Assembly (NCBI GenBank): GCA_011364905.1
Contig: RDNZ01000010.1
Span: 1 to 52,030, forward strand
Direction of reading: 5' to 3'
Source: Candidatus Thorarchaeota archaeon
Lineage (GTDB): Archaea > Asgardarchaeota > Thorarchaeia > Thorarchaeales > Thorarchaeaceae
Length of the DNA: 52,030 nucleotides
This document shows, one piece after another, positions 1 to 52,030 of the stretch. Every line of letters starts with the position of its first letter. Position 1 is the stretch's first letter. The notes under the pieces are model-generated. The model did not search any database. It saw nothing but the letters and a program-made list of their open reading frames with translations, and had not been told where the DNA came from. The translations under genes and the position numbers were made by a program.

Positions 1-436
1 GTGTGAAATCAGACACTGCTATGCTTGTTTCTGGGCTTCCGAAGTGAAAGAAGGCGGTGTAATGATCCTCAGATCCATCTCCCCACCAGCCATCATATAC
101 GGACATATGAGCGGTTTCAAAATAACCAAGTGGCCCCGGTACAGCTTCTATGAACGTCTTATCCATCCCTGCCCCAGTAATAGTTCCATGGAAACCATAA
201 GTCATGAGTGGTCGGCATATCTTATATCGCCCCTCAGCAAGATATAGAGTGTCGCCAGGATTCATGCTGTCCAGAGCATTCTGGATGTTTGTACTATCAG
301 TTTCTGGATCACCCGTTGGATCAGGAGCATAGATTGTCACCGGAGTCGCATCAGCGCTCGGTATGAAAACAGGCATTCCCAAGGTGAAGATCATGCACAT
401 GCCAATGAACATAACCAGTACTTTTTTTCTCTTCAA
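1..436 (-). CDS. Secreted protein, probable right-handed beta-helix (pectin-lyase-like) N-terminus; partial, runs off the window edge
   Basis: Absent from the ORF track; translated by hand. TTG at 436 after an AGGAGG RBS gives MKRKKVLVMFIGMCMIFTLGMPVFIPSADA (signal peptide) then ...DSTNIQNALDSMNPGDTLYLAEGRY...TITGAGMDKTFIE, a typical beta-helix cap motif. Frame stays open to position 1. Confidence 0.75.
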   Translation of the reverse strand, partial: MKRKKVLVMFIGMCMIFTLGMPVFIPSADATPVTIYAPDPTGDPETDSTNIQNALDSMNPGDTLYLAEGRYKICRPLMTYGFHGTITGAGMDKTFIEAVPGPLGYFETAHMSVYDGWWGDGSEDHYTAFFHFGSPETSIAVSDFT

Positions 437-813
437 TTACTCTCCTCCTCTTAGATATCCATTCCGACTCTTGGTCTAACGGTTTTGTATGAACTGAGTC
501 GCTTTTACGATGTATTTCCCCTTTGTCCTCCACATTGTTGGAATAGACAAGATATATGACAGTATTAGGTACAATATTAAACTTACGCAATATGTGTTAA
601 TACTTACATATTACTAATTGAGTTTCAGCAAAACGCATTAGCTTCTCTGGACTTCAGAACTTTGTGGCTTCGTAAGAGCATAATCCACTATCCGATGCAT
701 GAATAGAAACAATCCATTGTGAGAATCCAAAAGGTCTTTTAGTTGGATAACGAATATTGAGGTTTCAACTCCGCCATCGGGTTTGAGATGGCGAAGAGTG
801 GGAAGTGTGACTA

Positions 814-2055
814 ATGACCACCGAAACCTATACCAGAAGTGCTAAGATACTAGTATTCATAGCATGCGCTCTTGGATGGGCATTTGATGCCGTTGGCCTT
901 ACGCTCATCAATTTCGTCGCGACAGACATCATGGCAGAGTTTGGCAAGACTACCGCCGATATTGGCTTTGTGTTTTCAGCTCAATATGTAGCAACTGTAC
1001 CAGGCGCGATCTTATTTGGAAACCTAGCGGATAAGTATGGAAGAAAGAATTTCCTTCTATTCTCCGTCCTCTGGGATGCCATACTAACGGCTCTAACGAC
1101 ATTCGCACCAACTTTTGAAATACTAGCAATCTTGCGGATACTTTCCGGTATGGGTGTTTCATGGGGAATCGCCTATGCCCTACTTGGTGAGGTTTTCGCG
1201 CCAAAGAGAAGAGGTTTCTTTGGCGGTCTCATGCACTCGATGTTTCTGGTAGGATACATACTCTCAGCGGTCGCCTCAATCACAATCACTCCGGTATACG
1301 GTTGGCGTCCAACTTTCCTTGTGACACTGTTGGTAATACCACTCATCTTGCTTCTATACTATGCAATGCCTGAATCCGGACTATGGCAAAGACTGAATCA
1401 GGAAGAACGTGAGATGGGGGTTCCACTAAGAACTGGAATTAAGCAAGTCTTCAGGGCAGGTTTTGGGAAACTACTCGTCTTAGCTACAGTGCTCTTCTGG
1501 GCTGCCGAGTTTGCATATCATGCCATTGTGGACTGGGGACCGACATTCCTGGAAGTTGAGCTCTCCTATAGTTCTACACAGGCAGACACGATAATTCTGT
1601 TGATCTCACTTGTTGCTATGCTCATCCTCCCCGCATTTGGACTATTGAGCGACTATATCGGGAGAAGGATAAGCTTTGTACTATCAGCGATTGTTGGTCT
1701 GATTGCTACGATATTTCTCGGCGTGTTTGCAATACTTGTGCCAACGAGGACCCTAGCCGTAGCTGCATTGTTCATTATACCTGCTGGGTTTGGCAGTCAT
1801 GCTCTCTTTGGCGTTTGGGCATCAGAGATGTTCCCGACCGAGTCAAGAGCAGCTGCGACATCAGTTATCTTCAGTCTAGCAAGAGGTCTATCATTCGGAG
1901 GATGGATTGTGGGGATTCTAGCAACCATGGTAGGGCTATCATATGGTATGATGCTGGCAATAATCGGATTTGTACTAATGGTGGTTCTTCCGTTCACACT
2001 ACCGGAAACTGCGGGAAGGGACCTCAGTCATGTCGAGGAGGAGGTCTCTTTATAG
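814..2055 (+). CDS. MFS transporter (aromatic acid/sugar porter-like)
   Basis: About 12 hydrophobic segments; motif A GNLADKYGRK and GLLSDYIGRR; SEMFPTESRA; LPETAG. Confidence 0.92.
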   Translation: MTTETYTRSAKILVFIACALGWAFDAVGLTLINFVATDIMAEFGKTTADIGFVFSAQYVATVPGAILFGNLADKYGRKNFLLFSVLWDAILTALTTFAPTFEILAILRILSGMGVSWGIAYALLGEVFAPKRRGFFGGLMHSMFLVGYILSAVASITITPVYGWRPTFLVTLLVIPLILLLYYAMPESGLWQRLNQEEREMGVPLRTGIKQVFRAGFGKLLVLATVLFWAAEFAYHAIVDWGPTFLEVELSYSSTQADTIILLISLVAMLILPAFGLLSDYIGRRISFVLSAIVGLIATIFLGVFAILVPTRTLAVAALFIIPAGFGSHALFGVWASEMFPTESRAAATSVIFSLARGLSFGGWIVGILATMVGLSYGMMLAIIGFVLMVVLPFTLPETAGRDLSHVEEEVSL

Positions 2056-3737
2056 TGGCTGAGCTGACTGGAGCTCAAGCAGCGGCAAGAGCGATAGTTG
2101 CAGAGAATGTCAGCACAGTCTTTACTTTGGCCGACGGATCAATATTGTCCATTCTCGATGAATTGATAGACAATGGCGTCAGAGTAATCGATGTCAGACA
2201 TGAACAAGCTGCAGGAAATGCAGCTGATGGATGGGGAAGAGCGACTCGTACACCAGGCGTTTGTCTTGTTGCAATGGGGCCGGGGTTAGTCAATCTCCTT
2301 CCATCCTTGGTCCAGGCCTATCATGCGGGCAGCCCAGTTGTGGCAATCACCTCGGCTGCTCCAATCAACATGTGTGAGATGGACGCCTTCGAGGACATTG
2401 ATGCTGTGAAAATGGTGGAACCATACACGAAATGGGCGGCTCGCTGTAGATCAGCAAATCAGGTCACTAGATACATGCGGATGGCATTCTCTTACGCAAT
2501 GTCAGGCAAGAAGGGACCTGTACTCCTTGAAATCCCCAAGGATGTGCAAACTTGTGAGTGTTCGTCAGCAAAACTAACCCCGACAAGTTTTCGCCCTTCC
2601 AGTGGTCCGACTGGTAGTCATTCAGCAATCCAAAGAGCGGTTGAGCTCCTCGCGAGTGCTGAGAGACCAGTCATTCTTGCAGGGAGTGGAGTCTATTGGT
2701 CTGGTGCATCGAAGGAGCTCGTTGAACTGGCCGAACTAATGAAGAGTCCGGTCGCTTCTGAATTCCATGGACTAGGATGCATTCCACAGAGTCATAATCT
2801 CTCAATAGGCAATGCCGTCATGTCATCTATCTTTCTTCGACAGGCAGATGTCATGGTCACAGTTGGAGCTCGATTCGACAACTTCTTGGGGTTTGGAACA
2901 GATCCAAACACATATGCTGAGGATGTCAAGGTCGTCCACATCGATATAGACCCATCAGTAATTGGTAAGAACAGACCAGTAAATGTTGGAATTCACGGGG
3001 ATGCAAAGGAAGTCCTAACCTCCATGCTAGATTACGCTAAAACATCGAATTTGAGCAGAAAAGATACGTCCTTTGCGGAACAAGTAAGAGCTGGGTATGA
3101 GATGATCTCTGAAGGTTTTGACGAGGAGGCTGAGTCAGACGAGGTGCCCATTAAGCCCCATCGGTTAATGCGAGAGATTCGAGAATTTGCAAAACCAAAT
3201 AGCATGTTTGTAATAGATGGTGGAGACACCACAGCATGGTCACTTATCTATCTAAGAGCTGAGATGCCAGGTCAGATTATAGGCGCTCAGGGTCCACTTG
3301 GCCATTTAGGAGCAGGACTTCCGATAGGACTGGCGGTAAAGGTTGCGTATCCAGAAAGAGACGTGTTTCTAATCTCTGGAGATGGTAGTTTCTTCTTCAA
3401 TGGCGTTGAATTAGAAACAGCGGTCAGACTGGAGATTCCTGTAATCACGGTGGTCTGCAATGACATGGCATGGGGCCTCGTTTATCACACGAGGAAGATC
3501 AAGACAGAATCTGAGGAACTTGCGCGACGTGCGACCATCATCAACGAACATGTCAGACTAGATCTCTTTGCTCAGAGTCTTGGGGCTCATGGAGAGATGG
3601 TGACTAAAGCAGAGGACATCAAACCGGCACTCAAGCGGGCTATTGACTCTGGGAAACCAGCAGTCGTCGATGTTCGAGTGTCCAGAGAATATGAGAGCTT
3701 ACTCAGTCAGGTGCTAGCCGCCACCCCTGAAGGATAA
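2055..3737 (+). CDS. Thiamine-pyrophosphate-dependent enzyme (acetolactate synthase / 2-hydroxyacyl-CoA lyase-like)
   Basis: RHEQAAG, GPGLVN and the TPP motif GDGSF...VCND. Likely start is the GTG at 2055, overlapping the MFS stop and following GAGGAGG; the track's 1815 start is too long. Confidence 0.9.
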   Translation: MAELTGAQAAARAIVAENVSTVFTLADGSILSILDELIDNGVRVIDVRHEQAAGNAADGWGRATRTPGVCLVAMGPGLVNLLPSLVQAYHAGSPVVAITSAAPINMCEMDAFEDIDAVKMVEPYTKWAARCRSANQVTRYMRMAFSYAMSGKKGPVLLEIPKDVQTCECSSAKLTPTSFRPSSGPTGSHSAIQRAVELLASAERPVILAGSGVYWSGASKELVELAELMKSPVASEFHGLGCIPQSHNLSIGNAVMSSIFLRQADVMVTVGARFDNFLGFGTDPNTYAEDVKVVHIDIDPSVIGKNRPVNVGIHGDAKEVLTSMLDYAKTSNLSRKDTSFAEQVRAGYEMISEGFDEEAESDEVPIKPHRLMREIREFAKPNSMFVIDGGDTTAWSLIYLRAEMPGQIIGAQGPLGHLGAGLPIGLAVKVAYPERDVFLISGDGSFFFNGVELETAVRLEIPVITVVCNDMAWGLVYHTRKIKTESEELARRATIINEHVRLDLFAQSLGAHGEMVTKAEDIKPALKRAIDSGKPAVVDVRVSREYESLLSQVLAATPEG

Positions 3738-3738
3738 G

Positions 3739-4677
3739 TTAGTGTGAGCGTTGCTGAATAATCTCCAGTAGTTTACGTATCCTTTCGATTCGCATTTCCT
3801 CTGGAGATCGCCCACCGTAGTCATAGACACCTCTACCACTCTTGACACCAAGGTCTCCAGCGTTCACCTTCTCCTGCAACCAACTGGGTGGTCTGAAACG
3901 ATCATCCTCAAGAACAAAGGCAAGATAGTTGGCAGCCATCGTTATGACATCAAGCCCGATGTGGTCAATATTCCCAAAGGGACCAAACTGGAGAAAGATG
4001 TATCCCATGTGCTCTTTCCAAACCCTGTCAATGTCTTCAAATGATGCGACTCCTTCTTCTATCATCTTGGCTGCTTCGACAAGAACCGCTGCAGCCATCC
4101 GGTTGACGAGAAATCCTGGAGCGTCGCCACAAGTCACAGTCTTCTTTTGGCATCTGTCTTCCAAAAAAGTCCTGACAGAACTGGTTACAGCATCAGAAGT
4201 CTTAGGACCTGGAATAATCTCAACCAAAGGCAAGACATATGGAGGATTCATCCAATGGACTCCCACAAACTGCTTAGGTCTCTCGAGAGTTGCACCTATA
4301 TCGCTGACTTGAATGACAGAAGTCGTAGTGGCCAGAATGGCATCCTTCCTGCATACACTTTCTATAGAACCAAGGACTTTCTGTTTGAGATCGACATCTT
4401 CTGGTACAGCCTCAATAAAGAAGTCAACATCTGAGGATATGTCCTCACCTCCCACTACTGTCTGGATACGCTCTAAAATTGTTGGAATTGAGGACCGATC
4501 AACCAGTCCATATTGGACTAAGAAGTTGAGGTTTGTTTCAACATGAGACTTAGCATCCTCAAGTATCTCCCGATTAACATCACTGAGGATGACATCACAA
4601 CCTGATTGTGCAAACACCTGAGCAATACCGTGCCCCATGGCACCGGCACCAATAACATGAGTCTTCTGGATCTTCAA
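3739..4677 (-). CDS. 3-hydroxyacyl-CoA dehydrogenase family protein
   Basis: GAGAMGHGIA Rossmann motif, EAVPE, HWMNPP, PGFLVNR, GDLGVKSGRGVYDY. Confidence 0.92.
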   Translation of the reverse strand: MKIQKTHVIGAGAMGHGIAQVFAQSGCDVILSDVNREILEDAKSHVETNLNFLVQYGLVDRSSIPTILERIQTVVGGEDISSDVDFFIEAVPEDVDLKQKVLGSIESVCRKDAILATTTSVIQVSDIGATLERPKQFVGVHWMNPPYVLPLVEIIPGPKTSDAVTSSVRTFLEDRCQKKTVTCGDAPGFLVNRMAAAVLVEAAKMIEEGVASFEDIDRVWKEHMGYIFLQFGPFGNIDHIGLDVITMAANYLAFVLEDDRFRPPSWLQEKVNAGDLGVKSGRGVYDYGGRSPEEMRIERIRKLLEIIQQRSH

Positions 4678-4687
4678 TTTACCACCT

Positions 4688-5692
4688 CTAGTATGAAGAG
4701 TATATGTCCAAGTTTTCTTTTACTTCTTCAACGAATTTTCTAGCCAGTTTTTCTACGGTGTCGAGTTCTAGTTTCCAACCAATCTCATCGATTACTCGAT
4801 AGACTGTTTCTTGACCCTGATTCACCAACATAGTAGTAAGAAGAGTCCATGTTCCCGCGACTTCCTCCACAACAGGGTCTTCTTTGTACTCCGCATCAGC
4901 CTCAGGGAGGATCTTCCTAATTTCAGACACAAAATCCTGAATCGCTACAGGAACACCCCCAGACATGATAATCCGTTCAGTCACCTTATCCGCTTTCCAG
5001 AGGGCGAGAAGCAGGTTGGTTACATCGTCAACATGGATGATTGGCAAAACGGTATAGTCGGGAACCAAGATGACTCCGTGTTTGTCAAGGACCAATTCCT
5101 CGACAAACTTCGAAAAAGAAACCGTCGCACCCTGCCCTCTCCGTCCAGGTCCAATAACAACGGCTAGTCGGACACACCGGAAATCTAGACCATGAGTGAG
5201 ACTGTAGAATGTGCCCAGAACCTCACCACAGACCTTACTCGCTCCATAGAAGCTAGCAGGTTCCCTGTAGCTCTTGGCATGGAATGGAAAAGGAGTGTTG
5301 GGGCCAAACGCGGACAGGCTACTTACGAACACAACCTTATCGACACCACTGATTCTACATGCCTCGAGAATATTGAATGTCCCTTCTATGTTGACATTGT
5401 ATGCCGATCGAAGCTCATCAGCAGCGGCGACAGAGAGCATCGCTGCAGTATGAATGACTGAACCAATATCGTGTTTTTTAATGATGTCCAAGAGACCTTG
5501 ATAGTCAGCCACATCACCTTTCACGATCTCGACTCTGTCTTCTATGTCTTTGATACTCATTTCATTCGGGTAAAGGTCGAAGAGGACAACCTCAACTCCT
5601 TGTTTGACAAGCTTTCGGGCTAGATGTGACCCGATGAATCCAGTGCCCCCAGTTATTAGAACAGGTTTTGGTTTTTGGGAACCATCTGACAT
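4688..5692 (-). CDS. NAD-dependent epimerase/dehydratase (extended SDR), L-threonine 3-dehydrogenase-like
   Basis: TGGTGFIG and YGASK; HTAAMLS, SSLSAFGPNTP and GLDFRCVR resemble SDR-type threonine dehydrogenases. ATG 5692 chosen as start. Confidence 0.85.
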   Translation of the reverse strand: MSDGSQKPKPVLITGGTGFIGSHLARKLVKQGVEVVLFDLYPNEMSIKDIEDRVEIVKGDVADYQGLLDIIKKHDIGSVIHTAAMLSVAAADELRSAYNVNIEGTFNILEACRISGVDKVVFVSSLSAFGPNTPFPFHAKSYREPASFYGASKVCGEVLGTFYSLTHGLDFRCVRLAVVIGPGRRGQGATVSFSKFVEELVLDKHGVILVPDYTVLPIIHVDDVTNLLLALWKADKVTERIIMSGGVPVAIQDFVSEIRKILPEADAEYKEDPVVEEVAGTWTLLTTMLVNQGQETVYRVIDEIGWKLELDTVEKLARKFVEEVKENLDIYSSY

Positions 5693-5987
5693 AAGAACAG
5701 CACCTTCCAAATTCGAGGTTTTCGCGGAATAAAAGAATTGTCAGAGAAGAAATGATGGTGGAAGATAGGAGAGAACCATAGGAGTACTAGAATCCTAGTA
5801 GCGATTCTCTCTTGGTAGTCCAATGAGCGGTTGCATAGCAAGTATTGTGCTCTGAACTCAAATACATCTCCCACCTCTACAGCTCAGTAAGCTCCGCTTT
5901 CAAAATCTGAACCAATTGAACTCTTGAGTAGGATTGATGCCAGCACTACCACCATTGCTTTCTGGAAATCCACCCTCTTACAACCTT

Positions 5988-7562
5988 TCACCAACTATAT
6001 GGCGGAGACACGTCTCCCGATGATCCACTCTTACGTGTCAATATAATAATGATAACAATGATAATGACACCCATTCCTCCTCCGCCCACAAACACCATCA
6101 TTATCCAATCCCCATTCGGTCCTGTGATGTTTGTAAACCAAGTCACTGATGTTGGAATACTTGTGGTATCCGGTGATGTGGTCGAGGTTGTTGGTTCAGG
6201 CTCGATTATAGGTGCAGAACCATTTCCAAGATACACGTTATCAGTATAGAAATCGCCAGGATCACCATTAGATGAGTGGCACAGCATGAGGACCTTAAAG
6301 AATTCAATCTGTGACATGTCAGTTGGAATGCCAAAGAAAGAAACATAGTCATTGTATACTGATCGATTCAGCATATTCCACTCAAATGGAGTCCAATCAA
6401 ATAGCAGTAATCTCAGATAGCTTGTGTTTGAATTGAGGTCATTTCCAGGGAACGTATATCCAGACCACTCATATGCAATAAAGCTAGTCTGACCCGTTTC
6501 TTTATTGTGGAACCAGAGATCAACCTCCGAATTCCCTGCTTGGCCACAAGTATTTCCAGTTTTTTCAGGATAGATTGCCGCCGATAATGTAAGATTCTCA
6601 CTCAGCGAAGCATTCACAGCAAGCGTCTGTGTGACTTTTTCATATGGTGCTGAGCTGTAATGTGAGTCAAGATACAGCGAATAGCTTCCATCATAGACGA
6701 TTGAGTCTACGATCTGATTGTAAACCGTGCCTCCTTGATTAATCCAAGGTGAGAATGATCCAGATTCAAATCCCGGGTTACTAACGTAGTTGGAACCTGA
6801 AGGGATGGGCTCTGGTTCAGGCTCGATTATAGGTGCAGAACCATTTCCAAGATACACGTTGTCAATAAGAAAGTCACCTGGATCACCATTTGATGAATGG
6901 CACAGTATATGGACCCTATAGAATTCAATCTGTGACATGTCAGTTGGTACGCCAAAGAAGGAAACATAGTCGTGGTATACTGAACGATTCAACACATTCC
7001 ACGTAGACGGAATCCAGTCAAACAATAGGAGTCGTAGGTAGGTCGTGTTTGAATTGAGATCATTACCGGGGAACGTATATCCAGACCACTCGTAAGCGAT
7101 ATGGCTATACTGTCCCGTTTCTTTATTGTGGAAGTAAATGGCAAACTGTGAAACTCCAGCTTGGCCACAGGTGGTTCCAGTCTTTTCAGGATAGATTGCC
7201 GCTGAAACTGTAAGGTTCTCAGTAAGCGTAGCATTCATTGCAAGTTTCTGTGTGACAGGTTCGTACGGAGCTGAGCTGATGTGCGAGACGAGGAATAGCG
7301 AATAATGACCATCATAAACGCCTGAGTCCACAATCTGATTGTAGGTCGTGCCTTCTTCATTGACCCAGGGTGAGAATGATCCAGTTTCAAATCCTGGATT
7401 TTCAATAATGTTTAATGCCTCAGAGTGTACAGAATTCTGACCAAGCGGCGCATCAAATGCACCTAAACTACTAGTTGATGCCATGTTGGTTCCTAACATG
7501 AGCATTAAAGAGCTCACGATAATCACTAAGGCTAAAACCGAAGTAATCTGTTTCTTTTGCAT
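5988..7562 (-). CDS. Membrane-anchored surface protein with two tandem CBM-like (jelly-roll) domains
   Basis: Signal peptide; two ~207-aa repeats starting NPGFE(T/S)GSFSPW; Thr/Ser stalk; C-terminal TM; tail ends PYSW*. ATG 7562 follows GGTGAGG. Confidence 0.8.
   Translation of the reverse strand: MQKKQITSVLALVIIVSSLMLMLGTNMASTSSLGAFDAPLGQNSVHSEALNIIENPGFETGSFSPWVNEEGTTYNQIVDSGVYDGHYSLFLVSHISSAPYEPVTQKLAMNATLTENLTVSAAIYPEKTGTTCGQAGVSQFAIYFHNKETGQYSHIAYEWSGYTFPGNDLNSNTTYLRLLLFDWIPSTWNVLNRSVYHDYVSFFGVPTDMSQIEFYRVHILCHSSNGDPGDFLIDNVYLGNGSAPIIEPEPEPIPSGSNYVSNPGFESGSFSPWINQGGTVYNQIVDSIVYDGSYSLYLDSHYSSAPYEKVTQTLAVNASLSENLTLSAAIYPEKTGNTCGQAGNSEVDLWFHNKETGQTSFIAYEWSGYTFPGNDLNSNTSYLRLLLFDWTPFEWNMLNRSVYNDYVSFFGIPTDMSQIEFFKVLMLCHSSNGDPGDFYTDNVYLGNGSAPIIEPEPTTSTTSPDTTSIPTSVTWFTNITGPNGDWIMMVFVGGGGMGVIIIVIIIILTRKSGSSGDVSPPYSW
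6192..7412. repeat. Intragenic tandem duplication, period 621 bp
   Basis: A 48-nt exact match at 6192-6239 and 6813-6860; similarity is visible across the whole unit (6192-6791 vs 6813-7412). Confidence 0.95.
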
Positions 7563-7573
7563 ACTCTCAATCC

Positions 7574-8524
7574 TCACCAATTGTATTCCGATACTGGAGC
7601 TGCTGCAGAACCTCCCTCTCTCGACAAAAGGATGACAATTACCACAATTATGATCACAGCGCCGCTTCCGGCAGCTATTAGGATGGTCACAAGAGACCCA
7701 GGTTCCTGCGGTGTAGTTGGGGGAGTATTGGTACCCGTCTGTGTGCTCGTTGTCGGATCTGAAGTTGTTGTTGTAGGTTCAGAAAGATAACTGAATGATA
7801 AATCATCAATCCAGAAATCGCCGGGGTCACCATTAGAATTGTGAGACAGTAAAGTGATACGATTCACCACAAGTTCATTATAATTTTCAGGAGCACCATA
7901 GAATGCACAGTAATCATTATACAGATTCCTTTCTACAAAGTTCCAAACATTAGGTATCAGATCAAAGAGAAGATAGAGCACTTGTGTAATATTGACGCCC
8001 TTGTCACCACCTGGATATGTGTAGCCAGACCATTCATAGACGACATTCTTGTGGGTGTCTGATGCAGGATTATACACTCCAACACAGACCTGATCAACCC
8101 CTGCTTGACCAGCAGTGATTCCAACTTTTGATGGGTAGACTGCAAAACTGAAGGTTTGTGCTTCAAAGATGGATATTTCAGTATCGATCTCCTGGTACAC
8201 AGGTTCATATGGTGTGCCACTCACATGGCTGTCCATATAGAGCGCATAGGTTCCCGAGTAAACTCTACTGCTTTGAATCTCATTGTACGTTGTTCCACCC
8301 TGATTTACCCATGGACTGAATCCACCTGATTCAAAACCAGCATTACTGATAATGTTGACCTCCTCAGATAGGACTTCGACCTCTAGCGGCTTGTCGACAG
8401 CTAACGATTCCCGATTGGATGAGGTCATCGATAAGAGTGAAAGAAGAATCACGAAAACAATGAATAATGTACCGAACTTTCCACGCGACATGCACTCAAA
8501 CCCAATTCTTTCTAACGATATCAT
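7574..8524 (-). CDS. Membrane-anchored surface protein, single-domain paralogue of 5988-7562
   Basis: NAGFESGGFSPWVNQGGTTYN...SNGDPGDFWID aligns with the repeats of the downstream gene; Thr stalk, TM, tail EYNW*. True start may be the later ATG (MSRGK). Confidence 0.8.
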   Translation of the reverse strand: MISLERIGFECMSRGKFGTLFIVFVILLSLLSMTSSNRESLAVDKPLEVEVLSEEVNIISNAGFESGGFSPWVNQGGTTYNEIQSSRVYSGTYALYMDSHVSGTPYEPVYQEIDTEISIFEAQTFSFAVYPSKVGITAGQAGVDQVCVGVYNPASDTHKNVVYEWSGYTYPGGDKGVNITQVLYLLFDLIPNVWNFVERNLYNDYCAFYGAPENYNELVVNRITLLSHNSNGDPGDFWIDDLSFSYLSEPTTTTSDPTTSTQTGTNTPPTTPQEPGSLVTILIAAGSGAVIIIVVIVILLSREGGSAAAPVSEYNW

Positions 8525-8715
8525 CGCTAAAAAGCATTCCTTTTATGAACAGATGATTTTCCACTCCACCCATTTTAAGAATTAAGATGAGCAGACAAGA
8601 TGGACTCATGGAGAACAGATAGTCAGTTGAATATGGAGATCGAACCACAAGCAGACATATGTCGTCCAACCTGAAACCGGTGTTTAATCTATCAAGTTGG
8701 TTACAGAAAATGAGT

Positions 8716-8752
8716 TGAGTGAGTTGGCGATAGAAGAACCACCAACTCCTCA
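8716..8752 (-). terminator. Stem-loop downstream of the Zn-ribbon gene
   Basis: TGAG-T-GAGTTGG / CCAACTC-CTCA inverted repeat, followed on the minus strand by a short U-rich run. Confidence 0.45.
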
Positions 8753-8761
8753 GATGAGGAT

Positions 8762-9790
8762 TTAACCCCTCGCTTCTTGTTCACGCTTCAAGCGTTCTTT
8801 CTCAAGATCTCGAATCCGTTTTGTTTTGTCATTCTCAGCCTTCTTGATTCGTTTTTCGACATCACGGATTCTCTTCTCTGCGTTGGAGATCTCTTTCTTT
8901 CTCCGATTCTCCGCATTCTTGTGTTCTTTGTTTGCATCGTTGTGCTCGTTTTTAGCCAGTTTCAGCTCACGTTCTAGACTTTCCGCACGAGTTCGCTTAG
9001 TTTCAGCAACGACAAGATACCGTTCAACTTCTTCATCGAGACGCGAGCGTATCTTATCGAACTCCGTCTTGAGTTGCCCGAGCTCAATATTGTAAGTCTT
9101 AATGTCAGCCTCCAGCAATCGTATTTTCTCATCCTTCGCGGGTTCAGGTGCGGCCATTGAAACCGAGGGCGCTGTGACAGGTGCAGGTGGTGCAACTGGC
9201 ATTTCTTTTGGAAGCGGTGGTTCAGGTTGCGAGAGAAGCGGTTTTTCCTCCTCAACTTCCTCCTCTTCCTCCTCGTACACCTCTTCGACCTCTTCCTCGG
9301 CCACGCCCTCTTCTTCCTCGTATTCCTCCTCCACCTCTTCCTCTTCTTCTACTTCTTCCACTTCTTCTTCTTCAAATTGTTCCTCTGGTGGAGGTTCGAC
9401 TACTGGTTCCGATGGGGCTGAAACGTCTTCGCTTCTGGATCGTGCTTCTGCAGCTTTGACCTTCTCCAATATATCTCGGACAACTTCCTTGCCTCTGTCG
9501 TGTTCCATATCACGGGGCGCAGTGGTTGATTCTTCTCTGTATCCCGTACTGGAGGGAGGCCGTTCCAAAGGTTCTTCACGTTCCATTTTGGCTTGCTCCG
9601 ATGCAACTTCACTTGGAAGTACATGCCGTGCTTCCGAAAAACCAGTTGTTTCTGTAATTGGTTCTTCCTCTGGTTCCTCAACTGATTCCTCAACCGCAGG
9701 TTCTTCCGGTTTTATTAATGATGCACCACAACGAGTGCAATACTTCCGCATCACATCGTTCGCCTTTCCACATTTTGGACATGTCTTAAT
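8762..9790 (-). CDS. Zinc-ribbon / acidic low-complexity / coiled-coil protein
   Basis: In-frame extension gives IKTCPKCGKANDVMRKYCTRCG (a complete CxxC...CxxC ribbon); Glu/Pro-rich middle; long C-terminal charged coiled coil. Start inferred at ATT 9790. Confidence 0.8.
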   Translation of the reverse strand: MKTCPKCGKANDVMRKYCTRCGASLIKPEEPAVEESVEEPEEEPITETTGFSEARHVLPSEVASEQAKMEREEPLERPPSSTGYREESTTAPRDMEHDRGKEVVRDILEKVKAAEARSRSEDVSAPSEPVVEPPPEEQFEEEEVEEVEEEEEVEEEYEEEEGVAEEEVEEVYEEEEEEVEEEKPLLSQPEPPLPKEMPVAPPAPVTAPSVSMAAPEPAKDEKIRLLEADIKTYNIELGQLKTEFDKIRSRLDEEVERYLVVAETKRTRAESLERELKLAKNEHNDANKEHKNAENRRKKEISNAEKRIRDVEKRIKKAENDKTKRIRDLEKERLKREQEARG

Positions 9791-9858
9791 TTTGAACCAC
9801 TCCTGAATTGTAAGATAATATCAGCAAGTACGTATCTTTCTAAGATATACATTTGGCG

Positions 9859-9880
9859 TATAATACTCATGAGTGTTATA
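9859..9880. promoter_or_regulatory. 22-bp palindrome upstream of the Zn-ribbon gene (candidate operator)
   Basis: TATAA-T-ACTCATGAGT-G-TTATA, one mismatched pair; core shared with 13483-13496. Confidence 0.5.
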
Positions 9881-10036
9881 TCGTGATATCCGATAAAAAC
9901 GGACCAATTCTCTTATAGACATTCGATGAATCCTATATGGATTAGGAAGAAAGAACCATTAGAAATGCACGAGAGACAATGGCGAAGTAAGCCATTGCCT
10001 CAAATAGAAACGACTAGACTAGTTTCCACTCTTGTC

Positions 10037-11278
10037 CTAGAGATATGCATCTTCGCCCAGCTGATCTTCGTCAAGGGAACTCTCTTCTACGTCTGTCACT
10101 CTGACGGGAGTCACCTTATTGATTAGCACGAGCATAACATAGGTGAACGCGAAAGCCCATACCATTGCCAACACAACGGCCGCTACCTGCATGCCAAAGA
10201 AGGCAAAACCACCAGCAAGAAGACCTTGAGCGCCTGCTGCATTGACCGATGTAGTTGCGAATACCCCCAGAAGGATCACACCGGTTCCACCGCCTATGCC
10301 ATGCACACCCCAGACATCTAGTGCGTCATCCCATTGTCGCTTGTTCTTGAACGAGATAGCAGCATAGCATATGATTCCTGCCAAGATACCAATAATAAAC
10401 GCTGCACCAGGGGTAACGTACCCTGCAGCAGGGGTGATAGTTGCAAGACCTGCAACTGCACCGGTCAAGAATCCAACAAACTTTGGTTTCTTCTCAAGAA
10501 CCCAAGCAAGTGCGAGCCATGTAGCTCCTGCTACAGAAGCGGCAACGTCCGTGTTGATGAAGGCAAGCCCAGTCACGGCGTTCACTGCTAGCTCGCTTCC
10601 TGCATTGAAACCATACCAGCCAAACCACAGTAGTCCTGTTCCCAGAGCAACTAGTGGAATGCTGTGTGGGCCCCTATCCTTAATTGTTCGTGGTCCAACA
10701 AAGAAGACTGACGCCAAAGCGGCGAAACCTGCTATGCAATGAACAACGATTCCGCCAGCAAAGTCTCGAACCCCAAGCTGATAAAGTAGTCCGTCACCCC
10801 AGATCATGTGAACAAATGGGAAGTATACAAAGAACATCCAAGCTATCAGGAAGATGAGATATGCCTTGAAGTCTACTCTGTTGGCAAAAGCTCCTGTTAT
10901 CAATGCAGGCGTGATTATTGCAAACATCATTTGGTATGCGATAAACACAAATTCAGGGATCTGACCATTCCCCGTAAAGACAGCCGTTGGAGCGACACCG
11001 TTCAAGAACGCTTTGTCCAAATTTCCTATGATTCCGTAGGTATCTCCACTAAAACAAAGTGAGTAACCTGCGATGAACCATATGATAGTCACCACGGACA
11101 GAGAAACAAAGCTCTGAATCATTATTGTTAGAACATTTTTCCGACCCACCAACCCACCATAGAAAAAGGCAAGCCCAGGAGTCATAAGCATTACAAGACT
11201 CGTTGCCAGAAGCATGAATCCAGTATTGCCAGTGTCGAACTGCAAAATCTGCAGTATCGCTTGTTCATACCCTATCAC
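10037..11278 (-). CDS. amtB: Ammonium transporter
   Basis: MTPGLAFFYGG, YQMMFAIITPAL, DFAGGIVVH, LWFGWYGFNAGS, DDALDVWGVHG. Confidence 0.97.
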   Translation of the reverse strand: MIGYEQAILQILQFDTGNTGFMLLATSLVMLMTPGLAFFYGGLVGRKNVLTIMIQSFVSLSVVTIIWFIAGYSLCFSGDTYGIIGNLDKAFLNGVAPTAVFTGNGQIPEFVFIAYQMMFAIITPALITGAFANRVDFKAYLIFLIAWMFFVYFPFVHMIWGDGLLYQLGVRDFAGGIVVHCIAGFAALASVFFVGPRTIKDRGPHSIPLVALGTGLLWFGWYGFNAGSELAVNAVTGLAFINTDVAASVAGATWLALAWVLEKKPKFVGFLTGAVAGLATITPAAGYVTPGAAFIIGILAGIICYAAISFKNKRQWDDALDVWGVHGIGGGTGVILLGVFATTSVNAAGAQGLLAGGFAFFGMQVAAVVLAMVWAFAFTYVMLVLINKVTPVRVTDVEESSLDEDQLGEDAYL

Positions 11279-11494
11279 AATTTACACCAGCAAGAAAGTT
11301 TGAGAAAAACACAGACCTCCCCCCCATTTAGATGTTCATGTATGGCGAGGAAATAGATGCGATTGCGTATCATAAAGAGGCACAAAGAAGGCAAAAGATA
11401 CCTCACCGTCTCAATTTGCCCAAACCCATCTAGTCTGCATATAGAACTAGATTATATAGGTGAGATGACACTCACTTTCTTGGTCGTCGAGAGG

Positions 11495-12751
11495 ATGGTC
11501 CCGCAGGAGACTGAAGCTAAGCTTTCCAGCAGATGGAAAAATAGTCAATTCATCCGTTTCTTTGGTCCAGCGCTTGTTGTGAGTGTTGCCTATGTCGATC
11601 CCGGTAACTTTGGGACTGCAATTGCATCCGGAGCAGTCTACGGATACGAGCTCCTCTGGGCTGTCTGGTTTGCCAGTATAATGGCAATGTTGCTGCAGTA
11701 CCTCTCAGGCAAAATTGGAATTGCAACAGGCCAAAGCATGCCTGAATTGGTGCGTGAGAAACTGAAGTCGAATTCGAAAGTTGTCGCATACTGGCTTTCA
11801 TCGGAACTATTCGCCATAGCCACAGATTTGGCAGAGTTCCTTGGCGTCGCTCTCGCGCTTCACCTACTTTTTGGAATTCACTTACTGTTGGCTGCGGCTA
11901 TCGCATCTTTTGATGTTGTGATCATTTTCCTTCTGGCTGGAAAACGCTTTAGACGTGTTGAGATGCTTATTGGGGTTCTTGTTTCAATCATAGGAGTTGG
12001 TTATGTCTATGAATTATTCATTACACAACCTAACTTGGCGTCTATTGCCTTCCACAGTGTTACGCCGATTCTAACTCGGGACGCTGTGCCCCTAGTCGTT
12101 GGGATAATAGGTGCAACAGTAATGCCTCATGCTTTGGCAGTACATTCGTGGCTAACAAAGAACAAGTTGACCAAAGGTGACCAAGAAGAGAAACATAGAC
12201 TTCTGAGGTATCATAAGATCGATAATGTTCTAAACCTGTCAATTGCTGGATTTGTAAACGCTGCAATCTTGATCATGGCTGCTGCAGCCTTTAGTGGCAG
12301 TTCAGTTGGCACAGTCGAAGAGGCATACTACACACTTGCGCCACTCTTTGGCATGTTCGCAAGTGTAGTATTCGGGATAACCCTCCTCGCATCTGGAATT
12401 TCGTCTTCGATGACAGGTGTGTTGGCTGGCCAGGCATTGATGGAGGGCCTCTTAGGAAGACGTATCCACCCCTGGTTGAGAAGAATAGTTGTGCGTGGAA
12501 TCAATGTTGTGCCAACCATGATTGCTATTTATTTGGGATTCAACGCCTTGGACTTGCTTGTTTATAGTCAGATTATTCTGAGTCTGTTGATACCGGTTCC
12601 GTTGATACCAATCATCTATTTGACAAGTAAAAGGAACATAATGGGACCATTCGTCAACCGACGCGTCACAACTGCTCTTTCTCTTGTGTTTGCAACTTTA
12701 ATCCTGGTTTTCAATGCGTATTTCCTAATACAAACAATCCTTCTACTATGA
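11495..12751 (+). CDS. mntH: Nramp-family divalent metal (Mn2+) transporter
   Basis: AYVDPGNF, GATVMPHAL, TGVLAGQALMEG. ATG 11495 chosen as start. Confidence 0.95.
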   Translation: MVPQETEAKLSSRWKNSQFIRFFGPALVVSVAYVDPGNFGTAIASGAVYGYELLWAVWFASIMAMLLQYLSGKIGIATGQSMPELVREKLKSNSKVVAYWLSSELFAIATDLAEFLGVALALHLLFGIHLLLAAAIASFDVVIIFLLAGKRFRRVEMLIGVLVSIIGVGYVYELFITQPNLASIAFHSVTPILTRDAVPLVVGIIGATVMPHALAVHSWLTKNKLTKGDQEEKHRLLRYHKIDNVLNLSIAGFVNAAILIMAAAAFSGSSVGTVEEAYYTLAPLFGMFASVVFGITLLASGISSSMTGVLAGQALMEGLLGRRIHPWLRRIVVRGINVVPTMIAIYLGFNALDLLVYSQIILSLLIPVPLIPIIYLTSKRNIMGPFVNRRVTTALSLVFATLILVFNAYFLIQTILLL

Positions 12752-12844
12752 TCGAGTGTCAAAGAGAAGAAATAGGCAAAAGAACAACGGATGATGTCTA
12801 CGTTTGGGTAACTCAGAGCTCTGTTAGATCATTTGCCTCCGATA

Positions 12845-13450
12845 TTATTTCCTTAATCGAGGGAAGAAGCGACCAGTTCTCTTCATATACTCAGAGTATT
12901 CTTCGCCAAATGTTTCTAGCAGCATCTGCTCTTCCTTCCTCGCTATGAATGGAAAAGGGATGATAAGAAGCACTGCAAAGCCTATGACCAGCAGGTTAGC
13001 AGTCAATAGCGACACGCCAAAAGAAAACGCGCTGAGTACTGTGTACATTGGATGACGAACACTAGCATACGGTCCGTCTGTGATTAGTAAGTGGCTTTCT
13101 TTGATCTGTAGACAAGGTGAGTATTGACGATCCAGTGTTTTGTGAATCCACCAAAGAAATGGTACGCTTACCAATCCTAGCAGGAAACCAATCCAGTGTG
13201 CAAATGCAGGATAATCTGGGATCTGAGACCATGCAAACCACGGCGGATTAAGAAGGTATAGAATGATTGAGACAAAGTAGCCAAGAACTGCAATGCTGAC
13301 AACCACCTCAGCTTTACCAAATGCCTTTCGTTCTTGGACTGCAGCTGGCTCATCGCGTTTTGGCTTAGCAAATCGATAGTAACCTCTGACAACAAAGAAT
13401 AGCGCGTAAAGAGCGACAAAGAGAACCCTGTAGAAAATCGCATCAGCCAT
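12845..13450 (-). CDS. Isoprenylcysteine carboxyl methyltransferase (ICMT/PEMT)-family membrane protein
   Basis: HLLITDGPYASVRHPMY, EEQMLLETFGEEYSEYMKRTGRFFP. Confidence 0.88.
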   Translation of the reverse strand: MADAIFYRVLFVALYALFFVVRGYYRFAKPKRDEPAAVQERKAFGKAEVVVSIAVLGYFVSIILYLLNPPWFAWSQIPDYPAFAHWIGFLLGLVSVPFLWWIHKTLDRQYSPCLQIKESHLLITDGPYASVRHPMYTVLSAFSFGVSLLTANLLVIGFAVLLIIPFPFIARKEEQMLLETFGEEYSEYMKRTGRFFPRLRK

Positions 13451-13482
13451 GAATTTGCACATCCTATGAGTGATAATAATCC

Positions 13483-13516
13483 ATACTCATGAGTCAAAAT
13501 AAATACTAATAAGTCA
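13483..13516. promoter_or_regulatory. Tandem operator pair between the divergent ICMT-family and TetR genes
   Basis: ATACTCATGAGTCA (13483-13496) and ATACTAATAAGTCA (13503-13516), 12/14 identical, starts 20 bp apart, palindromic core. Confidence 0.6.
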
Positions 13517-13574
13517 TTTTAACCTTGTCAGTTACGCAATGTTCCGCTCAATTGACCAAGGAGAATGAAATGAG

Positions 13575-14171
13575 ATGCCAAAGGTAGTGCCTGAGTACAA
13601 GGAGAAAGCGATGAGAACCATAATCGAAGCTGGTGCATATGCATTCACCGAGAAGGGATACCATCAAACAAAGATGGATGACATTGCAAAAAAGGTGGGT
13701 GTCAGCAAGGGAGCGATTTATCAATATTTCAAGAGCAAGGAGCAGCTCTTTTTCGAGGTCATAGAATTCATTTTGGAATCTCAGAAGGATGAGGTGATGT
13801 CAATCATACTTTCCAATGACCTTATGAGAATCGCTTCAGCGGAATTTTTCGAAACGAAGATTGAACGGGTTAGTCAAACACGCGCCTTTGGACTTGATCT
13901 TTTCATTGAAGCTTCCAGAAATGATGCATTTAGAGAAAGAATAACTGAAATCTATCAGAAAAGCTATGATGAGCTCATAGAGCACGCAAAAGACCTGAAG
14001 AAGAAAGGGATTATCAAGAAAAATGCGGATGTAGGTATTATCTGGAGAGGCATCGTTGCTTTACGTGATGGTCTCCTCAGCTCTGTAAGTTTTGGAGCAG
14101 ACGTATCAGATGCGAAGAAGACTTGGGAGGAAGTGACCACTATACTTCTCAAAGAAATCCTTGTTGAATAG
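13575..14171 (+). CDS. TetR/AcrR-family transcriptional regulator
   Basis: FTEKGYHQTKMDDIAKKVGVSKGAIYQYFKSKEQLF HTH. Confidence 0.95.
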   Translation: MPKVVPEYKEKAMRTIIEAGAYAFTEKGYHQTKMDDIAKKVGVSKGAIYQYFKSKEQLFFEVIEFILESQKDEVMSIILSNDLMRIASAEFFETKIERVSQTRAFGLDLFIEASRNDAFRERITEIYQKSYDELIEHAKDLKKKGIIKKNADVGIIWRGIVALRDGLLSSVSFGADVSDAKKTWEEVTTILLKEILVE

Positions 14172-14396
14172 TAAGGCGGATGAAATGACTACATCATCTG
14201 GGATTAATGAGTTCAGCTTCCGACGACCAAGGTGAAAAGAGGCGGAGATTGCGGAAATATCCGTTCGCAGCGAGATTTGAGGCATAGACCTAATCCGTAC
14301 TTAAGTAGACCTGTAAAGAACCATATCCTTTTCAGAACTGAAACATTGCGCTAGTGGTATTCATCTTCAACGGAAGTCAACTCTGGAGGCGATGAT

Positions 14397-15323
14397 ATGA
14401 GCATAGTCAGATGTCCATTCAATTTCGATAGAGACCTAGATAGAGTGCGTGAGTTCCTGTTAGAAGTCTACAATTCTGCAGGGGCGCTACATTACCTAGT
14501 TCCAACGAAGATTGAGAACCAGAAATACGGACCATGTGGCAACGACTACTCTCCCAAGGACGACGAAGCAATTAAGATCTGGAAACAATCCGGCAAAGAC
14601 CGCGCTGATATCGTTGCAGTGTCTCATCGTGGCTCATCAGCAAACTACCACATTGAGATTCACCCTGACTACAAAGACCTAGAGCGGGAGCTGTTTCTAG
14701 AGATTGAGAAACTCGAGAGCAGCATTTCACCAGAGCCGAATGCTCGAATGTATATGTATACAGTTGGACCCGATTCTGAGAGAGCCTCGATCTTGACAGA
14801 CATGGGTTACGAAGATTATGGTCTTCACGAATACAACTACCGGGGCCCCCATGACAAACCAACCCCTAGAAATCCTCCACCAGATGGATTCACATTAAGA
14901 GGGCTTGAGGGCGAGGAAGATTATCCTGACTTTATCAAGGTGGTTGGATCGGTCTATGACCACTGCCGCCAATACATGACTCTCCAGAAAATGAAATTCA
15001 TGACACAGGCAGAGTTCTATCATAGAGACCTCAACCTAGTAATGATTAATCATGATGGTAGTTTTGTTGGGTTCTGTATGTATCGTTTAGATCCGTTGAC
15101 AAGAATCGCAGAGATGGAAGCACTCGGAGTCCACCCCGATTTCGAGGGTTGGGGATTGGAGAGCGCCTTGCTCACAGAGGGATTGAGGAGGCTGATGACG
15201 TATCAACCGAATTTCGTTTGCGCAGTTGAGATTGATGTGTCAGAGCAATTGAATCAATTTCTTGAATCAGCGGGCTTTGTTAGAAGTGTGACCATGAATC
15301 AGTGGGGTAGGTTGATTAACTAA
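14397..15323 (+). CDS. GNAT-family N-acetyltransferase (tandem GNAT)
   Basis: C-terminal EMEALGVHPDFEGWGLESALL and FLESAGF; N-terminal IEIHPDY / MGYED half. Confidence 0.8.
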   Translation: MSIVRCPFNFDRDLDRVREFLLEVYNSAGALHYLVPTKIENQKYGPCGNDYSPKDDEAIKIWKQSGKDRADIVAVSHRGSSANYHIEIHPDYKDLERELFLEIEKLESSISPEPNARMYMYTVGPDSERASILTDMGYEDYGLHEYNYRGPHDKPTPRNPPPDGFTLRGLEGEEDYPDFIKVVGSVYDHCRQYMTLQKMKFMTQAEFYHRDLNLVMINHDGSFVGFCMYRLDPLTRIAEMEALGVHPDFEGWGLESALLTEGLRRLMTYQPNFVCAVEIDVSEQLNQFLESAGFVRSVTMNQWGRLIN

Positions 15324-15407
15324 TCAGTGAGTATTTGTCAATACTTAAAGTCCATAAAATAGCCAAGATTTTATCTAGAGTAAGTGGAAAGACGCTGTCA
15401 TTAAGAC

Positions 15408-15593
15408 TTACTCAATTTCTTCTTGTCGTCCTAAGTCCATTTCGAAATCAGGATACTTTGACTTCTTATTCTTCTTCTTTTCGGAGGTCTTAACTTGGTC
15501 TTTACTAAATGCAAAATAAAGACCGACAATAATAATGGCAAATATGACTGCAGGTATATACTGGAAGAAATAGTCAAGCCATTCAATTTGCAA
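15408..15593 (-). CDS. Small single-pass membrane protein
   Basis: 61 aa, one TM followed by a Lys-rich tail; TTG start after a GGGGA RBS-like run. Confidence 0.5.
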   Translation of the reverse strand: MQIEWLDYFFQYIPAVIFAIIIVGLYFAFSKDQVKTSEKKKNKKSKYPDFEMDLGRQEEIE

Positions 15594-15786
15594 TGGTAAC
15601 GTGTCAATCCCCCTGATAATACCATTTCACAACCAAATAAACTCTATTCTCCTGTTGAGTAACTAGTAATAATGGCAGGAAAAATCGGAATTCAGAATCA
15701 ATCAGTATAGCAGCATTGCTGCTCCAGTCTAATACCTACGACAAGAAATATACAGAGATTGCTCGTCTTATTTTTTGGTAATCAGT

Positions 15787-16488
15787 ATGTCCGGTCTTCA
15801 TTCTTTTGGTGAGAATATCTGGATTGTTGAAGGGCCTTTGGTCCGTGATATGCGCGCGTGGTTCACAACACGAATGACTATAGTGAAGCTTAGTAGTGGA
15901 TCGGTGTGGATAGAATCACCGGTACCTGCATCACCCGACACCATGGAAAGCATAGCAGAGATAGGACCTGTCAAATATCTTGTTGCAGCAACAATGCGGC
16001 ACGTTTGGAGATTGGATAACGCCCGTACGCAGTTTCCAGACGCACAATTGTGGGTCTGTCGACGGACCCGTCTTACATTGCAGCATGGTGAACTGCCAAT
16101 TACAGGTATCTTGACAGATACACCTCCACCGGATTGGGCGGATGACTTTGAACAGCTTGAATTCAAGGGCAACCGATTTTCATCAGAAGTTCTATTCTAT
16201 CACAAAAAATCACATACAGTTATCATAGGCGATCTCATCGCATCAAATAAGAAAATCAAAGGAAAGCCGCTATCCAATTTTATTTTCAGACTCGGAGGAG
16301 TGTTATATCCCAAGGGAGGTGTAAGTCGAGACATCAGGATGTCTTTCAGGGACCGCGATTTGGCTCGACAATCACTAGAAACACTCCTCTCGTGGGACTT
16401 TGACAGATTGATTATTGCCCACGGTGACTGCATTGAGACCGGTGCAAAGTCCTATGTAGAGGAGAAATTCCAGTGGCTTAATCATTAG
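15787..16488 (+). CDS. DUF4336-family protein (metallo-beta-lactamase-like fold)
   Basis: TRMTIVKL...SPV, GPVKYLVA, EVLFYHKKSHTVIIGDL, WDFDRLIIAHG. Confidence 0.85.
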   Translation: MSGLHSFGENIWIVEGPLVRDMRAWFTTRMTIVKLSSGSVWIESPVPASPDTMESIAEIGPVKYLVAATMRHVWRLDNARTQFPDAQLWVCRRTRLTLQHGELPITGILTDTPPPDWADDFEQLEFKGNRFSSEVLFYHKKSHTVIIGDLIASNKKIKGKPLSNFIFRLGGVLYPKGGVSRDIRMSFRDRDLARQSLETLLSWDFDRLIIAHGDCIETGAKSYVEEKFQWLNH

Positions 16489-16579
16489 TAGAAACTAGAT
16501 GGAAAACCGCACGTCGGCAGATAGTACAGGCACATTGTTTGAAAGCGCACACATCAGTTGTGTCAATTAAAACAGAAGT

Positions 16580-16603
16580 GTTGGTGGCGGTCTAGCCACC
16601 AAC
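16580..16603 (-). terminator. Stem-loop between convergent genes
   Basis: GTTGGTGGC-GGTCTA-GCCACCAAC perfect 9-bp stem; U-rich run follows on the minus strand. Confidence 0.65.
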
Positions 16604-16621
16604 TGCAAGCGCAATAAAGGA

Positions 16622-18940
16622 CTACCCCTTTCTCATTTTGACAAGACAGCCAAAGAACAGTATTGCAACCACTATGCCGCCAGCTATTAGAAGCATTGTC
16701 CGATCAACGGGCTCATATGTAGATGTGGTGGTAGGTGAAGTTGTTGTCGTTGGGGATGTTGATGTAGTTGTTGATACAGGTGAAACAGTGACTCTGAAGA
16801 TCTGAAACACCTCATTCCCAAATGTGTCCCAGACACTGACATTCAGGTAATAATCCCCAGCGAGCAGAGTCGTCACATTTGTGATCAGACCGGTTGAGTC
16901 GATGGCAAAGTTTACTGTGTCATTAACTGCATAGCCACCAATACCTGATACGTCTGAAGCGCCAATCTGGTAACTGAACACTTCGGCTTCAGTTATTTCC
17001 TGATTTGTTGGTAATACTGTCCACTCGGGACCTGTTGTGTCCACACGTTTGAAGTTGATATCATCAAATATGATGGATATTGACGCCACATTTTCAGCAT
17101 AGGCATAGAGGAGGATATTCGTGATATTCCAATTTGCCTCTCCAAACACTGCAGACATGTCTTCCCAAGGATTACGTACAAGGTTCAACCAGGTTCCAGT
17201 AGTGCTGTAATCGGACGCATAGTATCGAGCAATAGAACTTGTATTCATGGTGGCTGGAAATGCTTCCCCTCCAAGATAGTACTCTAGGTGATAATCATTG
17301 TCAAACAAGAAATCAACTCTTGAGTAGCAATGGTACGAGCCAGAGTTAACAACTGAATTGATGCGATACCAAAACGATGTGTAAATATCGCTGTCGAGCT
17401 GCAGAAAGGTGTCGCGATAGAAACCAGACACTGCGTAACTTGTCACATCAAGCACTCCAGCCCAATCGCCACTGTGTGAAACATCTGTTCGATTCTGCCA
17501 GGGATACGCATTTCCAGTATGGTCCCAACCTGTGCAGACTTGTCCAACATTCCAGTACCAATCTTGCTCGAATCCGGGATCGTGAGATGGATAGTCCATG
17601 AAGCTAAACGCATCCAAGAGGAGTGAAACATAGGACCCTGCACTTTGTCCGCTACTGATATAGAACTCAAAACTATCGATAGCCACATTCACTATGTTCA
17701 ACTCATCAAAGATGTTAGTCAAGTTGATCTTCTGATGTCGCCATGTGCCACGGCTACCGAAGTCATCAGCCAACATGTAGAAAGTATCACTTGTGTTTGT
17801 GAATGTCACATCATCTTGATATCGTCCAAGATACCAGTAGAAGTAATACTGCTGTGTTGTGTTCATTGCATGAAGGTAGAAGTATGCAAGTTGGTCAATG
17901 TCTGCTGATGGTGCATCATCATATTTCCAATCAAAATCTATCACTCCCGTTCTCCCATCAGCCACGAAGTAACCTTCGGGATACCCAATACTCTTTCTTA
18001 CAGTCACATCAGATTCATCAGAATCCAACTGAGCGTAGGAATTCATGTTGACGGAGGTTGATCCTTCAGTAGCATCGCTTGACAATAACGCATAACTCGG
18101 GCTAGAGTGATAGTCTGCAAATCCACTTGCTGGTCCAACCTCAAAATCGCCATTTGTAATGAACTCATACCCTGTGGAATTTTGCATTGATATATCATCG
18201 AAGACGAAATCTGATGGGGTGTCCACTCCAGCAGGAGACCACACTGTAAAGCCAGTACTGAGAACATATAGGTTAGAATCAACCGATCCAAAGAGGGCTT
18301 CATAATCACTAGTTATGTTTCTGTTAAAGTTTACCCATGCATTGGTTGAGCTATTCAGAAGTATGTTCTTCAGATATGTTCCGTTGCCAGGATTGTAACT
18401 ATCTCTATGAGACACCAAGTAGTTTACTGTGCGGGTAAGAATATTATTGTAAATTACTACCTCGAACTTAATTGATGCATCAAACACTGATGATGTCAAG
18501 GGAATTGAATCAATGTAGAAGAAGAAATCCACTATCATGTTCTGTTCTAAATAAGGTCTAGGAACAACCGAGTGATAATCGGCGTATTGTGCACTACCAT
18601 AGAACTGAGAACTTCCCTCAGCAAAAAGACGACCTGCTTTTAGACCTGAATGTGATATATCTTGGTAAGATCCATTTTGCACAACCGTTCCACAACCAAC
18701 TTCAATCCAGTCATCAGGTCCACCATTTGCATCAGTATCTTCAAACCCTCCATTACGTACAACATTAGTAATCAGAGGGTCGTTTCCCCAAATGTCTGAA
18801 ACTGCGGAGTGCGGTTCAAAGACATCTATGTAGCTACTCTCTCTTGTATCTTCATTAGATTGAGAGCTTGTTGTTGGGATTGCTACTGGTAGTAGCAAAA
18901 TGACGACAAAGAATGCGAAGAACAGGCATTTGGACTTCAT
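16622..18940 (-). CDS. Large membrane-anchored surface protein: three CBM-like domains plus an Ig/cadherin-like domain
   Basis: Signal peptide; NGGFED / NGDFE / DPGFEQ repeats, each with a W..F/L.RN-like element; DTTGPEW...FAIDSTGLIT cadherin-like segment; Thr stalk, TM, KMRKG. Confidence 0.8.
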   Translation of the reverse strand: MKSKCLFFAFFVVILLLPVAIPTTSSQSNEDTRESSYIDVFEPHSAVSDIWGNDPLITNVVRNGGFEDTDANGGPDDWIEVGCGTVVQNGSYQDISHSGLKAGRLFAEGSSQFYGSAQYADYHSVVPRPYLEQNMIVDFFFYIDSIPLTSSVFDASIKFEVVIYNNILTRTVNYLVSHRDSYNPGNGTYLKNILLNSSTNAWVNFNRNITSDYEALFGSVDSNLYVLSTGFTVWSPAGVDTPSDFVFDDISMQNSTGYEFITNGDFEVGPASGFADYHSSPSYALLSSDATEGSTSVNMNSYAQLDSDESDVTVRKSIGYPEGYFVADGRTGVIDFDWKYDDAPSADIDQLAYFYLHAMNTTQQYYFYWYLGRYQDDVTFTNTSDTFYMLADDFGSRGTWRHQKINLTNIFDELNIVNVAIDSFEFYISSGQSAGSYVSLLLDAFSFMDYPSHDPGFEQDWYWNVGQVCTGWDHTGNAYPWQNRTDVSHSGDWAGVLDVTSYAVSGFYRDTFLQLDSDIYTSFWYRINSVVNSGSYHCYSRVDFLFDNDYHLEYYLGGEAFPATMNTSSIARYYASDYSTTGTWLNLVRNPWEDMSAVFGEANWNITNILLYAYAENVASISIIFDDINFKRVDTTGPEWTVLPTNQEITEAEVFSYQIGASDVSGIGGYAVNDTVNFAIDSTGLITNVTTLLAGDYYLNVSVWDTFGNEVFQIFRVTVSPVSTTTSTSPTTTTSPTTTSTYEPVDRTMLLIAGGIVVAILFFGCLVKMRKG

Positions 18941-19055
18941 TTGAATCAGCTTCCATATATACGGGAGTTAGATTCTAAAATCCTCCAAAATAGATTGAAA
19001 AAGCTTGTTTGGATACCTATGCGGAAATTGGATGAATTAGATGCTCAGTTTATCG

Positions 19056-19670
19056 TCATAGATTCCTACTGGTTTCCAGAAATGACATGATGAAAGAACA
19101 CCATTTATCCTGCAGTTTGAGATATGCTGGATCTCGTGCAACCATAACGTCTCTCATTAGTCGCGATGCATCTTCTTGTTGGTGAGTCGACAAGCTGTTC
19201 CAGAACTCTGAATTAGTAATTGTGAGTTCAGAGCTGATTTGATTATCCCGTTCGATTAATTCTTGAAGCAAGGTCAGTGCTTCGTCCATTCTTGTCTCAG
19301 GAACACTGACTCCATAAGCTTCAAGACCCGATATCATGTTGCGGAGTCTATCCTTGGCAAAGGTCCGCATCGCACTGTCTGTCTTGATCATGTCTGCAAT
19401 TCCAAGACGGTATTCTCTCGCTGTTGCCCGGTAGAAACGCTGGACTATTCCAGTTGTTGTCTTTTCAGTCCGAACCTGCTGGACCAGACCAACACTCTTT
19501 AGCCGTTCTATGTGGCGCAATACATTTCCCGGATTCTTCCCTATGGCATCTGCTAGCTGCTTCACTGTCATCTCTTCATTGACAAGGTATTTGAAAACAA
19601 TGAGGGCGCGAATCTTGTCAAAGAGAACTTTGATAGTGTTTGGATCTGAAATTATCTCTAGATCTTTCAT
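19056..19670 (-). CDS. ArsR-like winged-helix transcriptional regulator
   Basis: IKVLFDKIR...MTVKQLADAIGKNPGNVLRHIERLKSVGLV...RFYRATA. Start is ATG 19670 or 19697. Confidence 0.88.
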   Translation of the reverse strand: MKDLEIISDPNTIKVLFDKIRALIVFKYLVNEEMTVKQLADAIGKNPGNVLRHIERLKSVGLVQQVRTEKTTTGIVQRFYRATAREYRLGIADMIKTDSAMRTFAKDRLRNMISGLEAYGVSVPETRMDEALTLLQELIERDNQISSELTITNSEFWNSLSTHQQEDASRLMRDVMVARDPAYLKLQDKWCSFIMSFLETSRNL

Positions 19671-19698
19671 CTTATGAGGCACTTCCGAAGAATTCATT

Positions 19699-20607
19699 CT
19701 ACTGTGATCCCTCCGCTTGGACTTCCTGTTCTTCTCTGATATTCGGGTCTGAAATGATAAGATAGGTTCTCGATACTGCGAGCACATAAACTGGTAGTAG
19801 TAAAAGAACAATCACAAGACCAGCTGCAAGAATGTAGAGAGTATATACTTGATCTGGCATGAGTATGACATCCGTGAACTCTTGGATAATAAAGGGTCCA
19901 AGCACTAGCAAACCCAATGACGAGAATGTGCCCCAAATCGAAAATACAGCGCCTGAGTTTTTCCTAGTCAGTGTTATTGAGTGCTTGATGGAGGAAAAAA
20001 CCGGAATGCCATCAACTATTGATGGAAAGACCATGGATAGCATTCCCGAACTGAAAAGAAACCATAGAGCAGCTATGAAGATTAGAAACGTAAGTGTGGT
20101 GATATCAGGTATCTGGTTTCTGAACCACCATGCTCCGAAAATATACTCAATCCCGATGGGCACAATTATAATCAGGAACTGAACTATTCCTCCTGAAGCC
20201 AAGCGAGAGAATTTCTGCCGATACCAAAGCAATGCCTCCTCGGCAGTGATAGTTCCGCTCTCAAAAGCCTCTTGTCCAATCCCAAACAGTGCACCTATAG
20301 CAATTAAGAACGGTGCTAGTAGGGCGGAGCCTGCAAACAGAATTATACCGACAGCCTCAACATCGTTAACCCCTGACAGGGCGTCGCCTATAAAGTCGAA
20401 AACATCGAAGACTTCATCAAAAGGCCCATAGAAAATCGAAATCGGTATACTTCCTATGAACACTATGAATAGGAACAAGACTATGGTAATAACAAAGACA
20501 CCAAGTATTGCTAAGAAGATAGAGAGATAGTATGTTCTTGTGAATTGAACACTAAGCTTGATCGTTTCAACATAGCTTCGCAGGTTCCATTTGCCCATTA
20601 CATTCAC
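19699..20607 (-). CDS. Hypothetical polytopic membrane protein
   Basis: About 6 TM segments; PSIVDG..VFSSIKHS motif; co-oriented and overlapping within an operon. Confidence 0.75.
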   Translation of the reverse strand: MNVMGKWNLRSYVETIKLSVQFTRTYYLSIFLAILGVFVITIVLFLFIVFIGSIPISIFYGPFDEVFDVFDFIGDALSGVNDVEAVGIILFAGSALLAPFLIAIGALFGIGQEAFESGTITAEEALLWYRQKFSRLASGGIVQFLIIIVPIGIEYIFGAWWFRNQIPDITTLTFLIFIAALWFLFSSGMLSMVFPSIVDGIPVFSSIKHSITLTRKNSGAVFSIWGTFSSLGLLVLGPFIIQEFTDVILMPDQVYTLYILAAGLVIVLLLLPVYVLAVSRTYLIISDPNIREEQEVQAEGSQ

Positions 20608-22409
20608 ACCCGTTGTTTCTTTCTAACAACTATGAAGATGCTACTAAGTGCTACGATTGCCAATATTGAGAATGGAACGATAATCAAATCAGGCATCGGC
20701 GGACCTTCGGTATTTCCCTCTGTAATTGTAATGTCCAGAAGCTCGGACGGTATTTCGGAAAGCGCCAACACATCCTCAAAATCAGTCGGTGTTTCATTTG
20801 ACATTAGAGTCGTTATCACATATACTTCTGCAGCCCCATTGCTTTGGATATACTCAGAGATTGTTCCACGTTCTGAACGGTACTGATTTTGCGACACATG
20901 CCACCCAGTGGAATTTCTCAAGGCTACAACTACTCCAATAGTGTATGGATACGGATTTTCAATTGCAATTGTAAAGTTGTCAGGTGGTGCGATCAATCTA
21001 AACACATTGAAACCATAATGATAATGCCGGACATTTTCCTGGTGGATTGGGTAGATATTCAGTAGATTGGTGTAACTCTGAACTGTATAGTTCAATGACT
21101 CGAATCCATAGACACCATTTTCAGTCTCGGTGTCATCCAAGACACAGGCGGTTATGAAATCAAGATAGACATCATTGAATGTGAGATCATATCCTGCGTT
21201 GGCAAGTGCGACCTCGACGGCTGCTGGACCATCCTCCCGTATGCCTACAAGGTCCCTCACCATACTCACCCCAAACCGTTCAGCAAGATAGGTCACAAAG
21301 AGATACGCCTGACCGTAACTTGCATCCCAAAGACGACCGTAGAACCTGTTGAAATGGAGAAGAGAGATCTCTGGATGATATGTGTAAGTGGTCGTAACCG
21401 CATCTGTAATGTAGTACCAGTATCCTGTGTAATCTATTGCAAGATTTGCTAACCCCTCCATCAGAAAGTCCGCTTCATCTATCTCATAGTTGTCCCAAAT
21501 CAAGTGATTGAACTCATGGATAGTAATGAGCACAGTTTCGTTCAGGTCCCTTTCAGATTCGATGAAAATCATTTCTCTTCTATTAGAATATGGAAAAGGA
21601 CATTCATCCCACGGAACATGAAATCCCAAATACGCAGTTCCCATATACCGGACCAATGGTACGAGGAATAGTGTCACCCTGGGATCCCCATCCAAATCTC
21701 CGAGATAGCCATCCGGACTTCCAGCAAGCTCGACTGCTTTAGGGTAGACCACATCATCGAAGGTCTGCCCCAACTGACTGCACTTCGATATTGCCGCACC
21801 TTCTCCTAGAAGATCAATCGTTTCGTTTGCCATGTAGACATAGCAGTAATCACCAACAGCGAGAAGAGTAGCATTCACTGGAGTCAACTCCATGGACTCT
21901 GGTCGCGACAGGTATGTCCAGAAAGCACGTTGGTCACCAAAAGACTCGGGAGTATTTTCGTGGTTAATCAAAACACCAGGAGTGAATACAGGTGCGAAAT
22001 ACACTGTTCTCACCTTGTTTTCATCATAAAGGAAATGAAAGGTGAACTGATACTGTGTCCCAGCTACGAAATCACCATAGACATCCATTGACAAGATTCC
22101 ATGAAAGGGAGTGGTATACGCTGATTCATTCGTTGTGGTATCAAGTGGATTGAGTCCTGTGACAGATGGTTCACATTTCAGTGTTTGAAGCGTGAGCTCC
22201 TCATCAAAAGGATCAAAGAGTCCAACAACCCTAATACTATTGGGGCCCATTCCATCGTCCCCGATAGTCAAACACTGGATATCAAAAGTATTAGGGGCTG
22301 CAGGTGCAAAATAAACAGCCACCCCAATACTGCTGATTGTTATAATCAATACAAGAGCGATAGCAATTTTCGTTCTTGATCCTAGAGTTCCCCAACTAAT
22401 TCGCGACAT
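20604..22409 (-). CDS. Membrane-anchored zinc metallopeptidase (M30/M6-like)
   Basis: HEFNH...EGLA, GDLDGDPRV, SNRREMIFI, YGQAYLFVTYL; N-terminal signal/TM and C-terminal TM + RKK. Confidence 0.82.
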   Translation of the reverse strand: MSRISWGTLGSRTKIAIALVLIITISSIGVAVYFAPAAPNTFDIQCLTIGDDGMGPNSIRVVGLFDPFDEELTLQTLKCEPSVTGLNPLDTTTNESAYTTPFHGILSMDVYGDFVAGTQYQFTFHFLYDENKVRTVYFAPVFTPGVLINHENTPESFGDQRAFWTYLSRPESMELTPVNATLLAVGDYCYVYMANETIDLLGEGAAISKCSQLGQTFDDVVYPKAVELAGSPDGYLGDLDGDPRVTLFLVPLVRYMGTAYLGFHVPWDECPFPYSNRREMIFIESERDLNETVLITIHEFNHLIWDNYEIDEADFLMEGLANLAIDYTGYWYYITDAVTTTYTYHPEISLLHFNRFYGRLWDASYGQAYLFVTYLAERFGVSMVRDLVGIREDGPAAVEVALANAGYDLTFNDVYLDFITACVLDDTETENGVYGFESLNYTVQSYTNLLNIYPIHQENVRHYHYGFNVFRLIAPPDNFTIAIENPYPYTIGVVVALRNSTGWHVSQNQYRSERGTISEYIQSNGAAEVYVITTLMSNETPTDFEDVLALSEIPSELLDITITEGNTEGPPMPDLIIVPFSILAIVALSSIFIVVRKKQRV

Positions 22410-22436
22410 GCGTCGATGAATGTTTGCGTTTGTTAA

Positions 22437-22463
22437 AAACGTTTGCGGTAAAAGCAAACGTTT
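22437..22463. promoter_or_regulatory. Inverted repeat upstream of the peptidase-membrane protein-ArsR operon
   Basis: AAACGTTTGC-GGTAAAA-GCAAACGTTT; each arm contains the palindrome AAACGTTT. Confidence 0.55.
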
Positions 22464-22597
22464 GTGGTTGTTGATGTGTTTTTATCTAGCAGACAGTGGA
22501 AAGCAGAATGAATTCCTGGTCTTAATCTATTCATGCTAAGTTACTCAAGTTTAAGTGATGAGTATGATTCCATCTTTGCCTTCGAGGTGGAAATATC

Positions 22598-23485
22598 TTG
22601 AGCAGGGAAAATAGTGAACCAACTTCAGAGGCAAGCATAGTACCGAATAATAAATCCATTAAGAACGGATTCTTATTCATACTCTTCACAGGCGCAAGTT
22701 TTCTCACATTCAATATTGGAGGATACAACAATTTCGTTCCCTCTGAATTGAGGCTAATCGTGAGGATAATCGTAGCTGGTATTCTGTTTCTATCTACCGT
22801 CGCGCTTTACAAGACAGAGGGGAGTTGGAACAAATACTGGAACGTATCATATGCTTTGTTAATATCATCCATAGGACTAGTTCTTGCATGGTTCTTCGGA
22901 AGGTGGTACACACTAATCCCGGGACTTTCACTAAACACTGTCGAAGGTGTCGCAATCGCAAAGGTGGCAGAAGTCATCCCTATAGTTGTCACAATTCTCA
23001 TTGGCACATGGTTAGTTGAGAGAGATTTCACCCCAATCTTCCTACGTGGAGGAGATCTCGAGAAGACATTCAAAATAGGTCTAATCGTTTCGCCTGTTGC
23101 ATTGATACCATTTTTTGCACTTGGCGGATTAGGTCTCTCTGTTGGTCTAGATGTTATTTCCAGATGGCTACCTTGGATGTGTGTGTTTGGTTTTAGCAAT
23201 GCATTCATGGAAGAACTGATGATTAGGGGTATATTTCTGAAAAAGTATAATGCGATGTTTGGAAAAAACAGTTCACTGCTTCTGACTTCGGTGATTTTTG
23301 CACTGTTCCATCAGGCAGTCATTGATTATACGGATCCTGCATCATTTACGATCTTTTTACTAGTCACGTTTCTATTGGGCATATCATGGGGATATGTTAT
23401 GCAGAAATCTGACAGTATCTGGGGTGCAGTTCTGGCCCACGCAATCGCAGACATTCTTTTAATCATTGCAGTATTTGGAACATAA
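22598..23485 (+). CDS. CPBP/CAAX (Abi) family intramembrane metalloprotease
   Basis: EELMIRG, FALFH, SIWGAVLAHAIAD. Confidence 0.92.
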   Translation: MSRENSEPTSEASIVPNNKSIKNGFLFILFTGASFLTFNIGGYNNFVPSELRLIVRIIVAGILFLSTVALYKTEGSWNKYWNVSYALLISSIGLVLAWFFGRWYTLIPGLSLNTVEGVAIAKVAEVIPIVVTILIGTWLVERDFTPIFLRGGDLEKTFKIGLIVSPVALIPFFALGGLGLSVGLDVISRWLPWMCVFGFSNAFMEELMIRGIFLKKYNAMFGKNSSLLLTSVIFALFHQAVIDYTDPASFTIFLLVTFLLGISWGYVMQKSDSIWGAVLAHAIADILLIIAVFGT

Positions 23486-23494
23486 TTTCTAGAA

Positions 23495-23566
23495 AGAGAA
23501 GAAGAGAGAACTGGAATTCTCAAGCTCATCAGTATTAGAACTATTTCATGGTCTTGACCCATTCGA
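23495..23566 (-). repeat. Duplicate copy of the 3' end and terminator region of gene 25017-25682
   Basis: TTCATGGTCTTGACCCATTCGA identical at 23545-23566 and 25021-25042; both read EWVKTMK-stop. Flanks share GCTCATC and AGAAGAAGAG. Confidence 0.85.
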
Positions 23567-23571
23567 GATGT

Positions 23572-23874
23572 CTACCAACTACACCCTGCGTCAGGAGTTC
23601 CGTTTCCAGCTGGACACCTCTTGAGAAAGATTATGATAATCACAAAGATTGCAATTCCCCCACCTCCAATTCCAAGAATAACGAGAACGGTCATGTCTAC
23701 TGGTGGCGGAGTTGGACTTGTCGCCTCTGCGCCCCATGAACCATGCGAGGGTTCTGATTCTATCCATTTTCGTGCGAATACCCAATCATTTTCCCTCAAA
23801 GGTGCATCTTGTCTTCCTCCCGTCATTTGGATGTTCGTGTCTAAAGCATACTGCTTTTGATTTGGTCTTAGGCA
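23572..23874 (-). pseudogene. 3' remnant of a surface protein gene (DUF2341-like end + TM anchor)
   Basis: DWVFARKWIESEPSHGSWGAE resembles DUF2341 C-termini; Pro/Thr linker, TM, tail ending GCSW*. No signal peptide, and an in-frame stop lies just upstream. Confidence 0.6.
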
Positions 23875-24044
23875 TCAGGGAACCTCATTCAAACTAGTAC
23901 CCGTTTTTGATACAATACTTTTCGAGAAAAACTACAACAGGAGTTAGATTATTCGGGTCTAGTACTTGGATTAAATTCTTAAGCTACCGATATTACAGCA
24001 TTGGTTACAAATTCGCGTGTAGTCAAGAAAGGGAGATACTGAAA

Positions 24045-24932
24045 TTGAAGATACATGAAAAAGGATTGGGTATCCCTCTTGTTATCATAGTTCTTCTGTT
24101 AATGATTTCTATACAACCCGCGGTGAGGGCAACAGAGCTCACCGCTGATAATTTCAATGACATGAACTATGATGGTTGGGAAACCTATGGAACAGTATTC
24201 AACAGGACTGAGGACATGTATTATCCAGCCAATTCTGCGAATTACTCTGCTGCTGATAAAACATTGAGGGTTACAGGACCAGGAGGCGATTGGTTGCGTC
24301 AGCTGTATAGTGTCGCTTACTTAAATCACTCAGTTAATTATGGCACATGGAGCTTCGACCTGTATGTAGTGGATACCCCTGGTCATGAGTGTGTTATTCA
24401 CCTGCTTTCAGATTACTATTATCCACTAGAGAGTGAAAATGGAATTTCAGAGAAGCATTTGAACTACAGCTATCTTTTCGTCATCCTGACGTACGGTTCT
24501 TGGCCCAGCACCAGCTATAATAAACCACTGATCGAGTTTTGGTATATTAATAATGGAGTACACGTGGTTATGGATAGATATGAAATTGGACCTGCAGGGA
24601 GTACTTGGTCAGATAGATGGACACATTTTGACATCACAAGAGATGCCACTGGACACTTCGACATATATCTCAATGGAACACTACGTTTGTCCGCGCAACC
24701 AGGTGTACACTATATCCCGGCGGGCTACTTTCAATTCCTTGGTCAAACTGGTCAGGCAATTGATAACTTGGCAATATATGATTACATCGTTCCGCATCCA
24801 CCTGATACGACTACTACTGAGACTACTACAAATTCGACCGGATCCAATTTAACACCAGTCCTGCTAGCCGTTAGCACAATAGAGCTTGTTGTCATAATCC
24901 TCTTGGCTGTAGTCTACTTCAGAAAAAGTTAG
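24045..24932 (+). CDS. Membrane-anchored surface protein, concanavalin-A-like beta-sandwich
   Basis: Signal peptide after TTG 24045 (GGGAG RBS); DNFNDMNYDGW, YGTWSFD, WTHFDITRDATGHFDIYLNG, AIDNLAI; Thr stalk and TM. Confidence 0.78.
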   Translation: MKIHEKGLGIPLVIIVLLLMISIQPAVRATELTADNFNDMNYDGWETYGTVFNRTEDMYYPANSANYSAADKTLRVTGPGGDWLRQLYSVAYLNHSVNYGTWSFDLYVVDTPGHECVIHLLSDYYYPLESENGISEKHLNYSYLFVILTYGSWPSTSYNKPLIEFWYINNGVHVVMDRYEIGPAGSTWSDRWTHFDITRDATGHFDIYLNGTLRLSAQPGVHYIPAGYFQFLGQTGQAIDNLAIYDYIVPHPPDTTTTETTTNSTGSNLTPVLLAVSTIELVVIILLAVVYFRKS

Positions 24933-24981
24933 CAATCTTGATATTCGAGAAACATTGGCGTAAAAAGAAGAAGAGTGAGCT

Positions 24982-24998
24982 AGGAGTCAGCGACTCCT
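24982..24998 (-). terminator. Stem-loop after the DUF35 gene
   Basis: AGGAGTC-AGC-GACTCCT, followed on the minus strand by CTCTTCTTCTTTTT. Confidence 0.6.
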
Positions 24999-25016
24999 GC
25001 TCATCTATTTGTAGCA

Positions 25017-25682
25017 TCACTTCATGGTCTTGACCCATTCGATGACTGGTTGACAAAGCTCCTTGATTCGCTCCTTCTCCTCGTTCATCGGTCCGGGTTT
25101 CCAACCGTCTGCCGGCTCGAAGTGCCAGTCGGTGACTGTGCCCTGTCGCTCTTTCTTCGGTTTCCAGACGACCTTGACAGGCATTCCGAAGTCAGCCTCC
25201 CAGGGCTCGATTCCTCGAAGCTCATTCGCGATGGCAGTCTTGCAACCGTCAACGATGACGTAGGCAAGAATGAAGGGGAGTCGTTTCAGTGAAGACTTTC
25301 CGCTCCACCCAGCAACCGTGAAGGTATGGACAATTCCTTCCTCCTTGAGTTGAATCCATTCGGTCTTCTCAAGATTGTCGTCAAGGTTCCAGCAGTTCAC
25401 CCTGGGTGGGAAGAACTTGTCACCGCACTTGGGACACTTTGTACCCCAGAACTCGCCATCTACGAAGCCCTTGCCGAGCTTGGAAACCTCTGCGTACTTC
25501 CAGTAGTACAACTGGTCGTAGTGGAGGTAGACCTTGAACTGCTCCTCTTTCGAGTCCCAGTCGTAACCCATGAAACCGATACCGGTCTCTTCGACATTGC
25601 CACGGAACTCATCCGAGTGCTTGTCATCCCACTCAACATCGGTGTGACCGGGAATCTTGTGTAGTCTCTTGTCATTGGTCAT
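25017..25682 (-). CDS. Zn-ribbon/OB-fold (DUF35/ChsH2-like) thiolase partner
   Basis: GTKCPKCGDKFFPPRVNC, EGIVHTFT, LPFILAYV, GMPVKVVW; directly downstream of the thiolase. Confidence 0.9.
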   Translation of the reverse strand: MTNDKRLHKIPGHTDVEWDDKHSDEFRGNVEETGIGFMGYDWDSKEEQFKVYLHYDQLYYWKYAEVSKLGKGFVDGEFWGTKCPKCGDKFFPPRVNCWNLDDNLEKTEWIQLKEEGIVHTFTVAGWSGKSSLKRLPFILAYVIVDGCKTAIANELRGIEPWEADFGMPVKVVWKPKKERQGTVTDWHFEPADGWKPGPMNEEKERIKELCQPVIEWVKTMK

Positions 25683-25684
25683 CT

Positions 25685-26962
25685 TTATGGCCTCCTCAAG
25701 ATGAAGTTCGAGATACTGGTCCCAGTACCCGCATGACTATTAACAAGACCCGTGTTTGCATCCTTCACGTAGGTCTTGGAGCTCAAGTGTTTCTTTGGTG
25801 CGGTATCATTGAGATGATATGAACACTCTAGAGCACTCATGATTCCGGTGGCACCGACTGGATGTCCATAACCCATGAGCCCGCCGCCGACGTTTGTGGG
25901 GACCTCACCATCGAGGAATGTCTGCTTCTCACGGACGAACTCCTTGATGTTCTCCTTGTCGCACCAGTGAAGCGCCTTGTAGATCTGGGTCTCAGAGCTG
26001 CTGAACGCATCGTGAATCTCAGCAACATCAATCTCCTTCGCGGCCTTCTTGTACTCGATGCCAGCCATGTCATAGGCATCCTCTCCAGACTTCCGGCATG
26101 CTCCGAACTCTGTCATATCAGGATAGCCCTTGCCGTATAGCTTGTTCCAACCAGGGAAGTCAATACGGTCACCTGCACGGATTGTACAACTGCTGAGGCC
26201 AGCGCCTGCAATCTCAACATAGGTGTCTGGAGCATGTTTCTTTGCCCATTCTTCAGTCGTGACTAGAGCAAATGCGCCACCGCGACTCATCAGACAGCAG
26301 TCCAGTTTCTTTAGTGGATAGCTGATGAGACGGCTCTCCATGACATCCTCGACTGTGAGAGTTTTCTTGTAGTAGGGCGACTTGGGATTGGTATAGTCGC
26401 TTCTGTAAAACTGCGCACCGGGATTATCTGCGGCGTAGTTCCTGTTCTTCATTGCAGCAAGAGCGAAGTCTTCCTCAGTCAAGTCATTGTCTTTCATGAA
26501 CTTGTACGCCATGGCAGCATAGTAGATGGGATAGATCCCACCAGCAAGCGCTTCATACCGAGTGTCTGAGGCAAGCGCGATGAACTCGCTACCCTGTGAC
26601 TGGGTGACGTTGTCCATGGTCTCCCAGCCGTACACTCCGACTACATCAAAGAGCCCAGACTTCACAGCCATGAAAGCACCGAATAAGGCCGAGCCTCCGG
26701 TGTTTCCACCGTTTTCAATTCGCACGTGGGGCAATCCGACTAACCCAAGGTGGTCATGTACGATCCACTCAGGACAGAGCTGCTTGCCAAAGTGTACTGA
26801 GAAATGAGAATATACCATGAATTGTAGATCCTTGAGAGTAAAATCAGGGATTTCATGTTGGGTTTCCACAATACAGTTGGCAGCCATAGCCTCTGGCGTT
26901 ATATGCATGGGATAGTCGAAGGGTGTTGCAACACCACCTGCGATGCACACTTTTCGACTCAT
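25685..26962 (-). CDS. Thiolase-superfamily (SCP2-thiolase type) protein lacking the canonical nucleophilic Cys
   Basis: AEIHDAF, NVGGGLMGYGHPVGATG, KNRNYAADNP; the nucleophile loop reads ENGGNTGG. Confidence 0.9.
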   Translation of the reverse strand: MSRKVCIAGGVATPFDYPMHITPEAMAANCIVETQHEIPDFTLKDLQFMVYSHFSVHFGKQLCPEWIVHDHLGLVGLPHVRIENGGNTGGSALFGAFMAVKSGLFDVVGVYGWETMDNVTQSQGSEFIALASDTRYEALAGGIYPIYYAAMAYKFMKDNDLTEEDFALAAMKNRNYAADNPGAQFYRSDYTNPKSPYYKKTLTVEDVMESRLISYPLKKLDCCLMSRGGAFALVTTEEWAKKHAPDTYVEIAGAGLSSCTIRAGDRIDFPGWNKLYGKGYPDMTEFGACRKSGEDAYDMAGIEYKKAAKEIDVAEIHDAFSSSETQIYKALHWCDKENIKEFVREKQTFLDGEVPTNVGGGLMGYGHPVGATGIMSALECSYHLNDTAPKKHLSSKTYVKDANTGLVNSHAGTGTSISNFILRRP

Positions 26963-27195
26963 AATATATCACTGAATCCTTGTTTGAACGCCGACCAAAA
27001 GGCGGCGATGCTAAGGTCAGAGAATTCTGGCTGGTACTTAACAGCTTCGGCATACCAAAATGAGCATAATCAGGGAATAATGCTGTCAGGAACAATGCAT
27101 GGTAGATGTTCAATCGACAAGTTTTGGGAACTCAACATGCCAATGCGCAGTAACCAATGCATAAAAATCCCAAGCCGCAGGTCAAAATGATTGCC

Positions 27196-27693
27196 ATGAA
27201 TGCCAAGGAACTAGTCCGAAGTCTTGCAGCATCTACGAGAGAGTGGCGTGAAAGAGCTCTTCAGAACCTCATGGATAATGGATGTAAGGACCTCTCCTAT
27301 AGACCTGAAACCGGAATGTCAGCATTTGGATGGCTTCTGGGACACCAAGCTGCGGCGTTCGACTATACACTGAACATGTTGATCAAAGAAGGAGAGCCTA
27401 GGAAGCCAGACCTCTTCTATTCCTACCGGGGCGACAGCAGCGACGATGGAAACTGGAAAGGGACTTCGCTTAAGGAGATCAACAACTACTACGACTTAGT
27501 GGAGAGCGAGTTTCTCAAGTATTTCGAACAATCTTCGGATGAAGAACTGGGCCGTGTTCTAGAAGGGGCCAACACTCCCGACTATTACCAAGGCAAGCGG
27601 GTCATTGATGCGATTACTGATATGTTTGCGCACCTTAACCACCACAATGGTCAACTGAGTGCAATCAAAGGTGACTGGTGTAAACCTAAGTGA
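27196..27693 (+). CDS. DinB-family protein
   Basis: WLLGHQA and FAHLNHHNGQL His motifs. Confidence 0.85.
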   Translation: MNAKELVRSLAASTREWRERALQNLMDNGCKDLSYRPETGMSAFGWLLGHQAAAFDYTLNMLIKEGEPRKPDLFYSYRGDSSDDGNWKGTSLKEINNYYDLVESEFLKYFEQSSDEELGRVLEGANTPDYYQGKRVIDAITDMFAHLNHHNGQLSAIKGDWCKPK

Positions 27694-27711
27694 AGAGAGC
27701 TCATTGACATT

Positions 27712-29202
27712 CTATGAGAGAAGCAAGTCCGGGACAAGAAGCTCAGCCTTGTCCTTGAGATAATGCATCCCAGTTTTCTCAGAGATGTCCAAGACCTGCT
27801 CTACTAGTTTTCTTGATTCTTTGACTCTACCTTGCTTGAATCTGAACTTGGCTAGAAGGAGTGTAGCCTGTGCTGCAGTGCCTGGAAGATCCTTCTCCTC
27901 AATGTGATCAAGCAATTTTCTCATCCAAGGTCCAGAAACTTCTAGGCTTGCACTTTCCTTCTTAGGTGAGATCAGATCTATCTCTACATCTACCATCTCG
28001 GTGAGCACAAAATGAATACGCGCTAAACCTTGAGAACGCTCAAAAACATCAAGAGCATTCCTAAAGGAAAAAATAGCAGTGGACAAGTCGCCTTGTTTTT
28101 TCGCTAGCAGACCCTCAAGAAAATGGATGTGCGCGAGGTTTGGTTCATCACCAGATTTTAGTGACGAGGCACGTGCCTTCTCCAAGCACTGACTAGCCTC
28201 ATCAATCCTATCGAGGAGAAGATATGCCCAAGTTCCTTGTATTTGGCATAATACTTCTGCGCGTTTCCCGTATTCGTGTCGACTTTCACGTATAGATTTC
28301 AAAGCTGTCTTTCCGTCACCCTTCTGATTGTAGATGCCAGAAATCACTAATCTCATGAAACCTACCGGAAGACCTTGGTCTGATCGATACACTACGCATT
28401 GATTCTGATAGTCTAACGCTTTCTCGAACTCCCCTCTCGCCATTGCAATATGACCTAGTTCATGCGGATAGCGCCATCTGCCAGATAATAATCCGAGTTC
28501 ATCAACTATTTCCTTCGCGATTTCTAGTAGACTGAGAGCTTCATTGAAGTTGAAATGTTTCATTTTGTTAGCTTTCTCCGTGAGAAGCCAATAAAGCACT
28601 TCTTGATCATCATATTTCTTTGCCTGAGAGATGGCCATGTCATCATATTTGATTGCTTCTTTGAGATTGCCTTCATTAGATAGACGCAAAGCCGTTATTC
28701 TGTGAACTTGTGAGAGAAAGAAACCATACTCCTCATCGTTCTCAATCTTTGAAGTCAAAATGCTTAGAGGCTCATTATCTACTGCTGCTTCAGGCATTTT
28801 AAAAATCTCAATCATAAAACGCCAGGCGATGTATATGTGACAAGCCATCCAATCATTCTCGACACGCTTCAATGCAGAAGACATGGCTCTCTGATACTTA
28901 CTCCATTCGACGTCTTCTTCTCCCGATCTGTGTGCTGCCACAAGACCAAAGAACTGGGTGAGTTCTGTCTTGATGTTTGCATCAATTAACTGTTTTAGAA
29001 AGTCGTACTTACCCTGATTATAGCAGTGATAATACGCAAAGTAAATTGCTAAATCAGGGAGCGATTCGCTTATTGCTCTCTCACAGAGTCGCTCAGCAAA
29101 ATCGTTGTAGTCTTTTGCTTCGTTCATGACCGATTGGAGAATACTCCTTGTTTCTTCATCCACATGTGGAAAACATGCAGTTATGGTCCCAATTGGCTTC
29201 AC
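27712..29202 (-). CDS. TPR-repeat protein (Thorarchaeota-type expanded family)
   Basis: Helical repeats (ELGHIAMARGEFEKAL, EGLLAKKQGDLSTAI); N-terminus VKPIGTITACFPHVDEETR. Confidence 0.8.
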   Translation of the reverse strand: MKPIGTITACFPHVDEETRSILQSVMNEAKDYNDFAERLCERAISESLPDLAIYFAYYHCYNQGKYDFLKQLIDANIKTELTQFFGLVAAHRSGEEDVEWSKYQRAMSSALKRVENDWMACHIYIAWRFMIEIFKMPEAAVDNEPLSILTSKIENDEEYGFFLSQVHRITALRLSNEGNLKEAIKYDDMAISQAKKYDDQEVLYWLLTEKANKMKHFNFNEALSLLEIAKEIVDELGLLSGRWRYPHELGHIAMARGEFEKALDYQNQCVVYRSDQGLPVGFMRLVISGIYNQKGDGKTALKSIRESRHEYGKRAEVLCQIQGTWAYLLLDRIDEASQCLEKARASSLKSGDEPNLAHIHFLEGLLAKKQGDLSTAIFSFRNALDVFERSQGLARIHFVLTEMVDVEIDLISPKKESASLEVSGPWMRKLLDHIEEKDLPGTAAQATLLLAKFRFKQGRVKESRKLVEQVLDISEKTGMHYLKDKAELLVPDLLLS

Positions 29203-29417
29203 ACGCGATACCTTCAATCAACGAAACTGGTAATATTCGAACTAACTTGCTCATCAATCTTTTGAAGTCGAGAAAACACATGGTCCAATTGTTCAATTGT
29301 GATATCGCGCTCTAGCGAACAGGCGCCGATACTGGGGTCGGATAACTTCGCCGAGTCTCAACCAGACTGAAACAAAATCGATTAATGAAGGAATAAACAT
29401 CCAACGAACATTATTAG

Positions 29418-29726
29418 ATGCAAAAAACCGATAGTTTTGGTATGACCACTGACTCAGAGGAATTTGAGGACATTATTCGGGTCATCGAAGGGGTCCATTG
29501 CGCCAAGGGCCCCAAGGGATGCAAGAAATGTCAAGATGCGGGAATCCAGAACAAGCTCTGTCTGATTCGCATCTATAAAGAAGCCAGCGAAGAACCTCGC
29601 CCGGTCATTGAACTAGAGAGGGATGACCAGCAATATTTCACTTACGATGTTCTGAAGTGCTTCGACACCATGCAGGAGGCGCGGGACTACGCACTGGAAA
29701 ATGAGGTCTGGGATGTCGAATACTGA
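29418..29726 (+). CDS. Small hypothetical protein with a Cys cluster
   Basis: HCAKGPKGCKKC...LC; clean ORF of 102 aa. Confidence 0.65.
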   Translation: MQKTDSFGMTTDSEEFEDIIRVIEGVHCAKGPKGCKKCQDAGIQNKLCLIRIYKEASEEPRPVIELERDDQQYFTYDVLKCFDTMQEARDYALENEVWDVEY

Positions 29727-29788
29727 ATTACCACAGTGAAGCTGCAATAACCATACAGATATAGCGAAAACGGCACACCTAGGAACAC

Positions 29789-30289
29789 ATGAAGGATGAT
29801 GAGTGCATAGAAAGGGTCACAATAACCGTATTCCCGCCAATGTCAGGAATTGGCATCGTGGAAGCAGATCCTGTGGTTGAGGATGAAGATGCATGCGGAG
29901 ACACCTCATCTTCTGGAATCGCCGTAGATGTTTCAAAAGCAGATACAGTCGTGGTTAAACTGCAATCAGGGGATCCTATGCAGAAGATTAGCAGATTATT
30001 GGAGCAGGCCCAACGCAAGTTTGGTGAGAGTATTTGCATACGATGGGCAAGTTATGATAGTAAGGAGAAGCTCGATGATGCAGTAGAATGGTTGAATGCA
30101 GCTCTACGTGGGAGCGGAGATACCACTGTGTTAGACGAACATGGATTCTCTTCGTTTGTTGGAGCTTCAGCACCCATCTTGTCGATTAACAACAGACTCT
30201 CTTTTGTCGGCATGATCCCTAGTGAGAGCCAGTTTTTATCCAGAGTTGGAGCATCAATCAGGATTTTTGAGGAAGGCGCTGGTAATTAA
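29789..30289 (+). CDS. Hypothetical protein, possibly thioredoxin-like fold
   Basis: C-terminal APILSINNRLSFVGMIPSE resembles thioredoxin-fold cis-Pro strands. Confidence 0.6.
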   Translation: MKDDECIERVTITVFPPMSGIGIVEADPVVEDEDACGDTSSSGIAVDVSKADTVVVKLQSGDPMQKISRLLEQAQRKFGESICIRWASYDSKEKLDDAVEWLNAALRGSGDTTVLDEHGFSSFVGASAPILSINNRLSFVGMIPSESQFLSRVGASIRIFEEGAGN

Positions 30290-30299
30290 GCTCTGATGT

Positions 30300-32393
30300 T
30301 CAATCAGAGGTTCTTAATCGTTTTACATGCAACCGTCCACTCTTTATTAGAATCACAACAACGACTGGAATTGCCACAGCTAGAGAGATTGTCAAGGGAA
30401 TTGCCAGACCCAAGAATCCTTGAGAGGAGGGGACTTCACCATAGATTAACAGTGTTCCAACCTGTTGTTCATTATTTGTTACGCTAATCTGAATATAGTT
30501 CACAGTGTTGGGGAGATCAGATAGTTCAATGTGGAAGTCATTGGGTTGCCAGTGAGGCAGGAATTCGAACGATTGGGAGTAGAACTCAGCCCCATTGACG
30601 ATGACCCTCAATGTTCCATTGGTTATCGCATCCACTTTGTAGCTATTCCATGTTGTTAGGTCCAGAGATAATGTCTTGGCTGTCAAGTCTAGATTCATTG
30701 TTTCATTATTTACATGTATCAGAGGAGCAGTATAGAATCGCTCAAGTCTGTGAGTCCAGTAGTAGGTGTTGTTCTCGCCAGGTACTCGGAGCTCCCAGGC
30801 AATCTCACCGCTTTTCGTGACCTCAGTGAGGATAACAGGGTCAGGCACGCTATTTGTTAATGCTTTATCAGCAAAGATGCCAATTGTGTTTCCATTCGGT
30901 AATCGGTCCGCATCACCGCCAGAGTCCTGAAAGTAGTATGACGTATTCTTGGGATCCCAAACCCATACCTCTTGCATTATCTGACTGGTTTCATTTACGG
31001 TAAACTCCACCATTCGAGAATATCCTTCATCGCTGCCGAAGGTCATTGTTGTCGGATGGTTAGGGTTGTAAAGATCATTATCGTAGATGATGAAGCGATT
31101 TGGTCCAATCTTTTCCAAACTATGAGGATGATGGAATATCGAGTCGACCTCATCCCCTGTGATGTTCAGTACTTTGAAGTCGCCCCATCGACCAGCCGCC
31201 CAAACAATGTTCTTGGTGTTCTTGTCGATTTTGAGAATCGTATCCAGATTTCGGACATTGAGGTATATCATGTTGTCTTCCTTGTCCCAGGTGAAGCTGT
31301 TTGAGTGCATCCAATCGGCCCCAGTCCTGAAGGTCTCATTGAGACCGAGGCTGGTGTGCATGGTGGCATTGAATGGATATTCATCCCGTCCATCCCATTG
31401 CCAAATAAGAGTGCCATTGCTGGTGTACTCGGACAGTACATCATAGAGCACAGGTCGGCCATCCCACATCTCGGAAGAGTAGGCGTTTTCGAGAACCAGA
31501 TATGTATCCGTCACTGGATTGTAATCCAACTCATGATGACCACCTGGGACTGGCAAGGTCACGACCGCACCAGTCCTGTAATTCCACAATTGAGCATTAC
31601 CTTCAGCTCCTCCCATGAGCACTGTAGTGGAGTTGATGAATTTGTGGACCCACTGAACAGTATTATCAAGTTCAGCTAGCACACGGCCTGCATGGTCAAT
31701 GACAACTAAATGGCCAACACCAAATGTGGAAGAGCCATTGTCAATTATTATCTCTGTACAAGGAAACAGAGTAAGACCTTGTTCGTATAATTCAGGGTGA
31801 TCCTGCGTGATGACGAACTTCAGAGATGTATCGACAAAATCAATACTTGTGCCCATAAGAGTCGAGGCGATGATCTGGGTCAATCGGTCTATCTTGAGTG
31901 CGTCACCTAAGGGACCGGTGAAGTCAAGGTTACCTTTTTGGAATGATGACACCGCAGTTTCTTGCTGGGTGAGAATTTGAATCATGGTGTCCAGGTTCAA
32001 AGTTATGTTAACGTCATATTCAGTAGGAGGAGTTGGACCAGTGTAAATGGTTAGGGCCCCTTCAGATGTTATGAACCAGAAATAACCAGAGCCAACCACA
32101 TCGAATACAGTTGTCTTGTCCCATCCTTGAACTATGTCATGCACAAGTGGAGAGTGGTCCGCAACATATTGAGATATGGTGATGAAGTCTTCTAGGTCAT
32201 TCCATGAAAATGTCCCTTCGGAGAGCTTGGTCTTCATGTCATCCCTGATCAAAATAATCTCCGCTGGAGCATCATCCAAGTTAAAGGGCTCTGGGGCTGG
32301 TGGATACAGAATGTTCATCAGAATTAATGCAGTGGGAATTGTTACTAAGAGAATAATCGTCACTGCAACGAGCCCTTTTGTTCGTCTTCGCAT
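30300..32393 (-). CDS. Arylsulfate sulfotransferase (ASST)-like beta-propeller fused to an SCP2-like domain, membrane-anchored
   Basis: GHHEL, DWMHSNS, HHPHSL, GGDADRLPNGNT (ASST); YDVNITLNLDT...FQKGNLDFTG...ALK (SCP2-like); TM at both ends. Confidence 0.8.
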   Translation of the reverse strand: MRRRTKGLVAVTIILLVTIPTALILMNILYPPAPEPFNLDDAPAEIILIRDDMKTKLSEGTFSWNDLEDFITISQYVADHSPLVHDIVQGWDKTTVFDVVGSGYFWFITSEGALTIYTGPTPPTEYDVNITLNLDTMIQILTQQETAVSSFQKGNLDFTGPLGDALKIDRLTQIIASTLMGTSIDFVDTSLKFVITQDHPELYEQGLTLFPCTEIIIDNGSSTFGVGHLVVIDHAGRVLAELDNTVQWVHKFINSTTVLMGGAEGNAQLWNYRTGAVVTLPVPGGHHELDYNPVTDTYLVLENAYSSEMWDGRPVLYDVLSEYTSNGTLIWQWDGRDEYPFNATMHTSLGLNETFRTGADWMHSNSFTWDKEDNMIYLNVRNLDTILKIDKNTKNIVWAAGRWGDFKVLNITGDEVDSIFHHPHSLEKIGPNRFIIYDNDLYNPNHPTTMTFGSDEGYSRMVEFTVNETSQIMQEVWVWDPKNTSYYFQDSGGDADRLPNGNTIGIFADKALTNSVPDPVILTEVTKSGEIAWELRVPGENNTYYWTHRLERFYTAPLIHVNNETMNLDLTAKTLSLDLTTWNSYKVDAITNGTLRVIVNGAEFYSQSFEFLPHWQPNDFHIELSDLPNTVNYIQISVTNNEQQVGTLLIYGEVPSSQGFLGLAIPLTISLAVAIPVVVVILIKSGRLHVKRLRTSD

Positions 32394-32442
32394 GGAGTGC
32401 TCACAGGTTGATGGTGTTTAAAAGCCTAATCTTAAAATTATG

Positions 32443-33429
32443 TCATTCGGAGTGTTTTATGAGGATTGATTCAAGTTCATCTTTGGTGATGTTGCCTCCA
32501 CTCACAACCGCAACAACATGCTTTCCCATGAATTCGCTGCTTTTTTCTAGAATAAATGCGGTTGAGGTGGCTCCTGCTCCTTCCACCAGTAACTGCTCCT
32601 GCTGATAGAGAACTCGCATCGCATTAAGGATTGACTCTTCTTTCACCAGAACGACTCGGTCAACTTTCTCTTGGATTATATCAAGAGTGATCGAATCTGG
32701 CTCAACACCTCCCATCAAGCCTTGCGCAAGTGAGTCAGATTCTTTCGAATCAACCCAGTGTCCAGCTTTCCAAGACTCATACACCTCTGGAGAAACCTCA
32801 GATTGAACGCCAATGACCTCTGTGTTCGGTTTTGCGGCTTTGATAGCTATAGCAATACCTGAGATGAGACCTCCACCTCCGATTGGCACAATCACTGAAT
32901 CGATGGAATCGAGCTGCTCTGTGAGTTCAAGACCAGACGTGCCAGCCCCTGCGATAATCATAGGATCACTGTAGGGACTTACGTAAGTCAAACTCCGTTC
33001 TGCAGCCAGTTTTCTCGCACGAGTTTCAATATGTGCATAGTCTACATCTTGTATGACTTGCACGCCAGCATCAAGCATTTTCTTCAGTTTCACTTCAGAC
33101 GCTTCTGTAGGGAATACGACTGCAGCCGAAATTCCAAGTTGTGATGCAGCGAAAGCAGTGCCGAGTCCATGATTACCTGTGGAGGCGGTTATCACTCCTT
33201 TTGCGACCTCATCTTTTCCAAGTGTCATCAATCGGTTCAAAGCACCTCTGACCTTGAACGACCCCGTGACCTGTACATTCTCCAACTTCAGATGCACAGA
33301 GCCTCCTATCAACTCACTAAGATATTGGGAACGGTGGACTGGGGTTAGTTTAATGTAGTCTTTAATCCGCTCCCGTGCTTGTTCAATATCACGAAGTGAA
33401 ACCACTGAACTATCTCCCGTTGACACCAT
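32443..33429 (-). CDS. PLP-dependent threonine/serine dehydratase (no regulatory domain)
   Basis: KLENVQVTGSFKVRGA, ASTGNHG, PIGGGGLISG, SGGN. Confidence 0.93.
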   Translation of the reverse strand: MVSTGDSSVVSLRDIEQARERIKDYIKLTPVHRSQYLSELIGGSVHLKLENVQVTGSFKVRGALNRLMTLGKDEVAKGVITASTGNHGLGTAFAASQLGISAAVVFPTEASEVKLKKMLDAGVQVIQDVDYAHIETRARKLAAERSLTYVSPYSDPMIIAGAGTSGLELTEQLDSIDSVIVPIGGGGLISGIAIAIKAAKPNTEVIGVQSEVSPEVYESWKAGHWVDSKESDSLAQGLMGGVEPDSITLDIIQEKVDRVVLVKEESILNAMRVLYQQEQLLVEGAGATSTAFILEKSSEFMGKHVVAVVSGGNITKDELESILIKHSE

Positions 33430-33573
33430 ACTGAGAATCAAAGAGGTATATGTGAGAGTTCATTCATAAATACCTAAGAACCTTGTCAAAATAGTTGCCA
33501 ATTGCCAAGACTTAACTTGCGGAATCTTCAGGGTCGTGTTCAGTACTATAATTGAAAACTGAGGAAAGGACTA

Positions 33574-35109
33574 ATGGATACCAGGAAAGCGGTTATTGTA
33601 CTAATCCTACTCGTCCTCGTTGTTTCTGTCACCTTCATCGTGTTCCAAACGAACAACACAAACAGCCCCCCAAATGTCACAATTGTTACTCCTATCGATG
33701 ACTCGTTTGTTTCTGATTCAGTCACGATTCAGATAACAGTGGAGGACGAGGAGTCGCTAACACCAGACATTTACATCAATGACCAATACATGGCCACAAG
33801 CCTATCCATAGTCTGGAACACGACCTCGATTGCTAACGGGGAATATTCTATTCTAGCCAATGTGACGGATAGTGGTGGCCTGAGTGATAACGCTTCAATT
33901 CGGGTCACAGTTTTCAATAGTCACGTTACTCTCAACTTTACTGGCGAATTCAAGGTCATGACCTATAACATTGAGGAAAGTGGAATCAACCCAGACTGGA
34001 AAGAGGTTGTGAAGGAGGAAGATCCCGATATCATGATCCTTGTTGAAACAGGCACTTGGGATAACAACAATGACTTTCTTTTGAATCAGGCCGTAATCGA
34101 GTTCAACGCATATTTCTCACAAGAAGCACCCTATGAAGGATATACAGCCCAGGGGATTGGATTCTCAACAAGCGGCGAAGCAATCCTGAGTAGGTTTCCC
34201 ATTCTCAATTTCACACAGATACCGGTTGTGCCTCTGGATGATGGGACAGACTATGACGTTACTCACGATTTCATCCATGCAGTGGTTGACATCAATGGAA
34301 CTAATGTGAACATTATTGGAGTACATCTCAAAGCGAGTAGCGGTGAAACAAACGAACATCGCCGTGAATGGGAAACTGAAGGCATCATCAATTACATGGA
34401 TGAGTTGGGCGAAGTGCCGATTATGTATATGGGAGACCTCAACTCCTTTTCGCCAGCCGACACAGGGGATTTGGCCCCTACTGGAGACCTCGGTTATGGA
34501 CCACTAACGATGATGCTGTACCCTGATGATCCAGTCTATGGTCAGTTTTCATCCAAAGTCCACAACTTCACAGATGTCTTTCGTACTTTGAATCCAACAG
34601 ACCCAGGATACACATTTGGGCATACAAATCCAGCACTCACCGCACGTATCGATTACATACTGGTCAACTCGTTCTTCTCTGGAGAACTCATCAACTCCAC
34701 TTGTGACGACACCGCATATTCTGACACGGGATCTGACCATTACTCGGTTGATGCCTTCATCGGATGGAACTCCACAAGTCATTCTGCTGGAGAACTTCCA
34801 CTCTTTAATCAGAATACAACAGATACAGAGCTCAGTAATGCAGGTGATGATGTGAATCTGATAAAACCAGATGGCACAACTGTTCAGGACATCTATTGCT
34901 ACGTATACTCTAGCAATGATGTGAGCTGCGGTCGAGAAACTGATGGCGGTCCCATTTCCGCTGCACTCACGGCTCTAACGCCAAGAGCAAGATACATTGG
35001 ATTAGGAGTTCCAGAACTGAATTACTGGATCCTCGTGGAGGACTTTGTTCAATGCGTCAACAAACCTGTCGGCATTCTCCTTGGTGAAAACGAGTGGTGG
35101 CTTGATTAG
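33574..35109 (+). CDS. Secreted endonuclease/exonuclease/phosphatase (EEP) protein with an Ig-like domain
   Basis: VMTYNI, PDIMILVE, GVHL, MGDLNS, RIDYIL, GSDHY; N-terminal TM and Ig-like domain. The 3' end overlaps the convergent gene by 108 nt. Confidence 0.85.
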   Translation: MDTRKAVIVLILLVLVVSVTFIVFQTNNTNSPPNVTIVTPIDDSFVSDSVTIQITVEDEESLTPDIYINDQYMATSLSIVWNTTSIANGEYSILANVTDSGGLSDNASIRVTVFNSHVTLNFTGEFKVMTYNIEESGINPDWKEVVKEEDPDIMILVETGTWDNNNDFLLNQAVIEFNAYFSQEAPYEGYTAQGIGFSTSGEAILSRFPILNFTQIPVVPLDDGTDYDVTHDFIHAVVDINGTNVNIIGVHLKASSGETNEHRREWETEGIINYMDELGEVPIMYMGDLNSFSPADTGDLAPTGDLGYGPLTMMLYPDDPVYGQFSSKVHNFTDVFRTLNPTDPGYTFGHTNPALTARIDYILVNSFFSGELINSTCDDTAYSDTGSDHYSVDAFIGWNSTSHSAGELPLFNQNTTDTELSNAGDDVNLIKPDGTTVQDIYCYVYSSNDVSCGRETDGGPISAALTALTPRARYIGLGVPELNYWILVEDFVQCVNKPVGILLGENEWWLD

Positions 35110-38064
35110 AAGGACGTTGTGAAGGGGTCCATCAAGACTGATGAGAATTCGCAGATCTCGAAGACGCTCCACTACATATTCAGTTTCATGTATTGCAGGC
35201 TCTAGGGTTTCACGGTCCCTCACTAGCTCAACTCCGATGAACAGACCATGACCACGTACATCCCCAAGGACTTTGTGACTGCGCCTCAGTTCCTTCAAAC
35301 GTTTGAGTAGATGGGTACCGACCTTCTTCGCATTCTGTTGTAGTTTCTCGCTTTCAATCTCATCTAAGACTGCCATTCCTACTGCACAGGAGACCGTGTT
35401 CCCCCCGGTAGTGCTGAAAAACTCCATACCAGTGTTGAACGACTGGGCGATTTCCTTGGTTGTAACCACCGCACCAATAGGGTGACCATTTCCAATCGGC
35501 TTTCCCATGGTCACGATATCGGGAATAATACCCTGAGTCTCAAATCCCCAGAACTTGTCGCCCATTCTACCAAAACCCACCTGAACCTCATCAGCAATGC
35601 AAACCCCCCCAGCCTTTCGCACATACTTGCATGCCTCAGCTAGATAGCCTTTCGGGAGGATGATTTGACCTCCAGACCCCATAAGCGATTCAAAAATGAA
35701 AGCAGCAACTCCTCTTCCCCAATCCCTTATTCTCTCAATGGCTCTGAGAACATCTTCTGCGTACTCTTTTCCTGCGCTTGACCCTCGGAATTCGCCACGA
35801 TAAGTGTTTGGCATCCTCACGACCTGGACATGGGAAGGAGCCCCCTCACCGCCAGGTCCATTATGTTTGTATGAACTAATGTTGATCAGCTCAGAGGTGT
35901 TTCCATGATAGGCCCCATCAATAGCAATGATATCTTGATGCTTAGTATGAGTCTTAGCCAATCTCAAAGCGAGCTCATTTGCTTCACTCCCACTATTGAC
36001 AAAGAAGCAGACACTGAGCTTTTTTGGTAGCTTTGATGTCAACCGTCTTGCATACTGCACCAGATTCCGATGGAGGTATCTCGTATTGGTATTCAGGACA
36101 GCAGCCTGCTGACTCAGCACTTTGACAATTCTTGGATTGCCATGACCGACCTGAGGGACATTATTGCGGACATCTAGGTACTCACGACCATTCTCATCAT
36201 AGAGGTATTGCATGAATCCTCGGACTATTGTCAAAGGTTTCGTGTAAGAAACTCCTAGCGATTGGCCAATTAACTCACGGCGACTGTCTAGAATCTCTTC
36301 CTGAGTAGGATTAGACTTTGGAAAAAGTGCCATGGGGATCTGAAGAATCAGATTCGGATCTGGACATATACTGAGCCAGATGTTTCGTTTGCTGGGCGGA
36401 GCAACACCAAAGAGGTCACCCTTCTGGTCCAACATGTCCACGATGAGTTGAAAGTGGAGATGCGATGGCCAGCCACCATTGTCAGGATATCTGCCTACTG
36501 CTCCGATTTGCTCCCCTTTCTTCACAGCCTGTCCAATGTTGAGACCATCTAGTGAGCCCCGAGTCAGATGACTGTAGAGGATATAGAAGGAGGGACCATG
36601 GGATGTGGTCTTGTGCTCAATAACAATCGTCGGGCCATTGTCCAGCAGTTTTGCATTGTCTTGAAAACTGTGGATAACACCATCATGGACCGCAAAGACT
36701 GGAGTACCACCTTCAACAAACAGATCGAGAGCAAGATGTATGGTTCGACTCTCATTTCCCGGTTCAAGGTACTGACTGCCAGTATAGATCAAGCGGGCCT
36801 CATTGTATCTACCGACACCTATGTTTACCCCAGATGCCTTGAGTTTAGCAGAAACGAGCTCTCCGAAGCTCTGATGGTCGGCGAGTTGAAGGGGGGATTC
36901 GACATCAAGACTCTCGACACTGAGGTCAAGAACTTGAGTGTTTGTTTCATTTAGGGGAAGTCCAATGGGACTTGCGAATGACTTAGAGTTCTTTTTCAAC
37001 CATTCCACTACTCTTAATGAATCTGGGCAAGGTTTGAGATTGGCGGCAGCTCTGAAGCAATAGGCTGCAAACCGATGATGGACCCCTCTGAGAAAGACCA
37101 GTGTTGACCAAGCAGATGTTTGACTGACACTTAGATACTCGTTATCAGGTTCAAGCTGCAGCTGTTGAGCAGCAATTGACACACTCATCGCAAGTCTTGT
37201 ACAGATGAGAGGAAAAAGCACATCAAGTTCAATGTCTGAAAGTGGAAAAACACTACGATACCCAGAAATAATCTTCTGGGCAACACCCAATGGATCTGGT
37301 TTGTCGAGAATGGCATATGCGATAGCAACCGCTAGTTCGTTAATCGTGTACGAAAAAACCATATCCCCGAAGTCTAGGATACCGAAGGAGCGCTCCTCAT
37401 TGTTATGGGCATTGTTGACAATTATATTGAAGTCATTCGCATCATTGTGTATGACACTACTTCTTAACAAATCAGCCTGTGGCACAACAATCGTTTCATA
37501 GAGTTCCAAGAAATCCTCAACGAGACCTCTCTTCTCTTCATCTAGGATGAGATCCTTATACATCCTAATTACAGAACTAGCCTTCTGCAAGTCCCAGTAA
37601 AACTCACGATGAGCAGCTGGATGGTCAAATCCTCCTAGACCTTTACTAACGCAGCCTATGAAGCGGCCATAGTCAACAAGCAGCTCAGGAGAATGGGGGT
37701 TGACTCGAGCCAGTTCTTTGCCTGGAAGAAAGGAAACTAGACGCACAAAGTGTTTCTTTGAATCATTCGACTCTATTCTTTCAATTTCAAGGCCTTTGAG
37801 ACTTCGCTTTACGACTGGAAAGTCATACCCGGAGCATGATTCTGATAGTTGACGCGTGGCACTGTTCTGCATTTCAATTGTGGACTGGTCTTCCGAAGCC
37901 GCTGTAATCTTCAGAACATACTCAGTTCCGTCCTCAGCGACCAGATGAAAGTTCTGATCGCGTTCACTAGGCAATTCCTCAAGAGACCCTGATAGACCAT
38001 AGAGTGACTTGACAAGTGCAAGCGCTTCATCAACACTGAATTTGGGTCTCTCGGCATCTCTCAC
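35002..38064 (-). CDS. Fusion of APH-type kinase, M23-like domain and class III aminotransferase/phospho-lyase (hydroxylysine kinase / AGXT2L-type)
   Basis: [19 protein letters not shown]; HLALD...YSH...HLHFQ; [26 protein letters not shown]. Confidence 0.9.
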
Positions 38065-38192
38065 GGAGAATCCACCTCATTCAATCGTACAAAATACAAT
38101 CATCGCCATAAATGTGAGCGTTTTCATTTCTGCAGGTTGTGGCAGACCGCTTGAGGTCCGCAATCGCCAAGGTTGAGAGAAGAAATAGAATG

Positions 38193-38699
38193 CTAATCCT
38201 GATGCGAGAGATTACGGAGCTCTTGGGTCTCAAGGAAGTTGTCCATGACAAACATTGTTAGTGTCCTATCTACCGCAGGCAACTCTCGAAGGAATCCCAC
38301 AATGAACTGGTTCATCTCTTGAACATCCGTAGTGCGGACTTTCAGGAAAACATCGTATTGGCCGCTCAAGACATAGACCTCCTGCACGAAGGGATGTTTT
38401 GCTATCTCTTGACAGAACTTTCTCTGTGATACCAGATCAGGTTCCCCAGGAACACGATATCTAATTGTGACAAAAATCAAAGCGAGAGTCGGTCGATTGA
38501 GCAACACGGGATCGAGAATAGCACTATATTGTTTGATTATCTTGTCCTCCTCAAGTGCTTTGATTCTTGCATGCACCGTTGAGATACCCTTACCAACAGC
38601 TTCGGATATTCTCTGTACACCGAGCTTGCAGTCCTCCTGCAGCAATTCCAAAATCTTGAGGTTGATTTCATCGATTGTAGATTGACGCGTTTTTGACAT
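38193..38699 (-). CDS. Lrp/AsnC-family transcriptional regulator
   Basis: IDEINLKILELLQED...STVHARIKALEE HTH; LSGQYDVFLKV RAM domain. Confidence 0.95.
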   Translation of the reverse strand: MSKTRQSTIDEINLKILELLQEDCKLGVQRISEAVGKGISTVHARIKALEEDKIIKQYSAILDPVLLNRPTLALIFVTIRYRVPGEPDLVSQRKFCQEIAKHPFVQEVYVLSGQYDVFLKVRTTDVQEMNQFIVGFLRELPAVDRTLTMFVMDNFLETQELRNLSHQD

Positions 38700-38959
38700 G
38701 CTACCACGTTCCGAAAAGTATTCGGGAATAGGGGCAATTCATCGAAATTCTTGATAAATATTCCTCAATATTGTGAGTGTTGTGCAGACGAGAAGAAATG
38801 CGTATCTCGGGGCGGGTTTTCGAAAAAGATGCATTTTTTGTAACGAGGAAAGACATAGAGAAATGCAGGAGATTCTGACAGATTGACCGAAAAGATTTCA
38901 CATCGAATCCGATAAGAGTTAATACTCCCGTGTGGTGGTCTATCTTTTCTGTGGTTGAT

Positions 38960-41320
38960 TTGGAGTACGGAAAATTCTCTGAAGACAACAAAGAGTACAT
39001 CATAACTAGACCTGATACTCCAACCCCCTGGATCAACTACCTCGGAAATAGTGAATACTGCGCGATGATCTCGAACACAGCTGGAGGCTTCAGTTTTCAT
39101 ATAGACCCGAGAAATAGGCGAATCACACGGTATCGATACAACAATATGCCGACCGATAGGCCCGGGAGGTATATCTACATTCGAGACAGTAAGACTGGGG
39201 AATGCTGGTCTCCCACATGGCAACCTACGCTCTCAAAACTTGACGGTTATGAGTGTAGGCACGGTCTCGGATACACGAAATTCACGTCCTCCATCTCAGG
39301 TATTGAAGCCAAAGTAACCTATTTCGTACCCCCAGATAGCAACGTGGAGATCTGGGTGCTGACACTCAAGAACACATCATTGTCCCAAGACAGATGGCTT
39401 AAGGTATTCTCATACTGCGAGTTCTGTCTATGGGAAGCGCCTCGGGACCAAAATGATTTGCAGTCTATCCAGTTTCTCGGGATCTCGCGCTTCAACAACA
39501 ATGCAGTCCTCTATCATTTCTTTGATGAGAGTACGGGATTTGCATTTTTCGCATCGAGTGAAAAAATATGCAGCTATGATTGTAATAGAGAGTCATTCAT
39601 TGGAAAATATCGTGACGAATCCAATCCTGAGGCCGTGGAGATTGGTGAGTGCTTCAGGTCAGAGGCTGTTGGAGGAAATCCGATTGCAGCTACCGCCAGC
39701 TCAGTTTCCCTTGAACCGCTAGAGGAAAAAACCATCATCTACGTACTCGGTGTTTCTCAAGACAAGTCAGAGATTGATTCGCTTATCCGAGAGTTCACTG
39801 ACAAGGAAAATGTAGAGAAGGAATTTCAGAAATTAAGAGACCACTGGGAATCCTTTCTCAGCAAGGTGAATACTAAAACAGAGGACCTTGATTTTGATGC
39901 GATGGTTAATGTCTGGAATCAGTACCAGTGCCGAATTACATTCGACTGGTCACGATATGTTTCCTTCTATGAAACAGGAATTGGCAGAGGCATGGGCTTT
40001 CGAGACTGTGCTCAAGATGTAGTCGGAGTAGTTCACGCATTTCCACAGAGAGTCAGACAAAGAATAACTAGCCTCGCAAAGAACCAATTTCAAGATGGAC
40101 ATGTCTATCATATCTACTTCCCACTCACAGGAGAGGGGGGGTTCCCATACTACGTAAAGAAGGATATGCAATTCTTCAGTGATGACCATCTGTGGTTGAT
40201 ACCTTCTGTGACGGAATATATCAAGGAAACGGGAGACACTAGTATTCTTGAGGAGAAAGTGGAGTTCGTTGATGGTCCACCTGCCACCATCTATGAGCAC
40301 ATGCAGAAGTCAATTGAGTTTTGCAAGAGTATGCTAGGGAAACATGACCTTCCTCTTCTTGGAACTGCTGATTGGAATGATCCGTTGAGTCTTCCTGGTC
40401 CAAATAACGCAGCTGAGAGTGTCTTCGCGGCCATGCTGCTTCACAAGTCACTCACTGAGATGTCGGAGGTAAGCAGTCAAACGGGAAGGGGAACTGAATC
40501 TACCACCTACAAGAAATTAGCTAAGAAGACCAGAAACCACCTGAACAAGGTAGCATGGGATGGAGACTGGTTCATCCGTGCCTTTGATGACTCGGGCAGT
40601 CCCCTTGGAAGCAAGGAGTGCAAAGAGGGAAAGATCTACCTCAATGCACAGTCATGGTCTATTCTCAGTGGTGTTGCATCACATGAAAGAGGCATCAAAT
40701 CTATGGATGCTGTCAAAGAGAATCTTGATACAAAGTATGGATTGATTCTTTTGAAGCCAGCATATTCAAGATATTACAAAGAAATTGGAGCCTTGTCAAG
40801 CTATGCACCGGGTCTGAAAGAGAATGCATCAATATGGAGTCACGCAAATGCATGGGCCATCATTGCAGAATGCATGTTAGGAAGAGGCGACCAGGCGTAT
40901 GAGTACTACAAGAAACTAGCGCCTCCATCTAAGAATGGTATGGCTTCAATCCACCAGGCTGAACCCTATGTGTATGCCCAGACCATTGCTGGAATAGACC
41001 ATTCCGCGTTTGGCATGGCAAGACAGTCATGGCTCACTGGTACAGCAGCATGGATGCTGAAAGCTGCTACAAACTGGATCCTTGGTGCAAGACCCCAATA
41101 TCACGGATTACTTGTTGATCCATGTATACCATCGTCGTGGAGGAGTTTCAGGATGACTCGTCAGTTTAGAGGCGCAACATATGATATCAAGTTCTCTAAT
41201 CCCTTAGGGATTTCAAAGGGCATTGAAGCTATTCATGTGGATGATAAGCTGTTCGAGAACAATCTGCTCCCTACGTTCTCTGATGGTAAAACGCATAAGA
41301 TATCAATCACAATGGGCTAG
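38960..41320 (+). CDS. GH94 glycoside phosphorylase (cellobiose phosphorylase-like)
   Basis: EYIITRPDTPTPWINYLG, RYRYNN, GIGRGMGFRD..QD, ADWND, KENASIWSH, SWLTGTAAW. TTG 38960 chosen as start. Confidence 0.93.
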   Translation: MEYGKFSEDNKEYIITRPDTPTPWINYLGNSEYCAMISNTAGGFSFHIDPRNRRITRYRYNNMPTDRPGRYIYIRDSKTGECWSPTWQPTLSKLDGYECRHGLGYTKFTSSISGIEAKVTYFVPPDSNVEIWVLTLKNTSLSQDRWLKVFSYCEFCLWEAPRDQNDLQSIQFLGISRFNNNAVLYHFFDESTGFAFFASSEKICSYDCNRESFIGKYRDESNPEAVEIGECFRSEAVGGNPIAATASSVSLEPLEEKTIIYVLGVSQDKSEIDSLIREFTDKENVEKEFQKLRDHWESFLSKVNTKTEDLDFDAMVNVWNQYQCRITFDWSRYVSFYETGIGRGMGFRDCAQDVVGVVHAFPQRVRQRITSLAKNQFQDGHVYHIYFPLTGEGGFPYYVKKDMQFFSDDHLWLIPSVTEYIKETGDTSILEEKVEFVDGPPATIYEHMQKSIEFCKSMLGKHDLPLLGTADWNDPLSLPGPNNAAESVFAAMLLHKSLTEMSEVSSQTGRGTESTTYKKLAKKTRNHLNKVAWDGDWFIRAFDDSGSPLGSKECKEGKIYLNAQSWSILSGVASHERGIKSMDAVKENLDTKYGLILLKPAYSRYYKEIGALSSYAPGLKENASIWSHANAWAIIAECMLGRGDQAYEYYKKLAPPSKNGMASIHQAEPYVYAQTIAGIDHSAFGMARQSWLTGTAAWMLKAATNWILGARPQYHGLLVDPCIPSSWRSFRMTRQFRGATYDIKFSNPLGISKGIEAIHVDDKLFENNLLPTFSDGKTHKISITMG

Positions 41321-41358
41321 TCATCAAACAAAAAGGGAGAGAATGAGGAAGAAAAAAG

Positions 41359-42459
41359 ATGGAGCAAAACAATGACTCTCGGGTGAATGAAGAGAACTCA
41401 CAAACGCCTATGACGGAAGAATCATCATCTGGGAACTCTTTATCGAAGTTGAAGGAGGTGCTCCTAAGTTCATATGCCAAATTTGTGGCAAGGAAGGCTG
41501 CCTTCTATGTGGTTGTCATATTTTTCTCAGTTTCATTGGTGTTCTTCGTTATTGAGGCAATGCCGGGTGATCCGGTAGAGGTGATGCTTGCTAGCGGAAA
41601 TCCCCCGCCCGGAGCTGACTTAGCTGCCTTGGCAGAAATCATGAGGCGATACTTCGGTTTGGACAAACCAATACTAGAACGATACATCGACTTTCTTGGG
41701 AATTTCTTCACCGGCAACCTGGGACAGTCTTATCACTTTTACCCAGTTTATGCTTGGACTATAATCCAATACTACTTGCCTTACACTCTGTCCCTGGCAC
41801 TTCCCGTGTTATTCGTCAGTTTCTTTGTGGGAAACTGGATTGGTGCTAGAGCAGCCTATCTTAAGGGCAAACTAAACGAAACAAGTTACTTCACGCTGGT
41901 TTTCTGCAACCAGTTACCGCCCTTTTGGCTAGGATTAGTCATCATATTCCTGTATGTATTGTTATTCCGCAATATCCCGCCAATTGGGGCTGCAACACAG
42001 GGTGTAATACCCTCTTTGAGCGTCAGCTACTTGGTGGATCTTTTGGCCCACTGGATTTTGCCTTTCCTGACATTGCTGGTGGTGTACATCGGTGCTTGGG
42101 CTACTGGAATGAGATCAATGGTGACTCATGAAATGGATTCAGGCTATGTACGATATGGCGAGCAGCTAGGCTTTAAGAAAAGGAAACTGATGTCCTATAC
42201 TCAGAGAAACGCCATCCTTCCACAGCTAACCGGTCTAAACATGGTTTTCAATGGCATCATTGGGCAGACACTAGTAATCGAGATTGTCTTTGGGTGGCCG
42301 GGGATTGGCCTGTTGCTCTTTAACGCCGTGTTTAATTACGATTATCCCCTAATTTTTGGCTGCTTTTTGGTCATAATTATCATCATTGTTGTGGGAAACT
42401 TTCTGATAGACATTCTCTACGGCTTTATAGATCCAAGAATCAGAACAGGGCATGGGTGA
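41359..42459 (+). CDS. ABC transporter permease (OppB/DppB type)
   Basis: MPGDP, GNLGQS, EIVFGWPGIG, DILYGFIDPRIR. Confidence 0.93.
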   Translation: MEQNNDSRVNEENSQTPMTEESSSGNSLSKLKEVLLSSYAKFVARKAAFYVVVIFFSVSLVFFVIEAMPGDPVEVMLASGNPPPGADLAALAEIMRRYFGLDKPILERYIDFLGNFFTGNLGQSYHFYPVYAWTIIQYYLPYTLSLALPVLFVSFFVGNWIGARAAYLKGKLNETSYFTLVFCNQLPPFWLGLVIIFLYVLLFRNIPPIGAATQGVIPSLSVSYLVDLLAHWILPFLTLLVVYIGAWATGMRSMVTHEMDSGYVRYGEQLGFKKRKLMSYTQRNAILPQLTGLNMVFNGIIGQTLVIEIVFGWPGIGLLLFNAVFNYDYPLIFGCFLVIIIIIVVGNFLIDILYGFIDPRIRTGHG

Positions 42460-43301
42460 TAGAAATGTGGGAGCTGTTACTAAAAAGTCGGAAAGCAATA
42501 TTTGGATTGGTGGTTTTGATTGTATTCATTCTTCTTGGCACTGTGGGTCCTCTCTTTGTCGGAGACCCGTACAACATGAACCTAAACCAAATGGGTCGGC
42601 CCCCCAGCCTTGCGCACATTCTTGGTACTACAAGTTTCGGGCAAGATGTCTTTGCTCAGCTGTGTAATGCCGTGGGCAACTCGCTCTTAGTCGGACTAGT
42701 AGCCGGTGTTTTGGGCACTCTAATCGCGGTATTCGTTGGTGCTGTGGGCCCGTACATAGGGGGGTTGGCTGACAGAATTTCCAACCTAGTCACCAATCTT
42801 GCGCTGGTATTGCCTCTTATACCACTCTTCATAATCATCGCATCGGTTGTGCGCGGGCTGAACTTAGTCCTCATTGGTATTATACTAGCTGTGACAGCAT
42901 GGCCATGGGCAGCAAGGAGCATAAGGTCCCAGATGCTCACCCTGAAAGAAAGAGAGTTCGTGAATCTAGCTCGAATGTCTGGAGATAGGGCGGTTCGGAT
43001 AGTGGTGACGGAAATCCTACCTAATATGATGGCCTATATCATGATGGTCTTCGTAATATTGACTGGTACAGCTATACTAACTGAGTCAGCACTCAGCATG
43101 ATTGGCGTTTCCACTACCCCAACAATCACTTTGGGGTATATGCTGTATTGGGCTCAGCATGAAACGATTGTTCCCTTCTGGTGGAATATCTGGTGGTGGT
43201 TTATTCCTCCAGGAATCGTGTTAACGGTCATATTGACTGCGTTTTTCGTCATCCATGCGGGCTTGGATGAGGTATTCAATCCAAAATTACGGAGGGTTTG
43301 A
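42456..43301 (+). CDS. ABC transporter permease (OppC/DppC type)
   Basis: PPSLAHILGTTSFGQD, REFVNLAR.SG, EILPN, FNPKLR. Confidence 0.93.
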   Translation: MIEMWELLLKSRKAIFGLVVLIVFILLGTVGPLFVGDPYNMNLNQMGRPPSLAHILGTTSFGQDVFAQLCNAVGNSLLVGLVAGVLGTLIAVFVGAVGPYIGGLADRISNLVTNLALVLPLIPLFIIIASVVRGLNLVLIGIILAVTAWPWAARSIRSQMLTLKEREFVNLARMSGDRAVRIVVTEILPNMMAYIMMVFVILTGTAILTESALSMIGVSTTPTITLGYMLYWAQHETIVPFWWNIWWWFIPPGIVLTVILTAFFVIHAGLDEVFNPKLRRV

Positions 43302-43307
43302 TCGCAC

Positions 43308-44318
43308 ATGACGGAACACATTCTCGAAGTCGAAGATCTCAGGGGATACTACAGAGGGGTGTTCGGCGTCGTTCGTGCCATTGATGGAGTTTCCTTTAAT
43401 TTGGACCGAGGAACAATAATGGGTATTGCAGGCGAATCGGGCGGTGGCAAGTCAACACTCGCCCAACTTGTTTCAGGATCGCCACCCCCGTTGCTACATC
43501 GTGAGGGAGGAAGAATCTTAGTCGATGGGATTGATATATACAACATTGATCCTGAAGAACTTAGAACTGAGGTAAAATGCAAGCGCATGTCGTATGTCCC
43601 TCAGGCTTCAATGGAATCTCTAAATCCTGTTAAAAGGATAAGAGATTTCATCTTTGATGTTGTCGGACAACGAACTGGCAGAAGAGTGCGCTCAAAAGAG
43701 CGGAAAGCAGAGATTCTTGAAATGGCGGCGAACCACGTCAAGACGCTGGGATTGAACAGCTCAGTTCTGGATCTGTATCCACACGAACTTAGTGGCGGGA
43801 TGAAACAAAGGGTTGTTATTGCTATATCGACACTGTGGAACCCTAAGCTTCTTGTAATAGACGAGCCCACCTCCGCTCTCGATGTTACTTCACAAAAACG
43901 GATGATAAAAGCGCTATTGAAGCTGAAACGAGCTGGAATAATCGAAAGCATGCTATACATCTCTCATGACTTGACAAGTCTAAGGCAGTGTTGCGCCAGA
44001 AGCATGGTCATGTATGCAGGAAAGGTCGTTGAAATAGGCAGCATGGATGAAACAATAAACGACCCTCTACATCCGTATTCCCAATTGCTTGGAGCTGCAA
44101 TCGCGTCTTATGACCCCAAAGGAAGGAGACAAGACACTCTTCAGAGCATCCCTGGTTCTCCTCCAGACCTGAGAAATCCTCCATCTGGCTGTAGGTTTCA
44201 TCCAAGATGTCCCTATGCAATGGACATCTGTAAAACCACAGATCCGCCGATGTTCACAGTTGGAAATGGAAGCAGGCAAGCTGCATGTTGGTTATTAAAA
44301 TCAAAAGCGGGTGAGTGA
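43308..44318 (+). CDS. ABC transporter ATP-binding protein (OppD type)
   Basis: GESGGGKST, LSGGMKQR, DEPT, GCRFHPRCP. Confidence 0.95.
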   Translation: MTEHILEVEDLRGYYRGVFGVVRAIDGVSFNLDRGTIMGIAGESGGGKSTLAQLVSGSPPPLLHREGGRILVDGIDIYNIDPEELRTEVKCKRMSYVPQASMESLNPVKRIRDFIFDVVGQRTGRRVRSKERKAEILEMAANHVKTLGLNSSVLDLYPHELSGGMKQRVVIAISTLWNPKLLVIDEPTSALDVTSQKRMIKALLKLKRAGIIESMLYISHDLTSLRQCCARSMVMYAGKVVEIGSMDETINDPLHPYSQLLGAAIASYDPKGRRQDTLQSIPGSPPDLRNPPSGCRFHPRCPYAMDICKTTDPPMFTVGNGSRQAACWLLKSKAGE

Positions 44319-45141
44319 AATGATAAACGAAGATGTGACTGGAAGCGATGATGTTCTCCTAAAGTGCGAGAACCTGACGAAGATATACACTTCTGGCCTC
44401 ATAAGAACAAAGACTGTCGCAGGCGCGAAGAACGTGTCTTTTAACATTAAGAAAGGAGAAATTGTTTCTCTCGCAGGGGAAAGCGGAAGCGGAAAGTCAA
44501 CCGTGGCCAAAATGATCCTGATGCTACTTCGACCGACTTCAGGACACATCTTTCTCAACGGCAAGGACATTTCTTTGTACAACATTCGAGATTATTACAG
44601 GCAGGTACAAGCAGTGTTTCAGGACCCTTACTCTGCATTCAATCCATTCTACAAGGTCGATCATGTAATAAGCAGAGCCTTTGGCCTCCGCCAGGATAAT
44701 CCAGACGAAGATGAAAGAAAAGAGATTATCGAATCCACCTTTCTGTCCATTGGACTAAACCCCAGCGAAGTGCTGGGTAGGTATCCTCACGAACTAAGCG
44801 GTGGCCAGATGCAGAGACTGTTGATTGGAAGGTCGCTCCTCATAGGTTCACAGCTTTTGATAGCCGATGAGCCTACATCCATGATAGATGCATCCACTCG
44901 AGCTGGTGTCTTGAACCTATTACTTCGCCTGAAAGAGAAGGAGGGCCTATCTGTACTATTCATTACGCACGACATTGGTCAAGCCCAGTACGTTTCTGAG
45001 AGAGTCCTTATCATGAAGGAAGGAGAAATTGTCGAACAGGGCTCTGTCAATGATGTCTTCACCAATCCGAATCATCCATACACTCAGGAACTTCTTGCAT
45101 CAGTGCCGAGCTTGTATGAAAAATGGGAAGAACTCACGTAA
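44311..45141 (+). CDS. ABC transporter ATP-binding protein (OppF type)
   Basis: GESGSGKST, LSGGQMQR, ADEPTS, HPYTQEL. Confidence 0.95.
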   Translation: MSEMINEDVTGSDDVLLKCENLTKIYTSGLIRTKTVAGAKNVSFNIKKGEIVSLAGESGSGKSTVAKMILMLLRPTSGHIFLNGKDISLYNIRDYYRQVQAVFQDPYSAFNPFYKVDHVISRAFGLRQDNPDEDERKEIIESTFLSIGLNPSEVLGRYPHELSGGQMQRLLIGRSLLIGSQLLIADEPTSMIDASTRAGVLNLLLRLKEKEGLSVLFITHDIGQAQYVSERVLIMKEGEIVEQGSVNDVFTNPNHPYTQELLASVPSLYEKWEELT

Positions 45142-45418
45142 GATTCCCAAGGAACTGGTGAGTTTTTCATAGGGGTTGCCCTCAGATACTAAAAAAACAC
45201 ATGAATCTAGCTCTTTTTTTTCAATTGTGCTTTGAAACAGGCTGTACTCCTTCTTTGATTGCATCATAGAAACAACAATGAACACCTTCCGACATTCCAG
45301 TTTTTTCAGCAATTCGATGCTTTGGCCAGAGATTTTTCGTCAAAACTCTGTAAATTCTTATGTATTCCTCTCAGGCATTTTATCTAATCGCGGAAACACT
45401 TAGGAGGAGATATCCCAA

Positions 45419-47401
45419 GTGAAAAGAGGAAATAAGGTTGCAACCACTATGGTCATCAGTATCATAATGGCTGCAATGATTTTATCCAGTTTCTGTTCAA
45501 AGCCAGTCGTCGCACAAACCTCCGTACCAAGAGACGAAACAGTGTGGGGGGCTGGTTTCGGAATGAACACTGGAAGCTACCAACCCTGGAACATGGGCTC
45601 AAACCAAGGCTGGACAACCTACCTGATGTATGAACCTATGTTTGGGACAAATGTAGCAACAGGAGAAATCATCGGCTGGCTGGGTGATACCATCGATTGG
45701 CAAGGCGATGACATTGTTCAAATAACGCTGAGAAGCGATCTTCACTGGACTTCAATAGGCAGTAACCTCGTTTCGAATTCCACAGCCATCACAACTGATG
45801 ATGTCATCTATTCCTTCGAAATTCTCCAGCAGACCGGTCAACTAGGCTCTCTGGTCCAGAGAGTTGGAAATGTCAGCACAGCATTTGAAAAAGTGAGCGA
45901 TACGGTTTTGAATGTACATATTCTTCCATCATACGCAGGAAGCAGTGAGGTCTACCGCCAACTAACTTATGGCTTTCTCATATTTCCAAAGGCAGTATGG
46001 CAAGACATCAATACAACATATTCTGGTGATCTGTCAACATTCACTAATGATTGGCAAGACACCCAGATGGTTCCTGCAAAGTGGAGGGTCGCATCAGGCA
46101 TGTACCTGCCATACTTCCATGATGCTACGAGCACGATTGGGAAGGTCAACGATAACTGGTGGGGTGTTGATGATACAGACTTTGGCAGACTACCCGAACC
46201 AACATATTTCGGGTACACATCATACTCCAGTAATGACCTTGCACTCCTCGCAATGGAAGGCGGAGATCTTGATTGGGATGGCAACTATCTTGCAGGATTG
46301 ACTCAAGTCAAGACACAATACCCGAATATAGTGACTTACTTCGATGACCTGCCATACTTCCCAGACAAGTCCCCAGTGATGCTTGTTCCAAACTACAAGA
46401 ACTACCCGCTGAATCAAACTTGGCTCCATAAAGCCATGGCTTCGGTTCTGAACTACACCGCTATGAGCGCGGTCTCGAGCGGATACTTGAAGGATCCTAG
46501 CCCTATGCTGATTCCAGCGGATGACGCAGCAGCCAGAGCACTACTGAATACGACGATTGAATCCGAATACGCAATCACCTACGATGTGGCGCATGCTATC
46601 GACATTCTGGAAACATATTGCACCTTTGACGATACATCTGGCGTCTGGTGGACTAAGGAGGGTGTCACACCTAGTGATCCCATCCAGCACTATCCGCTCC
46701 AAGAGTGGAACTTCGAGTCCAACACCACTGCTCCATATACAATCCTTGACTTTATGGGGTGGACAGACGTCAATGCCATGGATCAGGTAGCAGCTCAGGC
46801 ATTCTCCAGCTTACTCCACATTAACACTCAGGTGGAGTTCATCAGCGGCTGGGGTACTGTCCAAGTAAGGATGAACAATTTCCAGTTCGACCTTGCTGAT
46901 ATGGTCATGTCTGGTCAAATCAACATGAACATGTACGAGCGCTACTTCCAGATGTTCTCACCTCAGAGCTCGAGCGCTGGCGGAGGAGTGAATGCACCTC
47001 TGGGCGGCTGGTATAATCAGACATTTATCGATGACATCGAGGCTCTTGACACCTTCCCAGCTGGATCAGCTCAGCAATGGGCTGTCGCTAATGAGATGCA
47101 AGAGATTCTTGGTCAAGTCATGCCGGTTATACCATTAGCAGGACATGCTGACTGGCAAATCTATAGCACAACATATTGGGACAACTGGCCCAACAGTGTT
47201 ACAAATCCAATGCTACCAAGTAGTCCTTTCGCTGGCACAACGCAGAATGCAAACCTGCTGGCTATTGTCTTTGGGTTGGAATCTACAGGAGCTACGACAC
47301 CACCTCCACCAGGAGATAACTTACTTCTCTATGCGGGAATTGGAATCGCCGTCTTGGTGGTCGTTGTAGTAATCGTCCTGTACGTGCGTAGACAAGAGTA
47401 A
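45419..47401 (+). CDS. Family 5 ABC solute-binding protein, probably binding beta-glucosides/cello-oligosaccharides
   Basis: Signal peptide, VPRDETV, MYEPMF, ITTDDVIYSF, PVIPL, YWDNWP; C-terminal TM; GGAGGAG RBS; gene context. Confidence 0.88.
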   Translation: MKRGNKVATTMVISIIMAAMILSSFCSKPVVAQTSVPRDETVWGAGFGMNTGSYQPWNMGSNQGWTTYLMYEPMFGTNVATGEIIGWLGDTIDWQGDDIVQITLRSDLHWTSIGSNLVSNSTAITTDDVIYSFEILQQTGQLGSLVQRVGNVSTAFEKVSDTVLNVHILPSYAGSSEVYRQLTYGFLIFPKAVWQDINTTYSGDLSTFTNDWQDTQMVPAKWRVASGMYLPYFHDATSTIGKVNDNWWGVDDTDFGRLPEPTYFGYTSYSSNDLALLAMEGGDLDWDGNYLAGLTQVKTQYPNIVTYFDDLPYFPDKSPVMLVPNYKNYPLNQTWLHKAMASVLNYTAMSAVSSGYLKDPSPMLIPADDAAARALLNTTIESEYAITYDVAHAIDILETYCTFDDTSGVWWTKEGVTPSDPIQHYPLQEWNFESNTTAPYTILDFMGWTDVNAMDQVAAQAFSSLLHINTQVEFISGWGTVQVRMNNFQFDLADMVMSGQINMNMYERYFQMFSPQSSSAGGGVNAPLGGWYNQTFIDDIEALDTFPAGSAQQWAVANEMQEILGQVMPVIPLAGHADWQIYSTTYWDNWPNSVTNPMLPSSPFAGTTQNANLLAIVFGLESTGATTPPPPGDNLLLYAGIGIAVLVVVVVIVLYVRRQE

Positions 47402-47415
47402 GTAGACACAAGAGA

Positions 47416-47460
47416 GGAGATTGTTGACGAAAAGTCACAGTCTCCAATCTTTTTCTTTAT
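47416..47460 (+). terminator. Stem-loop plus T-tract after the SBP gene
   Basis: GGAGATTG-T-TGAC-GAAAA-GTCA-CAGTCTCC then TCTTTTTCTTT. Confidence 0.65.
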
Positions 47461-47491
47461 GCTGACTTTTGTGTTCTCTCAACAATAAGGA

Positions 47492-49873
47492 CTATTCACG
47501 ATTTCTTAGAGCATGTTCAATTGCCCAGATTGAAAGAGGACGCATGTACATGGAAGCTCGGAAGTTGGTTTCCTCAGTCCAAGCCTCTGGTGTTCGGAAC
47601 CAGTAACCTCGTTCCTTGTAGGTCGTGTCATAGATACCAAATGCTGTCTTCATTCCCTGATCCAGAAGACCAGCATGAATCATAAAAGCGGCAAGTGCGT
47701 ATGTCGTTCCGGTCCAGACCTCTGAACTTTGCGCGCAGGTGTTGTCTGGAGTTCCATCTGGACGCATTCCGTTCACTGCTCCTATCTGACCAAGCTGAAA
47801 TCTCAGAACATTGAAATTGTAGATTGTTTGCAAGGCAGAAAGCTCATTCTTCTCTGGAACTATACGAGGCAGACCACAAACATGCATGTACCACTGTCCC
47901 GATAGCTGATCAGCCATGATACTATCATGGTGCCTCGAGGTGCTGCTATCAAAGTCATAATACCGACCATTCCAGAGCTTCTCCTCGAAACTCCGTTGGC
48001 CATTCCTTAGGATAATCTGGTACTTCTTCTCAACTCCTTCATCCCCGAGAATATGGGCCATCGCAATCATTGCTTGTGTGGCACCGAGGTAGAGACTACC
48101 ACAATATGCGCTAGGTCCTTCCATTCTCCAGTTATCATAGGTCTGATCAGGAAACCCTTCATTCTCAGGAAGACCGTCGTTATCTTGATCAAAATTGTCA
48201 AGATACTCCATGGCTTGCTTCAATGCAGACCAACAAGACTTCAGGAATCTTTCATCCTTTGTGAAGACATAGTTCCTATAGACCTGAAGGATGAATTTCG
48301 AGTTGAGGTCTTTCCATCTTCCGCAGTCAAGATATGCATAGGCATTTGTCATATACCACGGGTCTTCCTGAGGCATTCCTAAGTCATGAGGAACGGCACC
48401 TCTCGGCTTTCTAGGAACTACATTCTTGTTAACCAGCAGGGTGTGTGGCGTATCATCTTCAATGTTGATAGCGTCTGCAAAATCTTTCTGGATATTGTTA
48501 TCAAGTTCAGGCCAGTTCATCAATGTGGCAAATGAAGCATAGTATAGAACATCGTACGTGTTATAGTAGGGATACTCAAAACATTCAAGATAACCAAAGT
48601 GACCCAAGCCTCTAACATCTACCTTCTTATCAACTTCTCCGACAACCCATGCTGAACTGCTATCTACTAGGAAGTACAGCTCATTCAGAAGTCCAGACTT
48701 GAGCCACGTGGGTCGATCTGATTCCACAATTGGTCGTTGCCAGTCTTCGATCAGGGTATTCCAAGCTCGCCAGTTGTTGAGTGCAGTTGTCACGAGTGGA
48801 ATAGCATACTCGCCCTCAGTGCCAAAGAATTTGGTGTAGTATTTGTACCATCTCCTGCCCTCGCCAAACTGGATGATGGGGATATCCCAGCTGAGTGCAA
48901 AGACAATCTCAGTGGATTCCTCAGGCTCTAGCTCGACTTTCGCACATAGAGCTCCTCCCTCCTTGTGAGGCATCTTCGTTGGCTTCGGTTCAGATTCCTG
49001 CAGTACTCCATTCTTCTTGAAGCTCCTCCATAACCTACGACCCTTTGATTCTGTATTGAATCGTGTGAGGCTTGTTAACTCAGCCTTGTCGGAGGCTTGA
49101 ATTCCCATACCGAACGTGACAGGACTTGCTGCCTCAGTTCGTTCTTGGCGAAGCTCGAGGAGAAGTCGATTTGGGCTCTGGCAATCAACACGTGCATGGG
49201 TGCAGTCGATTGGTGGTTGTGTTGGGGATACCGCATTTTCCCAGGTGAACATCAGAGATATGCCAAGTTTCTTGTCAACGACATTTGTCAGTTTCCAAGC
49301 AAACACGCCAACGGGGTAGGAACTCTCCTGATAGTTGTTACCAATTACTGGAGAAAGCTGCTGACAGACCGCTTTGATACCAGCATCGCTGAAGTTGTAT
49401 GTTGTCCATGCTCTAGGAAAAAGTGCGTGATAAGTGGCTCTTGAGGCTCGCATCCCCCAACTCCAAGAATTCAGCCGCGACCCATCAGGTGTTCTTGGAT
49501 TCAGTGTCTGAAGAAATGGTCTGCCCATGCCCTCAATCCTCAGGTGGAATTGGTTCGGGAGAGACGGGTGATATTCATGGGCTCCAGTTCTCAGATGCCA
49601 TCTGGCAAAGTCACCTCTGAATCCGCGTCCAATACTTCCACACCCAAGCCCTCCAATTGGAATTCCCTGATTGTAACCGTCATCTATGGGTTTCGTTGGT
49701 GGGCAGGGAAGCATCTCCCAGAATTGCTCATCGAGATCAATTGGGACCTCAGCCAATGTAGGCCAGACCATACTCGGTTCAAGCTCCATGGGATAGCTTC
49801 TTGGCCTTCCGGGGCGGAGTGGTCCTTCATTCAGTGAAAGGGTCCATGCGCAATCAGGAATCTGAAAGGTCAT
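47492..49873 (-). CDS. GH116 beta-glucosidase (GBA2 / non-lysosomal glucosylceramidase family)
   Basis: GIPIGGLGCGSIGRG, YLECFEY..YNTYDV, PHDLG, WKDLNSKF, PDQTYD, SSEVWTG, FRTPEA, YMRPLSIW. ATG 49873 chosen as start. Confidence 0.95.
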   Translation of the reverse strand: MTFQIPDCAWTLSLNEGPLRPGRPRSYPMELEPSMVWPTLAEVPIDLDEQFWEMLPCPPTKPIDDGYNQGIPIGGLGCGSIGRGFRGDFARWHLRTGAHEYHPSLPNQFHLRIEGMGRPFLQTLNPRTPDGSRLNSWSWGMRASRATYHALFPRAWTTYNFSDAGIKAVCQQLSPVIGNNYQESSYPVGVFAWKLTNVVDKKLGISLMFTWENAVSPTQPPIDCTHARVDCQSPNRLLLELRQERTEAASPVTFGMGIQASDKAELTSLTRFNTESKGRRLWRSFKKNGVLQESEPKPTKMPHKEGGALCAKVELEPEESTEIVFALSWDIPIIQFGEGRRWYKYYTKFFGTEGEYAIPLVTTALNNWRAWNTLIEDWQRPIVESDRPTWLKSGLLNELYFLVDSSSAWVVGEVDKKVDVRGLGHFGYLECFEYPYYNTYDVLYYASFATLMNWPELDNNIQKDFADAINIEDDTPHTLLVNKNVVPRKPRGAVPHDLGMPQEDPWYMTNAYAYLDCGRWKDLNSKFILQVYRNYVFTKDERFLKSCWSALKQAMEYLDNFDQDNDGLPENEGFPDQTYDNWRMEGPSAYCGSLYLGATQAMIAMAHILGDEGVEKKYQIILRNGQRSFEEKLWNGRYYDFDSSTSRHHDSIMADQLSGQWYMHVCGLPRIVPEKNELSALQTIYNFNVLRFQLGQIGAVNGMRPDGTPDNTCAQSSEVWTGTTYALAAFMIHAGLLDQGMKTAFGIYDTTYKERGYWFRTPEAWTEETNFRASMYMRPLSIWAIEHALRNRE

Positions 49874-50078
49874 AGTTTGATCTCCATGGGGAGCACCAAT
49901 CCTATTGGGTGTCTGATGCAAAATGTAGTACACACGCCGATTAAGGACTTTCTATTCGAAGGATGGCACACGTGAACAACCACTTCTTCTGCTTCTCACT
50001 AAATTGATGTTTTTCCGAAAAATTTTCATATCTTGACATATTTTAACCGAAATTTATGAAAATAATTCGTGTTATTTA

Positions 50079-50093
50079 CAGGAAAATATTATA
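50079..50093 (+). promoter_or_regulatory. Putative BRE/TATA promoter of glnA
   Basis: CAGGAAA-ATATTATA; archaeal spacing predicts a TSS near 50116-50118. Confidence 0.55.
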
Positions 50094-50115
50094 GGCTTTT
50101 GAGATGGTGAAAGTC

Positions 50116-50204
50116 TGAGAGACACTATTGCCCTACGGATTGATTATAGAAACCTATTGAGTTTCTAAACCCCCAGGGTCCGCATGTCAGGGCAATATCT
50201 CTCA
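50116..50204 (+). ncRNA. Candidate structured cis-regulatory RNA in the glnA 5' leader
   Basis: TGAGAGA/TCTCTCA and TATTGCCCT/AGGGCAATA outer stem; CGGATT/GGTCCG inner stem; TAGAAAC/GTTTCTA hairpin. Confidence 0.55.
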
Positions 50205-50242
50205 TCTTCTCCTCCCAATCAGGACCACAGAGGTTCCCCTAG

Positions 50243-51547
50243 ATGAGCGAAATTCACGAACAACCAGAATTCCTTAGACTGATCTTCACAGATCTTCTTG
50301 GACATACAAAAAGCATTGAGGTTGGGTTTGACAGACTTGATGAAGTTGTTGAACATGGCCTTGTGATTGATGGGTCCTCTGTGCCTGGTTACTCGTGTGT
50401 AAATGAAAGTGATGTTCTTCTTCTCCCTTCAGGCGCCGCCACTCCACTTCTTCAACCATGGGACAGATCAGCGGCATTTCTTCTTTGTCGAGTTCATGAC
50501 GTTTCAGGCAGTCCTCATCCAAGGGATCCGAGATATATACTTCAGAGAGTAGCTGAAAGAGCCTTGAAGAGTGGCTTGAAACTCATGGTTGGCGCAGAGC
50601 TTGAGTTTTTTGCTGTAGGTAGAGAATCAGGACATGGTATCGAGCCACTCGACAGCGGAGGCTACTTCTCCACTCAGCCGCAGGACATTGCGCTTGATTT
50701 CAGGAGAGACGCCATGCGAACTTTGAGAGTGATGGGTGTCGGTACAACTTCGCACCATCATGAGGTGGCGCGTGGTCAGCAAGAGATTGGGCTTCAGTAT
50801 GCAGATGCTGAGACTGCCGCAGACCGCATTATGATTGCACGAATGGTCATCTCAGAGATGGCGTATAGGAGAGGGATGATCGCTACATTCATGCCAAAGC
50901 CATTTTCAGACCAGAACGGCTCAGGAATGCATCTGCATCAGAGTGTCTGGGACGACCATGGAATCCAGAACCTCTTTGCATCCACCGAAGAAGGAGCGCT
51001 TTCTGAACTCGCTTTGAGATACATTGGAGGGCTCCTTGAACATGCGGTCACCATCGCAGCAATCCTTGCTCCCACCGTGAACTCGTATAAGAGACTAGTG
51101 CCTGGCTTTGAAGCTCCCACACGAGTGGCATGGGGTTACAGAAACAGGAGTACAATGGTCCGTGTGCCTCATTTCAACGGATCGGATAAAGCCGCAAGAA
51201 TCGAACTCCGTTGCCCAGATGGTTCATCCTCCCCTCATCTTGTGATTGCAGCTATGCTTGCATCAGGTTTGGATGGTATTGAAAGAGGAATTGAGCCACC
51301 AGATCCAACAGATAAGGACCTCTATGAGTCTGGAGTTGTTATGAAGTCGCTCCCAGGCTCATTGGAGTTGGCCCTCACGGAACTGAGTAGGAGTTCTATC
51401 ATGCGAAAGGAACTTGGTGACTCAGTCGTGGAAACTCTAGTAGCCCTCCGGAGGCGTGAGTGGAAAAACTATATCGATTCAACAGGAAACCCTGGAAGCT
51501 CCGAAATCACAGAGTGGGAAATTGAGAGATACTTGCAAGCAAACTAG
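50243..51547 (+). CDS. glnA: Glutamine synthetase type I
   Basis: DGSSV, GAELEFF, HHEVA..QQEI, TFMPKP...NGSGMHLHQS, NSYKRLVPGFEAP, NRS..VRVP, RIELRCPD. Confidence 0.93.
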   Translation: MSEIHEQPEFLRLIFTDLLGHTKSIEVGFDRLDEVVEHGLVIDGSSVPGYSCVNESDVLLLPSGAATPLLQPWDRSAAFLLCRVHDVSGSPHPRDPRYILQRVAERALKSGLKLMVGAELEFFAVGRESGHGIEPLDSGGYFSTQPQDIALDFRRDAMRTLRVMGVGTTSHHHEVARGQQEIGLQYADAETAADRIMIARMVISEMAYRRGMIATFMPKPFSDQNGSGMHLHQSVWDDHGIQNLFASTEEGALSELALRYIGGLLEHAVTIAAILAPTVNSYKRLVPGFEAPTRVAWGYRNRSTMVRVPHFNGSDKAARIELRCPDGSSSPHLVIAAMLASGLDGIERGIEPPDPTDKDLYESGVVMKSLPGSLELALTELSRSSIMRKELGDSVVETLVALRRREWKNYIDSTGNPGSSEITEWEIERYLQAN

Positions 51548-51602
51548 AATCCAAAAGATTTCTATCTTGCAGAGTCACACGATTTCCATGTGGAGGTCAG
51601 TG

Positions 51603-52028
51603 ATGATGACTGGCTTTGAAAGCAAGGAACAGTTTGAGAAAGTATTCAACAAGTTTTGGGAGAAAGCAACTCAAAATCCAGAAGTCATGGAGAAGCTTAC
51701 GAAGGCAAAGATTATTGTCCGCTTCGACATAGAAGAGCCAGAGGTGCATATGACTATCAATTTTAGAGACCCGGGTCCAAATGGAGAGATTGGCACATTA
51801 TCATTTGATAGTGATGTCACCCCAGAGATCATTGTCTGGTCAAAGTCGGAAACAACAAACAAGTTTTGGCAGGGAAAACTCAACACTACTGTGGCCCTTG
51901 CCAGGGGGCAGGTCAAACTGAATGGGTCAGTAGCAAAAGCGCTCGGATTGCTGTCAAAGATTAAACCGCTCTATGCAGTATATCCAGAGGTCCTTAAGGA
52001 GCTGGAACTTGACGGTCTGGTATTATAG
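51603..52028 (+). CDS. SCP2 sterol/lipid-binding domain protein
   Basis: KFWQGKLN...ALARGQVKLNGSVAKALGL; GGAGGT RBS before ATG 51603. The track's 51456 start overlaps glnA. Confidence 0.88.
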   Translation: MMTGFESKEQFEKVFNKFWEKATQNPEVMEKLTKAKIIVRFDIEEPEVHMTINFRDPGPNGEIGTLSFDSDVTPEIIVWSKSETTNKFWQGKLNTTVALARGQVKLNGSVAKALGLLSKIKPLYAVYPEVLKELELDGLVL

Positions 52029-52030
52029 TA

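Follow-up and report, generated by a model that had tools for sequence, protein, structure and literature searches.

The window (the whole stretch of 52,030 nucleotides that was analysed) contains three open reading frames whose translations end in Y-x-W or, in one case, C-x-W. All three tails lie on the minus strand, where the sequence-only reading had placed them. The features discussed here are the following:

5656..5976, minus strand: broken remnant of a short-tailed surface gene (51% identity over 61 aa)
5988..7580, minus strand: tandem paralogue of 530 aa with two CBM_4_9-like domains (PF02018, 28.9 bits against a cut-off of 25.9)
5988..6035, minus strand: predicted cytoplasmic tail of the 5988-7580 protein, RKSGSSGDVSPPYSW, and stop
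7574..8524, minus strand: type I surface protein of 316 aa (PF02018 E 2e-4, below cut-off)
7574..7621, minus strand: predicted cytoplasmic tail of the 7574-8524 protein, REGGSAAAPVSEYNW, and stop
16622..18940, minus strand: comparison anchor with the short basic tail KMRKG, without an aromatic terminus
20604..22457, minus strand: comparison anchor with the short basic tail RKKQRV (Loki-/Heimdall-CTERM scores weak, below cut-off)
23537..25018, no strand: variable islet containing the YxW remnant and a short-tailed surface gene (23907-24932)
23545..23566, minus strand: first copy of a 22-nt direct repeat, duplicating the 3' end of the OB-fold gene 25017-25682
23572..23826, minus strand: 5'-truncated remnant of a DUF2341-type YxW protein (84-aa ORF)
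25021..25042, minus strand: second copy of the repeat, within the 3' end of the OB-fold gene

The proteins of the intact tandem are 43-47% identical, and the start of the 5988-7580 gene overlaps the stop of the gene upstream. In translation, the 5988-7580 ORF ends in LTRKSGSSGDVSPPYSW and a stop (Y-S-W-stop at 5988-5999, transmembrane segment (TM) at ~6036-6107), and the 7574-8524 ORF ends in LSREGGSAAAPVSEYNW and a stop (Y-N-W-stop at 7574-7585, TM at ~7622-7693). The latter protein consists of a signal-like N-terminal hydrophobic helix, one CBM_4_9/NTTRR-F1-like jelly-roll beta-sandwich, a Thr/Pro stalk, a Gly-containing TM and a 15-aa tail ending in YNW; its structure model has a pLDDT of 55.7 and weak structure matches (GH12/beta-sandwich). 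A single contig end from run X1 gives, by hand translation, Y-K-L-stop at the 5988 position. The short-tailed counterpart of the 5656-5976 remnant sits after the same YxW tandem in genome G045. The short-tailed anchors that served for comparison (KMRKG, RKKQRV, FRKS, RRQE) are as first described.

The third ORF, the 23572-23826 remnant, ends in LKRCPAGNGTPDAGCSW and a stop, with a Cys codon (TGT, 23581-23583) where Tyr is expected. It had been called unrelated, which is correct with respect to the window pair but overlooks that it is a DUF2341-type fragment (E = 1e-7 against a protein encoded on contig C21). Homologue P0155, which ends in GYSW, is 51% identical to the remnant over 84 aa, supporting the suggested decay of Tyr to Cys. 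Positions 23447-24358 are covered without difference by one contig of run X1, which may be the source sample. In one X1 contig the islet flanks are fused (23536 joined to 25019, skipping 1,482, depth 5.4), and a repeat search (18-mer, at most 3 mismatches) gave 3 matches where 0.11 were expected.

The observation reaches beyond the window. Two further YxW proteins, both DUF2341, are encoded elsewhere in the genome (G000:C8:11907-13334 and C21:27518-28804). In a six-frame set of ORFs of at least 200 aa (n = 2,013), of which 97 carry just one TM, at the C-terminus, and were counted as anchored, [YF]xW ends occur in 4/97 anchored ORFs and in 0/1,916 others (Fisher p = 5e-6); the four are two paralogue pairs, and taken as two independent events they give p ~0.002 by hand arithmetic. 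Counted from the first K/R, the tail measures exactly 15 residues in all four, and 6 or fewer in 59 of the 97 anchors. The proteome scan proposed by the sequence-only reading thus recovers the enrichment, and the separate anchor class it postulated, with a near-fixed cytoplasmic tail and a terminal aromatic motif under selection, is upheld.

Across homologues we collected 48 distinct tails, which belong to one superfamily and are not independent. Each consists of a TM, K/R, a G/S/P spacer and Y-[DNEQSKT]-W-COOH, and the span between the first K/R and the terminus is 15-19 residues in 48/48. The middle residue, which was not selected for, is D in 16, N in 12, E in 8, Q in 5, S in 4, K in 2 and T in 1, and is thus polar throughout; position -4 is G in 18, P in 11, S in 7 and E in 6. 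In a CBM-like set of 10 homologues gathered blind to the tail, all 9 full-length members end in YxW (among them the entry of the query itself; the tenth homologue is a fragment without an anchor). Each spacer position from -4 to -14 holds 3-6 different residues in this family, and only Y and W are invariant in the last 18 columns. Among 120 DUF2341 homologues, 7 end in YxW, all anchored, and 2 in F-x-Y-G. A library-wide profile gave 43 matches, 32 with the YxW end, 24 of these outside the training set. The W is followed by an extension in four of the 43 (P0132, P0139, P0154, P0166) and the motif is cut off in P0146, P0150 and P0165, so that some members lack a free W-carboxylate. P0002, which shares 69% identity with the C21 protein, is anchored but stops at CRSKKP, demonstrating that the motif is dispensable for anchoring. 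The motif, within its length limit, is reused on different ectodomains, gained and lost.

In 19 genes the Tyr codon is TAT in 11 and TAC in 8, and the stop is TGA in 10, TAA in 5 and TAG in 4. Since both vary, selection acts on the peptide. A signal in the nucleotides was considered, given that TGG-TGA holds GGTGA, an archaeal ribosome-binding sequence, so that W-stop might be kept for translational coupling to the next gene, whose start does overlap TGGTGA in the window tandem and in G045. However, nine of the 19 genes stop at TAA or TAG, several YxW genes precede convergent genes, the DNA downstream is not conserved, and Tyr and tail length are left unexplained; this explanation is contradicted for most members and is exceedingly improbable.

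YxW was found only in one Thorarchaeal genus, in 9 of 28 genomes and three subclades (homologues are named Ca. Thorarchaeota), and was undetected in the near-complete sister genomes G052, G030, G047, G042, G050 and G054. The ectodomains are shuffled mosaics of CBM_4_9-like, DUF2341, PKD-like and one unnamed module. Confinement to one paralogue family, which would speak against a general signal, was found in part: all 38 long members connect into one domain-shuffled superfamily, but 425 of 703 ectodomain pairs lack detectable similarity. As the mosaics are linked in this way, their sequences suggest that the tail is probably one inherited module, convergence being less likely. Such descent could mean that a single gene end was spread among paralogues by recombination, with Y and W conserved only because the copies are young; the connected superfamily, the patchy one-genus distribution and P0121, a recombinant of both window paralogue types, fit this. 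Against it, spacer-column entropies are 2.2-3.1 bits, tails are only 19-78% identical to the first row, synonymous Tyr codons and all three stops occur, Y and W are the sole invariant columns of the tail-blind family, and the copy with the decayed Tyr is the broken remnant. Recent descent alone is thus largely refuted and, in our judgement, improbable.

We next consider known C-terminal signals. CTERM families (PGF-, GlyGly-, Loki- NF033507, Heimdall- NF045529, GG_III- NF041738, PVV- NF051874) resemble YxW in joining a C-terminal TM and basic cluster to varied ectodomains. In the comparison with these models that had been proposed from the sequence, 0/10 YxW or YG-type C-termini reach cut-off (GG_III 10-12 bits against 22; PVV 12.9 against 27); the weak GG_III and PVV scores come from the Gly-rich TM, and GG_III alignments end with it. 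Fourteen short tails gave best E values of 2e-5 (PVV) and 0.004 (GG_III), with bit scores for the first member only. Unlike the tripartite CTERM end (signature, TM, terminal basic cluster), YxW places its signature after the basic cluster and spacer, 13-17 residues past the first basic residue and, as predicted, in the cytoplasm. Exosortase/archaeosortase (PF09721) and rhomboid (PF01694) had no match in this 81%-complete genome.

The YxW tag, at a near-fixed distance from the membrane, is much like the short tail signals that sort eukaryotic membrane proteins. The COPII Phi-C ER-export motif of p24 and ERGIC-53 is described as two adjacent hydrophobics or a terminal Val on 10-15-residue tails (PMC5464768). 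The two share a type I protein, a short cytoplasmic tail (10-15 versus 15-19 residues) and terminal hydrophobic or aromatic residues. YxW is nevertheless Y-polar-W and not a Phi-C motif, and no homology is implied; a terminal Val occurs here in a separate family ending in [YF]QV. The ERGIC-53 ectodomain is a lectin, compared with the jelly-roll beta-sandwich here. Bacterial outer-membrane proteins carry a C-terminal YxF motif read by BAM and the DegS PDZ domain (PMC3582582). YxF likewise has Tyr at -3 and an aromatic last residue, but it closes a beta-barrel strand and works in the periplasm, whereas in YxW proteins a TM helix and then a disordered spacer precede the motif. Y-x-W-COOH also fits the hydrophobic-x-hydrophobic pattern of PDZ ligands at a free C-terminus, and class II PDZ ligands are comparable. 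A PF13180 (PDZ_2) search, the sole model used for PDZ in that comparison, gave one match in the genome, inside a membrane-embedded, multi-TM protein that we take, from its HEFAH motif, to be site-2-protease-like. The HbYX proteasome/PUB-docking motif does not apply, as the YxW Tyr is at -3 and not penultimate; of the sister x-Y-G tails, YYG and VYG fit HbYX and SYG, TYG and EYG do not.

Our best explanation, in which we place about even confidence, is that YxW is a cytoplasmic C-terminal docking motif bound by a protein. The TM and tail would form a single inherited, shuffled module, its last residues, [GPSE]-Y-[polar]-W-COOH, a short linear motif facing the cytoplasm. Basic residues would fix the topology by the positive-inside rule and the ~12-residue G/S/P spacer would keep the motif at a set distance from the membrane, so that a cytoplasmic peptide-binding protein could dock on the Tyr and Trp side chains, probably also on the free carboxylate. 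Docking may place, cluster, recycle or couple these lectin-like surface proteins. We infer the topology, the protein reader and any sorting role.

The same tails could instead be degrons, flexible aromatic-ended handles of minimum length by which AAA+ machines (Lon-type, PAN/proteasome, Cdc48) extract variable surface proteins from the membrane for fast turnover. AAA+ proteases require unstructured tails and prefer aromatic degrons, and the hard lower bound (at least 15 in 48/48), the position of YxW genes in variable islets, an encoded 814-aa Lon_C-domain protein and the HbYX-like sister x-Y-G end agree with this. Degrons are, however, usually looser in length and residue order than a tail with an upper limit of 19 and strict Y-then-W order, and YxW, without a penultimate Tyr, is not HbYX, making a degron unlikely, though not far-fetched. 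Trp and Tyr prefer membrane interfaces, and a spacer looping back could set both in the inner headgroup region, stabilising or orienting the TM or conferring a lipid-domain preference with no protein reader. The flexible G/S/P-rich spacer, the different aromatic ends in sister genera and our failure to find a partner gene co-distributed with YxW accord with such a lipid-interface anchor. We consider it unlikely because no W-x-Y, F-x-W or Y-x-F end occurs in the 43 matches of the (YxW-built, hence biased) profile or in two tail-blind sets, the middle residue is D or E, disfavoured at an anionic surface, in 24/48, and close homologues are anchored without the tail. Either a degron or a lipid anchor would still constitute an undescribed archaeal anchor class, of narrower interest because it is patchy and confined to one genus. 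It is also hardly probable that shedding and an intramembrane cut in the Gly-rich TM release a ~25-aa YxW-ended cytoplasmic signal: the TM contains helix-breaking GGGG or IGS and the site-2-protease-like gene with its PDZ domain is present, but Gly-rich TMs are also common among this genome's short-tailed anchors, rhomboid was not found (PF01694) and YxW loci have no linked regulator gene.

For the docking motif, two-lobed Vps26/arrestin-fold proteins are the best candidate readers; YxW and arrestin tails could share one pocket, or both could attach to the same third partner. Two full proteins of this fold are encoded in the genome, and the arrestin-fold protein has structure matches to ARRD-6 and Vps26 (TM 0.72-0.74). 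Members of the family themselves have acidic-aromatic C-termini, in this genus often L/F-x-W, with homologues ending in DLDW, EFEW, DLGW, DFSW and FDF. Eukaryotic Vps26 recognises aromatic tail motifs, although retromer motifs are internal and YxW is terminal. The arrestin family is near-universal (71/87 class genomes and 27/27 other genus members) and YxW patchy, so the family does not track the motif. The W-ending arrestin paralogue has no close match in the YxW genomes G043 and G046 (best E ~1e-24), and self-docking was not seen in the model, in which the arrestin's own tail is of low confidence (pLDDT ~55). Among other possible partners, TPR genes neighbour YxW genes in G036 and G038, and here they occur ~4 kb away from the remnant, but the loci look syntenic; searches with PF04811 and PF04810 detected no Sec23/24 domain in the genome, which is 81% complete, the control of one search being silent.

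Adaptor, coatomer and retromer subunit homologues, among them Vps26 and arrestin homologues, are reported in Asgard archaea (PMC10307638), but our literature search turned up neither a cargo nor a cargo signal described for the adaptor, coatomer or retromer homologues. If true, a tail code would supply Asgard trafficking-like machinery with its first cargo signals. The conserved, portable and length-limited YxW tail offers a concrete bait of 15 residues for which nature supplies negative controls (short-tailed homologues, the decayed C-x-W remnant, lineage variants), so that peptides and recombinant proteins would suffice to test for tail-signal sorting in Asgard archaea, with no need of a culture. 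We speculate, while doubting it, that Thorarchaeia use a eukaryote-style code of tail signals (YxW, aromatic-x-YG, YQV, YDY) with a coat or adaptor reader, most plausibly Vps26/arrestin-fold or a shared partner, the signal varying by lineage with the adaptor tail. In genera g9, g11, g13 and g16 the homologous anchors carry the termini YYYG, WSYG, YVYG, FEYG, FSYG, YYSG or PYSSG, and one aromatic-x-Y-G-type anchor outside the YxW genus sits on an SBP_bac_5 (ABC substrate-binding) protein. Other type I families have aromatic ends of their own, G[TS][YF]QV in G000, G045, G038 and G019 and GYYDY in G000 and G029. Comparing adaptor with cargo, the arrestin is W-ending in the YxW genus, and in G016 the cargo ends in SFDFSYG and the arrestin in SFGFSFE.

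The three tails noted in the window from sequence alone, each with a transmembrane segment (TM), basic residues and a small-residue spacer before a terminal aromatic motif (Tyr-x-Trp, or YxW, in the two intact genes), are present as written:

5988-7580, minus strand: surface-protein gene ending in YSW
7574-8524, minus strand: surface-protein gene ending in YNW
23572-23826, minus strand: 84-aa remnant ending in C-x-W

In the source genome (3.08 Mb, 81%-complete; six-frame translation), only four of the 2,013 ORFs of at least 200 aa end in [YF]xW, and all four fall among the 97 with a single C-terminal TM (Fisher p = 5e-6); as they form two paralogue pairs, a fairer value is ~0.002 (hand arithmetic, two events). 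The first K/R lies 15 residues from the C-terminal end in 4/4; in 59 of the 97 anchors this distance is at most 6 residues. The two [YF]xW proteins outside the window (contigs C8 and C21) are DUF2341 proteins, and named homologues are mostly from Ca. Thorarchaeota.

The remnant is a fragment of a DUF2341-type YxW protein, 51% identical to the database homologue P0155. Since P0155 ends in GYSW, the remnant's Cys can be attributed to decay, which bears out the sequence-only reading of its TGT as a codon one transition from TAT. It lies within a small islet:

23537-25018: 1.48-kb islet holding the remnant; a 22-nt piece of the adjacent OB-fold gene's 3' end is duplicated at its borders
23545-23566 and 25021-25042: the two copies of the 22-nt duplication

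In one contig of run X1, a sequencing run that may be the source sample, the flanks are joined without the islet. With its surface-protein genes, the islet therefore resembles an insertion/deletion polymorphism.

Conservation of the tail was assessed from two homologue searches made without the tail as a filter. The protein encoded at 7574 has ten homologues, one of them a fragment without an anchor; the YxW end is present in 9/9 full-length members (own query entry included), and Y and W are the sole invariant columns among the last 18. Among the 120 listed DUF2341 homologues, seven have a YxW end, all of them anchored, two end in F-x-Y-G, and in several close homologues the chain stops directly after the basic residues (the anchor threshold passed 25 anchors in this set and missed P0003). 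A profile of the tail (44 positions, 14 tails) searched against 1.84 billion representatives gave 43 matches, of which 32 have a YxW end, 24 of them outside the training set. The remainder comprises four with YxW plus 1-8 extra residues, one YYYG end, three cut short and three apparently unrelated; a search of the ESM Atlas with the tail gave nothing above 0.79.

Pooling yielded 48 distinct YxW tails, picked on Y and W, with the other columns free of that selection. The middle residue is always polar or acidic (D16 N12 E8 Q5 S4 K2 T1), position -4 is G18 P11 S7 E6, spacer entropy is 2.2-3.1 bits, and the distance from the first K/R to the end is 15-19 residues. In the 19 YxW genes with DNA, the Tyr codon (TAT 11, TAC 8), the stop codon (TGA 10, TAA 5, TAG 4) and the DNA 3' of the stop all vary, which indicates that selection acts on the peptide and on the stop position. 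An origin of the ends at the DNA level, as an artefact of ribosome-binding sites, is accordingly given hardly any weight. The 48 tails share a common origin and cannot be counted as 48 separate cases; that the tail is a neutral passenger of this descent nevertheless strikes us as improbable given the invariant Y and W. A Cys precedes the basic residues at the cytoplasmic TM end (I-C-R) in 22/48 YxW tails (alignments A1 and A2) and also occurs in several short-tailed anchors; it is a possible site of lipid modification.

The ectodomains above these tails combine, in mosaic fashion, a CBM_4_9/NTTRR-F1-like sandwich, DUF2341, PKD-like repeats and an unnamed module of ~200 aa that starts with W-x-H-D-C-S, has no Pfam match and occurs in up to four repeats (P0134, P0138, P0141, P0145, P0148, P0151). 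Among 38 long YxW members, only 278/703 pairs show direct similarity, yet chimaeras (e.g., P0139, P0145, P0162) bridge the ectodomain types and so link all 38 into one connected component. The proposed anchor class spanning different proteins thus stands in part: different cargoes carry the tail, yet all come from one superfamily assembled by shuffling, and the tail itself is best regarded as one portable module. The ectodomain model of the window's 7574 protein is of low confidence (pLDDT 55.7) and has weak jelly-roll/beta-sandwich matches only; sugar binding is putative. P0121 is a recombinant found in nature: its N-terminal half is of the 7574 type and its C-terminal half of the 5988 type, which shows exchange between the tandem paralogues.

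The order of an N-terminal hydrophobic helix, ectodomain, Thr-rich stalk, TM and basic cluster implies that the tail would be cytoplasmic. Close homologues lack the tail, so it is dispensable for anchoring; that its aromatic residues serve instead as an anchor at the lipid interface seems doubtful to us. A flexible, variable spacer of bounded length and two fixed aromatics around a polar or acidic residue are how a C-terminal docking motif is typically built, a role to which we give about an even chance.

Comparison with CTERM models, suggested by the sequence-only reading, brought no model to the cut-off; for this reason, and because the YxW tail has conserved letters beyond the basic cluster where CTERM signals differ, we do not consider it a CTERM signal. 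In its putative working it is closest to eukaryotic and bacterial C-terminal peptide signals, namely the COPII Phi-C motif, found on the 10-15-residue tails of p24 and ERGIC-53 (PMC5464768), and the YxF end recognised by DegS (PMC3582582). YxW does not fit Phi-C or HbYX in the strict sense, and the likeness does not imply homology. A search of the source genome for candidate readers gave one PDZ domain, which is part of a membrane protease, and one Lon_C protein; that the tail acts as a degron is a reading we consider unlikely. Domain searches of the 81%-complete genome gave no Sec23-like, archaeosortase or rhomboid match, and we attach little probability to release of the tail as a peptide.

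The search for readers also gave three arrestin-fold genes in the source genome, two of them in tandem:

L236:1021-1917 and 1944-2819 (contig C47): tandem Vps26/arrestin-fold proteins

The W-ending paralogue is modelled with pLDDT 93.5 and matches ARRD-6 and Vps26 in structure (TM-score 0.72-0.74). Its orthologues end in L/F-x-W in nine cases besides that of the source genome and in W-E in two, and most arrestin-fold homologues across the class have C-termini that combine an acidic stretch with aromatic residues (DLDW, DLGF-x, FDF, FSF). Such ends are reminiscent of adaptor-ear or clathrin-binding motifs. The likeness between these ends and the cargo tail is a lead towards a hypothetical arrestin-fold reader of tail signals. 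Several observations weigh against this lead. With members in 71/87 class genomes, the arrestin family has a spread unlike that of the YxW motif, and two YxW genomes have no close match to the W-ending paralogue. The tail of this paralogue is undocked in its model (pLDDT ~55). The motif is lost or extended in some of the YxW family, and one contig end of run X1 gives Y-K-L-stop at the 5988 position (hand translation). A complex prediction that paired residues 1-268 of the W-ending paralogue (67-row alignment) with a 30-aa TM-tail piece (19-row) scored 0.00, with the controls also unfolded, and is taken neither as support for binding nor as evidence against it. PMC10307638 reports that Asgard archaea have homologues of adaptor, coatomer and retromer subunits. 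TPR neighbours of YxW genes were read as synteny, and a small acidic protein adjoining YxW genes in G036, G043 and G045 was dropped as a partner because it was not found in the source genome:

L087:2065-2469, L091:8362-8709 and L094:1404-1739: small acidic protein adjoining YxW genes

Among the 87 class genomes searched, YxW tails were detected in the source genome and in 8/27 further members of its genus, with 19 genes in total. No YxW tail appeared in any other Thorarchaeia genus among the best 150 matches of each profile search, so absences are soft. In a quick EF-2 tree of 50 of the 87 genomes, with genus members G029, G037 and G044 left out, the nine YxW genomes are dispersed among three subclades, with no YxW member detected in near-complete sister genomes; such patchiness is what one would expect of accessory surface genes located in variable islets. 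A homologous TM (I-[ST]-I-G-S ... I-C-R) recurs in four other genera (g9, g11, g13, g16) with other ends (YYYG, WSYG, YVYG, PTYG, FEYG, FSYG, YYSG, PYSSG, WTFS), one of them on a cargo that does not belong to the mosaic superfamily, an SBP_bac_5 substrate-binding protein. Two further type I families of the source genome retain aromatic ends of their own, G[TS][YF]QV (in 3/5 genomes searched, one of them g9) and GYYDY:

L244:4534-6222 (contig C41): 562-aa conserved type I protein of two genera, ending in G[TS][YF]QV
L244:6200-6793 (contig C41): adjoining membrane protein, ending in VRPKEDF in the source genome, G038 and G045 and in VRPKE in G019
L243:4703-5713 (contig C25): type I protein whose 23-aa tail is rich in Tyr and ends in GYYDY, an end kept in G029 and different in G034

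Loose DNA patterns for YxW and YG over the class were drowned in chance matches; the latter left four in-frame candidates by eye, that of G008 unconfirmed by a later check. Profile A2 (94 positions) took in a PKD-like domain, and its class and phylum rankings are mostly PKD+TM proteins; in the phylum run (14 candidates per genome scored), no match outside the source genus reached the last position among the best 150 of 307. A DNA pattern with TAA/TGA stops only, over 400 genomes of the phylum, recovered 5/9 known YxW genomes and listed 94 matches in 72 genomes outside the class; in the 30 loci inspected no Y-x-W ORF exceeded 34 aa, and the other matches, checked for frame by eye, looked noise-like. 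Outside the class, these insensitive profile and pattern searches thus gave nothing convincing, which is not proof of absence. The literature on Asgard, CTERM and tail-motif topics yielded no description of the motif, with subscription papers and supplements (e.g., the ESP tables of PMC10307638) outside its scope.

YxW is a real, selected C-terminal motif, predicted to be cytoplasmic, on a shuffled Thorarchaeal surface-protein family, apparently undescribed and with lineage-specific sister forms. A sorting role is a plausible hypothesis; the narrow, patchy distribution tempers this interpretation, which is directly testable.

Three further loci in the window were observed. Directly upstream of the YxW tandem, the gene at 8762-9754 has a zinc-ribbon start, a long acidic Pro/Glu region and a coiled-coil end, with no Pfam match. 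In G045 the same tandem is followed by an intact surface-protein gene, of which the segment 5656-5976 is a broken remnant. At 30300-32393 lies a C-anchored arylsulfotransferase-like protein with an SCP2-like domain.

Follow-up and report, generated by a model that had tools for sequence, protein, structure and literature searches.

A covarying structured RNA leader at the predicted 5' end of the glnA mRNA in one genus of Thorarchaeota

Structured 5' leaders control bacterial genes in several ways. Leaders with three partners, a Shine-Dalgarno (SD) sequence, an anti-SD and an anti-anti-SD, serve as translational riboswitch platforms and RNA thermosensors, while simple 5'-terminal hairpins, as in the E. 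coli ompA 5' UTR and the Bacillus aprE and ermC leaders, act as mRNA stabilisers, an effect shown experimentally. Protein-bound leaders are also established: the IRE is recognised by IRP via a conserved loop and bulge, and the S15 leaders are lineage-specific ribosomal-protein leaders. In Methanosarcina mazei the small RNA sRNA154 controls the glnA1 mRNA post-transcriptionally through its 5' region. To our knowledge, very few cis-regulatory RNAs have been documented in archaea, and our full-text literature searches found no paper on an Asgard riboswitch or on an archaeal glnA leader RNA. The glutamine riboswitches are bacterial (cyanobacteria and marine bacteria), small (about 60 nt) and contain a pseudoknot, and those of cyanobacteria control the glutamine synthetase (GS)-inactivating factor gifB, not glnA itself (PMC2864571; PMC6212724). 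The leader described here resembles them in being a structured 5' leader tied to nitrogen assimilation and GS control, with a proposed action on translation, but differs in being an archaeal three-way junction of 90-105 nt across orthologues, placed directly on glnA. The gene for the central nitrogen-assimilation enzyme of Thorarchaeota carries a covarying, constrained leader strictly linked to it.

The window, by which we mean the whole analysed stretch of 52,030 nt, belongs to an assembly of 3.08 Mb in 95 contigs (81% complete). Its glnA gene (50243..51547, plus strand) encodes a glutamine synthetase of 434 aa with the Pfam domains Gln-synt_N and Gln-synt_C; 20 further genomes of its genus (hereafter g1) have an orthologue with 62-75% protein identity, and the start codon is kept in all 21. 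A second GS paralogue of the same genome, on contig C30, is 39% identical and has a short, unstructured leader. Positions 49950-50900 were matched only by contigs of DNA metagenomes (sediment, marsh, mangrove) and by no listed RNA data set.

Positions 50117-50204 form a genuine structured, cis-acting RNA domain at the very start predicted for the glnA mRNA, and the domain is very probably a functional RNA-level cis element of that mRNA. Its architecture, in an RNA of about 95 nt, is a three-way junction, in which a long rod made of P1a and P1b encloses two short hairpins, P3 and P4 (Table 1). The minimum free energy of 50116-50204 is -30.8 kcal/mol, against -17.8 +/- 3.1 kcal/mol for dinucleotide shuffles (z = -4.19), and the element forms an autonomous domain in 22/22 complete 5' UTRs. 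P1a, P1b and the hairpin of 50147-50153 with 50161-50167, all three proposed in the earlier note on this DNA, are exact inverted repeats and all belong to the minimum free energy fold; the 3-nt bulge between the two P1 helices, and the pyrimidine tract followed by a ribosome-binding site (RBS), are likewise directly visible in the sequence, the tract being peculiar to this genome. The helix that had been called P2 (CGGATT, 50136-41, with GGTCCG, 50177-82) fared differently: it is partly used in the fold of this sequence but is missing from 28/28 other orthologous leaders, which are A/U-rich and variable at its 5' side. P4, which is invariant across the genus, had been overlooked.

Table 1. Positions of the leader, promoter and associated boxes, numbered along the window.
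Feature	Position	Strand	Remarks
Palindromic box CCGAAAAATTTTC, remnant	50015..50027	.	From the alignment of 21 upstream regions
Second CCGAAA half-site	50048-50053		Near the box remnant
Box GAAAATAATTC (family consensus GAAATACTTTC)	50058..50068	.	About 10 nt upstream of BRE
BRE/TATA of glnA (AGGAAAA TATTATAG)	50080..50094	+	22-26 nt from the first GAGAG in 22 genus leaders
P1a 5' strand (T)GAGAGA	50116..50122	+	GAGAG core invariant, always paired, Shine-Dalgarno-like
Predicted transcription start G50117 (+/-2 nt)	50117	+	First G of GAGAG; promoter geometry calibrated on genus g25
Bulge CAC	50123..50125	+	Variable 3x3 to 4x4 internal loop in orthologues
P1b 5' strand TATTGCCCT	50126..50134	+	9 bp with AGGGCAATA
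J1/3	50135..50146	+	A/U-rich variable joining strand; pairwise identity 0.49
P3 hairpin TAGAAAC-CTATTGA-GTTTCTA	50147..50167	+	GAAAC/GUUUC core invariant; loop variable, 4-7 nt
P4 hairpin CCC-CCA-GGG	50170..50178	+	Stem (CCC 50170-72 / GGG 50176-78) invariant in genus; loop variable
J4/1 TCCGCATGTC	50179..50188	+	Semi-conserved CCGCAC motif, here CCGCAT; identity 0.55 (model-fitted alignment)
P1b 3' strand AGGGCAATA	50189..50197	+	Exact inverted repeat of TATTGCCCT
P1a 3' strand TCTCTCA	50198..50204	+	CUCUC core invariant, anti-Shine-Dalgarno-like
Linker	50205..50228	+	Variable, 16-25 nt in orthologues
Shine-Dalgarno AGAGGT	50229..50234	+	8 nt before ATG
Box CCGAAAAGTATTCGG	38711-38725		Similar to CCGAAAAATTTTC; upstream of relocated lrp

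Further evidence for the structure comes from comparison across the genus. The covariance model R1 (100 positions, 23 pairs) was built from 21 upstream regions, all alignable over the leader. Among 28 distinct sequences, in an alignment fitted to the covariance model so that the figures lean towards the structure, standard pairs occupied 93% of the cells, against 32-55% when the 3' partners were slid by 1-3 columns, and both-sided changes were found at 10 pairs, including 8 of the 9 pairs of P1b. The observed values were matched by none of 500 shuffles for four measures and by 8 for further pair types, and the MAFFT alignment, before any model fitting, already contained six compensatory pairs; an all-against-all scan of column pairs in the leader alignment returned noise only. 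These compensatory changes, together with the departure from shuffled sequences, bear out the conserved RNA-level structure that the earlier note had claimed.

Constraint on sequence is distributed very unevenly over the element. Pairwise identity reaches 0.99 in P1a (GAGAG/CUCUC), 0.98 in the P3 core (GAAAC/GUUUC) and 0.97 in P4 (CCC/GGG), while it is 0.70 in P1b and 0.45-0.60 in junctions and loops; at fourfold-degenerate sites of invariant glnA residues it is 0.36, i.e., saturated. About 26 nt of P1a, P3 and P4 are therefore fixed in sequence, with the adjoining P1b changing by compensation. In J4/1, 24/29 sequences contain CCGCAC with at most one base changed, 20 of them the exact motif. 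P1b contains G-U pairs on the glnA sense strand, and R1 scores the sense strand at 51-97 bits vs. 17-31 bits for the antisense; these G-U pairs and the three- to four-fold lower antisense score place the structure on the sense strand of glnA.

The position of the element on the transcript follows from the promoter. Throughout the family, the glnA promoter consists of a box GAAATACTTTC, a BRE-like CAGGAAAA and a TATA element (A/T)TATAG, and when the 22 genus leaders are right-aligned on their first GAGAG these blocks line up. In orthologues of genus g25 these blocks stand as far from the ATG as they do from GAGAG in g1, which predicts a leaderless g25 glnA mRNA. The earlier note had let the 5' end of P1a coincide with the transcription start; the promoter geometry agrees with this, and since covariation in P1b needs both strands on one transcript, transcription must begin upstream of 50126. 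Downstream of the element, AGAGG is present in 18/21 orthologues and GAGG or GGAGG in two more; the AGAGGT of this genome is complementary to the 16S 3' end GGATCACCTCCT, and the CUCUC strand of P1a resembles that same end (...CACCUCCU).

R1 matches 23/28 genomes of the genus, at a single locus each, 31-40 nt upstream of the glnA ATG and with 51-97 bits. In the five genus genomes without a match the orthologue is missing (G012, G016, G041) or cut by a contig end (G004, G042), and six glnA orthologues on metagenome contigs carry the element as well. The same model returned no match in the remaining 58 genomes of the family (15 genera), nor in a sample of 151 genomes of the phylum. Searches of Rfam 15 gave nothing at or near gathering score in 49900-50400 (E <= 10) or in 20 orthologous loci (E <= 5). 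The glnA RNA (RF01739) and Downstream-peptide (RF01704) models gave no match at these thresholds in either set, in line with the earlier judgement by eye that the leader is unlike the bacterial glutamine riboswitches. The element is a motif restricted to one genus of Thorarchaeota and a new family among structured cis-acting mRNA leaders.

Several weaker candidates were discarded. The NsiR4 small RNA (RF02677) scored 18.3 bits against a gathering score of 40, its matched stretch CGGATTGATTAT is not conserved, and it was absent from the 20 orthologous loci; SNORD57 (minus strand, 20 bits) and lncRNA fragments were chance matches to parts peculiar to this window. ARAGORN found 0 genes in 49900-50400, leaving no tRNA-like element there. 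A leader peptide was rejected, as the 20-codon uORF at 50184-50246 exists in this genome only and the orthologues have immediate stops; in addition, no reading frame is maintained through a P3 loop that ranges from 4 to 7 nt, and no ORF is conserved. Pairing of GCACAU in J4/1 with an AUGUGC start region is confined to one subclade, whose second codon is Cys, and the 7-bp helix of CUCAUCU (50201-50207) with AGAUGAG (50241-50247), at -10.8 kcal/mol, belongs to this window and is not conserved.

Outside g1 the same gene is led in quite different ways. The glnA orthologues of g25, g22, g19, g26, g27 and one g15 species are leaderless or short-leadered. In g18 and in G044 (g15) there is another long structured leader; ACAGAG(G)/(C)CUCUGU and a second long helix close it, and its start coincides with the predicted +1. 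Genus g17 has yet another, whose rod begins about 6 nt after the predicted +1. The g15, g18 and g17 leaders are single-copy in their genomes, and R1 does not match them at E <= 1; what they share with the g1 leader is an AGAG/CUCU outer helix (g18, g15) and the words GAAAC/GUUUC (g18), and nothing else. In the GS tree g1 is monophyletic (100/100) and g18 is joined with G044 (98/94), the deeper order, including whether g1 is sister to g18 plus G044, being without resolution. What recurs across these lineages is a stable helix at the extreme predicted 5' end, with a purine-rich, SD-like 5' strand (AGAG, GAGGU) and a pyrimidine-rich 3' strand (CUCU, CACCUC) resembling the 16S 3' end ...GGAUCACCUCCU. 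The glnA genes of the family, with leaderless, short-leadered and unrelated rod-bearing mRNAs, form a natural series for studying the passage between leaderless and SD-led initiation, and the part that structures at the 5' end play in the decay and translation of archaeal mRNAs.

As to what the element does, the reading that we prefer, with a probability of roughly 0.4, is that the 5'-terminal domain would shield the 5' end and keep an anti-SD off the RBS, P3, P4 and CCGCAC forming a putative surface for a macromolecular factor. Its action would be post-transcriptional, on translation and/or mRNA lifetime and not on transcription; no terminator-like site or T-run follows P1, and transcription attenuation is therefore unlikely. 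The rod would conceal the 5'-triphosphate end of the glnA mRNA and would hold the anti-SD-like CUCUC in a duplex with GAGAG, a 5'-terminal decoy, while the true AGAGG, about 25 nt downstream, would stay free. Were the 5' strand occupied, unwound or removed, for which a protein, an sRNA or 5'-end decay are candidates, CUCUC would be freed and the RBS masked; the stems of P3 and P4 and the CCGCAC junction may be the recognition surface for that putative factor.

Folding predictions speak to several of these steps. When the first 24 nt (the P1 5' strands) were barred from pairing, the mean probability of pairing between the SD and CUCUC rose from 0.06 to 0.46, exceeding 0.5 in 11/22 orthologues and reaching 0.98 in this window. 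Blocking the 5' strand is predicted to cost about 12 kcal/mol relative to the native fold, a gap that argues against a switch driven by a small ligand alone, and in the native fold the SD is often partly paired locally (mean unpaired probability 0.3). The predicted behaviour of SD, anti-SD and decoy fits a three-partner layout, which would explain why all three are fixed in sequence. As in the bacterial three-partner leaders, CUCUC is complementary to both the decoy GAGAG and the SD AGAGG, and fixity is to be expected of a strand with two partners; unlike them, the glnA element is archaeal and shows no evident ligand or temperature logic, and its decoy helix, which stacks on a helix of 9 bp, greatly exceeds the alternative in stability. 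Several points weigh against the preferred reading: the energy gap and the local pairing of the SD in the native fold, the fact that half of the orthologues lack a predicted alternative pairing, and the invariant Watson-Crick stems with variable loops, which would be an unusual protein target. GAGAG, CUCUC and the SD show no variation through which covariation could support the alternative pairing. No co-evolution of the start region was detected with the P1a 3' flank, J4/1, J1/3 or the P3 loop (permutation p = 0.17-0.77), and the energies of start-region duplexes were no better for cognate than for non-cognate combinations.

The putative effector of the element is, in our judgement, more likely a macromolecule than a metabolite. 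If it were a metabolite, the element would be a riboswitch of a new class, since no known family is matched, in which a nitrogen-status ligand (glutamine, glutamate, 2-oxoglutarate or an adenine nucleotide) binds the junction and alters glnA translation. A junction of several stems, closed by a helix that covaries and built on core helices under strong constraint, would suit such an aptamer, as would the semi-conserved CCGCAC motif of the junction, the linkage solely to a gene where end-product feedback makes sense, and the arrangement of SD, anti-SD and decoy, the usual layout of translational riboswitch platforms. Nonetheless, junction identity of 0.45-0.55 beside invariant helices is the reverse of typical aptamers, a P1 of at least 14 bp, with a stability advantage of about 12 kcal/mol over the alternative, is too much for a ligand to tip, and the element occurs once per genome in one genus, the orthologous gene of sister genera having unrelated structured leaders or leaderless mRNAs; neither a terminator nor a leader segment co-evolving with the translation start is present. 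We therefore consider it rather doubtful that a metabolite is sensed here, and to the same degree that the element is the aptamer of an Asgard-specific riboswitch class gating glnA translation via decoy, anti-SD and SD. Another alternative is an IRE-like switch in which a protein would act on a structure at the mRNA 5' end, here in the prokaryotes most closely related to eukaryotes. As with IRE/IRP and the S15 leaders, a 5'-proximal structure could be protein-bound and gate ribosome access, and different structures could do the same job in different lineages (g1, g18, g15, g17), as in S15-type leaders; the glnA element, however, has variable loops and fixed stems, unlike the IRE. Small RNAs among the candidates recall the sRNA154/glnA1 pair, in which an archaeal glutamine synthetase mRNA is also controlled post-transcriptionally (here, as proposed) via its 5' region, but by a trans-acting sRNA, whereas the conserved element acts in cis here. 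It is also unlikely, though far from negligible, that nothing is sensed at all and that the rod merely protects the glnA mRNA from 5'-end-dependent decay as a constitutive stabiliser. As with the ompA-type stem-loops, the glnA helix is predicted to begin at the 5' end or no more than about 2 nt from it, and a helix so placed recurs in the leaders of sister genera despite differing sequences, at the predicted +1 (g18, g15) or about 6 nt after it (g17); the g1 helix is upheld by compensatory changes, and the SD is outside the control of the element in the native fold. Plain protection leaves unexplained, however, why 26 nt of P1a, P3 and P4 are fixed while P1b changes freely, and why the inner three-way junction is retained; the sequence-fixed inner hairpins set the element apart from the simple stabilisers.

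Two readings that dispense with a regulatory RNA leader are much less probable. DNA operators downstream of the start, for instance for the neighbouring Lrp/AsnC regulator, with the RNA fold incidental, could account for the GAAA/TTTC half-sites that GAAAC...GTTTC has in common with the promoter box GAAATACTTTC; most relatives have an Lrp/AsnC gene divergently oriented next to glnA, and the Lrp targets listed for Halobacterium salinarum include glnA (PMC2995911). Binding to DNA, though, does not require that the P1b arms co-vary across about 55 nt, nor that G-U pairs be tolerated on the sense strand only, and the arms of P1a are 85-95 nt apart at a variable distance; moreover, the P3 loop of 4-7 nt points to an RNA hairpin, since a dimeric DNA site would not tolerate varying spacing. 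This reading is accordingly very improbable, and still less credit is due to a decaying palindromic or MITE-like relic, a fold arising by chance or an independent small RNA gene. Long terminal inverted repeats do look like MITE ends, and one g15 species has near-perfect 18-bp leader arms where its congener has none, resembling a recent insertion. The element is nevertheless single-copy in every genome tested, and in its own genome both BLAST and the covariance model returned one copy, contrary to the dispersed repeat that the earlier note had reckoned with; it has been kept across the genus, with compensatory changes, while synonymous sites are saturated, and no terminator or T-run separates it from glnA, as a separate small RNA would lead one to expect.

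Besides the putative leader control, the glnA promoter carries signs of a transcriptional layer. The position of the box GAAATACTTTC is fixed in the promoters of g1, g18, g15, g17 and g25, and we take it to resemble the palindromes of the Lrp family; judging from its sequence and placement, the copy in this genome, GAAAATAATTC, is a probable Lrp-type operator/activator site of the glnA promoter. In most members of the genus the gene next to glnA, divergently oriented, encodes an Lrp/AsnC-type regulator of about 170 aa, and in these relatives a palindrome CCGAAA-N4-6-TTTCGG overlaps the start codon of that regulator gene. Glutamine-binding regulators of the Lrp family are on record (PMC2995911; PMC3584215). 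The covarying leader and the conserved Lrp-type promoter next to it suggest that glutamine synthetase is controlled in two layers, at transcription and after it.

In this genome the orthologous lrp lies at 38193-38699 on the minus strand (Pfam HTH_AsnC-type and AsnC_trans_reg), parted from glnA by about 11 kb with GH94, ABC-transporter and GH116 genes. On the 3' side of glnA, the usual neighbour in relatives is a gene with an SCP2 domain; in one genome (G011) the leader persists before a glnA remnant of about 41 matching residues, with the SCP2-domain gene still downstream.

The glutamine synthetase (GS) gene glnA appears to be controlled transcriptionally in addition to its leader, since palindromic boxes conserved family-wide upstream of its TATA box (CCGAAA-N4-6-TTTCGG and GAAATACTTTC) are probable Lrp-type operators. 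In most relatives of the same genus the divergent neighbour of glnA is an Lrp/AsnC regulator gene starting ~210 nt upstream; in the window the orthologous lrp lies ~11.5 kb from glnA, a gene block (GH94, ABC-permease and GH116) standing between the two, and a box similar to those of glnA is found upstream of the relocated gene. All that remains of lrp beside glnA is a vestige of its 5' end, together with its palindromic box. A GH116 gene also neighbours glnA in the relative G018, and probably in G019.

Locations of features in and around the glnA locus (window positions unless a contig or locus is named)
Feature	Location	Strand	Remark
lrp orthologue	38193-38699	-	57% identical
Similar box upstream of relocated lrp	38711-38725
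GH94, ABC-permease, GH116 gene block	38930-49933
lrp 5'-end remnant and palindromic box	50015-50053
Palindromic boxes upstream of glnA TATA	50015-50027, 50048-50053, 50058-50068
uORF	50184-50246
Complementary segments	50194-50207 and 50241-50254
SCP2 sterol-carrier-type domain gene	51603-52028	+	directly 3' of glnA
Second GS paralogue	G000 (the window's own genome), contig C30:26589-27878	-	39% identical
Other structured leaders	genus g18, L059-L062; g15, L081 (genome G044); g17, L086-L087		~100-190 nt upstream of glnA
Leader and glnA remnant	G011:C203 810-1472 (L054)	-

The glnA orthologues of three other genera of the family (g18, g15 and g17) are preceded by different long structured leaders, each of them single-copy. 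The predicted transcription start (+1) coincides with the start of the g18 and g15 leaders, and the g17 rod begins ~6 nt after it; an outer helix, ACAGAG/CUCUGU, is common to the g18 and G044 leaders. The leader is missing from G184, a congener of G044, which suggests a recent gain or loss. In g25 the glnA TATA box lies ~23 nt before the ATG (L063, L065-L068, L070 and L072), so that the mRNA is predicted to be leaderless, while the leader in g22 measures ~25 nt (L064, L071 and L073); the same gene would therefore alternate between leaderless and Shine-Dalgarno-led initiation within one family. Relatives carry two to three GS paralogues, and the second one of the window's own genome has a short leader without comparable structure.

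Two features of the glnA leader are particular to the window. A 20-codon uORF (ATG TCA GGG ...), whose terminal ATGA overlaps the glnA start codon, occurs in this genome only and is not conserved in the orthologues. Over 14 nt (86% match), the 3' strand of P1a, part of the closing rod, and the sequence flanking it are complementary to the region of the start codon; this pairing, with CUCAUCU and AGAUGAG as its core, is the strongest of its kind among the orthologues (-10.8 kcal/mol), among which it is not conserved.

In G011 the leader, whose junction strand J4/1 is the most divergent (GCGCGU), is followed by a glnA remnant, a 56-aa ORF with ~41 matching residues, reflecting either an internal glnA deletion or an assembly artefact. 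The remnant continues directly into the usual downstream SCP2-domain gene, G011 being the sole relative checked for this neighbour of glnA.
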